Shown: piece by piece, positions 1 to 64,000 of the stretch
Position numbering within the stretch: the first letter of the stretch is position 1
Layout of the letters: each line of letters starts with the position of its first letter
NCBI GenBank assembly: GCA_038087875.1
Contig: CM075994.1
Span: 6,760,001 to 6,824,000, forward strand
Direction: 5' to 3'
DNA length: 64,000 bases
Source of the DNA: Malacoraja senta
Taxonomy: Eukaryota
The notes under the pieces: model-generated
Database searches by the model: none
Told to the model about the DNA's origin: nothing
Seen by the model: the letters and a program-made list of their open reading frames with translations, nothing else
Program-made: the position numbers and the translations under genes

Positions 1-330
1 CCAAGCGGAATATGAGGTGCATTTCCTCCAATTTACGGTGTTGCTCGCTGTGGCCATGGAGGAGACCCAGGACAGAGAGGTCAGATACGGAATGGGAGGG
101 GGAGTTGAAGTGCTGAGCCACCGGGAGGTCAGGTTGGTTATTGCGGACCGACCGGAGGTGTTCGGCGAAACGATCGCCAAGCCTCCTTGGTCTCACCGAT
201 GTAGATCAGCTGGCATCTAGAGCAGCAGATGCAATAGATGAGGTTGGAGGAGATGCAGGTGAACCTCTGTCGCACCTGGAACGACTGCTTAGGTCCTTGA
301 ATGGAGTCGAGGGGGGAGGTGAAGGGACAA
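1..330 (-). mobile_element. Penelope-like element fragment (GIY-YIG endonuclease end)
   Basis: Minus-strand ORF 138-356 reads FQVRQRFTCISSNLIYCICCSRCQLIYIGETK, the GIY-YIG motif with a CxxC insert typical of Penelope/Neptune elements; the same motif occurs at 42980-43090 on +. Confidence 0.8.
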
Positions 331-689
331 GTGTTACTCCAGCACTTTGTGTCCATCTTAATGTAGATGGGGCATGTTGGTCGATGTGGGCAAGTTGGGC
401 CGAAGGGCCTGTTATCGCGCTGTATGACTAAGAGGCGTAGAGCTAGGCAGTGTCACTACAAGAGAGCACATGTGCACAAAGCTGCTTGTGAGCTGAGTTG
501 AGTTTAGTGTCACATGTATCGAGGTACAGTGAAGAGCTTTTGCTGCGTGCTACCCAGCCGGCGGAAAGACAATACATGATTGCAATCGAGCCATTTACAG
601 TGTATAGATACATGATAAGGGAATAACGTTTAGTGCAAGGTAAAGCCAGCAAAGTCCAATCAAGGATAGTCTGAGGGTCGCCATGAGGT

Positions 690-955
690 AGATAGTTGTT
701 CAGGACTGCTCTCTGGTTGTGGTAGGATGGTTCAGTTGCCTGATAACAGCTGGGAAGAAACTGTCCCCGAATCGGGAGGTGAGTGTTTTCACACTTCTAT
801 ACCTTTTGCCCGACGGGAGAGGGGAGAAGAGGGAAGGCCAGGGTTGCGACTGGTCCTTGATTATGCTGCTGGCCTTGCCGAGGCAGCGTGAGGTGTGGAT
901 GGAGTAGACGGAAGGGAGGTTGGTTTGTGCGATGGTCTGGGCTGCGTCCGCAACT
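690..955 (-). mobile_element. Rex1/Babar-type LINE 3' fragment
   Basis: Translation RCLGKASSIIKDQSQP..LFSPLPSGKRYRSVKTLTSRFGDSFFPAVIRQLN matches the C-terminus of Rex1/Babar ORFs; related copies at 48430-48750(-), 49100-49370(+), 50121-50366(+), 52980-53232(+). Confidence 0.7.
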
Positions 956-2084
956 CCCAAAAAGAGATTTCTTGCGGGTGCCCTGGTGCAAGAGACACCC
1001 TTGCACATTGACACAAGGATGCCAATGGAGCGACTGCCAAAACAGGCCCAGAATGGCCAGGCCCTTTCTTTAAAAAAGTATATCACAGCGACCATAGACT
1101 CACAGAACTGCCTCTGGAACCCCTGATAGTTACACACAACACACGTATTCATAGTAAATCTTCCAACACCGTAGATTCACCAGAAACCGCACACTTCTCC
1201 GTTCCGTCCACAGCTGGATTTTCAGCGCGAGATAGACCACTTTGAAGATATTTCAGTCACATGAAATCATCCCAATTGACTCTCTCTCTATCTCTCTCTC
1301 TCCGAACCTGGGGTCTGAAACACTAACCAGCAACTCCCCCTCCCCACCCCACCCACACCCCCCGTTCAAAGTTAACCCAGCCTTTGACCGCATTACAGTC
1401 ACGCACACACACACACAACATGCACACACACATACACACGCACGCAGTCTTGATTAGTACGGGTGTCAGGGGTGATGGGGAGAAGCAGGAGAATGGGGTT
1501 AGGAGGGGAGAGATAGATTAGCCATGATTGAATGGCGGAGTAGACGATGGGCCGAATGGCCTATTTCTGCTCCGAGAACGGACAGGAGGAGGAGAGGGGG
1601 GAGGGAGTGGGAGAGGGAGAGGGAGAGGGGAGAGGGAGAGGGAGAGGGAGAGGGAGAGGGAGAGAGGCAGCATCTCTGGAGAGAAGGAATGGGTGATGTT
1701 TTTCGGGTCGAGACCCTTCTTCACATTGAAAGATAGAGGTGGGGGGAAAAGTGGGGAGGAAACTGGAAGTGGGCAAAAGCCAGAACAAATCAGAGCTGGC
1801 AAGAGGTGAGCCCAGGAAGCGTGTACCCCATAATCGCACATTGTTGGCTGGGGAAGAGGTGAGAACAAGAGGGATATAAGGATGTGAACAGTGGGATGAC
1901 AAGGGTGGGGGAGAGGGCGGGCTGGGGGGACAGGATGGAATGCAACAGTTACGTGAAATTAGGGAAATCAATGTTTGCACCTCAAATGATGTTTGGCGTT
2001 GCCCTGGAGAGATGAAGTTACTTTGCAGACTGAGAGAGCGTCTGGGTGAATGATCTGTGGTGTGAGAGGGGTGAGAGAGCAGTT

Positions 2085-2230
2085 TGTGTCTGCATGTCTG
2101 TGTGTGTGTGTCTGAGTTCTTACGTGTGCGTGTCTGTGTTTCAGAGACTGTCTGTGTGTCTGAGTCTATGTGTGTATGTCTGAATCTATGTGCGTGTGTG
2201 TGTGTCTGAGTCTATGTGTGTGTGTGTGTG

Positions 2231-2261
<31 letters not shown>

Positions 2262-2436
2262 CTGTGTGTGTGTGTCTGTGTGTCTGAGTCTATGTGTGTG
2301 TGTGTGTGTCTGAGTCTATGTGTGTGTGTGTGTGTCTATGTGTGTGTGTGTGTGTGTCTGTCTGTGTGTCTGAGTCTGTGTGTGTGTCTGAGTCTATGTG
2401 TGTGTGTGTGTGTCTGTCTGTGTGTGTGTGTCTGAG

Positions 2437-2472
<36 letters not shown>

Positions 2473-2648
2473 TGAGTCTGTGTGTGTGTGTGTGTGTGTG
2501 TCTGAGTCAATGTGTGTGTGTCTGAATCTATGTGTGTGTTTGTCTGTCTATGTGTGTGTGTGTGTGTCTGTCTGTGTATGTGCATGTGTGTCTGAGTCTA
2601 TGTGTGTGTGTGTGTGTGTCTGAGTCTATGTGTGTGTGTGTCTGAGTC

Positions 2649-2688
<40 letters not shown>

Positions 2689-2984
2689 TCTGTCTATGTG
2701 TGTGTGTGTGTGTGTCTGTCTGTGTATGTGTGTGTGCATGTGTGTCTGAGTCTATGTGTGTGTGTGTGTGTGTCTGAGTCTATGTGTGTGTTTGTGTCTG
2801 AGTCTGTGTATGTGTGTGTCTGAGTCTATATATGTGTGTGTCTGAGTCAGTGTGTGCGTGTCTGAGTCTATGTGTGTGTGTGTCTGTCTATGTGTGTATG
2901 TGTGTCTGTCTGTGTATGTGTGTGTACATGTGTGTCTGAGTCTGTGTATGTGTGTGTCTGAGTCTATATATGTGTGTGTCTGAG

Positions 2985-3039
<55 letters not shown>

Positions 3040-3090
3040 ATGTCTGGAGAGAGGGTGGGTAAGTGAGTGTGTGTGTGTGTGTGTGTGTGA
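2085..3090. repeat. Compound (TG)n microsatellite interrupted by TCTGAGTCTA units
   Basis: Directly visible; it explains the VCVC/HTHT ORFs here. Confidence 0.95.
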
Positions 3091-3294
3091 GATTGAGGAG
3101 AAATCTGGAGATGGTTGTGAGGGAGACGGAGGGAGAGCCAGCGACAGCAGTGATGGGGATTGTTGAAATCCACAATGTTGAGGATGGGAGGGGGAGAAAC
3201 AGCCAGGTGAAACCATTGAAAGAGCCAGAATTTTGCAACAACGATCAGAAAGAAAGAAGGAGGGAGGGGGGGGGGGGGTGGGGGCGACCAGAGG

Positions 3295-3494
3295 NNNNNN
3301 NNNNNNNNNNNNNNNNNNNNNNNNNNNNNNNNNNNNNNNNNNNNNNNNNNNNNNNNNNNNNNNNNNNNNNNNNNNNNNNNNNNNNNNNNNNNNNNNNNNN
3401 NNNNNNNNNNNNNNNNNNNNNNNNNNNNNNNNNNNNNNNNNNNNNNNNNNNNNNNNNNNNNNNNNNNNNNNNNNNNNNNNNNNNNNNNNNNNNN
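3295..3494. other. Assembly gap (200 N)
   Basis: Run of n characters. Confidence 1.
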
Positions 3495-3704
3495 CTTGAG
3501 CAGATAGGATGTATCTATACACTTCAGAATTCATTATGCTACTACCATCAGCAGTTGTACATCAATGATCTTTCAGCAGCCACACATGCCCAGGCCATAA
3601 CACCCCCACCACCGTGTTTCACAGATGAGGTGGTATGCTTTGGATCTTGGGCAGTTCCTTCTCTCCTCCATACTTTGCTCTTGCCATCACTCTGATATAC
3701 GTTA

Positions 3705-4399
3705 TGGGCCTGTCCCACTTAGGTGACTTTTTAGGCAACTGCAGGAGACTATGCAGTCGCCACATGTTCGCGGGTGGTTGCCGGAGAGTGGCCTTCATGG
3801 TCGTGAGGGGTTCCCGCATTCTGGGAACTGGTCGTGGCCTCATTCTGGTCGCCATGAATTTTTCAACGTGTTGAAAAATGTGCGGCAACCAGCATGAAGC
3901 CGCCATGGAGAGTAGTGAGAATTCTCGTGCCCTAGGTGGGTCGCCAGGAGGTCGAAGGTTCTTCTAGGTTGTAGCCAGTGCTGACCGGTGAATTTCATTG
4001 GCTCATTGGGAAACAAAACGTAAGCAGTAGTTTTCAGAACCTAGGGATAACCGACCGGTAATGTTAAATGTCTGCCAAGTTTCACAGCCGTGTATCTCTG
4101 GCTTCTTAAAAATTGTCTCCACCTCTTCTCTCCCCCCCCCCCCTCCTCTTTTAAAGGACTTACTGTACACTGTGCTTCAGCCGTCTTAATTATAGCGCCA
4201 ACCTTCCTGTTCATCGTGTGTGTTTGTATCACCGTGGCTTTGCACTGCATGAATTTCACTCCGACAGCGCTCCCCCTGCTTGCCCTGTCCCCCGCCTGCA
4301 TAACGGGCTGGTGAAGGAAGCGATGTGTGTGTGTGTGTGTGTTCCATTCTGACAGTCGCCGGCAGTCGCCTGAAAAATCGACTAAGTGGGATAGGCCCG
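3705..4399. mobile_element. Non-autonomous TIR element (MITE, PIF/Harbinger-like) inserted in the Tc1 transposase
   Basis: Imperfect TIRs of about 35 bp: GGGCCTGTCCCACTTAGGTGACTTTTTAGGCAACTGC ... GCAGTCGCCTGAAAAATCGACTAAGTGGGATAGGCCC. Flanked by TTA / TTAA, and Tc1 sequence resumes on both sides. Confidence 0.7.
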
Positions 4400-4732
4400 T
4401 TAATCATTGTTTCATCTTCCACAAGACCTTTTTCCAGAACTGTGGTTGCTCTTTTAAGTACTTCTTGGCAAACTGTAACCTGTTTTTTTCGGCTAACCAG
4501 TGGTTGGCATCTTGCAGTGTAGCTTCTGTATTTCTGTTCATGAAGTCTTCTGCAGACAGTGGTCAATGACAAATCCACACCTGACTCCTGAAGAGTGTTT
4601 CTGATCTGTCGGACAGGTGTTTGGGGATTTTTTCTTTTTTATAGAAATAATTCTTCTGTCATCAGCTGTGGAGGTCATCCTTGGCCTGCAAGTCCCTTTG
4701 CGATTAGTAAGCTCACCAGTGCTCTCTTTCTT

Positions 4733-5471
4733 CTGAATGGTGGCCGATTAGGAAAAGGGGAGATGCAACGAGACCTGGGTGTCATGGTACACCAATCATT
4801 GAAAGTAGGCATGCAGGTGCAGCAGGCAGTGAAGAAAGCAAATGGTATGTTAGCATTCATAGCAAAAGGATTTGAGTATAAGAGCAGGGAGGTTCTACTG
4901 CAGTTGTACAGGGTCTTGGTGAGACCACACCTGGAGTATTGCGTACAGTTTTGGTCTCCTAATCTGAGGAAAGACATTCTTGCCATAGAGGGAGTACAGA
5001 GAAGGTTCACCAGACTGATTCCTGGGATGGCAGGACTTTCATATGAAGAAAGACTGGATAGACTCGGCTTGTACACGCTAGAATTTAGAAGATTGAGGGG
5101 GGATCTTATAGAAACGTACAAAATTCTTAAGGGGTTGGACAGGCTAGATGCAGGAAGATTATTCCCGATGTTGGGGAAGTCCAGAACTAGGGGTCACAGT
5201 TTAAGGATAAGTGGGAAGTCTTTTAGGACCGAGATGAGAAAATCATTTTTTACACAGAGAGTGGTGAATCTGTGGAATTCTCTGCCACAGAAGGTAGTTG
5301 AGGCCAGTTCATTGGCTATATTTAAGAGGGAGTTAGATGTGACCCTTGTGGCTAAAGGGATCAGGGGGTATGGAGAGAAGGCAGGGATGGGATACTGAGT
5401 TGGATGATCAGCCATGATCATATCGAAGGGCCGAATGGCCTACTCCTGCACCTATTTTCTATGTTTCTATG
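4733..5471 (+). mobile_element. Young 5'-truncated CR1 LINE inserted in the Tc1 element
   Basis: Uninterrupted CR1 ORF2 C-terminus (RDLGV...LVRPHLEYCVQFWSP...RRLRGDLIE...FFTQRVVNLWNSLP) to a stop at 5398, then a 3'UTR with a TTTCTATG tail; nearly identical to 55330-56070. Confidence 0.92.
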
Positions 5472-7239
5472 ATGTTCCAAAGAGTTGATTTTGGTAAGCC
5501 TAAGGTTTGGCTGATGTCTCTAACAGTTTTATTCTTGTTTCCCAGTATCATAATGGCTTCTTTGACTTTCATTGGCACAACTTTGGTCCTCATGTTGATA
5601 AACAGCAATAAAAGTTTCCAAAGGTGATGGAAAGACTGGAGGAAAGACTAGATGCTGAGAGCTCTCTTATACCTGCATTCAGGAGGCATTTAAACACACC
5701 TGAGCAATTACAAACGCCTGTGAAGCCATGTGTCCCAAACATTCTGGTGCCCTGAAATGGAGGGACTATGTATAAACACAGCTGTAATTTCTACATGGTG
5801 AAACCAAAATGTATAAAAATGGCCTTTAATAAAATCTGACAATGTGCACTTTAACCAAACGTGATTTTTTTAAAATTACAAATCTCAAATTGTGGAGTAC
5901 AGGCAAATAAATAAATGATGAGTCTTTGTCCCAAACATTGTGGAGGGCACTGTAGACGGTGATATAGAGAGATATAGAACAAGTGAATTAAAGATATGCA
6001 AAAAAGTTATGATAAAGGAAACAGGCCATTGTTAGCTGTTTGCTAGGTGAGAACGAGAAGCTGGTGTGACCTGGGTGGCGGAGGGATGCAGAGAGAGGTA
6101 ATGTCGGAGAAGTCAATATTCATAGCACTGGGCTGTAAGCTGCCAATTTGCGTTTAGCCTCACTCTGAAAGTGGTCTCCTTGGAGTAGAGGAGGGGTGGT
6201 TGGGGGGGGGAAGGTGGAGTGTGGATGTGGAGGGGAAGAGAGGGCTTGGATGATCCCCAGGACGATGTGGGAGGGAGGGGTCCTCAATTGGAGAGGAGCC
6301 AGCCTACTGATAGGAGATATAAGACACAATGTGCAGGAAGGAACTGCAGATGCTGGTTTAAACTGAAGATGGACACAAAATGCTGGAGTAACTCAGCGGG
6401 ACCGGCAGCATCTCCGAAGAGAAGGAATGGGTGACGTTTCGGACCGAGACCCTTGAGTCCGCATCGACCAGCGATCCTTGTACACTAACACTATCCTACA
6501 CACACACACGGGGGACAATTTACAATTAAACAAGAGCCAATTAACCTACAGACCTGCACGTCTTTGGAGTGTGGGAGGAAAACGGAGCACCTGGAGAAAA
6601 CCCACGCAGGTAATGGGGAGAACGTAGAAACTCCGTACAGACAGCAGCCCTAGGCAGGATGGAAACCGGGTATCTTGTGCTGTGAGGCAGCGACTCTGCT
6701 GTTATGCCACCGTCTCACCCCAAAGATCACTCCTGAGGTGAATGGAACTGTTTGGGGAGGATGCAGATGTGTTGTGTACCACTAGGGGGAGTGGTCTGGT
6801 CACCCTGGCCCTAGGCAAGGTCCTTCAGTAACCGATGGGAGTAATAGAGTGATACAGTGTGGAAACAGGCCCTTCAGCCCAACTTGCCCACACCGGCCAA
6901 CATGTCACAACTGCCTGCGTTTGGCCCGTATCCCAACAAACCAGTCCTATCTATGTACTTGTCTAACTGCTTCTTAGATGTTGGGATACTCCCAGCTTCA
7001 ACTACCTCCTCCAGCAGCTCGTTCTATACACCTATCACCTTTCGTGTGAAAAATTTGGCCCTCAGATTCTTATTAAATCCCTCCCACCCTCAACTTAAAC
7101 CCATGTCCTCTGGTACCTGAATCCCCGACTGACTCGAGGGTCCAAGCTCAAGGGAGAGGTTGTGTAGGGTGGGACTCTATTTCTTGGAGCACAGGAGGAG
7201 GAGGGGGGATCTTATAGAGGTGTATAAAATCATTAGGGA

Positions 7240-7990
7240 TTAGAGATTCCTTTATTTGTCATTCAGACCTTTCGGTCTGAACGAAATTTCGTTGCCTGCA
7301 GTCATACATATAATAATAAATAACAAAACACACAATAAACACAAATTAACATCCACCACAGTGAGTTCACCAGGCACCTCCTCACTGTGATGGAGGCAAA
7401 AGTCTTAAAGTCTCTGTCTCTTCCCTATTTGTTCTCCCTCTGCGCTGAGGCGATCCAGGCTTCTGATGTTGTGACCCCGCCGGGTGATGGTAAGTCAGTT
7501 CCGCGGCTGAATCCGTGCTCCGTCCGCGACGGGCCGGTTCAAACTCCGCGGCCCGGGGTGGCCGAAGCTGCCGCCCTCCAGTCCAGCGGACGCAGCTGTA
7601 GTTGTGGGAGCCCCAGAAAAACAGGTCACCCACCTGTGACCTGCGAGCTCCCGACGATGTCGTCCACCGGGCCCGCGGCCGAGCCTCCGGACTCAGGTCG
7701 CCACCAGCGTCCTCGGTCGCCACCGCCGGAACGCCACCGCAGCCCCGAAGCCGGCAGGTAAGTCCTGGCTGCCTCTGCCTCCGGAGCCTAGAGGTCGGTC
7801 TCAGTTGGAGTTGGAGGCCGGCAGCTCCGCCATTAGGGCCTCAGCGCAGACGGAGGCAGAGAAGGGGATACGACAAGAAAAAGTCACAAAAATCATGTTT
7901 CACCCCCCACCCCACACATACACAACCCAATAAATTAAAATTTAACTGAAACAGGACAAAACAAAACAAAAACAAACCAAAAAAAGTAAA
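7240..7990 (-). mobile_element. Non-autonomous GC-rich retroelement (Rex1-like tail)
   Basis: Shares its tail (TTATTTGTCATT...ACGAAATTT...CTGCAGTCATACA...ACATCCAyCACAGTGA) and GC-rich body with 22770-23590; no coding potential. Confidence 0.55.
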
Positions 7991-8400
7991 ATGTAAAAGT
8001 TCCATGAGAGGAATATAAAAATAGAAGTAAAAGTAAAAGTTCCATGAGAGGAATAGATCGGGTAGATGCACAGAGCCTCTTGCCCAGAGTAGGGGAATCG
8101 AGCACCAGAGGACATTGGTCTAAGGTGACAAGATTTAATAGGAATCTGAGGGGTAACTTTTTAACACAAAATGGAACGAGCTGCCAGAGGTAGTTGAGGC
8201 TGGGACTATCCCAAAGTTGAACAAGATCCTTGTTAGCTGGAGTTGGTGTGAAGGGATTAACACAGAGCAGCACTGCCACCTAGTGACAGCACGGCATATG
8301 TCCACTCCACGCACCATCCTTTCAGGCTCAAAATAGTGAGAGTAGAAACAGAAGAATGGTGCAGGGGTAGGCTATACAGCCCTTCGAGCCAGCACCGCCA

Positions 8401-9445
8401 TTTTTTATTTATTTTTTATTTATTTTTATTTTATTTATTTATTCCGAACAAGTAAAGACATTAAAGACATTAATATGAACAAAATCGAAATTATCAAACA
8501 ATTGGACGTTACAATCAATATTTACAAAGCAATGAGAACAAAATCAAAGTTCCAATGTCCAACTCTGTGTCTGTACAAGCTCGAAAAGGAGTGAGAAGAA
8601 GAATAACTTATTAAATCTCACCCCTTTTCCCCAACACTTCTACCATATTTAAAAATCAATTCATTACTAATAATAATACTACCCTAGGCAATTTCCCATA
8701 ATACCTACAGACATATATATACATACAACTATTATGTACATACAAACTTCATATCTGAAGTACCCAAACATAAGTAAACAATAGTAAAGCAAGATAAACA
8801 TCAACCCCCACTTGTCAACCATCCCCTCCATCCCTGTACCCCTTGAGAATTATTTTTTAATATATTTTTTATATATCATTTTAAAATGATTCATGTTTGT
8901 GCATTGCTTCAATTCCCCGTTCAATTTATTCCACACTCCTACTCCACAAACCGAAATACAAAAGGTTTTTCTAGTCGTACGGACTTTTTGTTTCTTAAAA
9001 TTAAATATTCCTCGTAACCCCCCACACGCTCGTTAAATAATTTTTGAATGTTTCCAGGTAAATTTTTATTTTTGGCCCTAAACATTATCTGAGCTGTTTT
9101 GAATGTAACCAAATCTTCTAACTTTAATAATTTTGACTCTAAAAATAATGGATTCGTATGACCCAGATACTTAGCATTATGGATAATACGAATTGCTCTT
9201 TTTTGCATCATGGTTAATGAGTGTATCGAATTTTTATAATTATTACCCCAGACTTCTGCACAATAATTTAAGTAGGGTAAAATTAATGAACAATAAAGAA
9301 TACGGAGTGATTTGTAATCCAGAGCTTGCTTGGCTTTGTATAATACAGAGATACTTTTTGACAATTTTAATTTTACATGTTTAATATGTGATTTCCAGCT
9401 TATTTTATCGTCAATTATAACCCCAAGAAATTTATTTTCATGCAC
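8401..9445 (-). mobile_element. AT-rich Crack/Daphne-like (CR1/L2 group) LINE 3' fragment inserted into a CR1 3'UTR
   Basis: KFLGVIIDDKISWKSHI...LYCSLILPYLNYCAEVWG...MQKRAIRII; (AAAT)n-like tail at 8401-8440. The host CR1 3'UTR is split between CAGCACCGCCA (8400) and TGTTCATGGCTGATC (9446). Confidence 0.75.
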
Positions 9446-9920
9446 TGTTCATGGCTGATCGTCCAGAATCAGTACCCCGTTCCTGCTTTCCCCTCATATT
9501 CCTTGATTCCGTTAGCCCTAAGAGCTAAATCTAACAACTCTATCCAGTGAATTGGCCTCCACTGCCTTCTGTGGCAGTGAATTCCACAGATTCACAATTC
9601 TCTGAGTGAAAACGTTTTTCCTCATCTCAGTCCCAAATGGCATCCCCCTTATTCTTAAACTGTGACCCCTGGTTCGGGACTCCCCCAACAACAGTTTTCC
9701 TGCATCTAGCCTGTCCAATCCCTTAAGAATTTTATTTGTTTCTATCAGATCCCCCTCTCGTCTTCCTAAATTACAATGAATATTGGCCCAGTCGCCCCAT
9801 TATTTCATCATATGTCAGTCCCACCATCCCGGGAATTAACCTGGGGAACCTACGCTGCACTCCCTCAATAGCAAGAATGTCCTCCCTCAAATTAGGTGAC
9901 CAAAAATAGACACAATACTC
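9446..9920 (-). mobile_element. CR1 LINE 3' fragment (host of the Crack-like insertion)
   Basis: [25 protein letters not shown] and RTRGHSLRIRG..FTQRIVNLWNSLP on the - strand. Confidence 0.85.
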
Positions 9921-10029
9921 TCGGGGCAGTCTCATCATCAGACAAGATTCAAGAGTGTTGAAGTTAAGAGAGTCATGAATGCTTATTTCCATAAGACAGG
10001 AGAAGAATATGTTGCGAGGAATTGTTTAG

Positions 10030-10490
10030 GGAAATGTTGCTTGGACTTGAGGGTGTGAGCTATAGGGAGAGGTTGAGCAGGCTGGGACTCTATTCCTTGG
10101 AGAGCAGGAGGACTAAGGGTGGTCTTACAGAAGTGCATGAAATTATGAGAGGAATAGATCGGGTAGACGCACAGAGTCTCCTGCCTAGAGTAGATGAATC
10201 GAGGACCAGAGGACATAGGTTTAAGGTGAAGGGGAAAAGATTTAATAGGAATCTGAGGGGTAACTATTTCACACAAAGGATGGTGGATGTATGGAATCAG
10301 CTGCCAGAGGAGGCAGTTGAGGCAGAGACTATACCAAGGTTCAAGAAACAGTTAGATAGGTACATGGATAGCACAGGTTTGTAGGAATATGGACCAAATA
10401 CGTGCAGATGGGACGAGTGTAGCTGGAACATGTTGGCCAGTATGGGCATGTTGGGCCGAAGAGCCTGCTTCCACATTGTATCACTCTATA
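10030..10490 (+). mobile_element. CR1 (HER1-like) 3' fragment
   Basis: GLEGVSYRERLSRLGLYSLE...RTRGHRFKVKG...WNQLP; its 3'UTR ends GGGCCGAAGAGCCTGCTTCCAC, the tail shared with the SINEs. Confidence 0.85.
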
Positions 10491-11919
10491 ATTAGGCCAT
10501 TCGGCCCATTCAATCATGGCTGATCTATCTTTTCCTCTCAACCCTATTCTCCTGCATTCTTTCCATAACCCCTGACACCCGCACTAACCTTCGACCCATC
10601 TTGAACTGGAAATTACTGGACTTTACCTTGCACTAAACATAATTCCCTTTATCCTGTATCTGTACACTGTGGACGGCTTGATTGTAATCATGTATAGTCT
10701 TTCCGCTGACTGGATAGCACGCAACAAAAATGCTTTTCACTGTAGCTTGGTACACGTGACTATAATAAACTAAATTAAATGTAACCTATCCATATTCCCT
10801 AGAGATGTTGCCTGACCTGCTGAGTTACTCCAGCACTTTGTGTCTTTTGTTTGTAAACCAGCATCTGCAGTTCCTTCGGGTGGCGCCACCTCTGTGGCTG
10901 CCTCGCCAGCAGTCTGTTTGTCTACTTCTCTGTTTTTATTATTTTAAGTATGTTTTGAATGTTTGTTTTAATGTTTCTTAGTATGTCTTATGTAGGTAGG
11001 TAGGTGGGGGGTGGGGGGGGGGGGGGGAGGATCGGGGAAAACTGTCTCCAGTCACTTACCTCGACAGAGATGCAATTTTCTTTGTGTCGCATCTCCGCCC
11101 CCCCCCCCCCCTTTTCACTAAGTATGGCTGTATGGTAACTCAAATTTCACTGTACTCCATTTCTCAATCCTAAATGGCCTACCCCTCATTCTGTTGGTTA
11201 AGTGACAATAAACATGACCTTGAACTTGTAACCACAGCAGTATCTTTGTCACAAAGGCTACAGTAGTTCAAACTGCTTAGATAGACGCAAAATGCTGGAG
11301 TAACTCGTGTTCACAAGTGATAGGAGCAGAATTAGGCCATTCGGCCCATCGTCTACTCTGCAATTCAATCATGGCTGATCCTAACCCCATTCTCCTGCCT
11401 TCTCCCCATAACCACTGACCCGTGATAATCAAAGCTGAACCCTTTGAATCTATAATTTTCTGCATAGAAAGATACAAAATGCTGGAGTAACTCAGCGGGT
11501 CGGGCAGCATCTGTGGAGAACAGGAATAGGTGATGTTTCGGGTCGAGACCCTTCTTCGGACTGAGTCAGGGGTGGTTGGAAACATGAGGTATGCAAAGGT
11601 ACACAGAACAGATTGGAGACTGCAATGGAGGCCAAGGAAAGGTGGAGCCCACAATGCTCCATTTTAGGCCATGGAGGAGGTGAAAACAAAGGGGTATATG
11701 GATACAAAAAGTGGAACTCGCAGGACGACTAGGGTGGGGGTGGACACAAAAAGCTGGAGTAACTCAGCGGGACAGGCAGCATCTCTGGAGAGAAGGGATG
11801 GATGACTTTTCGGGTCGAGACCCTTCTCCAGACTAGTCGGGGAAAGGGAAATGAGAGATATAGACGGTGATGTCGAGAGCAGTGTTCCCATTATTTCCCA
11901 CTAAAGTCATAAGGAATAG

Positions 11920-13278
11920 GAATACAATTAGGCCATTCGGCCCATCAAGTCTACTCCACCGTTCAATCATGGCTGATCTATCCCTCCCTCCTAACCCCAT
12001 TCTCCTGCCTTCTCCCATAACCCCCGACACCCGTACCGAATCAATCCATCTCTGCCTTCAATATATCCATTGACTTGTGGCCTCCACCGCCGTCTGTGGC
12101 AAAGATTCCCACAGATTCTAATCAAGAATCTCTCTCGGCCTTAAAAATATCTACTGACGGCCTCCACAACCATCTGTGGCGAAGAATTCCACAGATTCAC
12201 CACCCTCTGACTAAAGATATTCCTCCTCAACTCCTTCCTAAAAGAACATCCTTTAATTATGATGCTATGACCTCAAGTCCTAGACTCTGCCACAAGTGGA
12301 AACATCCTCTCCACATCCACTCTTTCCAGGCCTTTCACGATTCTGTATGTTTCAATGAGGTCCCCCCTCATTCTTCTAAACTCTGCGAGTACAGGATCAG
12401 TGCCGTCAAACGCTCATCATAGGTTAACCCACTCATTCCTGGGATCATTCTGTGAACCTCCTCTGGACCCTCTCAAGAGCCAGAACATCCTTCCCTAGAT
12501 ATGGTGCCCATAATTGCTCACAATATTCCAAATGTGGCCTTACCAGTGCCTTATAGAGCCTCAGCATTACATCCCTGTTTTTGTACACAAGCCCTCTTGA
12601 AATAAATGCTAGCATTGAGTTTGCTTTCTTTACTACCGATTTGACTTGCATATTGACTTTTTGGGAATCCTGCACCAGCACTCCCAAGTCCCTTTGTACA
12701 TCATTTTGCATTTTGAGAAAGTGCGTTCTCACTTTCTCAAAAAGCCTCTCATAGAAACATAGAAAATAGGCACAGAAGTAGGCCATTCGGCCCTTCAAGC
12801 CAGCACCGCCATTCAATTTGATCATGGTTGATCATCCAAAATCAGTTCCCCGTTCCTGCTTTCTCACCATATCCCTTGATCCGTTAGCCTCAAAAGCTAA
12901 ATCTAACTCTCTCTTGAAAAACATCCATTGAATTGGCCTCCACTGCCTTCTGTGGCAGAGAATTCCACAGATTCACAGCTCTCTGGGTGAAAAATATTTT
13001 TCCTCATCTCAATCCTAAATGGCCAACCCCTTATTCATAAACTGTGTGACTCCCGGTTCTGGACACACCTAAACATGGGGAACATTTTTCCTGCATCTAA
13101 CCTGTCAAATCCCTTGAGAATGTTACATCTCCAGAGATCCCCACTCGTCCTAAATTCCGGTGAATACAAGCCCAGTCGACCTGTTCTTTTATTTTTTATC
13201 AGATGTCATTCCCGCCATCCCGAGAATTTTAACCTGGTGAACCTACGCTGCACTCCCTCAATAGCAAGAATGTCCTTC
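11920..13278 (-). mobile_element. Two adjacent CR1 3' fragments
   Basis: RDLGVLVQDSQKVNMQV...LVRPHLEYCEQLWAP (12445-12700), plus a second 3'UTR/ORF end at 12750-13278. Confidence 0.8.
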
Positions 13279-13520
13279 CACTCGACGATAAACGCTGACC
13301 GTGCAACTGATTAAAAAGGCTAAATTGTTATTCATCAGTCAGTCGACCTTCCTCGCTGTAGGTTTAAGAACGCGCTGACCCTATCAATTCTGGATCGGTG
13401 ACCAGCTTCCGTGATAAAGGAATCGGTCACACAGTTTTGACACAGCGATTTGTGGCAAGACTTCACTGGATACAAAACCTCACGGGCAGAAGGCACTAGC
13501 GAGCTCAGGGACACCAGAGG

Positions 13521-13529
13521 TTATAAAGG
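13521..13529 (+). promoter_or_regulatory. Candidate TATA box of the TRIM-derived gene
   Basis: TTATAAAGG in non-repetitive DNA about 85 nt upstream of the first downstream ATG (GGAACCATGT, 13609), with no intervening ATG. Confidence 0.45.
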
Positions 13530-13608
13530 ACCTCCGTTGTACTTGGTACGCAACATTGCCACCATTTATCTGACTGAGCCCCGGCCTGGCGCGTTGAAAC
13601 CGGGAACC

Positions 13609-13794
13609 ATGTACGAGTTGCTCTCCGAGAAAGATGAGCTGATGAAAGCGGAGCTGGAGAGAGAAGCGGACAAGATACTGGAAGAGATTGAGAGCAACCT
13701 AAAGAAGACCAGCGATGAGATGTCTTCCCTCGAGCACGCCCTCAGAAGCCTGCAGGACAACGATGACCTCCATGAAGCCTCCAAACTTCTCAAG
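13609..13794 (+). CDS. Exon 1 of a TRIM-derived coiled-coil gene (no RING or B-box)
   Basis: MYELLSEKDELMKAELEREADKILEEIESNLKKTSDEMSSLEHALRSLQDNDDLHEASKLLK followed by a phase-0 donor AAG|GTAAAG; resembles the second coiled-coil exon of TRIM39/69/A33-like proteins. Confidence 0.7.
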
Positions 13795-14174
13795 GTAAAG
13801 ACGGGCTTGAGTTTGAGTTTGAAGATAGATTTAAAAAAAATGCTGGAGTAACTCAGCGGGAGAGGAGGGTCACGGGGAGAACGTACAAAATCCGCACCAG
13901 TAGTCGGGATTGAACCCGGGTCTCCAGCGCTGTAAGGCAGCAACTCTACTGCTGCGCCACATATTCCTTCTCTCCAGAGATGCTGCCTGACCCGCTGACT
14001 TGTGTCCATCTTCAGTGTAAACCAGCATCTGCAGTTCCTTCCTCCACAGCTTGAGTTTGAGCCCAGTTTACTGTCACGTGCACCGAGTTACATGGAGTTG
14101 CTGCCTCACACCGCCAGAGACCCGGGTTCGATCCTGACCGCAGTTGCTGTCCTTAATGTGCAGGATAGAAGTAG

Positions 14175-14390
14175 CGGTCACGGCGGCGCAGCGGTAGAGT
14201 TGCTGCCTTACAGCGAATGCAGCGCCGGAGACCCGGGTTCGATCCCGAGTACGGGTGCTGTCTGTACGGAGTTCTCCCCGTGATCTGCTTTCTCCGAGAC
14301 ATTCTCCCACATTCCAAAGACGTCCAGGTTTGTAGGTTAATTGGCTTGGTAAATGTAATGAAGAATTGTCCCTAGTGGGTTAGGATAGTG
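14175..14390 (+). mobile_element. tRNA-derived V-SINE (HE1-like)
   Basis: A-box-like GGCGCAGCGG, B-box GGTTCGATCC, V-core GTACGGAGTT..CTCCCCGTG. Confidence 0.8.
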
Positions 14391-15236
14391 ACCCCCCCCC
14401 CCTCCCTCCCTCCTAACCTTCCAGGTGGTCTCTTCGGATTGGGGTAGATAGATTCTTGATTTGTACCGGTGTCAGGGGTTATGGGGAGAAGGCAGGGGAA
14501 TGGGGTTGAGAAGGCAAAGATAGATCAGCCATGATTGAATGGTGGAGTAGACATGATGGGCCAAATGGCTTAATTCTGCTCCTATATCTTATTATCTTAT
14601 CTTTTTCACACAGAGTTGTGGAATTCTCTGCCTCAGAGGGCGGTGGAGGCCGGTTCTCTGGATACTTTCAAGGGAAAGCTAGATAGGGCTCTTAAAGATA
14701 GTGGAGTCAGGGGATATGGGGAGAAGGCAGGAACGTGTTACTGATTGTGGATGATCAGCCATGATCACATTGAATGGTGGTGCTGGCTCGAAGGGCCGAA
14801 TGGCCTACTCCTGCACCTATTGCCTATTGTCTATTGTCTATTGTCTATGCTGGGTGCCTCGAGATTTAAAGTTGCCTTTTCTTTAACCAGAATCAATCTT
14901 CTTCTTCTCCTTGCGTATGGCGTGCACAACCTTAAGTTGTAAGACAACTTGTTCTGTTTCATCTTCTGTTGGTGCACACCAGGTTGATTGCATTCGTCGA
15001 AAAATGGTGGACCAGGTGAAGGTTGCAATCTCCAGCCCAATGACGTCCAGGAAGGAACTGCAGATGCTGGTTGAAACCGAAGATAGACACAAAAAGCTGG
15101 AGTAACTCAGCAGGACAGGCAGCATCTCTGGAGAGAAGGAATGGGTGACATTTCGGGTCGAGACCCTTCTTCAGTCTGGGAGTCAGGGGAAAGGGAAACG
15201 AGAGATTTAGATGGTGATATAGAGAGATATAGAACA

Positions 15237-15515
15237 GGGCGGCACGGTGGCGCAGCGGTAGAGTTGCTGCCTTACAGCCTTTCTAGAGACCTGGGTTCGA
15301 TCCGGACTACGGGTGCTGTCTATACGGAGTTTGCAAGTTCTCGGGCTTTCTCCGAGATCTTCAGTTTCTTCCCACACTCCAAGACATACAGGTTTGTAAA
15401 TTAATCGACTTGGTATACGTGTAAATTGTCCCCAGTGTGTGTAAGGTATCGTTAGTGTATGGGCATCGCTGGTCTGTTTCCGCACTAAGGGCCGGTTGGT
15501 GTCCCGCACTAAGCT
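15237..15515 (+). mobile_element. tRNA-derived V-SINE (HE1-like)
   Basis: GGGCGGCACGGTGGCGCAGCGGTAGAGTTGCTGCC...GGTTCGATCC head with a CR1-like tail. Further copies at about 6455-6715(-), 19705-20000(+), 20540-20833(-), 24715-24885(-), 27428-27660(+), 33190-33320(-), 43608-44085, 51553-51855(+), 52403-52700(-), 57095-57372(-), 60210-60535(-), 62390-62660(+). Confidence 0.85.
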
Positions 15516-15564
15516 AAATGTTTGCACAGAAAGAATTATGTTTCATCTGTTTCTTTCTCCCCAG

Positions 15565-15587
15565 GGCATTGCAGCTGCCTTGGACTG
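15565..15587 (+). CDS. Exon 2: 23-nt TRIM-type micro-exon (GIAAALDW)
   Basis: TTTCTTTCTCCCCAG|GGCATTGCAGCTGCCTTGGACTG|GTAAGT; exactly 23 nt, phase 0 to 2, like the linker micro-exon after the coiled-coil exon in PRY/SPRY-class TRIM genes. Confidence 0.7.
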
Positions 15588-15667
15588 GTAAGTAGATGTA
15601 ATAAATGGTCATTTATTTGCCACGGTTCTCTCAGAAAAGCAATAGCTTTAATCTCTGTGTCTTGTAG

Positions 15668-15778
15668 GCCGGATATACCAGATGACGACCCACCAGCAGA
15701 ACAACCATCACCCTCTGCCTGTGCACCAAAGCAACAAGACAACACTAAGGATGGCAATAAAAATGATGATGTTCCCAG
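15668..15778 (+). CDS. Exon 3 of the TRIM-derived gene (acidic, Pro-rich)
   Basis: TGTCTTGTAG|G...CCCAG|GTAAAG; 111 nt, phase 2 to 2, open in frame (PDIPDDDPPAEQPSPSACAPKQQDNTKDGNKNDDVP); follows an 80-nt intron. Confidence 0.6.
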
Positions 15779-15782
15779 GTAA

Positions 15783-16500
15783 AGAGTCATAGAGCGATAC
15801 AGCGTGGAAACAGGCCCTTCGACCCAACTTGCCCACACTGGCCAATTTCCGCCATCTACACTAGTCCCACCTGCCCGCGTTTGGTCCATATCCCGCTAAA
15901 CCTGTCCTATCCGTGTACCTGTCTAACTGTTTCTTAAACGTTGGGATAGTCCCAGCTTCAACTACCTCCTCTGGCAGCTTGTTCCATACACCCACCACCC
16001 TTTGTGTGAAAAAGTTACCCCTCAGATTCCTATTAAATCATTCCCCCTTCACCTTAAACCTGTGCCCACTGGTCCTCGATTCACTATCCTACACACTCAG
16101 GACAATTTACAGAGACCAATTAGCCTACAAACCTACATATCTTTAGATATGCGGGTTGTGGTTGTTTGCACAGAGACTGGTGGTTGCTTTGAACAAACTG
16201 CCAGCGTAGTGGAAGTAGCTTTGATAATGTTTTAAGCGACTTTTAAATAGTTGTGTAGTTTCGTTTAATTTTTAGTTTGGTATCAAATCTTTTCCCCATC
16301 ACCTTAAACCTATGTCCTCTGGTCCTCGATTCATCTACTCTGGGCAAGAGACTCTGTGCATCTACCCGATCCATTCCTCTCATGACCTTATACACCTTTA
16401 CAAGATCACCCCTCATCCTCCTGCACTCCAAAGAACAGAGTCCCAGCCTACTCAAACTCTCCCTATAGCTCACACAATCTAATCCTGGCAACATCTTCGT
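15783..16500 (-). mobile_element. CR1 3' fragment carrying a ~200-bp insertion
   Basis: MLPGLDCVSYRESLSRLGL...RTRGHRFKV on the - strand; interrupted at about 16084-16285. Confidence 0.8.
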
Positions 16501-17164
16501 ATCTCTTATCTTTTGTGTAGGAAAGGACTGCAGATGCTGGTTTAAACCGGATATAGACACAAAAATCTGGAGTAACTCAACAGTAACTCACCAGATCAGG
16601 CAGCCCCCAACCTCTGGAGAAAAGGAATAGGTGACGTTCGTTTCAGACTGGTTAGGGATGAGGGAAACGAGAGATATAGGCGGTGATGTGAAGAGATAAA
16701 GAACAATGAATGAAAGATATGCAAAAAAGTAATGATGATAAAGGCCATTGTTAGCCGTAGGCTAGGAGAGGATGAGTGAAACAGAGAGTGAAACTCAGCA
16801 AGACGACTGAAACTAGTATAATGACTCGGGTGGGGGCATGGATGGAGAGAGAGGGATGCAAGGGTTATTTGAATTAAGATAATTGGTGAGAAAAAACTTT
16901 TTTACCCAGAGAGTTGTGAATTTATGGAATTCCCTGCCACAGAGGGCAGTGAAGGCCAAGTCACTTGATGGATTTAAGAGAGAGTTAGATAGAGCTCGAG
17001 GGGCTAGTGGTGTCAAGGGATATGGGGAGAAGGCAGGCACGGGTTAATGACAGGGGACGATCAGCCATGATCACAATGAATGGCGGTGCTGGCTCGAAGG
17101 GCCGAATGGCCTCCTCCTCCACCTATTTGCTATGTTTTTATGTAAATGAAGTATGAGTATGAAT

Positions 17165-18408
17165 ATTGATTTATTCTATGCTCTACACCCCACGTTCTAC
17201 ACTATGCTTTACACTCCGCACTTCACGCCCTACGTTCCACACGCCATGCTCTATGCTATGCTCTACCCTCTGTGTTCCACGCTCAATGCTCTGCTCTACA
17301 TTTTACACACGATATGTTCTACGCTCTCTATTTTCTACGCTCTATCGTATATTTTCTATACTATCTATGCCCTAAGCTCTGCTCTATGCTCTATGCACTA
17401 CCCTCCACCCTCCACCCCTCACCCTCTACCCTCTACCCATGACCCTCTACCCTCCCTACCTTCCACCCTCCCCTCCATCCTCCCTCCACCCTCTACACTC
17501 CGCACTCCGCACTCTACACTCCACCACCCTCCACACTCTGCCCTCCCTTCACACTCCGCACTCCACACTCCACACTCCACCGCACTCCGCACTCTACACT
17601 CCACCACACTCCGCACTCCACAGGCTACACTCCACCACACTCCACACTCCACACTCCACACTCCGCACTCCACACTCCACACTCCACACTCTGCCCTCCC
17701 TCCACAATCCACCCTCTACACTCCACACTCCACACTCCACACTCCACCGCACTCCGCACTCTACACTCCACCACACTCCGCACTCCACAGGCTACACTCC
17801 ACACTCCGCATTCCACACTCCGCACTCCACACTCCACACTCCACACTCCACACTCTGCCCTCCCTCCACACTCCACCCTCTACACTCCACCCTCTACACT
17901 CCACACTCCTCCCTCCACCCTCCACCCTCCACCCTCCACCCTCCACACTCTACACTCCACACTCTACACTCCACACTCCACACACTCCGCCCTCCACCCT
18001 CCACCCTCTACATTCCACATTCCACACTCCACACTCCACACTCCGCAATCCACACTCCACCACCCTCCACACTCCACACTCCACCACCCTCCACCCTCCA
18101 CACTCTACACTCTACACACTCCACACTCCACACTCTACACTCCACCACCCTCCACACTCCACACTCCACACTCTACACTCCACACTCCACCACCCTCCAC
18201 CCTCCACCCTCCACACTCCACACTCTACACTCTACACTCCACACACTCCACACTCCACACTCTACACTCCACCACCCTCCACACTCCACACTCCACCACC
18301 CTCCACACTCCACACTCCACCACCCTCCACCCTCCACCCTCCACACTCCACACACTCCACACTCCACACTCTACACTCCACACTCTACACTCTACACTCC
18401 ACACTCTA
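17165..18408. repeat. Heptamer (CACTCCA)n-type minisatellite
   Basis: Directly visible CACTCCA / CTCTACA / CCCTCCA units. Confidence 0.95.
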
Positions 18409-18461
18409 TGACTCCGCTTGGTTCCTTAACGTAACGGCTTCTCATTCACCTTCTCTTCCAG

Positions 18462-18549
18462 TCTCGGCGTTCCTCACCGCATTCCCGAGCACAGCCAACA
18501 GGCGGCCACTCTTGCCCCGGGATCTGGTCAACGATGGCTTCAGGGATAA
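18462..18549 (+). CDS. Candidate exon 4 (terminal coding part) of the TRIM-derived gene
   Basis: Strong acceptor CCTTCTCTTCCAG| into non-repetitive sequence. In phase 2 it reads SLGVPHRIPEHSQQAATLAPGSGQRWLQG*, giving a 135-aa product. The phase-0 frame stays open past 18700, so the frame is uncertain. Confidence 0.35.
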
Positions 18550-19997
18550 GAGCCAAAGAGCGTCCGAATCAGCGGAAAATATTTGGTACAGACGCCAATC
18601 ATGGTGTGATCTCTGAGCTTCACATCGCAGAGATACCATCGGGAAGTGAAGTCTCAGCACCAAGCCAGTCTGGGCCACATGAAAGAAATCTTCACAGGTT
18701 CATTAACAAAGTATTACAACCGATTGCAAAATTCCAGGCCTCAGCACCGTTAGATTAGTTTAGTTTAGTTTAGTTTAGTTTAGTTTAGTTCAGTTTTGTT
18801 TAGTATTTTCCACCCCCTCCCACCAGAGGACATTCACAGTCATGTTGATGCACTACAACGCAAAGAACTATATTTTAGTTTAGGAAAGAACTGCGATGCT
18901 GTTTTAAATCGAAGGTAGACACAAAATGCTGGAGTAACTCAGTGGGTCAGGCAGTCTGGTGAAGGGTCACGACTCGAAACGTCACCCATTCCTTCTCTCC
19001 AGACATGCTGCCTGACCTGCTGAGTTACTCCAGCATTTTGTGTCTACCTAATATTTTAGTTTAGTTTAATTTAGAGATACAGAGCGGAAACAGGCCCTTC
19101 GGCCCACCGAGTCCGCACTGACTAGCGATCCTTGCACACTAGCACTATCATACACACACTAGGGACAATTTAAACATTTATAACCAAGCCAATTAACATA
19201 CAAGCCAATTAACCTGGTGTGTGTAGGATAGTGTTAGTGTGCAGGGATCGCTGGTCAGCGCGGACTCGGTGGGCCAAAGGGCCTGTTTCCACCCACACTG
19301 CATCTCTAAACTAAACTAAACTAAAATAGAGATGGCTCTGATGGCCAGGCAGCCCACAATGGTCCATTGTTGGCTGTGGAAGAGGTGAAAACGAAGAGAT
19401 AAGAACAGGGAAACTAGCAGGATGACTAGGGTGGGAACATAGATACCTCCTCCTCAACCAACAATGGACCATTGTGGGCTCTGTGACCACTGTTGCAGGC
19501 TCTGATTTGTTCTGTGCCTTTTCATACCTCTAGTATCCCTTCCCCCCCCCCTTGCCTCTCAGTCTGAAGAAGGGTCTTGGCCCGAAATGACACCCATTCC
19601 TTCTCTACAGAGATACTGCCTGTCGCGCTGTTACTCCAGAATTTTGTGTCCATCTTCGGTCTATAACCAGCATCTGCAGTTCTTTCATACACACTTCAGC
19701 TGCATGTGGCGCAGCGGGTAGAGCCGCTGCCTCACGGCGCCAGAGACACGGGTTCGATCCTGACCTCAACTGCTGTCAGTGTGTGTGTGTGTGGAGTTTG
19801 CACGTTCTCCCCGTGACCGCGTGGGTTTTCTCTGGGTGCTCCGGTTTCCTCCCATGTCCCAAAGATGTGCGGGTTTGTAGGTTAATCGACCCTCTGTAAA
19901 TTGCCTCCAAGTGTGTAGCGAGTGGATGAGAAATTGGGATAAGGTAGAACTAGTGTGTGAATGGGTGATCGCTGGTCGGCACGGACTCAGTGGGCTG

Positions 19998-20452
19998 AAG
20001 GCAAGGCAAGGCAAGGCAAGGCAAGGCAAGGCAAGGCAAGGCAAGGCAAGGCAAGGCAAGGCAAGGCAAGGCAAGTTTATTTGTATAGCACCTTTCAACC
20101 ACAAGGTAATTCAAAGTGCTTTACATAAAACATTTAAAGCATTTGAAAGAAACACATATAAAATGACTTTTAGATATAAAATGATTATTAGATTATTCAG
20201 ATAAAATAATTACAAAATTAAAAACAATCAAATAAAATATTTAAAATAGAATAAAACCAGGAATAGAAGTTACAGTGCAGTATCGGTAATTAATAAATTG
20301 TATTGTTTACTGAAAGGCAGCGGCAAACAGAAAAGTCTTCAGTCTAGATTTAATAGAGCTGAGAGTTGCAGCAGACCTGCAGTTTTCTGGGAGTTTGTTC
20401 CAGATATGTGGTGCATAAAAACTAAATGCTGCCTCTCCATGTTTAGTTCTTG
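19998..20452 (-). mobile_element. L2 LINE 3' end with a (CCTTG)n tail, inserted into a SINE tail
   Basis: Minus strand reads RTKHGEAAFSFYAPHIWNKLPENCRSAATLSSIKSRLKTFLFAAAFQ*; L2-type 3' end TGTAAAGCACTTTG...GGTGCTATACAAATAAA; (GGCAA)n at 19998-20074. Confidence 0.8.
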
Positions 20453-22769
20453 TTTCTGTGCTGTATCTCTAACCTAAACTAAACTCAACTCCGCTGGTCA
20501 GGCAGCATCTGTGGAAACATGGACAGTGACAATTCTTTAGACTTTAGTGAGACAGCGTGGAATCAGGACCTTCAGTCTACTGAGTGTGTACTGATCAGCG
20601 ATCACCTCATGCACCAACCTACATGCACTAGGGACAATTTTACAACTTACCAAAGCCAATGACCGTACAAACCTGCATGTCTTTGGAGTCAGGGAGGAAA
20701 CCGGAGCACCCAGAGAAAACCCACGCGGGTCAGGGGGAGAAGGTACAAACTCCGTACAGACAGCACCCGTAGTCAGGATCGAACCTCGGTCTCTGGCGCT
20801 GTGAGGCTGCAACTCTACCGCTGCGCCACCGTCACGCCCTCAATTTGCTATGGGACCTATCTTCAGACTGAAGTAAAAAAGTTGATCACATCTGAAACAT
20901 TACCCACCCATTGTGGTAGGGTAGAGAAGTTCATAAGTTCAAGGAGCAGAATTAGGCCATTCGGCCCATCAAGTATATCCCGCCATTCAATCATGGCTGA
21001 TCTATCTTTCCTTCTCAACCCCATTCCCCTGCCTTCTCCCCAAAACCCTGGACACACATACTATTCTAGAATCTATCTATCTCTGTCTTAAAAAGACCCA
21101 ATGACTTGACCTCCACAGACTTCTGTGGCAAAGAACTCCACAGATTCACCACCCACTGACTAAAAATATTCCTTGTCCTGAAGGAAACTGGAAGAGAGGT
21201 GGGGGTGGGACAAAGACTGGCGAGTGATAGGTGGATACGGGTGAGAGAGAGGGCGTTATGATTGCCGCATATTTTTCTTTCACCTTTCCCTCCTCCACGA
21301 CAATCGGCCTGTTGAAGGGTCCCGACCCGAAACGTCACTTATCCATGTTCTGCTGAGATGCTGCCTGACCCATTGATTTACCCCTGCACTTTGTGTCTAT
21401 TTTTCTCCAGAGATGCTGCCTGACCCACTGAGTTACTCCAGCACTTTTGTTTTTGTTTTGTAAAGCAGCGAGGAATCTGCAGCTCCTTGTGTCTCTACTT
21501 TGATCGATATTTGTATTGGTAAACTGACGCAGATGAGAATCGGGGCGGTAGAGAGGACCGGTAGAGTTGCTGCCTCACAGCGCTTGCAGCACCAGAGCCC
21601 GGGTTCAATCCTAAAGGAACGTCCTTTAATTCTGAGGGTATGACCTCTAGTCCTAGACTCTCCCACGAGTGGAAACATCCTCTCCACATTCACTCTATCT
21701 ATACCTTTCACTAAGCGGTAAGTTTCAATGAGGTTTCCCCTCATCCTTCTAAACGCCAGCAAATGGAGGCCCAATGCAGTCAAACGCTCATCATATGTTA
21801 ACCTACTCATTCCTGGGATCATTCTTGTAAACCTCCTCTGGACCCTCTCCAGAGCCAGCACATCCTTCCTCAGATATGGGGCCCAGAGCACCTTATAAGA
21901 GCCTCAGTGGAATCTATAGATTAATCTTGGTGGCTGCCGCCCTCTCTCCTCTCTGGTTTGTTTCAGACACACATTGAGTTGGGATGCAGTAAACCTCTGA
22001 TAAACTGCCAAACTGTCTGGAAGAGCACTGGCTCCGAGTGTGGCCCATCGCAAACTGGAGGAACATCAAGTCTACGTGAAATTCTGGCACATACGTGAGC
22101 ACTAGAGTGGCTGCGTTACAGCGATTTGCAACGCCGGAGACCAGGGTTCGATCCTGGCCCTGGGCGCTGTCTGTACGGCGTTTGGGAGGAAACCGGAGCA
22201 CCTGGAGATAACCCACGCGGGTCACAGGGAGAATGTACAAACTCCTTACATGCAGCACCCGCAGTCAGGATCGAACCCGGGTCTCTGGCGCTGTGAGGCA
22301 GCAACTCTACCGCTGCGCCACCCTGCCGATTATCTGAGTTTTACTGTACAATGAAATGGAATATTCTCCTCAACAGTGATAACTGTGCACAGTTAACCAG
22401 CAATCAATTGTGAACCTGCTGTCATTTTGATCCTATAATAAATGTTTGAGATACACTGCACCAGTATCAGGTGTGAAGATTGTTAAATCAGGGAAATACA
22501 TAAACCTTATGGCTTGGATAGAGTGGATGTGGAGCATGTTTTCAGTAGTGGGAGAGTCTAGGACTAGAGGTCATAGCCTCAGAATTAAAGGACGTTCCTT
22601 TAGGAAGGAGGTGGGGGGGGGGGATTTCTTAAGTCAGAGGGTGTTGAATCTATGGAATTCTTTGGCGCAGAGGGATGCAGAGGCCAAGTCAGTGGATATT
22701 ATTAAGGCAGAGATAGATAGATTCTTGATTAGTACGGGTGTCAGGGATTATGGGGAGAAGGCAGGAGAT

Positions 22770-23590
22770 TAGATTAGATTTTATTTGTTGTCATTTGAAT
22801 CCAGAGGTTCAAACGAAATTTGGTTTCTGCAGTCATACAAACAAGAAGAAGAACCAAGACACAACACAATTTACACAAACATCCATCACAGTGAATCTCC
22901 TCCCCACTGTCTTATCTCTCCCCTGCACTCCCCATTCTCCTCCCGATGTCAAAGTCAAAGCCCCCGGTGGGCGACGGTAAATAAGTCCCACGGCCATTAA
23001 AGCCGTGCCGGGCGATGCAAGGTCGCGCTCCGGGTCTTGATGTTGGAGCCCTTGGCGGGCGCTAGCAAGTCCCGCGGCCGTTTGAGCCGCGCCGGGCGAT
23101 ATAAGGCCCCGCTCCAGGTCATCTTCAACCCCGCAACTCGGGCGGGAGCAGTTGCCGTTCCGGAAGCTCCGAAAAGCGGTCTCTCACCAGGGACCCGTGA
23201 GCTCCCGGTGTTACCGTCCACCGGGCCGGCGGCTGGAGCCTTCGAATCTCCGGGGTCGGGCCGCTGCAGCGCGCCACCACAGCTCTCCACGCTCCGAACT
23301 CGGCCAGCTCCACGATGGTGAGTAAGTCCGCAGGCTCCGCGACTGGAGCCCCAGGTCGTTCCGGCTGGAGGCCGCTCCACGGTGCTAGGCCCCAACGACA
23401 ACGGAGACCCGACAGGGAAAGGTCGGGTCCTCCGTACAGGGAAAAGATTTTAAAAGTTTCACCAACCCCCGCCCCCCCACACATACCCAGTAAAAAAAAC
23501 ACTATACACTACACACTACACTCAAACGAGACAATTTAAAAAAAAAGACAGACGGACTGCAGAGGCCGCTGCGACGTGGGTCGCGCCACC
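22770..23590 (-). mobile_element. Non-autonomous GC-rich retroelement (same family as 7240-7990)
   Basis: Shared head (GGTGGCGC...GCAG..CGTCTGTCTTTT), G-run, GC-rich body and tail. Confidence 0.55.
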
Positions 23591-25057
23591 TACCGAGAAT
23601 GAGGTTAGGAGGGAGTGATAGATCAGCCATGATTGAGTGGTGGAGTAGGCGTGATGGGCCGAATGGCCTAATTCTGCTCCCATCACTTATGACCTTTGAA
23701 CATTGAACATTGAACAGGCCCTTCAGCCCAAAATGTCTGTACCGAACATTGTAATCAGGCAAGATGTACAGAAGTTTGATGTACTGAACCGTCCTCTCAT
23801 CAGCTGAAGAATGGTCCCGACCTCCCATCTACCTCATTGGACACCCTCGGACAATCTTTACTGGACTTTACCTTGCACGAAACGTTATTCCCTTTATCCT
23901 GTGTCTGTACACTGTGGACGACTTGATTGTAATCATGTGCAGTCTTCTGCTGACAGGATAGCACGCAACAAAATAGCTTTTCACTGTAGCTCGGTACACT
24001 TGATAATAATAAACTAAACTAAACTAATCTGATCCGCCTGCACTTAATCTATATGTATCCTGTAGCACAAGGCATGGATAGAGTAGACAGTCAGAACCTT
24101 TTTCCCAAGGGTGGAAATATCCAACACTAGAGGGCATAGCTACAGGGTGAGAGGGGGAAAGTTTAATGGAGATTTGCGGGGCAAGTTTTTTTACACAGAG
24201 GGTGGTGGGTGGCTGGAACGCGCTGCCAGGGTTGGTGGTGGAGGCCGATACGATAGTGGCGTTTAAGAGGGTTTTAGATAGGCACACGGAAGTGTGGGGA
24301 ATGGAGGGATATGGATCATGTACAGGCAGAGGAGATCAGTTTAACTTGGCATCATGTTCAGCAGTGGTGCAGGCCAAGTCAATGGTTAATCTTTAAAGAG
24401 TTTAGTTTAGTTTGGAGAAGCAGTGCGGCAGGCCCTTCGACCCACTGAGTCCGTGCCTACCAGTGATCCCCACACATTAAACCATCCTACACACACTAGG
24501 AACAATTTTACACTTATATCAAGCCAATTAAATACAATTTAAATATATCGCTGGCAGCCACATTTCTTGATTAGTACAGGTGTCATATGTTATGGGGAGA
24601 AGGCAGAAGAATAGGGTTAGGAGGGATAGGTAGATAGCCATGAATGAATGGTGGAGTAGACTTGATGGGCCGAATGGCCTAATTCTACTCCTATCCCTTA
24701 TGACCTTAACCTACAAGCATGGACATCTTTGGGAGGAAAGTGAAGATCCCGGAGAAAACCCACGAGGTCACTGGGAGAGCGTACAAATTCCTTCGAGACA
24801 GCACCTATAGTCAGGGTCGAACTCGGGTCTCTGGCGCTGTAAGCGCTGTAAGGCAAAAACTCTACCACTGCGCCACCGTGCTGCCTGGAAATTGACCGGT
24901 TCTTGATTAACACGGGTGTCAAAGGTAATGGGGAGAAGGCAGGAGAATGGGGTTGAGAGGGAAAGATAGATCAGCCAAGATCGAATGGCGGGGCAGACTC
25001 GATGGGCTGAATGGCCTAATTCTGCTCATGTCTCATGATGTTATGATCGTACCACCA

Positions 25058-27150
25058 GGTGGTGCCGTAAGTAAGTGGCAGCCTCGCCAACTGCCTGTCT
25101 TGTCCTTTTCTTCTTTTTGTTGTTTATAGTCTGTTTTTATTGTACGTTTTAGTGTACTTTACGTTTGTACTAGACCAAGTAGGCCCCGGTGGGACCTGCT
25201 CCCCCACGCAATATTCCACCACTCACCCATAGCCCCCAACTGCGCAGGCGCGGCGGACGTTTTTAAAGTTTACGTTTTTTAAATGAAACCTCACGTTGGG
25301 GGCGGTGTCGGTGCTCCACGGAGCCAATCAATCGTTCCCACGTGGGGGGGGGGCGGCATCAGCGCTCACGTCCCCCCCATCCCACCTCCCCACAAGTAAC
25401 ATTCTGGAGGTCTATTTTGGAGGTCTAGTCTTTTTATGTGGGGGGGGGGGGGGAGGGGGGGAAGGGGGAAACTGTATTTTCTCAGTCCTCCCAGGTCGGA
25501 GATGCGATTTTCCTCCGTGCTGCTTCTTCGCCCCCTCCTCGCGGCCTACCATCAGACTGGAGCGGCGTTTCTTGCCGGGACTGGCCGGGACTACAGCTTT
25601 GGCGGCGGCACAGCGCTGGGACACCATCAAGGAGCGGGCGATGCCTTACCCGGATCGCCGTGCGGTAAGCTCCGGAGCGCTGTGACCGTCGACTCCAACA
25701 TCCGAGGAGCTGTGGCTGCGGTATTTAAAACACCGTGGACCCTGGGATCTCTCGCCGATATCGCCAGAGTCGGAGCTCCGACCAGCACGGCCTGAGGACT
25801 TCGGGAGCCGCGGTCTCCGGGGAGGAAGCGGCTGTTCCAGACATTTCCAAGCTGCTGAAGAATGTTCACCCGACGCCGTCTTCCCGGCGACTGGATGCGG
25901 AGGCCTCAAATAGGCCCCAACCTCGGGTGGACTAGGAGGAGGAGGACTGGACTTTTTGGTGCCTTCCCTCACAGTGGAAAGTGTTGATTCTGCTGTGGGG
26001 AGACGTTCATGTTGAATCCTATAGTGTATTGTGTCTTTTTAAATTTTTTTCTTTTATATGGATGTATGGTAATCTAATTTCTTCTCTGTAAAGCACTTTT
26101 GCTTCAACGTGATTTGATTTAAAAGTGCTATATAAATAAAAATTACTTACTAACTTACTATGTCATAGCTCTAACTGCCACTGCTGAACCTTTCTCAAAC
26201 TGGATTTAGTAAAGATAAAAAATGTTAATAACTTGTAAAATACAACATCAATCTGAACGAAACTTGTTGAAAACACACCACAAGACAATTGTGAGTAAGG
26301 TGGTGCAAACATTTTAGTACTATCGTGAACCGTTTTTGCCTAATTTCAGGATCTCACACACACGCAGACAGATATCCAAACAAGATGAGCGTTTTAGTAA
26401 TATATAGATTATGTGGGGGGGGGGGTTGGGTGTTGGGGGAATACTTGTTAAAATCTCTTCCCTCGACGGAGATGCGACTTTTTCTGTATCGTATTTCCGT
26501 CCACACTGCGGCCTTAACATCGTGGAGTTGATGATCCCTTTGTTAGGGATCGACTTCGGGAGCTCCAGCAGCAGGAGCTTTGACCGCCCCGATCGCAGGA
26601 GTCCCAATCACCCCGATGTGGGGACTTCGATCGCCGACTGCAGGAGCTTCGATCACCCCGACCGCGGATGTTTCGATTGTCCCGACCGCGGGAGAAAAGG
26701 AGGAAAGAAGGTACAAGTTATTTGCCTTCCATCACAGTGGGGAATGTGAGGTTGCCAAAGAAACAAGATGGACGTGCTGCCTGCACTGGTGAGGACTCGG
26801 AGGCAGTGCCGTGAGTGCAGTGGTCTTGGTGTTTGCGGGGATATCGCTCCATGTGGACATCCCAGAGTCTAGTGTGAGTGTGGACGGCTTTCTGACTGTT
26901 TGGGCGGACAGGGACTGCAGAGAGAGTGACGGCGGTCACATCACGGTGAGGGGCCCTGTGTGTGGCCCGGACATTGAACTGATGGTTGTGGGTGTCCGCT
27001 TATGCTGTGTGCCCTGGGGATTCTCACACACCACTGTGGTGGCAGTTTAAGTCTATGTTTAATCTTTATGTAGTTATGTATCTTTTTTTTGTATGACTGT
27101 AATGGCAAATCAAATTTCACTGTACCATTGTATTGTATTGTATTGTATTG
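25058..27150 (+). mobile_element. Rex1-derived internally deleted element hosting the Helitron
   Basis: Head GGTGGTGCC..GGCAGCCTCGCC at 25058; decayed Rex1-type endonuclease remnant at 26811-27050 (VFAGISLHVDIPESSVSVDGFLTVWADRD...CGPDIELMVVGVR..PWGFSHTTVVAV); tail TTGTATGACTGTAATGGCAAATCAAATTTC. Confidence 0.55.
25170..26408 (-). mobile_element. Non-autonomous Helitron
   Basis: Minus strand begins A|TCTATATATTACTAAAA (26408) and ends GCAGGTCCCACCGGGGCCTACTTGGTCTAG|T (25170): 5'-TC, a GC hairpin shortly before 3'-CTAG, inserted between host A and T with no TSD. The host repeat rejoins as GTTTGTA^TTATGTGGGGG. Confidence 0.75.
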
Positions 27151-28039
27151 TATGATCCTCTCAACAGAAAATAATAATAGCGGGAAGGGTAGTCCCAAAG
27201 AGATGGCAAAATAATCAGTCAAAGCTTGGTTTGTAGCAGAAGTGAGATAAAATTGTGGGAGGCATTGCTTGTTATATTGTTGTTACCGTGAGAAATGCAG
27301 ATACACTTCCTATTCTCTGTTCCTTCGCAGTGTCAAGGTCAGCGTCACTTTCAATTCCTGTAATTTGATTTGAACTCTTTGCTCCAATTTGTGTACCGCT
27401 GCTAACGACTCTGAGAACATGGCACAAGGGCGGCACGGTGGCGCAGCGGGTAGAGCTGCTGCCTCACAGCATCACAGACCCGGGTTCAATCCTGACCTCG
27501 GGTGCTGTCTGTACGGAGTTTGTACGTTCTCCCCGTGACTGAGTGGGTTTTCTCCAGGTGCTCCGGTTTCCTCCCACAGTCTTAAAAACATGCAGGTTTG
27601 TAGGTTGATTGGCCTGGGTACATTTTTAAATTGTCACCTCGTGTGTGTAGGATAGTGTTATCTACGATTTTATGACTTTATAAAGTCCAATGAACTCTGT
27701 TTAAAGATAGTGTAAAATTCTCCAACGTGGAAGATGTGAGGTCAACACATTGCACCTGCCGCACCCATACAGGGGTGGGTTCAGGCACAGATGCCCTTGC
27801 ACGTTACCACATGGTTCTTTAACTCCTTCCCTCTCCCTTCCCCTGAATCCTCTTCTATTTCAGTGACACATCGCCCACCCTCCACCTGATCCCCACCCTC
27901 TGCCCCCTGCACACCTCTCCCTCATTCTCGCTTGCCACTTTGACCTTTCCTTGAGAAACCCGGAGGGCAGGTAGGCTGGAGGCAGGGACTATTTGTGGTG
28001 ACATTAAATGATAGAACAGGGTTCAAGTGCTGAACGAAC

Positions 28040-28220
28040 ATAAAACATAGAACATAGAACATAGAACATAAAACGTAGAACTTAGAACATGGAACATGGA
28101 ACGTGGAACGTGGAACTTGGAACTTGGAACTTGGAACTTGGAACTGGGAACTTGGAACTTGGAACTTGGAACTTGGAACGTGGAACTTGGAACTTGGAAC
28201 TTGGAACTTGGAACTTGCAA
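28040..28220. repeat. Heptamer array grading from (AGAACAT)n to (GGAACTT)n
   Basis: Directly visible. Confidence 0.95.
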
Positions 28221-28879
28221 CATAGAAAGAACAACAATGAAAGGCTTATATAGAGTGGATGTGGAGAGGATGTTTCCATCCGTGGGAGTGTCTAGGTCAC
28301 AACCTCAGAATTAAAGGACGTTCAATTAAAAGAGAAGAGGAGAAATGTCTTTAGTCAGAGGGTAGTGAATCTGTGGAATTCTTTGCCACAGAAGGCTGTG
28401 TGCACCACCCTCTGTGTAAAAAAAACTTGCCCCGCATATCTCCTTTAAAGTTTTCCCCTCTCACCTGAAGTTTATGCCCCCGAGTATTCGATATTTCAAT
28501 CTTGGGAGAAAGGTTCTGACTGTTTACCCTATACATGCCTTAATTTTATAAACTTCTATCAGGTCTCCCTCAACCTCCTACATTCCAGAGAAAACAATAC
28601 AAGTCTGTTCAAACCCTCCTTGTACCTAAAACCCTCCAATCCAGGCAGTGTTGTGGTAAACCTCCTCTGCACCCTCTCCAAAGCCTCCACATCCTTCCTG
28701 CAATGGGGGCGACCAGAAATGCATGCAATACTCCAAAGTCCTATCATGAGCACCTGTTTCTTACACTAAATGCCCTGAGCAATAAAGGCAAGCTTACCGT
28801 AAGCTTTCGAAGACCACTTGAACAAGATGTTTGTGATTTCACAAATTCAGCAAATTTGTAAATTGGTGAATTTTAGGCA

Positions 28880-31800
28880 ATTAATCAGCCAATATAAGCT
28901 AGGTTTGCTCTAGGCGAGCGGCCTGTCGGGAAGTGGCCTTGTCGAGGGAAGTGGCCTTGTGAGAAAAGTGTGAGTCTTTGGCTGAAGAATCTTCGGCGAG
29001 GAGGCTGAGGAGAGGAGACTACGCCAAAATTTGGAGAGGACGAGACGCGGTGAAGACATGACACGTAAGCTGATTCAGTGTGAGGTTTGCAGGATGTGGG
29101 AGGTCAGGGGCACTGATAGTGCCTCTGACTGCTACAACTGTGGAAAGTGTGTCCAGGTTCAGCTCCTGAAGGACTGTGTTGGGGCACTGGAGATGCAACT
29201 TGATGACCTCAGGATCATCCGGGAAAACGTGAGTTTCCTGGACAGGACCTACAGTAAGATCGTTACATTTAAGATACCCGAAGAGAGAAGGTGGGTGATG
29301 ATGGGGAATGGAAGGAAGCTTGGAGTACAGGGGACCACGGGGGATGTACCTCTTGAAAACAGGTTCACCCTCTTGGAAGCTGTCGGGGCAGAAGACACTG
29401 CCATTCTGAGCGGGGGACAGGTCTGCGAGTCAAAATGTGGTGCTGAGGCAAAACCAAAGAGACAGACGTCAGGCAGAGCCATGGTAGTCGGGGACTCCAT
29501 CGTGAGAGGTACAGACAGGGGTTTCTGCGGCAACATGCGGGATTCTAGGATGGTGTGTTGCCTCCCTGGTGCCAAGATCCAGGACGTCACGGACCGATTG
29601 CAGGGCATCTTCAAGGGTGAAGGTGAGCAGCCGGAAGTGGCAGTGCATGTCGGCACAAATGATGTCGGGAAGAAGAGGAAAGAGATTCTGCAGCGTGATT
29701 TCAGAGAACTCGGAAGAAGGCTGAAAAGCAGAACCTCCAGGGTGGTTATCTCCGGTTTGCTTCCAGTTCCTCGTGCTGGTGAGGGCAGGAACAGGGAGAT
29801 AGGGGATCTGAAAGTGTGGCTGAGGAGCTGGTGCGGGAAGCAGGAATTTAGATTCTTAGACCACTGGGATCTGTTTTGGGGGAAGGGTGAATGGTACAAA
29901 AAAGGGTGAATTGCACCTTAACAGGAGGGGGGACCAGCATTCTGGCAGGCAGGTGTGCGACTGCTACACAGGTGGGTTTAAACTGAATAGTGGGGGGGGG
30001 GGGGGGGGGACCAACTGGAGATATAACGATGGATTTAAAGAGAAAGAGAGTATAAGAAAAGTTAAGAAAGATACCATAATTAACGGGGCAGAAAGCTCAG
30101 GAAGGGATAGGAGAGTAAGGCCAAGTGAAATAGGAATCAATGAGAAAGGTGAAGGGAGTAATGGATTAAAAGTATCATATGTGAATGCATGAAATACAAG
30201 AAATAAAGTGGATGAGCTTGAGGCTCAGTTAGAAATTGGCAAGTATGATGTTGTGGGAATTACAGAGACATGGCTGAAAGAGGGCCAGGGATGGCAACTG
30301 AATATTCAAGGGTATAAATCCTATCGAAAAGACAGACAGGTGGGTAGAGGGGGTGTGGTAGCTCTGTTGGTGAGGAATGAAATTCAGTCCCTTGCGAGGG
30401 GTGACATAGAATCAGGAGATGTAGAGTCGGTATGGATCGAACTGAGGAATTGTAAGGGTAAAAAGAGCCTGATGGGAGTTATCTACAGGCCCCCAAACAG
30501 TAGCCTGGATATAGGGTGCAAGTTGAATCAGGAGTTAAAATTGGCGTGTCGCAAAGGTAATGCTGTGGTTGTTATGGGAGACTTCAACACACAGGTAGAC
30601 TGGGAAACTTAGGTTGGTGCTGGATCCCAAGAAAGGGAGTTTGTGGAGTGATAGATTCTTAGAGCAGCTTGTACTGGAGCCTACCAGGGAGAAGGCAATT
30701 CTGGATTTAGTGTTGTGTAATGAACGGGATTTGATAAGGGAACTCGAGGTAAAGGAGCCATTAGGAGATAGTGACCATAATATGATAAGTTTTAATCTAT
30801 AATTGGAGAGGGAGAAGGGAAAATAGGAAGTGTCAGTATTACTGTTGAAAAAAGGGGACTATGGTGCCATGAGAGAGGAGCTGGCCAAAGTTGACTGGAA
30901 AGAGACCCTAGCAGGGATGACAGTGGAACAACAATGGCAGATATTTTGGGGAATAATACAGAAGATGCAGGATCGGTTAATTCCAAAGAGGAAGAAAGAT
31001 TCTAAGGGGAGTAAGAGGCTACCGTGGCTGACAAGGGAAGTCCAGGACAGTATAAAAATAAAAGAGAAGTATAACATAACAAAGATGAGCGGGAAGCCTG
31101 AGGATTGGGAAACTTTTAAAGAGCAACAGAAGATAACTAAAAAGGTAATACGGGGGGGGGGGGGGGAAGATGAGGTACGAAGGTAAGCTAGCCAAGAATA
31201 TAAAGGAGGATAGCAAAAGCATTTTAAAGTATGTGAAGAGGAAAAAATTAGTTAAGACCAAAGTTGGAGACTGAAACAGGTGAATTTATTATGGGGAACA
31301 AGGAAATGGCAGACGAGTTAAATAGGTACTTTGGATCCGTCTTCACTAATGAAGACACAATCTCCCTGATGTACTAGTGGCCAGAGGATCTAGGGTGACG
31401 GTGGAACTGAAGGAAATGCACATTAGGCAGGAAATGGTGTTGGGTAGACTGATGGGACTGAAGGCTGATAAATCCCCAGGGCCTGATGACTGCATCCCAG
31501 GGTACTTAAGGAAGTGGCTCTAGAAATTGTGGATGCATTGGTGATCATTTTCCAATGTTCTATAGATTCAGGATCAGTTCCTGTGGATTGGAGGGTAGCT
31601 AAAGTTATCCCACTTTATTCGGTTTAATGTGGATAAATGTGAGGGTATCCACTTTGGTGGCAAAAACAGGAAGGCAGATTATTGTCTGAATGGTGTCAAG
31701 TTGGGAAAAGGGGAAGTACAACGAGATCTGAGGGGTCCTTGTTCAAGTAAGCATGCAAGTACAGCAGGCAGTGAAGAAAGCTAATGGCATGTTGGCCTTC

Positions 31801-32440
31801 ATAACAGGAGGAGTTGAATATAGGAGAAAAGAGGTCCTTCTGCAGTTGTGCAGGGCCCTAGTGAGGCCACACCTGGAGTACTGTGTGCAGTTTTGGTGTC
31901 CAAATTAGAGGAAGGGCATTCTTGCTATTGAGGGAGTGCAGCGTGGGTTCACAAGGTTAATTCCCAGGATGGCGGGACGTTCATATGCTGAGAGAATGGA
32001 GCGGCTGGGCTTGTATACTCTGGAATTTAGAAGGATGAGAGGGGTTCTTATTGAAACATATACAATTATTAAAGGATTGGACATGCTAGAGGCAGGAAAC
32101 ATGTTCCCAATGTTTGGGGAATCCAGAACCAGGGGCCACAGTTTAAGAATAAGGGGTAGGCCATTTAGAACGGAGATGAGGAAATACTTTTTCACCCAGA
32201 GAGTTGTGAATCTGTGTAATTCTCTGCCTCAGGTGGCAGTGGAGGCCAATTCTCTGGATGCTTTCAAAAGAGAATTAGATAGAGCTCTTAAAGATAGCGG
32301 AGTCAGGGGATATGGCGAGAAGGCAGGAACGGGATACTGATTGTGGTTGATTAGCCATGCCCATGATCATATTGAATGGCGGTGCTGGCTCGAAGGGCCG
32401 AATGGCCTACTCGTGCACATATTGGCTATTGCCTATTGTC
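28880..32440 (+). mobile_element. Near full-length CR1 LINE with intact-looking ORF1 and an internal RT deletion
   Basis: ORF1 29031-29909 has a zinc finger (CEVCRMWE...CGKC), a leucine-rich coil and an SGNH/GDSL esterase (VVGDSIVRG, VHVGTND). ORF2 APE endonuclease (GITETW, IYRPP, GDFN, SDH) from about 30160 has stops and frameshifts; sequence jumps at about 31620 to the post-RT C-terminus; 3'UTR runs to about 32440. Confidence 0.9.
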
Positions 32441-33374
32441 ACTTCTCAGTTTCAATGCACAGTAAACCACAGCAACAAATTTCCAACCCTTTCCCATTTT
32501 GTTGTCCCTTGATAGACTCGACGAGGAATTCCCCATACATTCTAAATCCACATTTAGTCACGGCGCAGGGAGTACATCGCATGTTGTTCCTGTTTCAACC
32601 CCTTAACTCTAAACTAAACGAAACTGAACTAAACTACACTAAACTAAACTAACCATACAAATAAGGGTTGGAAGGAACTGCAGATACTGGTTTAAATCGA
32701 AGATAGATACAATATGCTGGAGTAACTCAGTGGGACCCCTCTTCAGACTGAGGGTCAGGAGGGAGTCTGGAGATATGGAAGGGTAAGATGTGAAAATGAC
32801 AGATGAAAGCAGGCGATGCTGAAATGTCGAATGGTTTATTGTTAGCTGATGGGAAGGTGAGAAGGGGGCATATACACAGTAAATTTAATGAGAAGATACG
32901 TACACAAAATGCTGGAGTAACTCAACGGGACAGGCAGCATCTCTGGAGAGAAGGAATGGGTGACGTTTCGGGTCGAGATCCTACTTCAGACTGATGCCAG
33001 GGGCGTGGGCGGTACAGAGATAAGGAAGTCTAAGGTGTGAAAACAGGACCAAGAGAATAAAGTTCAAGGACCTGACATCAGTCTGAAGAAGGGTCTCGAC
33101 CCGATGCGTCACCCATTCCTTCTCTCCAGAGATGCTGCCTGTCACGCTGAGTTACTCCAGCATTTTGTGTCGATTAACCATGCAAGTAACGTGGGAGGAA
33201 ACCCGAGCACCCGAAGGAAACCCATGCAGATCACGTGCAAACTCCGTACAGACAGCACCCGTAGTCAGGATCGAACCCGGGTCTCTGGTGCTGTGAGGCA
33301 GCAACTCTACCGCTGCACCAATGTTTTGCCCCTGTGACCGCGTGGGTTTTCTCCAAGTTAATTGTTTGTTTGTT

Positions 33375-33645
<271 letters not shown>

Positions 33646-36600
33646 TAGAATCAAATACACAGGACAAGATGTTAAGAAGTCCCTTGTGCCAATAGGTGGG
33701 GAGCATTTCACGACATTCGTTGATTGTTGAGAGTGGTAGACGCTCAACATCGGGGGGGGGGGGGTGGGGGGGGGGTAACCTTCAGGGCAGTTGGGCACAG
33801 GACACATCATCAGTAGTGTACCCTTGCATCACTGGGTGTTTCGGCCTTTTAACACTATACACCCTCCACAAGGGCGGCCCGCTGCAGGATGATCAACCCT
33901 CAGCGCATGTCCCGTGTCAAACCGTCCCAAAGATTCACCCCGACATATTGGGGCCCAGCATGGGTCTTTCCGCTTGAGCTAAATCCACCGGCTGCTTCTT
34001 TCAGCCGCCTCTGAGAGTGATCTTATGGTCTTCTGCAGAGCCTGACCGTGGATTCCAAGCTCCTTCAGCAGTCTGATGGTAGATGACGCAACAAATCCTC
34101 TGCATCCCACTTCAACTGGATAGACTTTGGTGTTCCAGCCACGCTGCGTTGCCTCTGCTGCAAGCTCTGCGTAGCGCAGCTTCTTATGCTCATAGGCCTC
34201 CTCAACAGAGTTCTCCCATGGAACTGTGAGCTCTATGATGTAAGCAGTCTTCTGTGAAGGGGACCAGAACACCAAGTCTGGCCTGAGGTTGGTGGAAGCA
34301 ATTTCAGGTGGATAAATTAGTTGTCGGCCGATGTCCGCCAGCATCCTCCAGTCACGGGCCCTGCATTGGTTTCCTTCTTCTGATCTGGTGGAAGGAAGTT
34401 TAGAAGTTTTCTGTCCTTCTCGGACAAAGGTTGTTACCCTTAGGGGAGGGGGGTTGCTTGCTCTCGGAGGCAAGGAGTTGGTCGCACACCGCCTGTTCTC
34501 AAGGGCTGATGCCAGGCTTTTTAGTACCTGATTATGCCGCCACGTGTATCTCCCTTGCGTGAGGCTGGTCTTGCAGCCTACCATGATGTGTTTGAGGGTC
34601 GCTGGAGTTGGGCAGATGGCACAGGTTGGATCCTCGCCGTACCACTGATGGAGGTTCTTTGGTGATGGAAGCACGTCATATGTCGCTCTGATGATGAAGC
34701 TGATCTTGCTTGCTTCCATTTCCCATAGTTCTTTCCAGCTGATCTTCCTCCGCTCCACACCTTCCCACTGCATCCATTGCCCCTACATGGCAAGAGAGAC
34801 CGCCTTTGCACTTCTTGCGGCCTCCTCCTGTCGCCGCACCTCCTCAACCACCAACGTCCTCCGCTCTGATGTTGTGGCCTTTCGCCAAGTTGGTTTACTT
34901 GTCATAAGGCCAAAGCCTCCTCTTCCCTGCTGGACTTGCCCCACTATGTCTTTGTGCCTCAGGGCTGATGAAGCTTGCTGTACTGCATCAGATGGTGTCC
35001 ACTTCCGGCCAGTTGCTAGGGGCGGCGCAACAGCACTGATGATCTTGTCTCTAGAGTCCCTCAGTGTCATCTGGAGTCTTACTTTAGAACATTTATATTC
35101 CTCTGTTAGACTAGTGAGAGGTAGTTCCAGGACCCCTTTGCCATAGAGGCCGATGTTAGTTAGACATCGTGGGACACCGAGCCATTTCTTCACGTATGAA
35201 GTTATGGTTCGCTCCATCTTCTCCACAGTTGTTATTGGGGCTTCATAAACGGTCAGTAGCCACATTGTCCGAGGAAGGAGTCCAAACTGTAGGCACCAGA
35301 GCTTCAGTTTCCCAGGCAGTAGGGTCTGATTGATGTTTTCCAGTCCATTGACAATTTCTTGCCTTAGTTGTTGCACCTGCTCTTTGTCCTTGAGACTTGC
35401 GTTATACCATCTTCCCAGGCTTTTAACTGGCTGCTCAGACACTGTTGGTATTGGGTCGTCACCGATACAGAACCTTGTGTCTCTAAGCACCCCCTTGGCT
35501 ATGGAGATGCTTCGAGATTTACTTGGTTTGATTTTCATTCGGGCCCACTTGATGTTCTCCTGCAGCTTTCCAAGTAGCCGCTTGGTGCATGCTGCAGTAG
35601 TGGTTAGTGTTGTCATGTCGTCCATGTATGCCCTGATGGGTGGCAGACGGAGCCCAGCCCTGGTTCGTTCACCGCCCACCACCCATTTTGAGGCCCTGAT
35701 GATGACTTCCATGGCCATTGTAAAGGCCAAGGGTGAGACTGTGCAGCCTGCCATGATGCCTACTTCCAAGCGCTGCCATGTTGTACTGAAGTCAGCTGTT
35801 GTGAAGCACAGCTGCAGGTCTTGGTAATATTTCTTGACCAGTGTGGTGATGAGCTCTGGTACATGAAAAAAGGCAAAAGATTCCCAAAGGAGTTCATGGG
35901 GAACTGAACCAAATGCATTGGCCAGATCGAGGAAGATCACATGTAGGTCTCTCTTGTCCTTCTTAGCTGCTTGGATCTGGTGCCAGATCATGCTTGTATG
36001 CTCCAAGCAGCCCGAAAATCCTGGGATTCCTGCTTTCTGTACAGATGTATCAATGTACTTGTTTGTTACCAGATAGGTGGACAGCCTTTGTGATACAATG
36101 CTAAAAAAGATTTTTCCCTCGACGTTGAGGAGACATATTGGCCGGAATTGGCTGATGTCTGACGAATCCTTTTCTTTAGGTATTAGCACGCCGCCGGCCC
36201 TTCGCCACGCCTTAGGTATTGTTTGCTTCTTTCACACCACCCTCATGAGCTTCCATAGAAAGTGTAACACATCCGGTGCGTTCTTATAGAGCTTGTATGG
36301 TACTCCGTTTGGCCCCGGAGCTGATGCTGCTCTTGCTCGCCGGACCGTGTTCTCCACCTCTTTCCATCTCGGAGGGCTGGTGTCCATGTTGAATTCAGGT
36401 GGTTGAATAGGCTGAATGTCATGTGGGATGACTAACTGCTCATGCCTTTTCGTGTCTTTGTGGGCCTTTTCCAGATGTTCCTCCAATTCCTGTTTTGATG
36501 TTTTCAAAGTTCCACTTTTTTCCTTTGCGAAGAGGTCTTTGATGAACTTGAAAGGGTTTTTATAGAACCGTGTTCTTGTGTGTTCTTTCTTCTTGCGAAG

Positions 36601-37489
36601 TTTCCTCAAGTTCTCTGCTTTTCGCAAGGTTGCCAATCGGTTCTTGATGTCCTCTTGGAGTAGCATGAGACCTTCTCTCTCTGCGTCAGTTGCTTTTTTC
36701 CATTGCTTTTTCAACTGTCTCCTCTCTCTGATTAGCCTCTCGATCTCCTGCTGCCTCCTGGACTTGATTGGTGTTGGTCATTTCTTTCCACCTCTCCCTT
36801 TACTCACCCCAAACCGTTCTTCTCCATAGCTGTAGATTGTGTTGCCCATCCTTTCAAGCTTTTCCACTGCTGTGCCCGCTTGTTGCTCCAAGATATGTAT
36901 AAGGTCACTGTTGACCGTCTCCCACTCTTTCTTTTCAACAGCCTTGGGCCATTTCACTCCAGGTTTGTGCCCATTGATCTTTCCCTCCAATGGAGGTCTT
37001 TGTAGTTGTTGCGTGGGCTCCTCCACCGGCATTTCTGTGCTTGTATCACCCTCTTCAGTGACATGGGTGCTGATGCTCTGCGAACTTTGGTTTGTGTCCC
37101 GTCGCTGTGCTTCACTCGACTGATTTGACTGGTTGCTTCGTAAGAAGTACTGGTCAATGCGAGGCCCATGTTTCTGCTCTCTCAAGCACTTTTTCTTCCC
37201 TTGGTGGATCTTCAAGCCCTTCACTGATGTTAATTTCTCCCAACCACAGATGCACACCTGAAGTTTGTGTCCCGCAGCTGTTGTGGATGTCTCATGTGCC
37301 ATGCTCTCCTTGTCAGTAGTCGTTTCCGTTCCTGGGTCTGTAACCGTGTTATCAATCGGTGAGCCATCTTCCGCCCCCGCTCTCGCAGGCTCTAGGGGTA
37401 TTCTCTTTATTTTACTTTTAGTAGCATTTAGCGGGTGTCTCCAACTAGCTGAAACGGCGTTGGGGACTGCTGTCATGGGTAGCTAGCCC
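33646..37489 (-). mobile_element. Hero-clade (R2 group, RLE) non-LTR retrotransposon, near full length
   Basis: One reading frame from 37476 to 33979, broken only by in-frame stops. N-terminal zinc finger CICG..GLKIHQGKKKC; RT motifs FRPICLLN, FLDLANAFGSVPH, GIMAGCTVSP, AYMDD; CCHC knuckle CAIC..TLKHIMVGC; RHNQVL; PD-(D/E)xK nuclease RPD...IIELTVPWE...KKLRY. Confidence 0.9.
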
Positions 37490-38330
<841 letters not shown>

Positions 38331-38587
38331 TATGAAGGATCAATGCGTATTTGTGAGTATGTGTAAATATACTCACACTGATTTTTTTCCTTCTCATTTA
38401 TTATATTGTTTACAGTGTACTATGTTTACATAGTGCTGCTGTCAGTAAGAATGTCATTGTTCTATCTGGGACATTTGACAATAAAGCACTCTCGACTCTC
38501 TCTCGAATTGGTTTCTATAAAATGTCCCTAGCTGTAGGATGCGAAAATGGGATAACGTAGAACTAGTGTGAACGGGTCATCTATGGT

Positions 38588-39018
38588 TAGAAACATAGAA
38601 ACATAGAAAATAGGTACAGGAGTAGGCCATTCGGCCCTTCGAGCCCGCATAGTCATTCAATATGATCATGGCTGAACATCAAGAATCAGTACCCCGTTCC
38701 TGCTTTCTCACCATGTCCCTTGATTCCAAAGAGATATATCCAACTCTCTCTTGAATACATCCAGTGAATTGGTCACCACTGTCCTTTGTGGCAAAGAATT
38801 CCACAGATTCACAACTCTCTGGGTGAAAAGGATTGTCCTCATCTCAGTCCTATATGACCTTCCCATTATTCTTAAACTGTGACCCCTGGTTCTGGACTCC
38901 TCCAACATCGGGTACATTTTTCCTGCATCGAGCCTGTCCAATCCCTTAAGAATCTTATTTGTTTCGATAAGATCTCCTCCCACCCTTCTAAATTCCAGTG
39001 AATACAAGCCCAGTCGAT
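38588..39018 (-). mobile_element. CR1 3' fragment
   Basis: LDRLGLYSLEFRRVGGDLIE...FTQRVVNLWNSLP plus 3'UTR. Confidence 0.85.
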
Positions 39019-39459
39019 CGAGAGTTGGCATGGACCCTCAGATTCCTATTAAATTCAATTTCCTCCCTCTCACCTTAAACCTATGCCCTCCAGTTTTTTT
39101 AATTTCCCTACTCTGGGTAAAAGACATAGGCATTTACCGTATCTAGTCCCCTCATGAATTCTTGTGCACCTGTATAAAATCTCCCCTCAGCTACCTTCGC
39201 CCGAGAGAATAACACCTGACGAGTTTTTATTTTGTATATATTTCTTGTACTATTCTGGATAAAGTTGTTTTTTGGAGTAAAAGTGGAATGAAAGTCATTG
39301 CCTACCCCAATATAGCTCAGATCGAACAGCTGATCGACGAGCGTCACTGTGAAGAATCGGTCCCATAAATGTCGATTGCAACATTCACTTCATTCATTCG
39401 AGGCTCAGCGTGAGGTCTGAAGCAAAAGTGTTTTTTAAAAAGAATTTAAGGTGGAAATA

Positions 39460-39520
39460 ATGTCTGGGTACCACCTGTGCGTCTATTTACCCCTGCTTCT
39501 TGACCTCGTCTCCTCCGCAG
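39460..39520 (+). CDS. 2-Ig/5-TM gene exon 1: signal peptide
   Basis: ATG at 39460, MSGYHLCVYLPLLLDLVSSA, donor GCAG|GTAAGC, phase 1; lies in non-repetitive, relatively CpG-rich DNA. Confidence 0.75.
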
Positions 39521-40264
39521 GTAAGCAACGTGTGCAAGTTAAGTAAAGTGCTCAGATTAGTGCAAACTTGTGCAAGTTAACAGTAAAAAGTTGCAGCGAG
39601 AAGGTTCCTGCAGCGAGCGAGCGAATCCTCCCTTTCTCCGCGTGTGTGTGTTTGTGGGGAGAAATTGGGATATAATTATCCCCTCTTAAAATAATGCTCA
39701 GATATTCCCACCTTCTGCAGATAGACACAAAAAGCTGGAGCAACTCAGCGGGACAGGCAGCATCTCTGGAGAGAAGGAATGGGTGACCTTTCGGGTCGAG
39801 ACCCTTCTTCAGATTGCCCGGCCCGCTGAGTTACTCCAGCTTTTCGTGTTTATCTTCGGTTTAAACCAGCAGTTCCCCCCTATTGTTTCCCCGCTGCTTG
39901 TAACCCTTCTTTCCTTTCGTTTTTCATTTTCTACATAGCGTTTCGTTATCGCTGCGGTTTCATAGATTCGAGGGACAAGGGTTTGTGTACAAATATGTGA
40001 GCGTTGGGATTTTCTGCGAGTTTTCTGGGACCTCCTGTTTACCAAGTCCTGCTAATTCCACTACCACCAGTCCACCACCTCCTCTGCTCACGCTATCCTG
40101 GTTTCACGCACGAATTTGTGGCTTTATTCGCGATCTTTATTTAAACGCTTATTTTCTTGCCTGAGTTTCCTTGTAATATTTGTCCCGCCGTCGCGCCTTT
40201 GAGCTGAGAAAGAGACGAAGTGCTTGATGACTCAGCGGGTCAGGCAGCATCTCTAGAGAACGGT

Positions 40265-40293
40265 CTGAAGAAGGGTCTCGACCCGAAACGTCA
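40265..40293 (+). ncRNA. Minimal type I hammerhead ribozyme motif in a Penelope-derived terminal repeat
   Basis: CTGAAGA-A-GGGTCTCGACCC-GAAA-CGTC|A: CUGANGA core, stem II GGGT/ACCC, GAAA, palindromic ACGU stem III, GUC cleavage triplet. Identical copies at 43476-43504 and 59154-59182. Confidence 0.65.
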
Positions 40294-40735
40294 CCCATTC
40301 CTTCTCTCCAGAGATGCTGCCTGTCCCGCTGAGTTACTCCAGCTTTTTGTGTCTATCTTCGGTTTCAACCAGCATCTGCAGTTCCTCCCGGAAGTCACAT
40401 GGACGTCTTTGATTCTGGTTAAAGAAATGGTATCTGCAGTTCCTTCCTACACACCCTAGAGAACGTGTTTAGTAAGACCTATCCATGTTCTCCAGGAATG
40501 CTGCCAAACCCGCTGAGTTACTCACAAATAGTTGGAGTAACTCAGCGGGTCAGGCAGCATCTCTGGAGGAAAAATAATTGGTGTCATTTCGAGTCGGAAA
40601 CGTCACCTATCCATGTTCTCCACAGATGATGCCTGATCCTCTGAGTTACTGCAGCTTTTTGTGTCTATCTTCGGTGCAAACCAGCATCTGCAGTTCCACA
40701 CAGTTTGGTATTTGGTTGGGGCTTGATTTCTTGAA

Positions 40736-43570
40736 GATAGACACAAGAAGCTGGAGTAACCCAGCGGGGGACAGGCAGCGTCTCTGGGGAGAAGGAATGG
40801 ATGATATTTTGGGTCGAGACCTTTTTTCAGACTGGTTAGGGATGAGGGACACGAGAGATATAGGTGGTGATGTGGAGAGATAAAGAACAATGAATGAAAG
40901 ATATGCAAAAAAGTTACGATGATAAAGGAAACAGGCCATTGTTAGCTTCTTTGGTGAAAATGAGAAGCTGGTGTGACTTGGGTGGGGGAGGGATGGAGGG
41001 AGAGGGAATGCAAGGGTTACTTGAAGTGAGAGAAATCAATGTTCATACCTCTGGGTTGTAAGCTGCCCAAGCGAAATAGACCTACTCTCTCCGACGAGAA
41101 TTCTGCAACACTCTCTCTTTCTCTCTCTCTCTGCTTCCCCTCTGTGATATCTGACTCTATGACCACGTTTTAAACCAGACTCACTACCACAGCCACGTGT
41201 GTTTTCTTGGTGCTTGCCTGCACCTCCATCTTCTACCTCAGGGATTCCAGCTCCGGTTCTAGTCATCCCAGTTCGGACCCAACCAGGATTATAGGTACCG
41301 ACAGGTACTCGCTCTGACTGTCCCACAGCTCCGGGCCTCACTCACCCACATCTGCAACGGCCCCCAACTTTTCTTCATTCTACGCCAGATCCACACCCTC
41401 AACCAACGCTTCCTCGCCTACCTGGACTCCACTAACAATTGCTGAACAATCCCCATTCCAGGCGTACACTGGCCCTATCCCCAAACTCTATCGCAGTTAC
41501 GTTGCCAACTGCATCGGTGCCACCTCCTGCACCCATGCAGAACTTATGGACGTCATCAACCTCACCACCAATTTCCATCCTGTAATCAAATTTACTTGGA
41601 CCATCCCTGACACCTCCCTCCCCTTTCTTGATCTCACAGTCTCCATCACAGAAAATAGACTATTGCCTGACGTCTATTACAAACTCTCTGACTCCCACAA
41701 CTATCTCGACTATACTTCTTCCTACCCTGCTTCCTTCAAAGACTATATTCCCTACTCCCAATTCCTCCGTCTATGCCGCATCTGCGCCCAAGATGAGGTG
41801 TTCCATACCAGGACATCCGAGATCTTTAGGGAACGGGGGTTGCCCTCTCTCATCATAGATGAGGTCCTCACTAGTATCTCCTAGTCGCAACAGTGGCAGA
41901 GTCCCCATTGTCCTTACCTTCCACCCCATCAGCTGGCGCATACAACACATAATCCTCCAAAATTTCTGTCACCTCCAACGGGATCCCACCACTCGCCACA
42001 TTTTCCCATCTCCACCCCTTTCCGGCTTCCGCAGACACCGTTCCCTCCACAACTCCCTGGTTAACTCATGTGGATATATGTGAGGTTATCCACTTTGGTA
42101 GCAAAAACAGGAAGGGAAATTATTATCTAAATGGTGTCAAGTTGGGAAAAGGGGAAGTACAACAGGTTCTGGGGGTCCTTGTTCATCAGTCAATGAAAGT
42201 AAGCATGCAGGTACAGCAGGCAGTGAAGAAACCTTCATATCAAGAGGAGTTGAGTATAGGAGCAATAGGGTCTTTCGGCAGTTGTACAGGGCCCTAGTGT
42301 CAGTGAGACCACACACGGAGTATTGTGTGCAGTTTTGGTCTCCAAATTTGAGGAAGGACATTCTTGCCATTGAGGGAGTGCAGCGTAGGTTCACAAGGTT
42401 AATTCCCGGGATGGCGGGACTGTCATATGCTGAGAGAATGGAGCGGCTGGGCATGTATACTCTGGAATTTAGAAGAATGAGAGGGGATCTTATTGAAACA
42501 TGTAAGATTATTAAGGGTTTGGACACGCTAGAGGCAGGAAACATGTTCCCTGTTGGGGGAGTCCAGACATGTTGGGGGAGTCCAGAACCAGGGGCCACAG
42601 TTTAAGAATAAGGGATAAGCCATTTAGAACGGAAATGAGGATACACTTTTTCACACAGAGAGTTGTGAGTGTGGAATTCTCTGCCTCAGAGGGCGATGGA
42701 GGCCGGTTCTCTGGACACTATCAAGAGAGAGCTAGATAGGGCTCTTAAAGATAGCGGAGTCAGGGGATATGGGGAGAAGGCAGGAAATGGGTACTGATTG
42801 TGGATGATCAGCCATGATCACATTGAATGGCGGTGCTGACTCGAAGGGTTGAATGGCCTACTCCTGCACCTATTGCCTATTGTCTATTGCCATCCCTTCT
42901 CACCCAAACAACCCCCTCCACAGCTACCTTCCCCTGCAACCTCAGATGATGCAACATCTGTCGCTATACCTCCTCCCTCGACAGACCTTTCAAGTTAGGC
43001 AGAGGTTCATTTGCACCTCCTCCAACCTCATCTACTATATCCGTTGTTTAAGATGCGGACTCTTATACATCGCCGAGACCAAACGTAGACTGAGCGATCA
43101 TTTTGCAGAACACCTTCGCTCAGCCTGCCTGAATTCTCCTTCCCGTTCCTACACAGATCTTTCTGTCCTAGTTCTCCTCCATTGTCAGAGTGATACTAAA
43201 CACAAATTGGAGGAATAGCATCTCATATTTTGCTTGGGCAGCTTACAGCCCAGTTGTATGAATATTGATTTCTCTCACTTCAGGTAGCCCCGGCATTCCC
43301 TCTTTCTCTATCCTTCCCCCACCCAAGTCGCACCAGCTTATGTTTTCACCCTACAAACAGCTAACAATGGCCTGTTTCGTTTATCATCATTATTTTTTTT
43401 GCATGCCTTTCAATCTTTGTTCTTTATCTCTCTACATCACCATCTATATCTCTCATTTCCCTTTCCCTGACCAGGCTGAAGAAGGGTCTCGACCCGAAAC
43501 GTCACCCATTCCTTCTCTCCAGAGATGCTGCCTGTCCCGCTGAGTAACTCCGGCATTTTGTGTCTATTTT
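40736..43570 (+). mobile_element. Penelope-like element (RT C-terminal half and GIY-YIG) with an inverted 5' pseudo-LTR, interrupted by CR1
   Basis: NFHPVIKFTWTI..SLPFLDL..YYK.SDSHNYLDYTSSYP...IPYSQFLRLCRIC (41546-41884); FQVRQRFICTSSNLIYYIRCLRCGLLYIAETKRRL..FAEH (about 42985-43120); 40736-41078 is a diverged reverse complement of 43226-43570. Confidence 0.8.
42069..42888 (+). mobile_element. CR1 3' fragment nested in the Penelope-like element
   Basis: CEVIHFG...RPHTEYCVQFWSP...; tail CTATTGCCTATTGTCTATTG. Confidence 0.85.
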
Positions 43571-44167
43571 CAAAGAAAAGACTATACATGAATTGAAATT
43601 ATGATTTGGGCAGCATGGTGGTGCAGCGGTAGAGTTGCTGCCTCTCACAGTGCCAGAGACCCGGGTTCGATCCTGACCATGGGTGCTGTTTATACAGAGT
43701 TTGTACGTTCTCCCCGTGACCTGCGATGGTTTTCTCAGAGATCTTCGGTTTCCTCCCACACTCCAGTACCTGCCTCAACAACCTAGTTCAGTTTAGTTTA
43801 GAGATACAGCATGGATACAGGCCCTCCGGCCCACCGAGTCCGCACCGACCAGCAATCTCCGCACAGTAACACTACCCTACACTGGACATTTTAAACATTT
43901 ATACCAAGCCAATTGACCTACAAACCTGCATGTCTTTGGAGTGTAGGAGGAAACTGAAGATCTCGGAGAAAACCCACGCAGGTCACAGGGAGAACGTGCA
44001 AACTCGTACAGACAGCACCCGTAGTCGGGATCGAATCCGGGCCTCTGGCGCTGTGAGGCAGCAACTCTACCGCTGCACCACTGTGTGGCTCCTGTGACCG
44101 CGTGCGTTTTCTCCAGGTTCATTGTTTGTTTGTTTGTTTGTTTGTATGCTTGTTTTTTGTGTGTACA

Positions 44168-44200
<33 letters not shown>

Positions 44201-45885
44201 TATATGTATGTATATATATATATATATATCTGACAGCACATTCTATATGCCCCTTGGCTTCCTATTACTCCTCTATTACCTATGGTACCTGATATTCAAG
44301 AGTCAAGATTGTCTAGAGTTATGCATCTGGAGTGTTTAATTGTCATATGTACTGGCAACAGAACAATTAAATTCTTAGGTAGACAAAAATGCTGGAAAAA
44401 CTCAGCGGGTGAGGCAGCATCTATGGAGCAAAGGAAAAATAAATACTTTATATCTCTTTTGACGGCACTGGGCCTCTACTCGCTGGAGATTAGAAGATTG
44501 AGGGGGGACCTCATTGAACCCTGTAGAATAATGAAAGGCATAGATAAGAATGGATGTGGAGAGGATGTTTCCACTGGTGGGAGAGTCAAGGACCGGAGGT
44601 CATAGCCTCAGAATTAAAGGGCGCTCTTTTAGAAAGGAGGTGAGGACGAACTTCTTTAGTTAACATGTGGAACACAATGCCACAGAGGGCTGTGGAGGCC
44701 AAGTCAGTGGATATTTTTAAGGCAGGGATAGACAAATTCTTGATTAGAACGGATATCAAGGGTTATGGAGAGAAGGCAGGAAATTGGATTAGGAGGCAGA
44801 GATCAGCCATGATTGAATCATGATTGAAGGCCTAATACTACTCCTATAACTTGTGAACTTGTGAAATCTCTACATCACCGTATATATCTCTTGTTTCCCT
44901 TTCCCCTGACTCACAGTTTGAAGAAGGGTCTCGACCCGAAACGTCACCCATTCCTTTTTCTCCAGAGGCGCTGCCTGTCCCGCTGAGTTCCTCCAGCTTT
45001 TTGTGTCTATCTTCGGTTTAAACCTGCATCTGCAGTTCCTTCCTGTACAAAATTCTTACTTGATACAACTTCACAATCCTATTGGAATGACATACAAATA
45101 AACATACAATTATCAAAAATACCATAAATTAATAATCAGTAATGCTAGGTAATCAGTCCGTCACTAAAACAGTTTATAACACATTCTAGTAATAAAGCTC
45201 ACAGTATTCCCTCTAACACTTTAGTTCTCACAATTCTTCCACAATAACATCTAATCCTACCACTGCAGGACTATCCGAGGCACTAATTCATAAAATCATA
45301 AGATTATAAGTGATAGGAGTCTAATTGGGCCATTCGGCCCATCAGGTCTACTCCGCCATTCAATCATGGCTGATCTATCTCTCCCTCCTAACCCCATTTT
45401 CCTGCCTTCTCCCCATAACCTCTGACACCCGTACTGATCAAGAATCCATCTATCTTTACCTTAAAAATTACCACTGACGGCCTCCACAGCCTTCTGTGGC
45501 AAAGAATTCCACAGATTCACCACCCTCTGACTAAAGAAATTCCCCCTCATCTCCATCCTAAAAGAACGGCCTTTAATTCTGAGGCTGTGACCTCTAGTCT
45601 CAGACTCTCCCACCAGTGGGAGCATCCTCTCCACATCCAATGTATCCAGGCCTTTCACTATTCTGTACGTTTCAATGAGGTCCCCCCCCCTCATTCTTCT
45701 GAACTCCAGCGAGTACAGGCCCAGTGCCGACAAACGCTCATCGTAGGTTAACCCACTCATTCCCGGGATCGTTCTTGGGAACCAAGGGGGAAACCCAAGC
45801 TTAAATCTGTTCCCTCCGCTCTCCTGTGTTCTGAATTGGATCCTCCCGTGCCTCTCAGATGATGACTATTTCTCTTGGTCCTCAG

Positions 45886-46200
45886 GGAAAACGTTGACGC
45901 CAAGCTTGGAGTTGTTCGGTGCCATCGGATCATTCGTTGTGCTACCTGGTCCCGGCGAAAAAGAAGTTCAAAATGTGCGACACCTTCGGTGGGCATTTGG
46001 AAATATCCGAATTATAGATTATTTTTACCCCTCATTGCAAAACGCCACATTCACCAACTTCTATAAGGATCGATGCGAGTTCAACTATTCCAACGGATCG
46101 GTGGTGCTGAAAGGTTTAACAGCACAAGACCAAGGTCTCTATAAAGTTGACGTTGATTTAAACGCCAACAACAGCAGAGTCATCAAACTAAATGTTATGG
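45886..46200 (+). CDS. 2-Ig/5-TM gene exon 2: V-type Ig domain lacking the B-F disulfide (CD2/CEACAM/HEPACAM-like)
   Basis: TTTCTCTTGGTCCTCAG| (alternative in-frame acceptor gives exon start 45859). GKTLTPSLELFGAIGSFVVLPGPGEKEVQNVRHLRWAFGNIRIIDYFYPSLQNATFTNFYKDRCEFNYSNGSVVLKGLTAQDQGLYKVDVDLNANNSRVIKLNVM, then G|GTGAG; C-strand W, YxxR, NGSxxL and DxGxY motifs; phase 1/1. Confidence 0.9.
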
Positions 46201-47872
46201 GTGAGCAGTGTATTGGCTTATTATTGTGTTGCATAGTTTAAGTCTCTTATACAGCCTTGAAAGAGGCCCTCTGGCCCAACTTGCCCATGCCGACCAACCA
46301 CCATCTACGATAGCACCACCAGCCTGTGTTTCGCAAGTTCTAAAAGTAGAATTAGGCCATTCGGCTGATCTCTGCCTCCTAATCCCATTTTCCTGCCTTC
46401 TCCCCACAACCCTTGATACCCGTTCTAATCAAGAATTTGTCTATCTCTGCCTTAAAGATATCCACTGACTTGGCCTCCACAGCCCTCTGTGGCAATGAGT
46501 TCCACAGATTAACTACCCTCTGACTAAAGAAGTATCTCCTCACTTCCTTTCTAAAAGCGCGCCCTTTAATTCTGAGGCTACGACCTTTGGTCCCACCAGA
46601 AACATCCTTTCCACACCCACTCTATCTGTGCCTTTCATTATTCTGTAAGTTTCAATGAGGTCCCCCGTCAACCTTCTGAACTCCAGCGAGTTCAGGCCCA
46701 GTGCTGCCAAATGCTCATCATATATTAAGCGACCCATTCCAGGAATTATTCTTGTAAACCTCCTCTGTACCCTCTCCAGCACCAGCATATCCTTCCTCAG
46801 ATATGGGGCCCAAATTTGCTCACAATTTTCCAAATGCGGCCTGACCAGCGCCTTGTAGAGCCTCAGCGTTACATCTTTATTTTTGTATTCCAGTCCTCTT
46901 GACACATATCCATATGGGTTTGGCCCATATCCCTCAAAACTTGTCCTATCCATGTACCTGTACAAATGTTTTTAAAACCTTGAGATAATACCTGCCTCAA
47001 CTACCTCCTCCGGCAGCTCGTTCCATATACCCACCACACTTTGTATTAAAAAAGTTGCCCCGTCAGGTTCAGATGAAATCTTTCTCATTAAATCGATGTC
47101 ATCTAGTTCTTGATTCCACTACTCAGGGTAAATGCGCAGTCCATTCCATTCATGATCTTATACACCTCTATAAGATCACCCCACATCCTCCTGGGTTCCA
47201 AGGAATGTATAGAAGTTGGGAGGTCATGATGCTGCTGTATAAGATGTTGGTGAGGCTGCATTTAATGTACTGTGTTCAGTTCTGGGCACCATGTTATAGG
47301 TCTCTTGCCCAGAGTAGGTGAATTGAGGACCAGACTAGGTTCAAAGTGAAGGTGAAAAGATTTAATAGGAATCTGAGAGGTAACCTTTTCACACAAAGGG
47401 TGGTGGGTGTATGGAACAAGCTGCCAGAGGAGGTAGTTGAGGCTGGAACTATACCAACATTTAAGAAACAGTTAGACAGGTACATGGGTAGGACAGGTTT
47501 GGAGGGATAATCCTCCTAATCTCCTTCCTAAAATAACGTCCTTTAATTCTGAGGCTGTGACCTCTAGTCCAAGACTCTCCCACTAGTGGAAACATCCTCT
47601 CCACATCCACTCTGTCCAGGCCTTTCACAATTTGGTACGTTTCCTTCTCATCCTTCTAAACTCCAGCGAGTACAGGCCCAGTGCCGACAAACGCTTGTCG
47701 TATGTTAACCCACTCATTCCCGGGATCGTTCTCGTAAGCAAATCTCCTCTGGACCCTCTCCGGAGCCAGCACATCCTTCCTTAGATACGGGGCCCAAAAT
47801 TGTAACAATTTTATTTGGAAACTCCATAAAGTTGTCTTAATGCTCAGACCGTTTATTTTCATTCTTCATCAG

Positions 47873-48145
47873 AACGACTGTTGTCTCCTTCAATTACCAC
47901 TGGTATTGCCATGGTGGATAAGGACATTAATCTGACATGTCAAGTGGCTGGAGGGAAGGCGAGCTCAGTTCGATGGATGAAAGACGGCCAAATGATAACA
48001 AATAACGATGACACATATCGCTTATTGCGAAACAACTTCACCTTGCAGATCCAGAATGCCCAAAAATCAAATTGTGGAGTCTACACTTCCATCCTGGAAA
48101 ATCATGTCAGTGAAGTGAACCATTCTTACCATCTCTTCATTCATG
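47873..48145 (+). CDS. 2-Ig/5-TM gene exon 3: C2/I-type Ig domain
   Basis: TTCTTCATCAG|; ERLLSPSITTGIAMVDKDINLTCQVAGGKASSVRWMKDGQMITNNDDTYRLLRNNFTLQIQNAQKSNCGVYTSILENHVSEVNHSYHLFIH, then G|GTGAGT; phase 1/1. Confidence 0.9.
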
Positions 48146-48923
48146 GTGAGTAACATCCGTTAGTTTAGTTTAGCTTAAGGTTTCAGTTTTAGATCAAGAT
48201 CAGCTTTATTATTGTCACGTGTGCCGAGGTACAGTGAAAAGCTTTGTTTTGCATGATATCTAATCAGATCGGAAAATTACATAAATATAACCGTCAAACT
48301 CAAGTACAATAGGTAGAGCAAATGGGAGCTGCAGAGTGCAGAATATAGTTCTCAGCATTGTCGCGCATCAGTTCCAGAGACAAAGTCCAATGTCCGCAAT
48401 GGGACTTGTTCACTAGCTTATGGAAGGTCCATTCAGAAGCCTGATAACAGAGGGGAAGGAAGCAGTTCCTGAGTCTGGTGGTGCGTGCTTTCAAGCTTCT
48501 GTACCTTCTGCCGGACGGGAGCGGATGGAGGAAGGAATGACCGGGGAGGGACAAGTCTTTGATTATGTTGGCTGCTTTTCCGAGGCAGCGTGAAGTGTAG
48601 ATGGAGTTGATGGTGGGGACTCTGGTCTGTGTGATGGACTGGGCTACATCCACAACTGCCCGCAATTTCTTGTGGTCTTGGGCAGAGCTGTTCCCAAACC
48701 AAGCTGTGATACAACCCGACGGTATGTATTCTACGGCGCATCTGCAGAACTTTGTAAAAGACGTTGTGGTATCATTAGAGTCAGAAGAAGGTTCTCAACC
48801 CAAAATGTCACCTATTCCCTTTCTCCAGAGATGCTTCCTGACCCACTGTGTTACTCCAGCCCATTGTGTGTATCTTTGGAGACATGTTGAATTTCCTTAG
48901 CCTCCTCAGGTAATTTAGTTTAG

Positions 48924-48955
<32 letters not shown>

Positions 48956-50738
48956 TCTGTCACAAGTACCGAGATACAGCAGAAAGCTTTTTATTACGTG
49001 CTACCCAATCAGAAGAAAGACAATACATGATTGTAATCGAGCCGTACACAGTGTACAGATATAGGATAAAGGGAATAATGTTTAGAGCATCTGCAGTGGG
49101 AGAACTCAGAGAGCTGTGGACGCAGCTCAGACCATCACACAAGCCAACCTCACTTCCATTGGCTCCATCTCCATCTCATGCTGCCTCGGCAAGGCCAGCA
49201 GCATAATCAAGGACTAGTCGCACCCCAGTCACTCTCTCTTCTCCCCTCTCCCATCGGGCAAAAGGTATTGTAGTATGAAAACACACACCACCAGATTCAG
49301 GGACAGTTTCTTCCCAGCTGTTATCAGGCAACTGTATCATTCTACCACAACCAGAGAGCAGTGCTGAACTACTATCTACCTCATTGGTGACCCTCAGACT
49401 ATCTTTGATCGGACATTGCTGGCTTTACCTTGCACTAAACGTTATTCCCTTATCATGTATCTGTAAACTAAATGGATTTACTGGTTAGCACGGAACAAAA
49501 GTTTTTCACTGTGCCTCGGTACACGTGACAATAAACTACACTAAACAGTTCCACTTCTGAGTCCAGTATGCCGAGAGTTGCCTGAATTGGCTGCCATTTG
49601 TAGAGGCGTTAGTGTATCTTCTTTGCTGTTGCATAAGTATGGCTGGTTAGATATTGTTCGACTACACTGCAATATTTCCAGAACACCTCTGCTCAATCCG
49701 CCTAAACCCTAAACATACCTGATCTCCCGGTTGCCAAACACTTTAACTCCCCCTCCCATTCCCACACTGACCTTTCTGTCCTGGGCCACCTCCACTGTCA
49801 GAGTGAGGCTCAGCGCAAATTGGAGGAACAGCACCTCATATTTTGCTTGGGCAGCTTACACCCCAGCGGTATGAACATTGACTTCACTAACTTCAAGTAG
49901 CCCTTGCTTTCCCCCTCTCTCTCCGACGTACACTTGGGACAATTTACACTTGTACCAACCCAATTAACCTACAAACCTCTCTCCATCCCCCCCCCCCTCC
50001 GCTTCCCAGTTCTCCGACCAGTCTGACTGTCCCTGATTACATTGTATCTCTGTTTGCTCTGTTGTCACCTTCTGCCAGCCAACAATGAGTTATTCTACAT
50101 TCTCCTTGAACTTCATCCCCGTTGTAAACACTGCCCAGTCCATCATCAGCTCTGACCTCCCTACCATCGAGGGGATCTATCGCAGTCGCTGCCTCAAAAA
50201 GGCTGCCAGCATCATCAAGGACCTACACCATCCTGGCCACTCACTCATCTCCCCACTGCCTTCAGGTAGAAGGTACAGGAGCCTGAAATCTGCAACGACC
50301 AGGTTCAGGAACAGCTACTTTCCCACAGCCATCAGGCTATCAAACTCAACTCAAACAAAACTCTGAACATTAATAGCCTATTGCACTTTATCTGTTTATT
50401 TATGTGTGTATATATATTCAATGATATATGGTCACACTGATCTGATCTGTTCTGTATTTATTTATGCCTACTATATTCTGTTGTGTTGAAGCAAAGCAAG
50501 AATTTAATTGTTCTATCTGGGACACATGACAATGAACTCTCTTGAATCTTGAATCTTGCCTCGTCTTCACACCTTACACTTCCTTATCTCTGTGACCACC
50601 CCCCTCTCCCCTGACTCTCAGTCTGGAGAAGGGTCTCAACCCGAAACGTCACCCATGCCTTCTCTCCAGAGATGCTGTCTGTCACGTTGAGTTACTCCAG
50701 CATTTTGTGTCTATCTTTGACGTAAACCAGCATCTGCA

Positions 50739-51287
50739 GTGGTCTCCTAATTTGAGGAAGGACATCCTTGTGATTGAGGCAGTGCAGCGTAGGTTCACGA
50801 GATTGATCCCTGGGATGGCGGGACTGTCATATGAGGAAAGATTGAAAAGACTAGGCTTGTATTCACTGGAGTTTAGAAGGATGAGGGGGTATCTTATAGA
50901 AACATATAAAATTATAAAAGGACTGGACAAGCTAGATGCAGGAAAAATGTTCCCAATGTTGGGCGAGTCCAGAACCAGGCGCCACAGTCTTAGAGTAAAG
51001 GGGAGGCCATTTAAGATTGAGGTGAGAAAAAACCTTTTCACCCAGAGAGTTGTGAATTTATGGAATTCCCTGCCACAGAGGGCAGTGGAGGCCAAATCGC
51101 TGGATGGATTTAAGAGAGAGTTAGATAGAGCTCTAGGGGCTAGTGGAGTCAAGGGATATGGGGAGAAGGCAGGCACGGGTTATTGATAGGGGACAATCAG
51201 CCATGATCACAATGAATGGTGGTGCTGGCACGAAGGGCCGAATGGCCTCCTCCTGCACCTATTTTCTATGTTTCTATGTTTCTATGC
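50739..51287 (+). mobile_element. Young CR1 3' fragment immediately upstream of the TM1 exon
   Basis: WSPNLRKDILVIEAVQRRFTRLIPG...GYGEKAGTGY*, 3'UTR with a (TTTCTATG)n tail, inserted into a Penelope-type terminal repeat. Confidence 0.9.
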
Positions 51288-51321
51288 AGTTCCTTCCAAC
51301 ACATAATATTTCCTATTTCAG

Positions 51322-51438
51322 GTATTCCTTCTCTGCATAGCACAACCCTGAGCCTCTCCATTGTGGCTCTGATTTTTGGCTGCACAGTATTCATCGGCAT
51401 CATCGTTTCTTGTTTACTGGGAGGCAGTACTGCAATAA
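51322..51438 (+). CDS. 2-Ig/5-TM gene exon 4: TM1
   Basis: TTTCCTATTTCAG|; GIPSLHSTTLSLSIVALIFGCTVFIGIIVSCLLGGSTAI; A|GTAAGA; 117 nt, phase 1/1. Confidence 0.85.
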
Positions 51439-52742
51439 GTAAGAGATATTTATTTACATTTTTGTACCGATCACTATTGAAAATTAAACAATCATCGCAA
51501 CGTGAGGGGGAGATATTTTTTTAAAAGCCTCAAAGAGCTGGGGTAACTCTATCGGCACGGTGGCGCAGCGGTAGAGTTGCTGCCTCAAAGCGCCAGAGTC
51601 CCGGGTTCGATCCCGACTACGGGTGCTTGTCTGTACGGAGTTTGTTCGTTCTCCCCGTGACCTGCGTGGGTTTTCTCCTGGCTGCTCCGGTTTCCACTCA
51701 CGGTCCAAAGACGTGCGGGTATGTAGGTCGATTGGCTTCAGTAAAAAATGTGAATTGCCCCTAGTGTGTGTAGGATAGTGTTAGTGCATGTGGTAATCAC
51801 TGGGTGGCGTAGACTTAGTGGGCCGAAGGGCCTGTCTCCATGCTGTATCTCTAAAATTTGTACAAAAAATGGCTTTTCAACAAATGGATATACTGGCCAG
51901 AATGGAAATAAGGAGGAATTTCTTTCGCCAGAGTGTGGTGAATCTGTGGAACCCATTGCCACGAGGCTGTGGATGCCAAATGCTTGGGTATTTTTAAAGT
52001 AGAGATTAATAGGTTATTGATTAGTAAGGGCGTCAAAAGCTACCAGTAGAAGGGAAGAGAATGCGATTCAGCGTTTAGTTTAGTTTATTGTCACGTGTAC
52101 CGAGGCACAGTGAAAAGCTTTCTTGTTGTGTGCTAACCAGTCAGCGGAAAGACAATACGTGATTACAATCGACCCGTCCAGAGTGTACACATACATGTTA
52201 AAGTTAATGACGTTTAGTGCAAGATCAAAGATAATGCAAGGGTCTCCAATGAGGTAGATAGTAGCTCAAGACTGCTCTGCAAAATAGATCAGCCAACATC
52301 GAATGGTAGAACAGGCTCGATGGGCTGAATGGTCTAATTCTGCTCCTCTGTCTTATGGATGCTGATTCGGACCTTCTGAATGGTGTCATTCTACAATTCC
52401 AGGTTTAGTTTCGTTTAGTTTAGAGATACAGCGCGGAAACAGGCTCTTCGGCCCACCGAATCTACGCCTACCAGCGATCCCCCACACACTAACACTATCC
52501 TACGCACACGAGGGACGATTGACAATTATACCAAGCCAAATAGCCTACAAACCTGTACGTCTTTGGAGTGCGGGTGGAAACCGGAGCACCCGTGGAAAGC
52601 CCACGCAGGCCACGGGGAGAACGTACAAACTCGGTACAGACAAGCACCCGTGGTCAGGATCAAACCTGGGTCTCTAGCGCTGTGAGGCAGCAACTCTCCG
52701 CCCCTGTATTCTAATGTTGAAACTCATTGCTTATTTTTGCAG

Positions 52743-52844
52743 GTCTCCCGTCTCATCAAAAAATATTGCTATTCTTGCAGTTGGCGTCAATGGTATCGCT
52801 TGTCATACTCATGGCAGCAATTTGTTTCTGGGGGAAAACTTCAG
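52743..52844 (+). CDS. 2-Ig/5-TM gene exon 5: TM2
   Basis: TTATTTTTGCAG|; SLPSHQKILLFLQLASMVSLVILMAAICFWGKTS; CAG|GTAGAG; 102 nt, phase 1/1. Confidence 0.8.
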
Positions 52845-53759
52845 GTAGAGTATATGCTCCTGTTTCTCTCTTGGTCGGGTATTGCATATTGCACACTCTG
52901 TTATCGAGTAGGTCAGGTGGTAAGGCTGCAGAGAGATATCTGTGGTCATACTCTTTCTTCTACATTCCAAGTATAAGTTGTGGACACTGCCAAGTCCATC
53001 ACGGGCTCTGAGCTCTGACCATCCCACCATCGAAGCGATTTACCGGAATCGCTACATCAAAAAGGCAGCCAGCATCATCAGAGATCCACACCACCCTGGC
53101 CACGCACCCATTTCACTCCTGCCATCGGGAAGAAGGTACAGGAGCCTGAAAACTGTAACATCCAGTTACAGGAACAGCTTCTTCCCTACAGCCATCAGGC
53201 TATTAAACACTTCAACCTCAAATAAACTCTGAACTACATAGAATATTATTGTTTGTTTTTCTGTGTGTACGTACTGTGTGTGTGTGCGTGTGTGTATGTA
53301 TATAAATACCGAATGTTAAATGTTTTTCGCAGATGCTGCCTGACCTGCAGATTTTTTCCAGCATTTTGTTCATGTTCATAAGAGATAGCAGCAGAATTAG
53401 GCCATTTGGCCCATCAAGCCTACTCTGCCATTCAATCATGGCTGATCTATCTCTCCCTCTCAACCCCATTCTCCTGCCATCTCCCCATAACCTCTGACAC
53501 CCGTACTCATCAAGAATCTATCAATCTCCGCCTTAAAAATATCCACTGACTTGGCCTCCACAGCCTTCTGTGGCAATGAATTCCACAGATTTACCACCCT
53601 CTGGCTAAAGAGGTTCCTCCTCATCTCCTTTCTATAAGTACAGTACGTTCTTTCATTCTGAGGCTATGGCCTCTAATCATGGACTCTCCCACTAATGGAA
53701 ACATCCTCTCCACATCCACTCTACCCAAGCCTTACACTATTCGGTATTGTTAACAAAAT

Positions 53760-56352
53760 GTTATCCCACGTTTTAAGAAAGGCGGGAGAGAGAAAACAGA
53801 GAATTATAGACCAGTTAGCCTGACATCGGTGGTGGGGAAGATGCTGGAGTCAATTATAAAAGATGAAATAGCCGCTCATTTGGATAGCAGTAACAGGATC
53901 GGTCCGAGTCAGCATGGATTTATGAAGGGGAAATCATGCTTGACTGATCTTCTGGAGGATGTAACTCGGAAAATGGACAAGGGAGAGCCAGTGGATGTAG
54001 TGTTCCTGGACTTTCAGAAAGCATTTGATAAGGTCCCACATCAGAGATTAGTGGGTAAAAATTGGAACACATGGTATTGGGGGTAGAGTGCTGACATGGA
54101 TAGAAAATTGGTTGGCAGATATGAAACAAAGAGTAGGGATTAACGGGTCCCTTTCAGAATGGCAGGCAGTGACTAGTGGGGTACCGCAAGGCTTGGTGCT
54201 GGGACCGCAGCTATTTACAATATACATCAATGATTTAGATGAAGGGATTCAAAATAATATTAGCAAACGTGAACTGTGAGGAGGATGCTATGAGGATGAA
54301 GGGTGAATTGGACAGGTTGGGTGAGTGGGCAGATGCATGGCAGATGCAGTTTAATGTGGATAAATGTGAGGTTATCCACTTTGGTGGCAAAAACAGGAAG
54401 GCAGATTATTATCTGAATGGTGTCAGGTTGGGAAAAGGGGAAGTACAAATAGATCTGGGGTCCTTGTTCATCACTCACTGAAAGTAAGCATGCAGGTACC
54501 GCAGGCAGTGAAGAAAGTTAATGGCATGTTGACCTTCTAAACAAGAGGAGTTGAGTATAGGAGCAAAGAGGTCCTTCTGCAGTTGTACAGGGCCCTAGTG
54601 AGACCACACCTGGTGTATTATGTGCAGTTTTGGTCTCCAAATTTGAAGAAGCCATTCTTGCTATCGAGGGAGTGCAGCGTAGGTACACAAGGTTAATTCC
54701 CGGGACGGCGGGACTGTCATATGTTAATAGAACGGAGCGGCTGGGCTTGTATACTCTGGAATTTAGAGGGGATCTTATTGAAACATATAGATGAGAGGGG
54801 ATCTTATTGAAACATATAAGATTATTAAGGGATTTGACACGCTAGAGGAAGGAAACATGTTCCTGATGTTGGGGGAGTCCAGAACCAGGGCCACAGTTTA
54901 AGAATGAGGGGTAGGCCATTTAGATCACACGGTATTGGGGGTTCAGTATTAAATCACACGGTATTGGGGGTTCAGTATTGATGTGGATAGAGAACTGGCT
55001 GGCAAACAGGAAGCAAAGAGTAGGAGTAAACGGGTCCTTTTCACAATGGCAGGCAGTGACTAGTGGGGTACCGCAAGGCTCAGTGCTGGGACCCCAGCTA
55101 TTTACAATTTATATTAATGATCTGGACGAGGGAATTGAAAGCAACATCTCCAAGTTTGCGGATGACACTAAGCTGGGGGGCAGTGTTAGCTGTGAGGAGG
55201 ATGCTAGGAGACTGCAAGGTGACTTGGATAGGCTGGGTGAGTGGGCAAATGTTTGGCAGATGCAGTATAATGTGGATAAATGTGAGGTTATCCACTTTGG
55301 TGGCAAAAACGGGAAGGCAGACTATTATCTAAATGGTGGCCGATTAGGAAATGGGGAGGTGCAGCGAGACCTGGGTGTCATGGTACACCAGTCATTGAAA
55401 GTAGGCATGCAGGTGCAGCAGGCAGTGAAGAAAGCGAATGGTATGTTGGCCTTCATAGCAAGAGGATTTGAGTATAGGAGCAGGGAGGTTCTACTGCAGT
55501 TGTACAGGGTCTTGGTGAGACCACACCTGGAGTATTGCGTACAGTTTTGGTCTCCAAATCTGAGGAAGGACATTATAGCCATAGAGGGAGTGCAGAGAAG
55601 GTTCACCAGACTGATTCCTGGGATGTCAGGACTTTCATATGAAGAAAGACTGGATAGACTTGGCTTATACTCGCTAGAATTTAGGAGATTGAGAGGGGAT
55701 CTTATAGAAACGTACAAAATTCTTATGGGGTTGGACAGGCTAGATGCAGGAAGATTGTTCCCGATGTTGGGGAAGTCCAGGACAAGGGGTCACAGCTTAA
55801 GGATAAGGGGGAAATCCTTTAAGACCGAGATGAGGAAAAACTTTTTCACACAGAGAGTGGTGAATCTCTGGAACTCTCTGCCACAGAGGGTAGTTGACGC
55901 CAGTTCATTGGCTATATTTAAGAGGGAGTTAGATGTGGCCCTTGTGGCTAAAGGGATCAGGGGGTATGGAGAGAAGGCAGGTACGGGATACTGAGTTGGA
56001 TGATCAGCCATGATCATATTGAATGGCGGTGCAGGCTCGAAGGGCCGAATGGCCTACTCCTGCACCTATTGTCTATGTATCTATGTATCTAGAGCGGAGA
56101 TGAGGAAAAACGTTTTCACCCAGAGAGTTGTGAATCTGTGGAATTCTCTGCCTCAGAAGGCAGTGGAGGCAAATTCTCCGGATGCTTTCAAGAGAGAGTT
56201 AGATAGAGCTCTTAAATATAGCGGAGTCAGGGGATATGGTGAGAAGGCAGGAACGGGGTACTGAATGTGGGTGAGCAGCCATGATCACAGTGAATGGTGG
56301 TGTTGGCTCGAAGGGCCGAATGGCCTACTCCTGTACCTATTGTCTATTGTCA
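53760..56352 (+). mobile_element. Older CR1 (RT region to 3' end) containing a younger CR1 at 54924-56090
   Basis: Older copy: NYRPVSLT..GKMLE, QHGFMKGKSCLT, DFQKAFDKVPH, GVPQG, with frameshifts. Younger copy: intact 338-aa ORF 54978-55994 (GVPQGSVLGP, FADD). The older copy resumes at about 56092. Confidence 0.9.
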
Positions 56353-56478
56353 ATGAGGTCCCCCCTCATCCTTATTTCCAGCATCTGCAGTATATTTGAT
56401 TTTCCTTTGTGCCATGCCTCTTATTCACTGTAATTTTAATTTCAGTTATGAATTACTCATTTTTGTTTTCTATTATAG

Positions 56479-56604
56479 AATATTCTGGAATCATAGTGGC
56501 TACATTGGTGATTTTATGTATACTCCTAATACTGATCTTGGTTGCGATGTGCAGTATCAAGACATATGGCTGGGACTGGTTTAATAACATCTTGTCAACC
56601 AATT
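56479..56604 (+). CDS. 2-Ig/5-TM gene exon 6: TM3
   Basis: TTTTCTATTATAG|; EYSGIIVATLVILCILLILILVAMCSIKTYGWDWFNNILSTN; T|GTAAGT; 126 nt, phase 1/1. Confidence 0.85.
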
Positions 56605-57564
56605 GTAAGTTCAATCAAGAGATACGCTACGTTTTACAGAACGCAGTTATAATCACGAGTTAAATATTTCAGCAGTTGCTGCTTAATTTAACCAGTGGTA
56701 TGAATAATGACTCCTCTAACTTCAAGCAACCCTTGCTTTCCTTCTCTCTCCCTCCCTCCTACCCTTCCCAGTTCTCCGACCAGTCTGACTGTCCCCGATT
56801 ACATTATCTCTGTTGCTTTGTTTTCATATTCTCCTATTCTCCTAACAGTGATCTATTCTACATTTTCCTTGACCTGCATTTCTTTTGATACCTCATTTTC
56901 ACACCCTACCCATCCTTATCCCTGTGCCTCCCAGTCCCTTGACTCTCGGTCTGAAGAAGGATCTCGGCCCAAAACGTCTCCCATTCCTTCTAACCAGCGA
57001 TGCTGGCTGTCCCGCTGAGTTACTCCGGAGATTGTGTCTATCTTCGGTGTAAACCAGCTCCTGCAGTTCCTTCCTACACATTAACTTCATAGCTTAGTTT
57101 AGTTTAGTTTAGAGATAGTGTGGAAACAGGCCCTTCGGCCCACCGAGCCCACCACACTACCCTACACACACGAGTGACAATTTTTACATTTACCAAGCCA
57201 AGTAACCTACAAACCTGTATGTGTTTGGAGTGTGGGAGGAAACCGAAGATCTCGGAGAAAACCCACGCAGGTCATGGGGAGAACATGCAAACTCCGCGCA
57301 GACAGCACATGTAGTCAGGATCAAACCCGGGTCTCTGGCGCTGTCTAGCTCTACCGCTGCGCCACCGTGGCACCCTAATTATTAACGCCATTAATCTTTT
57401 TTAGTTCTGGTCAGCCCATTACTGGAAGGATGTGGAGGCATTGGAGAGGGTGTAGAAGAGGTTTACCAGGATGTTGCCTGGATTAGAGGGTATTAGCCTT
57501 TAGGAAGGGTTCGTAAAAAATTGGATTGTTTTCTTGGAGACCAGACATACGTAGGAAAAAAATT

Positions 57565-58215
57565 ATAGAAATAGACAATAGCTGCATGAATATGCCATTC
57601 GGCCATTCAGCCCTTCAAGCCATTCAATGGGATCATGGCTGATCATCCCCAATCAGTACCCCGTTCCTTCCTTCTCCCCATATCCCCTGACTCCGCTATC
57701 TTTAAGAGTCCTATCTAGGTCTCTCTTGAAAGTATCCAGAGAACCGGCCTCCACCGCCCTATGAGGCAGAGAATTCCACAGATTCACAACTCTCTGTGTG
57801 AAAAAGTGTTGCCTCGTCTCCGTCCTAAATGGCTTACACCTTATTCTTAAACCGTGGCCCCTGGTTCTGGACTCCCCCAACATCGGGAACATGCTTCCTG
57901 CCTCTAGCATGTCCAAACCCTTAATAATCTTATATGTTTCAATAAGATGCCCTCTCATCCTTCTAAATTCCAGAGTATACAAGCCCAGCCGCTCCATTCT
58001 GTCAGCATATGACAGTCCCACCATCCCGGGAATTAACCTTGTGAACCTACGCTGCAGTCCCTCAATAGCAAGAAATCTCCCCAAATTTGGAGACCAAAGC
58101 TGCACACAATACTCCAGATGTGGTCTCTCTAGGGCCCTGTACAACTGCAGAAGGACCTCTTTGCTCCTATACTCAACTCCTCTTGTTATGAAGGCCAACA
58201 TGCCATTCGCTTTCT
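57565..58215 (-). mobile_element. CR1 3' fragment
   Basis: ORF 57653-58201 is a CR1 ORF2 C-terminus, followed by 3'UTR. Confidence 0.9.
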
Positions 58216-60603
58216 ATGAGGCGCATAAATACAGTAGATTGTCAGGGCCTTTCTTCCCTGGGGTGGAAATATTAAATAATAGAGGCCATCGCTTTCAGGT
58301 TAGTTGGGAAAATTCAAAGGCGATATTTTTTAAAAGTGCGATACAGCGTGGAAACAGCCCCTTCAGCCCACTGAGTACGCTCTGATCAGCGATCACCCCA
58401 TACACCAGTCATAGAGTGATACAGTGTGGAATAGGCCCATCGGCCCAACTTGCCCACACGGGCCAACATGTCCCAGCTACACAAGTCCCACCATGGTCCA
58501 CATCCCTCCAAATCCGTCCTATCCATGTAACTGTCCAACTGCTTCTTAAACGTTGGGATAGTCCCAGCCTCAACCACCTCCTCTGGCAGCTTGTTCCATA
58601 AACCCACCACCCTTTGTGTGAAAAAGTTACCCCTCAGATTCCTATTAAATCTTTTCCCCTTCACCTTAAACCTGTGTCCACTGGTCCTCGATTCACTATC
58701 CTACACACTCAGGACAAGTTACAGAGGCCAATTAGCCTACAAACCTACACATCTTTAGATATGCGGGTTGTGGTCTTTTGCACAGAGACTGGTGGTTGCT
58801 TTGAACAAACTGCCAGCGTAGTGGAAGTAGCTTTGATAATGTTTTAAGCGACTTTTTTAAATAGTTGTTTAGTTTCGTTTAATTTTTAGTTTTCTTAAGT
58901 ATAGTTTAGATGACTTTAATTTAGTGTAATGTCATTTAGCTTAACTTGTTTAGCTTAGTTTAGATCGGTTTCGTTCAACTAATTTCAGCTAGTTTCACTG
59001 TCCTGATTAGAAATTACTGATTGAACACCTCATTGTCACCTTCCCCTCAGCTAACAGTGAATCATTCTGCATTTTCCTTGAGCTCTGACCCTAATGATCT
59101 CTTGTTCTCACACCTTACCCTTCCATATCTCTGTGCTTCCCCCTCCCCTGAGTCTGAAGAAGGGTCTCGACCCGAAACGTCACCCATTCCCTCTTTCCAG
59201 AGATGCTGCCTGTCCCGCTGAGTTACTCCAGCATTTTGTGTCCATCTTTAGTTCATCTTAGTTCATCTTAGTTCAGCTTTGCTTAGTTTCACTTAGTTTA
59301 ATTTAGCTTAGTTTTGTTTCGTGATACAGTGTTGGAACACCAAGGAACACACTGTTGGTGTAAACCCATATGATAATGTTGTTTAAGATGCTTTTAAATA
59401 CAGTAGGTGAGGACACAAAATGCTGGAGTAACTCAGCGGGACAGGCAGCACCTCTGGAGAAATGGAATAAGTGACATTTCAGGTCGAGACCATTCTTCAG
59501 ACTGAGAGTCAGGGGAAAGAGAAATGAGAGATATAGAGGGTGATGTAGAGAGATATAGAACAAATGAATGAAAGACATGCAAAAATGTAACGATGATCAA
59601 GGAAACAGACCATTGTTAGCTGTTTGTAGACAAAAATACTGGAGAAACTCAGCGGGTGAGGCAGCTTCTATGGAGCGAAGGAATTCCTTCGCTCCATAGA
59701 TGCTGCCTCACCCGCTGAGTTTCTCCATCATTTTTGTCTACCTTAGATTGTTCCAGCATCTGCAGTTCTTTCTTAAACATTGTTAGCTGTTTGGTAGGTG
59801 AGAACAAGTTACACACAATGAGCCTCAACAAGACAACTTTGAAGCTGGTATGACGGGTGGGGGAGGGATGGAGAGAGAGGGGTTACAAGGGTTACTTGAA
59901 GTTAGAGAAGTCAACATTCATACCACTGGGCTGTAAGCCGCCCAAGCGCAATATGAGATGCCGTTCCTCCAATTTGCTCTGACAGTGGAGGAGGCCCAGG
60001 ACAGAAAGGTCAGTGTGAGAATGGGAGGGGGAGTTAAAATGTTTGGCAACCGGGAGATCCGGTAGGTTCAGGCGGACTGAGCTAAGGTGTTCAGCGAAAC
60101 GATCGGCCAGTCTATGTTTGGTCTCGCCGATGTATGAGGGATTCGTTTAATGTCGCATCACGGTCGATACAGACACTGCAAGCTGAAGGATCTTTATCTT
60201 TGCTGTACTTTAGTTTAGCTTAGTTTAGAGATATAGCACGGAAACAGGCCCTTCGGCCCACCGAGTCCGCACCGACCAATGGTCCCCGCACATTAACACC
60301 ATCCTACACACACACTAGAGACAATTGTTACATTTATTCAAAGCCAATTAACCTACAAACCTGCACGTCTTTGGAGTGTGGGAGGAAACGGAAGATCTAG
60401 GAGAAAACCCACGCAGGTCACGGGTAGAACCTACAAACTCCGTACAGACAGCACCCGTAGTCGGGATCGAACCCGGGTCTCTGACGCTGCTGGCGCTGTT
60501 AGGCAGAAACTCTACCGCTGCGCCACCGTGCCACCCTGATGTTACAGTTACTGTTACGAAATTACTGTTCAAAACATTTTGACTGCATTTGATTTGTTGA
60601 CAG

Positions 60604-60699
60604 TGTGCAGAATTATGGTGGATGCAGTAACCCCAGTGGGCGGACTGATAGTTATTTTCTCATCTGGAATTCTGATAGCAGAGATATTGAAACAAGCTG
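60604..60699 (+). CDS. 2-Ig/5-TM gene exon 7: TM4
   Basis: TTTGTTGACAG|; LCRIMVDAVTPVGGLIVIFSSGILIAEILKQA; G|GTGAGT; 96 nt, phase 1/1; this frame is absent from the ORF track. Confidence 0.8.
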
Positions 60700-62850
60700 G
60701 TGAGTGTTAATTAATATAAATCGTTAAAATAAATTGTGAAAACCTTCGTTATAATAGACCATAGAAGCGGTGGGGGGCTGGGGGGGAAATGGGTCCGTTA
60801 TATTAGAGTAAGGGATTACCGAGCAATAGAGTATCATTGTATAAGTAGTAGATACAACGAACTGCAGATGCTGGTTACAAAATCCTGGAGTAACTCAGCG
60901 GGACAGGCAAGATCTCTGGAGAGAGGGAATGGAGTGCCATTTCGGATCGCGACCCTTCTTCAGACACCATTAAACACCATTCGGGTCTCGACCCGAAACG
61001 TCACCCATTCCTTCTCTCCAGAGTTGCTGTCTGGCCCGCTGAGTTACTCCAGCATTTTGTGTCTATCTTCGGTGTAACTCAAAGGGTCAGGCAACATCTC
61101 TGGAGAACATGGACAGGCGACGTTTCGAGTCAGAAAAGATAGAACAAAAAAATTACTGAAGTAACTCAGCGGGACACGCAGTCTATTCCTTCTCCGCAGA
61201 GATGCAGCCTGACCCACTGGGTTACTCCAGCATTTTGTGTCTATCGTCTGTATTAACCAGCATCTGCAGTTCCTTCCTACACAACGAACCATTCTACATG
61301 TCCTGACCATCATCTGCTTTGATCTGTCATTTTCACACCTTACCCTTCCATATCCTTGTGTCTCCCTCTCCCCTGACTCTCAGTCTGAAGAAGGGTCTCA
61401 ACCTGAGACGTCGCCCATTCCTTCCCTCCAGAGATGCTGCCTGTCCCGCTGAGTTACTCCAGCTTTTTGTGTCTGTCTTCGATGTAAACCAGCATCTGCA
61501 GTTCCTTCCTACGCGTTTTGGGTCGGGGCCCTACTTCAGACTCTGGGTCCGGAACTGGGCCTGGAATTCGGGTGGGTTAATGGCCCCGGACTGCTGGCGA
61601 CCGTGGGAGAGGGGAGGATCGGCGGAGTCGATGATCGCGCGCGGCTGGAGTGCGGGTAGGGTCGGCGGTGTGGACAGCCGGGCCTGGAATCGGCCCGGCG
61701 GAAGCCTTGTGCAGAAACAAAGAACCGCAGATGCTGCCTTACACCAAAGACAGACACAAAGTGGCGGAGTAACTCAGCAGATCAGGCAGCAGCATCTCTG
61801 GAGAGAAAGGAATGGGTGACGTTTCGTAAGTTCATAAGCTCATAAGTTAAGAGGAGCTGAATTAGGCCATTCGGCCCATCAGGTCATTCAACATTGGCTG
61901 TTGGAGTGGCGGAGTAGACTTTCGGAGTTTGGGGGTCGGGATCCTTCTTCAGACTCATCGGCATGAGTCGGTAGTGGTGGTGGCGGTAGTAGGTCCACCC
62001 TGGAGCGGCAATGGGAGGCGGTGAGGGCTGGGGGTGATGTCGGCAGCCTCCACCATAACCTATATCCATTATAAAGAGGTCCGTAGTAACGAGGGCTTAC
62101 TGTAATCTTTTGTTTCGTTTTGTTTAGATTAGTGTAGTTTAGTGTAGTTTAGTGTAGTTTAGTTTAGTTTAGTTTAGAGATACAGTGCAGAAATAGGCCC
62201 TTCCTTGGATCTGAATTTGATTTCAAGGCTTCTCATAGTAACTTGCAAGAATTCGTTTAGTTTACAGATACAGCACAGATAAAGGCCCTTCGGCCCACCA
62301 AGTCCGCACCGACCAGCGATCTCCGCTCATTAACACTACCTTACACAAACTAGGGACATTTTTTATCTTTATACCAAGCCAATTAACCGGTGGAGTTGCT
62401 GCCTCACAGCACCAAAGACCCGGGTTCGATCCCAACTACGGGTGCTGTCTGTACGGAGTTTGTAAGCTCTCCCCGTAACCCGCGTGCGTTTTCTCCATGA
62501 TCTCCAGTTTCCTCCCACACTCGAAAGACGTACAGGTTAATTGGTTTGGTATAAATGTAAATTGTCCCAAGTGTGTGTAGGATAGTGTTTGTGTGCGGGG
62601 ATCGCTGGTCGGTGCGGACTCGTTGGGCCAAAGGGCTGTTTCTGTAAACCAAACTAAACTAATTCTTGTGAGTTACTATGGGAAGCCTTGAAATCAAATT
62701 AAGATCCTAGGAAGAGGCCATTCGGCCTGCTGTATCTGTGCTGTCTTTCACTCTACACTTTGCTAATTAGACCTACAGTTTATAATGACAAATGCTGGAG
62801 TAACTATCATTTTATACGTTTATAATTTACGTTCTTTTGTCTATCGACAG

Positions 62851-62955
62851 GAAAAGGCTGTGAATCCCCAGACAATCTTCTATCAAGTATTCTCCCTGCC
62901 GTCATTGTGCCATCAGTTGTCTTTGTTATATTCTTTGCAAGTTACGCCATACTGT
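62851..62955 (+). CDS. 2-Ig/5-TM gene exon 8: extracellular-loop Cys and TM5
   Basis: TTCTTTTGTCTATCGACAG|; GKGCESPDNLLSSILPAVIVPSVVFVIFFASYAIL; T|GTAAGT; 105 nt, phase 1/1; this frame is absent from the ORF track. Confidence 0.8.
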
Positions 62956-63465
62956 GTAAGTAAAATTGCCACAAAGCATGTTTCACAGTCACAACAGACA
63001 GGCACTTCTCGACTTGCATTATGGGTTAAGTTTTGTGAACCCTTACATTCAACCATAGAAACATAGAAAAAAAAAAAAAGTGTTCGGCACGGACTTGAAG
63101 GGCCGAGATGGCCTGTTTCCGTGCTGTAATTGTTATATGTTACATGTTATATGTTATAAATGTTCCCTGGTGTGTGTAGGATAGCGTTAATGTGCGGGGA
63201 TCTGAAGAAGGGTCTTGCCCTGAAACGTCACCCATTCCTTCTCTCCAGAGATGCTGAATTACTTCACCATTCGGTTTAAACCAGCATCTGCAGTTCCTTT
63301 CTAAACATTGCTCAACTTGTGGTCTCAATAACGAGGTCAAGGTACCCGTTGCTTCATTCTGCAGACTCATAGATGATCTTTCGTTTTTGCAATTAAGGTT
63401 TGTGGACGGAAGCCATAGTCTCTGATGGAAATGATAGAGATGTGTGAAAAACAACATTTTAAACT

Positions 63466-63720
63466 ATTGTGTAGGAAGGAACTGCAGATGCTGGTTTAAA
63501 TCGAAGATAGACACAAAATGCTGGAGTAACTCAGCGGGTCAGGCAGCATCTCTGGAGAGAATGAATGGGTGACATTTCGTGTTGAGACTGAAGAAGGGGT
63601 CTCGACCCAAAAACATCACCCATTCCTTGTCTACGATGATGCTGCCTGACCCACTGAGTTACTCCAGCATTTTGTGTCTATCTTCGATTTAAACCAGCAT
63701 CTGCAGTTCCTTTCTACACA
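63466..63720. repeat. ~250-bp fold-back made of two inverted Penelope-type terminal repeats
   Basis: TGTGTAGGAAGGAACTGCAGATGCTGGTTTAAATCGAAGATAGACACAAAATGCTGGAGTAACTCAG ... CTGAGTTACTCCAGCATTTTGTGTCTATCTTCGATTTAAACCAGCATCTGCAGTTCCTTTCTACACA. Confidence 0.9.
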
Positions 63721-64000
63721 TGCAGTTTCAGCTTTGGATTTTCCTACTACTGTCATTTTTCTGCTCTTGTACCAACGGGTTTTTTTTTCAGAAGCTCTTT
63801 GTTACCTACCTCACTGAACATGTTTTTGGTCAAGCCTTGATGCTTAGATTAGTTTAGGTTTGTTTGGTTTAGTGATACAGTGTGGAAACGGGCCCTTCGG
63901 CCCTCGGAGTCCGTGCCGACCAGCGATCACCCCCTACATTATTTCTATCCTACACACTGGGGACAACTTACAGAAGTCAATTTACCTACAAGCCTGCATG

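What the first reader, a model, noticed from the sequence alone, without database searches (positions are those of the whole stretch)
39460..62955. Two-Ig-domain, five-transmembrane receptor: a CD2/CEACAM-type ectodomain on a CD47-like membrane domain
Seen in the sequence: eight exons (39460-39520, 45886-46200, 47873-48145, 51322-51438, 52743-52844, 56479-56604, 60604-60699, 62851-62955), all bounded by GT-AG and all phase 1, splice into one open frame of about 398 codons. The product is signal peptide, V-type Ig, C2/I-type Ig, then five hydrophobic helices, one per exon, and the last exon still ends in a donor. Established: CD2/SLAM, CEACAM and HEPACAM proteins have this V(no disulfide)+C2 ectodomain but are single-pass or GPI-anchored. 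CD47 is the textbook Ig protein with a 5-TM domain, has only one IgV domain, and as I recall also encodes its helices on separate phase-1 exons. Inference: this is a hybrid architecture I do not recognise as a named family, either a divergent CD47 relative with an extra Ig domain or an exon-shuffled or convergent 5-TM Ig receptor in cartilaginous fish. Several exon frames are missing from the ORF track, so ORF-based annotation would fragment it.
Basis: partly seen in the sequence, partly recalled or inferred. Interest (0 to 1): 0.92.

Follow-up and report, generated by a model that had tools for sequence, protein, structure and literature searches.

The report
Two-Ig, five-helix membrane receptor gene
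A real, intact skate-type gene encodes a cell-surface protein with two antibody-like domains on a five-helix membrane anchor, a design otherwise known only from the self-marker CD47, and it belongs to an unnamed family found across sharks, rays and chimaeras.

Summary
The eight exons are all GT-AG and phase 1, and they splice into one open 398-codon frame. That frame aligns without internal gaps to two full-length relatives: a 456-aa product of a 1,847-nt Logan contig (86% identity) and a Rhinoraja protein (75%). Three tail exons lie 10-20 kb beyond the window, giving 11 exons and 458 aa.

The product is signal peptide, V domain without the core disulfide, C2/I-set domain, five membrane helices and a short tail. 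The ectodomain folds like CEACAM1, CD58, CD2, CD48 and NTB-A.

The membrane domain defines an unnamed family. 20 representative clusters matched; 19 are chondrichthyan and one is a caecilian. It has no Pfam model.

CD47 did not turn up in Pfam, profile-versus-PDB or fold searches, so homology to CD47 is unproven.

The design is still CD47-like. An extra Cys at the base of the C2 domain and a Cys in the TM4-TM5 outer loop are kept together in 19 of 20 relatives and lost together in one. This suggests an Ig-to-loop disulfide.

No description was found in print. The function is inferred, not shown.

The parts
39460..39520 (+). Exon 1: start codon and signal peptide (residues 1-20, plus the first base of codon 21)
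   Evidence: ATG preceded by an in-frame stop 9 codons upstream. GT donor. Aligns to the N-termini of P0001 and P0002. Helix 6-18 in the AF2 model of the orthologue.
45886..46200 (+). Exon 2: N-terminal V-set Ig domain without the canonical B-F disulfide (CD2/CEACAM type)
   Evidence: AG/GT, phase 1-1. Pfam V-set E 1.6e-4 on the exon alone, 6.6e-9 in P0001. 85% identical to P0001. No Cys at the B- and F-strand positions.
47873..48145 (+). Exon 3: C2/I-set Ig domain. B-strand Cys codon at 47938-47940. Extra E-F-turn Cys codon TGT at 48073-48075. Ser codon TCC at 48088-48090, where all 20 relatives have the F-strand Cys
   Evidence: Pfam I-set E 5.9e-14. Codons checked. Cys table.
51322..51438 (+). 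Exon 4: short Ig-to-membrane linker (HGIPSLH) and helix 1
   Evidence: AG/GT. Family profile positions 2-44, E 1.1e-11. Hydropathy peak at residues 230-248.
52743..52844 (+). Exon 5: cytoplasmic loop 1 and helix 2, ending in the nearly invariant Trp
   Evidence: Profile positions 42-93, E 7.2e-12. Hydropathy peak 263-281. W285 is nearly invariant in A1.
56479..56604 (+). Exon 6: short outer loop 1, helix 3 and the start of the cytoplasmic amphipathic helix
   Evidence: Profile positions 64-117, E 6.8e-12. Hydropathy peak 294-312. In one search, the pieces of a coded-run contig end at 56479 and 56603.
60604..60699 (+). Exon 7: conserved CR..D..TP.G motif and helix 4
   Evidence: Profile positions 109-149, E 3.4e-12. 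Hydropathy peak 339-357. In one search, contig pieces end at 60605 and 60699.
62851..62955 (+). Exon 8: outer loop 2 with the invariant Cys (codon TGT at 62859-62861, motif GKGCE) and helix 5. It ends in a GT donor. Three tail exons follow outside the window
   Evidence: Profile positions 148-185, E 3.5e-11. C152 is the only invariant column of A3. Codon checked. Tail exons found in L029.

Best explanation
This is an expressed-type, intact 11-exon gene; eight exons lie in the window and three short tail exons lie 10-20 kb downstream. It encodes a 458-aa type-I multi-pass glycoprotein. The order is signal peptide, a distal V domain of the CD2/SLAM/CEACAM kind (no core disulfide), a membrane-proximal C2/I-set domain, a five-helix membrane bundle with two very short outer loops, and a roughly 60-residue cytoplasmic tail.

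Shown: the gene structure, the domain order, the five helices and membership of a conserved, unnamed family. That family has at least three elasmobranch subfamilies, plus chimaera and caecilian members.

Inferred: it is a cell-surface recognition or adhesion molecule that works on the CD47 principle. The membrane-proximal Ig domain would be stapled by a disulfide (E-F-turn Cys193 to outer-loop-2 Cys367) onto the five-helix bundle. That would hold the ectodomain in a fixed pose and present the distal V domain for binding in trans. The strongly conserved bundle would act as more than an anchor, through lateral association or signalling. Single-exon skipping could vary the tail and the helix count.

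Whether the bundle shares ancestry with CD47's is open.
For: Gene model: (splice sites, phases, open frame). One search gives a gap-free alignment to P0001 and P0002. add the tail exons, giving 458 aa with 85.5% identity to P0001 and 2 gap columns.

P0001 is the whole 456-aa frame on a single 1,847-nt Logan contig. The gene spans more than 50 kb here, so that contig is spliced. In one search, one contig of the coded run X1 (depth 13.1) lies on exons 5, 6 and 7, and its pieces end at the exon borders. A DNA-run contig (X4) runs on into the intron.

Topology: there are five hydropathy peaks. All 7 N-X-S/T sites lie in the ectodomain, and a basic stretch follows helix 5. The AF2 models have pLDDT 79.3 and 77.7.

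Ectodomain kind: Foldseek gives CEACAM1b (E 1.3e-13, TMt 0.71), CD58 (0.79), CD48, NTB-A and CD2 (0.77). By sequence, the PDB matches that span both domains are CEA/CEACAM1/6 and CD2.

Family: the membrane part alone finds 20 representative clusters at E<=1e-3. All 20 carry Ig domains in front, and 19 of the 20 are chondrichthyan.

Disulfide inference: both cysteines are present in 19 of 20 relatives and in the window copy. Both are absent in 1 of 20 (P0022), and never one alone. Across all 50 stored proteins, 47 have Cys at the E-F turn, 1 has Ser and 2 lack the motif. The E-F turn is at the membrane end of an Ig domain (established Ig topology). V-C2 paralogues on the same contig with Ser or Phe at that spot have no family-type membrane exon within 20 kb downstream. 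Paralogues with Cys at 7.09 Mb and on C170 do have such exons.

Constraint on the bundle: it is as conserved as the Ig domains, or more so. Against P0004 the membrane domain is 49% identical, V 21% and C2 37%.

CD47 precedent: the C15-C245 ectodomain-to-ECL2 disulfide fixes the ectodomain's orientation and is needed for SIRPalpha binding and signalling (PMC8410850, passages and section 10 read).
Against: No experiment or structure shows the disulfide, surface expression or any ligand. I could not read coordinates from the AF2 models, so the Cys-Cys distance is unmeasured. pTM of the full-length model is only 0.56, so the domain-to-bundle pose is not confidently predicted.

The covariation rests on one double loss. 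The window's own copy has Ser where every relative has the F-strand Cys of the C2 domain. That could mean a damaged copy, a polymorphism or an assembly error.

Predicted isoforms in four other species skip single helix exons, which would flip the topology. If those are the main forms, the five-helix picture is incomplete. No RNA run of this species was available.

No CD47 similarity appeared in any search.
Confidence: 0.6

Rival explanations
1. The membrane domain is unrelated to CD47. A CD2/CEACAM-type V-C2 ectodomain was joined by exon shuffling to a separate five-helix module, helped by all exons being phase 1-1. The likeness to CD47 is then convergent. This concerns origin and is compatible with the CD47-like mechanism above.
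For: No Pfam PF04549 match in P0001 or P0002 at E<=10, or in 20 relatives at E<=0.01. PF04549 is not among the 25 families listed, of 47 matched, for 16 membrane-only pieces at E<=10. phmmer of the membrane part against 1.84 billion representatives returned only Ig-plus-5TM family members and no CD47. The family profile against PDB sequences found only TRPV4, at E 0.028. CD47 is absent from the listed rows of four fold searches. The Ig cysteine sits in the E-F turn of a C2 domain; in CD47 it is at residue 15 of a V domain (PMC8410850). CD47's conserved SWF linker has no counterpart in the HG(I/L)P linker.
Confidence: 0.45
2. The family is a true, very divergent relative of CD47. It would be either the cartilaginous-fish counterpart or an ancient paralogue that most bony vertebrates lost. 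It keeps an extra Ig domain that CD47 lacks.
For: The overall plan is the same. An Ig domain abuts helix 1 through a short linker, followed by five helices, two short outer loops, an invariant Cys in the middle of outer loop 2 and a nearly invariant Gly at the outer end of helix 3. CD47 has C245 in ECL2 and a conserved G191 at the top of helix III. The gene has one Ig domain per exon, five exons for the membrane domain and then short tail exons. Human CD47 has exon 2 for IgV and tails made by skipping exons 8-13 (PMC10902115, passages). That its helices are one per exon is my inference from those numbers. No convincing canonical CD47 exon was found in this genome.
Against: All sequence, profile and fold searches were negative (see the first rival). 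The caecilian Rhinatrema has a member. Tetrapods are known to have CD47, so the relation would be paralogy, not orthology. The exon-wise Pfam search of this genome is insensitive; it also missed IFT57. So 'no CD47 found' carries little weight.
Confidence: 0.3
3. The window's copy is a decaying or non-functional member. The family is real, but this locus has lost a structural cysteine and may no longer make a working protein.
For: Ser (TCC) at 48088-48090 replaces the F-strand Cys, which is present in 20 of 20 relatives. That leaves the B-strand Cys unpaired.
Against: All 11 exons are open, and all splice sites and the start codon are intact. Identity to P0001 is even across domains, 85-88%. 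A single G-to-C difference could be a polymorphism or a base-calling error. The laid runs list no alternative base there, though most rows were cut from that table.
Confidence: 0.08
4. Gene-model artefact: the hydrophobic exons are alternative or mutually exclusive anchors, or belong to another gene. The real protein would then be single-pass, like CEACAM or HEPACAM.
For: All exons are symmetric phase 1-1, so any could be skipped in frame. Predicted isoforms in Callorhinchus, Heptranchias, Stegostoma and Heterodontus each lack one helix exon.
Against: The five helix peptides are not duplicates of one another; pairwise local scores have z of -1.0 to 1.3 against shuffles. Each matches its own segment of the family profile, in order. 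A single 1,847-nt contig carries all of them in one frame. The same five-helix order recurs in 20 relatives from 16 genera. A cysteine in the Ig domain covaries with one in the last outer loop.
Confidence: 0.03

Closest known systems
CD47 (integrin-associated protein; Pfam PF08204 V-set_CD47 + PF04549 CD47 membrane region; PDB 7MYZ recalled, paper PMC8410850 read in part)
   Same: An Ig ectodomain sits directly on a five-helix bundle, N-terminus out and C-terminus in. The two outer loops are short. A conserved Cys lies in the loop between helices 4 and 5, matched by an extra Cys at the membrane end of the adjacent Ig domain. A conserved Gly lies at the outer end of helix 3. The cytoplasmic tail is short and encoded on several small exons.
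   Different: This protein has two Ig domains (V + C2) rather than one IgV. The V domain is of the disulfide-less CD2/CEACAM kind. The Ig cysteine is in the E-F turn of a C2 domain. There is no SWF linker. No detectable sequence, profile or fold similarity of the membrane domain appeared in the searches run here. The family has several paralogues per genome, whereas CD47 is described as a single gene (PMC10902115).
CD2/CD58/CD48/SLAM (NTB-A) and CEACAM1 two-domain ectodomains
   Same: An N-terminal V domain lacking the B-F disulfide is followed by a C2 domain. These are the best fold matches and the only PDB sequence matches that span both domains. Related V-C2 genes are clustered on the same contig.
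   Different: Those proteins are single-pass or GPI-anchored. This one has five helices, and its C2 domain carries an extra E-F-turn cysteine that the neighbouring single V-C2 paralogues lack.
HEPACAM / HEPACAM2 / CLMP / VSIG1 (names given automatically to relatives in public records)
   Same: V + C2/I-set ectodomain.
   Different: Those are single-pass proteins with long cytoplasmic tails. The names come from Ig-domain similarity only and do not describe the membrane domain.

Membership tests
CD47 family | Match to the Pfam CD47 membrane-region model PF04549 | tested here: not met
   No match in P0001 or P0002 at E<=10, nor in 20 relatives at E<=0.01. Not among the 25 families listed, of 47, for 16 membrane-only pieces at E<=10. 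The 22 unlisted families each matched a single member, and their E-values were not shown.
CD47 family | Single IgV ectodomain matching V-set_CD47 (PF08204) | tested here: not met
   There are two Ig domains (three in some sharks). PF08204 appears only as sub-threshold noise on the C2 domain: E 0.38 in P0002, 6.3e-4 to 7.8e-3 in P0007, P0017 and P0022, all under the 21-bit cut-off.
CD47 family | Five membrane helices, N-out and C-in | tested here: met
   Hydropathy, sequon distribution and a basic stretch after helix 5. AF2 models.
CD47 family | Disulfide between the Ig domain and the helix 4-5 outer loop | tested here: inconclusive
   The cysteine pair is conserved and covaries: 19 of 20 have both, 1 of 20 has neither. 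There is no structural or chemical proof, and the position in the Ig domain differs from CD47's C15.
CD47 family | Fold of the five-helix bundle like PDB 7MYZ | tested here: inconclusive
   CD47 is not among the rows listed by Foldseek-PDB, VIA wide, VIA on Foldseek's top 1000, or BFVD. The lists are filled by generic helical bundles, and no pairwise comparison was possible.
CD47 family | Linkage to the IFT57/BBX neighbourhood | tested here: inconclusive
   Exon-wise Pfam searches for IFT57 and the BBX DUF2028 found nothing usable anywhere in this genome.
CD2/SLAM/CEACAM-type ectodomain | N-terminal V domain without the B-F disulfide, followed by a C2 domain | tested here: met
   Sequence. Pfam V-set and I-set. 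Fold matches to CEACAM1b, CD58, CD48, NTB-A and CD2 with target TM-scores of 0.69-0.79.
CD2/SLAM/CEACAM-type ectodomain | Single membrane span or GPI anchor | tested here: not met
   Five helices.
Unnamed chondrichthyan V-C2-5TM family (defined here by alignment A3) | Colinear match of five exons to the family's membrane-domain profile, with the E-F-turn and outer-loop-2 cysteines | tested here: met
   All five window exons match successive profile segments at E 3e-12 to 4e-11. Both cysteine codons are present. In the tree the window copy groups with skate sequences at 100/100 support. The profile was built from relatives, not from the window.

The most novel reading that the evidence does not exclude
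CD47 is not a one-off. This family would be a second, ancient jawed-vertebrate lineage of Ig-on-five-helix receptors sharing ancestry with CD47. It would preserve the ancestral state: a CD2/CEACAM-like V-C2 ectodomain disulfide-stapled to the bundle. CD47 would have arisen from that state by losing a domain. In cartilaginous fish the expanded family would serve as polymorphic or paralogous self-markers or adhesion ligands for myeloid or lymphoid receptors.
Probability: 0.2. Interest if true: 0.85.

Novelty: new variant of a known kind. Interest (0 to 1): 0.66.

Why it matters
The paper on the full-length CD47 structure calls CD47 the only known five-helix receptor of the immune system. It reports that the membrane fold resembles no other protein (PMC8410850). 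A conserved second family with the same plan (an Ig domain on a five-helix bundle, with a loop cysteine) gives CD47 a comparator for the first time.

If the two are related, the family shows where CD47 came from. If they are not, the design evolved twice, which suggests that stapling an Ig domain to a small helical bundle solves a general problem of orienting a ligand at the cell surface.

The family has several paralogues per genome. In some shark relatives the V domain has diverged more than the bundle. That is the pattern expected of immune recognition molecules, so it is a candidate for unexplored receptor-ligand systems in the oldest jawed vertebrates.

In practice, public annotation names these genes after unrelated single-pass proteins and predicts isoforms that drop single helices. 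The family needs a profile model and a name.

Tried and rejected
RNA evidence from the same species: no RNA holder was listed. The one laying of reads was swamped by interspersed repeats. The exon-exon joints were not among the rows shown, and only the indirect contig-end pattern in table 3 could be used.

CD47 by profile: the A3 profile against PDB sequences gave two TRPV4 sequences at E 0.028 and 0.04. I take these as hydrophobic-composition matches.

I could not run a profile-profile comparison with CD47, because no CD47 sequence could be obtained from a tool.

ESM Atlas: the membrane part alone gave no usable hit. C2 plus membrane gave a 427-aa, 110-member chordate V-set/I-set cluster at 0.92. 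This is probably the family itself.

Canonical CD47 in this genome: PF04549 gave one hit at E 3.5 that translates to microsatellite-like junk. PF08204 gave two borderline V exons (23.3 and 22.5 bits) that do not look like CD47. This is inconclusive.

Synteny through IFT57 and BBX Pfam models gave nothing usable.

The word-indexed protein search found few members. The exhaustive HMMER search was the productive one.

V-domain homodimer prediction gave no answer.

Earlier findings of this scan held nothing on this genome or sequence.

The idea that the helix exons are tandem duplicates was rejected.
Full report
OBSERVATION.

The eight exons are exactly as described. Their lengths are 61, 315, 273, 117, 102, 126, 96 and 105 nt. 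There are eight GT donors and seven AG acceptors behind pyrimidine tracts, and every intron is in phase 1. The join reads as one open frame of 398 codons, while the other two frames are full of stops. The ATG at 39460 follows an in-frame stop nine codons upstream.

The window is G000:C18:6760001-6824000 of a 1.94-Gb assembly. Its other 39 kb, and the introns, hold LINE fragments, microsatellites and one 200-N gap.

THE GENE IS REAL.

The V exon found two full-length relatives. P0001 is 456 aa and is the complete frame on one 1,847-nt Logan contig. P0002 is 455 aa, an 'uncharacterized protein' of the skate Rhinoraja longicauda.

The spliced model aligns to P0001 with no gap (343/398 identical). 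It aligns to P0002 with only a two-residue gap in the signal peptide (296/396). A gene that spans more than 50 kb here appears as one 1.8-kb contig elsewhere, so that contig must be spliced.

The relatives' last 58 residues pointed to three small exons in the next 20 kb, at C18:6834220-284, 6839509-558 and from 6843405 to the stop. All have AG/GT. They complete an 11-exon, 458-aa model that is 85.5% identical to P0001 with two gap columns.

Same-species RNA was not available. Laying four coded runs was swamped by repeats. Still, one contig of run X1 (depth 13.1) lies on exons 5, 6 and 7. Its pieces stop at 56479/56603 and 60605/60699, which are the exon borders. A DNA-run contig continues into the intron. 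I count that as weak, indirect support for two junctions.

ANATOMY.

Exon 2 is a V-set domain with no cysteine at the B and F strands. Exon 3 is an I-set/C2 domain (Pfam E 5.9e-14). Exons 4-8 each carry one hydrophobic helix.

Hydropathy gives five peaks. All seven N-X-S/T sequons are in the ectodomain, and helix 5 is followed by KHKQQMKTR.

AlphaFold2 on the orthologue's membrane part used a 20-sequence alignment and gave pLDDT 79.3 and pTM 0.69. It shows five long helices plus a short amphipathic helix in the cytoplasmic loop between helices 3 and 4. The full-length model (pLDDT 77.7, pTM 0.56) adds a signal-peptide helix and two beta domains.

The five helix peptides are not copies of one another; their z-scores against shuffles run from -1.0 to 1.3. 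Each matches its own segment of the family profile, in order. That rules out a set of alternative anchors produced by exon duplication.

ECTODOMAIN KIND.

With the full-length model, Foldseek's best PDB matches are:
- CEACAM1b: E 1.3e-13, target TM-score 0.71, rmsd 3.7 A
- CD58: 0.79
- CD48
- NTB-A
- CD2: 0.77

. By sequence, the PDB entries that span both domains are CEA, CEACAM1/6 and CD2.

THE MEMBRANE DOMAIN DEFINES AN UNNAMED FAMILY.

phmmer with the membrane part and tail of P0001 against 1.84 billion representatives found 20 proteins at E<=1e-3. Nine were at <=1e-10 and three at <=1e-30. All 20 carry Ig families in front of the match, and none carries PF04549 at E<=0.01.

By their public records, 19 are chondrichthyan:
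- Sharks: Scyliorhinus, Heptranchias, Stegostoma, Heterodontus, Cetorhinus, Chiloscyllium, Mustelus, Pristiophorus, Carcharodon and Rhincodon.
- Rays: Hemitrygon and Mobula.
- Chimaera: Callorhinchus.

One is from the caecilian Rhinatrema (E 7e-4, same architecture and both cysteines). The names are 'uncharacterized' or automatic Ig-based labels such as HEPACAM-like, CEACAM1-like and VSIG1-like. Some shark members have an extra V domain.

A maximum-likelihood tree of 21 rows, covering the C2 domain onward, gave these groups:
- The window copy groups with the two skate sequences (100/100).
- That group is sister to stingray sequences (98/97).
- A second subfamily holds both sharks and rays (100/100).
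- A third clade is shark-only (97/94).
- The chimaera and caecilian rows are long branches whose placement is unsure.

I left out isoforms and fragments (P0005, P0007-9, P0011, P0012, P0015, P0019, P0024-33, P0035-41, P0043, P0044, P0047, P0049, P0050).

In this genome the window gene's helix exons are single-copy. Second-subfamily paralogues lie on C170/C833, and on the same contig at 6.98, 7.09 and 7.56 Mb on the minus strand. The gene therefore heads a cluster.

IS IT CD47?

Every test I could run was negative or uninformative.
- Pfam's CD47 membrane model does not match P0001 or P0002 at E<=10.
- It is not among the 25 listed families, of 47, for 16 membrane-only pieces.
- The family profile A3 against all PDB sequences finds only TRPV4, at E 0.028.
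- The exhaustive phmmer search returned no CD47.
- Foldseek-PDB, two VIA-align runs and BFVD list generic helical bundles, and neither CD47 nor its poxvirus relatives.

Helical bundles are notoriously hard for these methods. I had no way to run a pairwise superposition or a profile-profile comparison with CD47, so fold-level membership stays open. Sequence-level membership is not met.

BUT IT IS BUILT LIKE CD47.

From the CD47 structure paper I read passages and section 10. [quoted passage not shown] Its IgV domain is tethered to the loop between helices 4 and 5 by the C15-C245 disulfide, which is needed for orientation, SIRPalpha binding and signalling. A glycine at the outer end of helix III is among the few residues conserved as far as poxviruses.

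In the present family, the only invariant column of the membrane alignment is a cysteine in the middle of the helix 4-5 outer loop, in the motif GKGCE(P). The C2 domain carries an extra cysteine in the E-F turn, in the motif KSDCGxYTC, where Ig domains normally have Ser or Ala. The E-F turn lies at the same end of an Ig domain as the C-terminus of strand G, so in this protein it faces the membrane (established Ig topology).

Among 20 relatives chosen one per locus, 19 have both cysteines. One (P0022, Cetorhinus) has Ser and Arg instead. None has just one, and the window copy has both. Over all 50 stored proteins, 47 have the E-F cysteine, one has Ser and two lack the motif.

As a control I looked at V-C2 paralogues on C18 and C20 that read KSDSG or KSDFG. 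Of these, the two on C18 that I followed (at 85 kb and 443 kb) have no family-type helix exon within 20 kb downstream. The paralogue at C18:7.09 Mb reads DCG at its C2 exon and has family-type helix exons. C170, whose C2 motif I did not read, also has family-type helix exons.

A glycine at the outer end of helix 3 is nearly invariant, although it is Glu in the window copy and in P0001.

Gene structure is also parallel: one exon per Ig domain, five exons for the membrane domain, then small tail exons. For human CD47, a review states 13 exons, exon 2 for IgV and tails made by skipping exons 8-13 (PMC10902115, passages). That exons 3-7 hold one helix each is my inference.

MECHANISM, WITH ODDS.

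I put about 0.95 on the gene and architecture. I put about 0.6 on the full picture that follows.

It would be a glycosylated cell-surface recognition or adhesion molecule. Its C2 domain would be disulfide-stapled to a five-helix bundle, and that would fix the pose of a distal CD2/CEACAM-type V domain for binding in trans.

The bundle is as conserved as the Ig domains or more so. Against a catshark relative it is 49% identical, compared with 21% for V and 37% for C2. This argues that it does more than anchor, most likely through lateral association with other membrane proteins, as described for CD47.

The faster-diverging V domains and the several paralogues per genome fit immune-type recognition. 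The binding partner, the expressing cells and any signalling are unknown. A homodimer prediction for the V domain gave no answer.

CAVEATS.

The window copy has Ser (TCC, 48088-48090) where all 20 relatives have the F-strand cysteine of the C2 domain. This could be a real change, a polymorphism or an error.

Public gene models include isoforms that drop one helix exon: helix 5 in Callorhinchus, helix 4 in Heptranchias, helix 2 in Stegostoma and helix 1 in Heterodontus. Because all exons are phase 1-1 these stay in frame, but they would invert the topology downstream. I cannot tell whether they are real.

The covariation argument rests on a single double loss.

NOVELTY.

Six full-text searches found no description of a two-Ig, five-helix family:
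- CD47 with cartilaginous fish, elephant shark or shark
- multi-pass Ig families in cartilaginous fish
- CD47-like in lower vertebrates
- CEACAM or CD2 with cartilaginous fish

In two CEACAM-evolution papers I read only the passages that hit the search terms, and they mention cartilaginous-fish CEACAMs without multi-pass forms. Supplements were not opened. The sequences themselves are already in public databases as automatic predictions.

I rate the finding a new variant of a known kind, namely Ig-on-five-helix receptors, of which CD47 was the only example.

Noticed in passing
window 48088-48090: Codon TCC (Ser198) stands where all 20 compared relatives have the F-strand Cys of the C2 domain. 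The partner B-strand Cys (47938-47940) is kept. One G-to-C change away from TGC. Could be a polymorphism, an assembly error or the start of decay.
   Followed up: partly
G000:C18:6982971-6983309, 7078370-7092369, 7548000-7561536 (outside the window, minus strand): Three further V-C2 loci of the same family's second subfamily lie 160-740 kb downstream. The 7.09-Mb locus has V, C2 (SVDCGTYTC), helix 1, helix 2 and helix 5 (DQGCHS) exons, but helix 3 and 4 exons were not detected at E<=1. The 7.56-Mb locus looks like its duplicate.
   Followed up: partly
G000:C18:19820-444880 and C20:10.17-10.28 Mb (loci L002-L006, L013, L015, L017, L020, L023, L024, L026): A cluster of V-C2 genes whose V exons are 33-39% identical to the window's V exon. 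Where a motif was found (L013, L015, L017, L020, L026), the C2 domain reads KSDSG or KSDFG instead of KSDCG. No family-type helix exon within 20 kb downstream of the two tested on C18. Possibly the skate's CEACAM/CD2-like genes.
   Followed up: partly
proteins P0036, P0007, P0008, P0009 (relatives, not the window): Public isoform models each skip exactly one helix exon (helix 5, 4, 2 and 1 respectively). This keeps the frame but would invert the topology downstream. Real regulated variants or prediction artefacts?
   Followed up: no
protein P0012/P0035 (Mustelus asterias): An extra roughly 29-residue insert between helices 2 and 3 resembles helix 4 (CR..., ...AEV..Q.G), as if a helix-4 exon had been duplicated. 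This would give six spans.
   Followed up: no
window 34783-37482 (-), 28986-29909 (+), 54924-55994 (+): Retrotransposon remains: reverse-transcriptase frames (RVT_1, E 4.9e-24 and 5.4e-14; the second lies inside intron 5) and an ORF with a GDSL-esterase/OSK-like domain, of the kind found in ORF1 of CR1-type LINEs (recalled). Many shorter copies of the same LINE tail are scattered through the introns on both strands.
   Followed up: partly
window 17484-18406: A 7-bp tandem array (consensus CTCCACA, about 126 copies, 77% matches). It creates long spurious open frames in three phases.
   Followed up: yes
window 3295-3494; 33230-33830; 37440-38430: A 200-N assembly gap and two long (CA/TG)n-rich microsatellite tracts upstream of the gene. 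They give long Cys/Val- and His/Thr-rich false ORFs.
   Followed up: no
alignment A3 against PDB: The only PDB sequence match of the family's membrane profile is the S1-S4 region of TRPV4 (E 0.028, 17 bits, profile positions 7-123). Most likely a hydrophobic-composition match, but it covers three helices colinearly.
   Followed up: no
G000:C170 and C833; C106 and C2726: These pairs of unplaced contigs carry identical family-member hits in mirrored coordinates. They look like uncollapsed haplotigs or duplicated scaffolds.
   Followed up: no

What the first reader, a model, noticed from the sequence alone, without database searches (positions are those of the whole stretch)
48073..62862. Predicted long-range Ig-to-membrane-loop disulfide, as in CD47
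Seen: the membrane-proximal Ig domain has a non-canonical Cys in the E-F loop (KSNCGVY, TGT 48073-48075, in the usual D-x-G-x-Y motif), and the predicted extracellular loop between TM4 and TM5 has a lone Cys (GKGCESP, start of exon 8). Established: CD47 has a disulfide tethering its Ig domain to a Cys in the TM4-TM5 loop that matters for ligand binding and signalling, and the E-F loop lies at the membrane-facing end of an Ig domain. Inference: the same tether is built here from a different Ig position, supporting the 5-TM topology and CD47-like mechanics.
Basis: inference. Interest (0 to 1): 0.75.

Follow-up and report, generated by a model that had tools for sequence, protein, structure and literature searches.

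The report
Unnamed five-helix Ig receptor family
This skate-like fish gene belongs to an unnamed family of cell-surface proteins, found from sharks to the platypus, with two antibody-type domains on five predicted membrane helices, and two cysteines kept or lost together across the family likely staple the outer part to the membrane part, a design resembling that of the human 'don't eat me' protein CD47.

Summary
Both cysteines are real: C193 (TGT 48073-48075) and C367 (TGT 62859-62861) in an eight-exon, 398-codon open gene model (signal peptide, IgV, IgC2/I, five helices; tail exon beyond the window). The gene belongs to an unnamed family found in rays, sharks, salamanders, a caecilian, turtles and platypus. 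Of 39 sequence clusters 36 could be scored: 35 keep both Cys, one intact shark paralogue lost both, none keeps one alone. Loop charges and an AlphaFold2 model of a skate orthologue (pLDDT 81) fit five helices with both Cys outside and C193 at the membrane end. A C193-C367 disulfide is likely (about 0.8) but no S-S distance could be measured. One complication: this species has Ser at the canonical F-strand Cys (48088-48090), leaving B-strand C148 unpaired; every relative with that domain keeps the pair. It is not a CD47 family member: the ectodomain is CD2/CEACAM-like, the tether uses another Ig position, and the membrane part shows no sequence match to CD47 (fold comparison inconclusive). CD47-like signalling is untested. 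Nine literature searches found no description of the family.

The parts
39460..39520 (+). coding exon 1, predicted signal peptide (aa 1-20)
   Evidence: tblastn of orthologues; GT donor and open frame
45886..46200 (+). exon 2, V-type Ig domain without the canonical B-F cysteine pair (CD2/CEACAM type); one lineage-limited Cys84
   Evidence: Pfam V-set on orthologue; fold matches CD58, CD48, CEACAM1
47873..48145 (+). exon 3, membrane-proximal C2/I-type Ig domain
   Evidence: Pfam I-set E 5.9e-14; 87% identical to skate orthologue
47938..47940 (+). Cys148, canonical B-strand Cys, left without its usual partner in this species
   Evidence: Cys in 40 of 40 rows that cover it
48073..48075 (+). Cys193, non-canonical E-F Cys, predicted tether
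   Evidence: 42 of 43 rows
48088..48090 (+). Ser198 (TCC) in place of the canonical F-strand Cys
   Evidence: Cys in 43 of 43 relatives; same base in contigs of runs X1 and X2
51322..51438 (+). exon 4, linker and predicted TM1
52743..52844 (+). exon 5, predicted TM2
56479..56604 (+). exon 6, predicted TM3 and inner loop
60604..60699 (+). exon 7, predicted TM4
62851..62955 (+). exon 8, second outer loop (GKGCESP) and predicted TM5; the cytoplasmic tail exon lies beyond the window
   Evidence: (no match for orthologue residues 399-456 in the window)
62859..62861 (+). Cys367, TM4-TM5 loop Cys, predicted tether partner
   Evidence: 41 of 43 rows; in the loop 364-369 between two helices of the model

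Best explanation
The gene encodes a member of an unnamed jawed-vertebrate family with two CD2/CEACAM-type Ig domains on five predicted membrane helices, in which Cys193 and Cys367 likely form a disulfide that would hold the lower Ig domain against the helix bundle. Shown: exons, open frame, both Cys, their joint conservation and one joint loss. Predicted: N-out five-helix topology; C193 at the start of strand F opposite the end of strand G, a few residues from the linker into TM1; C367 in the short outer loop between TM4 and TM5. Inferred: the bond is within one chain, fixes the tilt of the ectodomain, and the Cys-free V domain is the binding face for a partner on another cell, as in CD2/CEACAM adhesion receptors. 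In this species the canonical core disulfide of the lower domain is lost (Ser198), so Cys148 is likely a buried free thiol while the tether persists.
For: Co-conservation: C193 in 42 of 43 rows, C367 in 41 of 43, more conserved than neighbouring D192 (33) and G194 (39). Of 39 clusters at 88% identity, 36 scoreable: 35 both, 1 neither, 0 one-only (three motif misses read by eye). The co-loss protein P0049 departs at only 2 of 33 columns conserved at 90% or more, exactly C193 and C367, and its sister P0051 keeps both; chance about 1 in 36. Topology: mean net charge of loops alternates +1.35, -1.16, +2.98, -0.28, tail +2.61. Model of orthologue P0007: pLDDT 80.9, strands 194-201 and 206-213, helices 220-250, 257-289, 293-318, 331-363, 370-401. 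Precedent: CD47 C15-C245 (PMC8410850, passages).
Against: No S-S distance measured (the folding tool returns no coordinates); pTM is only 0.61, so the Ig-to-bundle orientation is not secure. The co-loss is a single event. Five of the six tetrapod or tetrapod-clade representatives carry a further Cys at the start of strand D, a possible rival partner there. This species has a free B-strand Cys148. Annotated isoforms skip exon 8 (P0008, P0010, P0019, P0020), so some products lack C367. Co-loss cannot tell an intra-chain from an inter-chain bond.
Confidence: 0.78

Rival explanations
1. C193 and C367 bond between two copies of the protein (covalent dimer or oligomer) rather than within one chain.
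For: Joint retention and joint loss fit this equally; both Cys are predicted on the outer face.
Against: C193 lies opposite the G-strand end next to the 3-4 residue linker into TM1 (strand and helix limits), so the chain's own loops are nearest; the CD47 precedent is intra-chain (PMC8410850).
Confidence: 0.09
2. In this species C193 has taken over from the lost F-strand Cys and pairs with B-strand C148, leaving C367 free.
For: Ser198 is real: contigs of runs X1 and X2 show no difference across the exon; C148 is retained.
Against: C193 coexists with an intact B-F pair in 42 of 43 relatives, so it did not arise as a substitute; it sits five residues up a strand from the core position, which would need a register shift while W160 and Y196 are kept; C367 is kept in this gene.
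Confidence: 0.06
3. The two Cys are conserved for separate reasons (C193 with another partner such as the tetrapod D-strand Cys or a partner protein; C367 lipidated or structural), and the co-loss is coincidence.
For: Extra D-strand Cys in five tetrapod-clade representatives; only one co-loss event.
Against: No elasmobranch representative shows the D-strand Cys; zero one-only clusters among 36; the TM4-TM5 loop is not positively charged like the inner loops.
Confidence: 0.07

Closest known systems
CD47 (integrin-associated protein) and poxvirus CD47-like proteins
   Same: Signal peptide, Ig ectodomain, five membrane helices, short tail, a Cys in the TM4-TM5 loop bonded to a non-canonical Ig Cys (PMC8410850; PMC2785349). 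Five exons for the membrane part: in CD47 exon 2 is the IgV and exons 8-13 the tails (PMC10902115), so exons 3-7 are inferred to encode it.
   Different: Two Ig domains, not one; the V domain lacks the canonical disulfide; tether Cys is 5 residues before the F-strand position, whereas CD47 Cys33 is 8 before the B-strand Cys41; no RVVSWF linker; no CD47 hit for the membrane part in PDB sequences or among the Pfam families shown, nor among 35 profile hits.
CD2/SLAM family (CD58, CD48, NTB-A, CD2)
   Same: V plus C2 tandem: best fold matches CD58 Z 14.4, rmsd 2.9 A over 168 residues, and CD48 Z 14.2, rmsd 3.1 A over 171.
   Different: These are single-pass or GPI-linked (recalled); here five helices; no ITSM in 0 of 36 tails.
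CEACAM family
   Same: Mouse CEACAM1 is the top Foldseek hit (E 1.8e-13); Cys-free V domain followed by a C-type domain with a Cys pair (PMC4079198).
   Different: CEACAMs have one TM helix or a GPI anchor; about 20% identity only.
HEPACAM (automatic RefSeq label on some members)
   Same: Several shark and turtle members are labelled HEPACAM-like.
   Different: The label rests on the Ig part; HEPACAM is single-pass (recalled); most members are labelled uncharacterized.

Membership tests
CD47 | Single CD47-type IgV domain with its own B-F disulfide | tested here: not met
   Two Ig domains; V domain has no B/F Cys; Pfam V-set_CD47 only E 0.38, 11 bits against cut-off 21, on one of two orthologues
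CD47 | Five membrane helices, N-terminus out | tested here: met
   Predicted: hydropathy, loop charges, AlphaFold2 model
CD47 | Sequence similarity to the CD47 membrane domain | tested here: not met
   3- and 13-sequence profiles find no CD47 chain in PDB at E up to 10; no CD47 family in Pfam for 3 members or among 25 of 47 families shown for 13 members; none of 35 library hits looks like CD47
CD47 | Same five-helix fold as CD47 | tested here: inconclusive
   Fold searches were filled by the Ig domains; no membrane-only model could be made; Atlas structure search listed no CD47 cluster but is not exhaustive
CD47 | Cys in the TM4-TM5 loop | tested here: met
   C367 in 41 of 43 rows
CD47 | Tether Cys shortly before the B-strand Cys, and RVVSWF linker | tested here: not met
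   Tether candidate is at the E-F turn; linker is G-I-P-S-like; CD47 features
CD47 | Binding to SIRP-alpha; tether needed for binding and signalling | not testable with these tools
   needs experiment
CD2/SLAM | Cys-free V domain followed by C2 domain | tested here: met
   the family feature itself is recalled
CD2/SLAM | Single TM helix or GPI anchor; ITSM in signalling members | tested here: not met
   five helices; 0 of 36 tails with ITSM
CD2/SLAM | Location in the CD2 or SLAM gene clusters | not testable with these tools
   no genome held; no neighbouring host gene identified in the window
CEACAM | N-terminal Cys-free IgV plus IgC domains | tested here: met
   definition from PMC4079198 passages
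CEACAM | One TM helix or GPI anchor | tested here: not met
SKINT (IgV-IgC with several TM helices; recalled) | Butyrophilin-type IgV-IgC ectodomain | not tested
   No SKINT sequence was in hand; the V domain here lacks the B-F pair

The most novel reading that the evidence does not exclude
This is a second, ancient family of Ig five-helix receptors that shares its exon-per-helix membrane module with CD47 by descent: the sister or source of CD47, already present in the shark-tetrapod ancestor, expanded into a fast-evolving cluster in sharks, kept to the platypus, with the Ig-to-loop tether rewired to a different Ig position (and doubled in one shark subfamily using the CD47-like position).
Probability: 0.3. 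Interest if true: 0.82.

Novelty: new variant of a known kind. Interest (0 to 1): 0.66.

Why it matters
CD47 is described as the only known five-helix receptor of the immune system with a unique fold (PMC8410850, passages). A second vertebrate family with Ig domains on five helices and a long-range Cys tether in the same loop means either that the design arose twice, so that the tether is a general need of Ig-on-bundle receptors, or that CD47 has an unrecognised older relative, which makes its origin testable (one preprint places cd47's origin in the bony-fish ancestor, 10.1101/2024.07.14.603411, one passage). The family also offers natural variants (no tether, core disulfide lost, possible double tether) for testing what the bond does.

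Tried and rejected
First AlphaFold2 run on 5 sequences gave pLDDT 40 and was discarded. Complex prediction of the lower Ig domain against the membrane part as two chains gave no answer. S-S distance could not be measured: no coordinates are returned or laid in the script box. Fold searches of the whole model in PDB and the viral library listed only Ig matches; CD47 is absent from the rows shown, which is not a test of the membrane fold. Atlas feature search of the membrane part gave no usable hit; its structure search gave only the family's own cluster above TM 0.6. Scan of viral contigs with the membrane alignment: 601 pattern matches, none confirmed. No RNA holder listed for exon 3. No whole genome held, so no synteny. 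Earlier findings: three look-ups, nothing. First exon model had two boundaries off and was corrected. P0004 (carp NCAM2) and P0062 (scallop repeat protein) were dropped as non-family before counting. The careful tree did not finish; the quick tree was used. Rejected: sequencing error at Ser198, and P0049 as a decaying gene.

Full report
Observation. The window is vertebrate DNA rich in retroelement fragments; the closest named proteins come from skates and rays. TGT at 48073-48075 sits in KSNCGVY and GKGCESP begins an exon at 62851. Using two orthologues as guides, eight exons with AG/GT ends, all phase 1, join into 398 codons without a stop: signal peptide (39460-39520), V domain (45886-46200), C2/I domain (47873-48145) and five exons that each hold one hydrophobic segment. 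The tail exon lies beyond the window. The model is 85-86% identical to Leucoraja-cluster proteins, 75% to Rhinoraja and 37-39% to shark proteins. One orthologue, P0001, is encoded whole on a 1,847-base contig, which fits a spliced transcript since the gene here spans 23.5 kb (inference).

An addition to the finding. The canonical F-strand Cys is Ser198 (TCC, 48088-48090). Contigs from two samples of one organism (X1, X2, one study; X1 may be the window's own source and X2 is at depth 2.3) match the exon with no difference, so it is not an assembly slip. Contigs from two other organisms (X3, X4) cover the site and no change is listed there, which suggests a small clade shares Ser198; this is not secure, since 5 of 24 and 2 of 3 differences of those contigs were not listed. 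All 43 rows of alignment A5 have Cys there.

The family. Word-based searches found ray and shark relatives. A profile of the membrane part alone, run on 1.84 billion proteins, gave 35 hits; 34 are Ig plus multi-helix proteins of this kind and one is an unrelated scallop repeat protein. Ten of the 35 were looked up by name: Cetorhinus, Mustelus, Pleurodeles, Ambystoma, Rhinatrema, platypus (LOC100681856), turtles and the scallop. The range in teleosts, birds and therian mammals is untested. The ESM Atlas holds a matching 110-member chordate cluster without a specific name (score 0.98; TM 0.82 for the membrane part). In the quick tree tetrapod rows form one side of a starred branch and batoid rows another.

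Co-conservation. In 11 elasmobranch genes of 30-94% identity, C148, C193 and C367 are invariant; only 6 of 182 positions in the membrane part are. In 43 rows from sharks to platypus C193 is present in 42 and C367 in 41, the top Cys of the membrane part; the neighbouring D192 and G194 hold in 33 and 39. None of 19 distinct Ig domains from titin, Robo2, DCC and Dscam has Cys at this position. The 89 family proteins (88 stored plus the window model; two non-family hits dropped) form 39 clusters at 88% identity; three cannot be scored (P0032 lacks the C2 domain, P0043 and P0046 lack the TM5 exon). Of 36, 35 have both Cys, one has neither and none has one alone (three motif misses were read by eye). 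The exception, basking shark P0049 (XP_078422820.1), has Ser and Arg at the two sites; these are its only departures among 33 columns conserved at 90% or more, and its sister P0051 keeps both. Given one loss of each, the chance of falling in the same cluster is about 1 in 36. It is one event.

Topology and geometry. Family-mean net charge of the loops alternates: TM1-2 +1.35, TM2-3 -1.16, TM3-4 +2.98, TM4-5 -0.28, tail +2.61, as the positive-inside rule (established knowledge) expects for N-out, five passes. An AlphaFold2 model of the skate orthologue P0007 (same numbering; 43 sequences; pLDDT 80.9, pTM 0.61) has five long helices, C367 in the loop 364-369, and C193 just before strand 194-201, whose hairpin partner 206-213 runs into the linker to TM1 at 220. 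So C193 is predicted at the membrane end of the domain. The S-S distance could not be read.

Against and open. Five of six tetrapod-clade representatives have another Cys at the start of strand D, absent from the elasmobranch ones shown; it could compete for C193 there. Annotated isoforms skip the exon with C367. The data do not separate intra- from inter-chain bonding. In this species free C148 is a possible partner for C193, though five residues along a strand from the core position makes that unlikely without a register shift (inference).

Mechanism. Most likely (0.78) an intra-chain C193-C367 disulfide pins the lower Ig domain onto the helix bundle and sets the angle at which the Cys-free V domain meets a partner on another cell. 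The V-C2 pair best matches CD58, CD48 and CEACAM1 (Z 14.4, 14.2, 13.8). Tails are short and varied, 0 of 36 with ITSM and 2 of 36 with a loose ITIM match, so any signalling would likely go through the bundle or its partners, as proposed for CD47; that step is unshown (my estimate about 0.4).

Comparison with what is known. CD47 has one IgV, five helices, C15-C245 between Ig and second outer loop and an RVVSWF linker; Cys-to-Ser mutants lose SIRP-alpha binding and signalling; it is called the only known 5-TM immune receptor (PMC8410850, passages only; PMC10902115, passages; PMC2785349, passages). This family works like CD47 in layout and probable tether, but fails membership on Ig number and type, tether position, linker and membrane-domain sequence; fold identity of the bundle is inconclusive. 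Five exons for five helices is shared (inferred) and keeps common descent open. It is also not CD2/SLAM or CEACAM proper, which are single-pass or GPI-linked (PMC4079198, passages; CD2/SLAM recalled).

Novelty. Nine searches of the held library (listings and abstract starts only) found no description of the family; six member locus ids occur in no paper. PMC13262535 (passages) and the lung preprint (one passage) do not mention it in the passages seen. Subscription journals and supplements were not searched. Verdict: real feature, likely disulfide, new variant of the CD47 kind of design in an unnamed family; interest 0.66.

Noticed in passing
window 48088-48090: Canonical F-strand Cys is Ser in this gene alone among 38 clusters with a C2 domain; confirmed in runs X1 and X2, and no change listed in X3 and X4 from other organisms. 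A natural loss of the Ig core disulfide.
   Followed up: partly
proteins P0003, P0009, P0029, P0035, P0043 (sharks): Extra Cys nine residues before the B-strand Cys (near CD47's tether position, eight before) together with an extra segment in the TM2-TM3 outer loop that begins E-V-C: possible second Ig-to-loop disulfide. P0038 has the first Cys without the segment; four of these form one clade, so likely one gain.
   Followed up: partly
proteins P0052, P0058, P0059, P0061, P0072: Tetrapod-clade members have a further Cys at the start of strand D of the lower Ig domain; Ambystoma P0071 does not. Partner unknown.
   Followed up: no
proteins P0008, P0010, P0013, P0015, P0017, P0019, P0020, P0025, P0032, P0034, P0038, P0039, P0051: All exons are phase 1, and annotated or predicted forms lack single TM or Ig exons in frame, which would flip the topology downstream or drop the tether.
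   Followed up: no
Cetorhinus, Carcharodon and Mustelus records: Several paralogues per shark species lie on contigs of the same length (96.3, 115.8, 140.6 Mb), suggesting a tandem cluster; some members have two V or two C2 domains (P0031, P0033, P0043).
   Followed up: no
window 47873-48145: Against runs X3 and X4, 9 of 14 and 11 of 15 changed codons in exon 3 alter the residue, a hint of fast protein evolution; no rate test done.
   Followed up: partly
window 60606-60608: Cys333 at the inner start of TM4 is kept in 8 of 11 elasmobranch genes, and the inner TM3-TM4 loop averages 1.7 Cys: candidate palmitoylation sites.
   Followed up: no
window 33982-37482 (-) and 28986-31183 (+): Retroelement remnants: a reverse transcriptase frame at 34786-36231 (Pfam RVT_1, E 4.9e-24) and a GDSL-like frame at 28986-29906; many shorter LINE-like pieces throughout.
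   Followed up: partly
window 13441-13848 (+): 136-codon open frame with a coiled-coil look and no Pfam match; possible exon of a neighbouring gene or mobile element.
   Followed up: partly
window about 3300-3500: A run of 200 N (assembly gap) next to long dinucleotide repeats.
   Followed up: no
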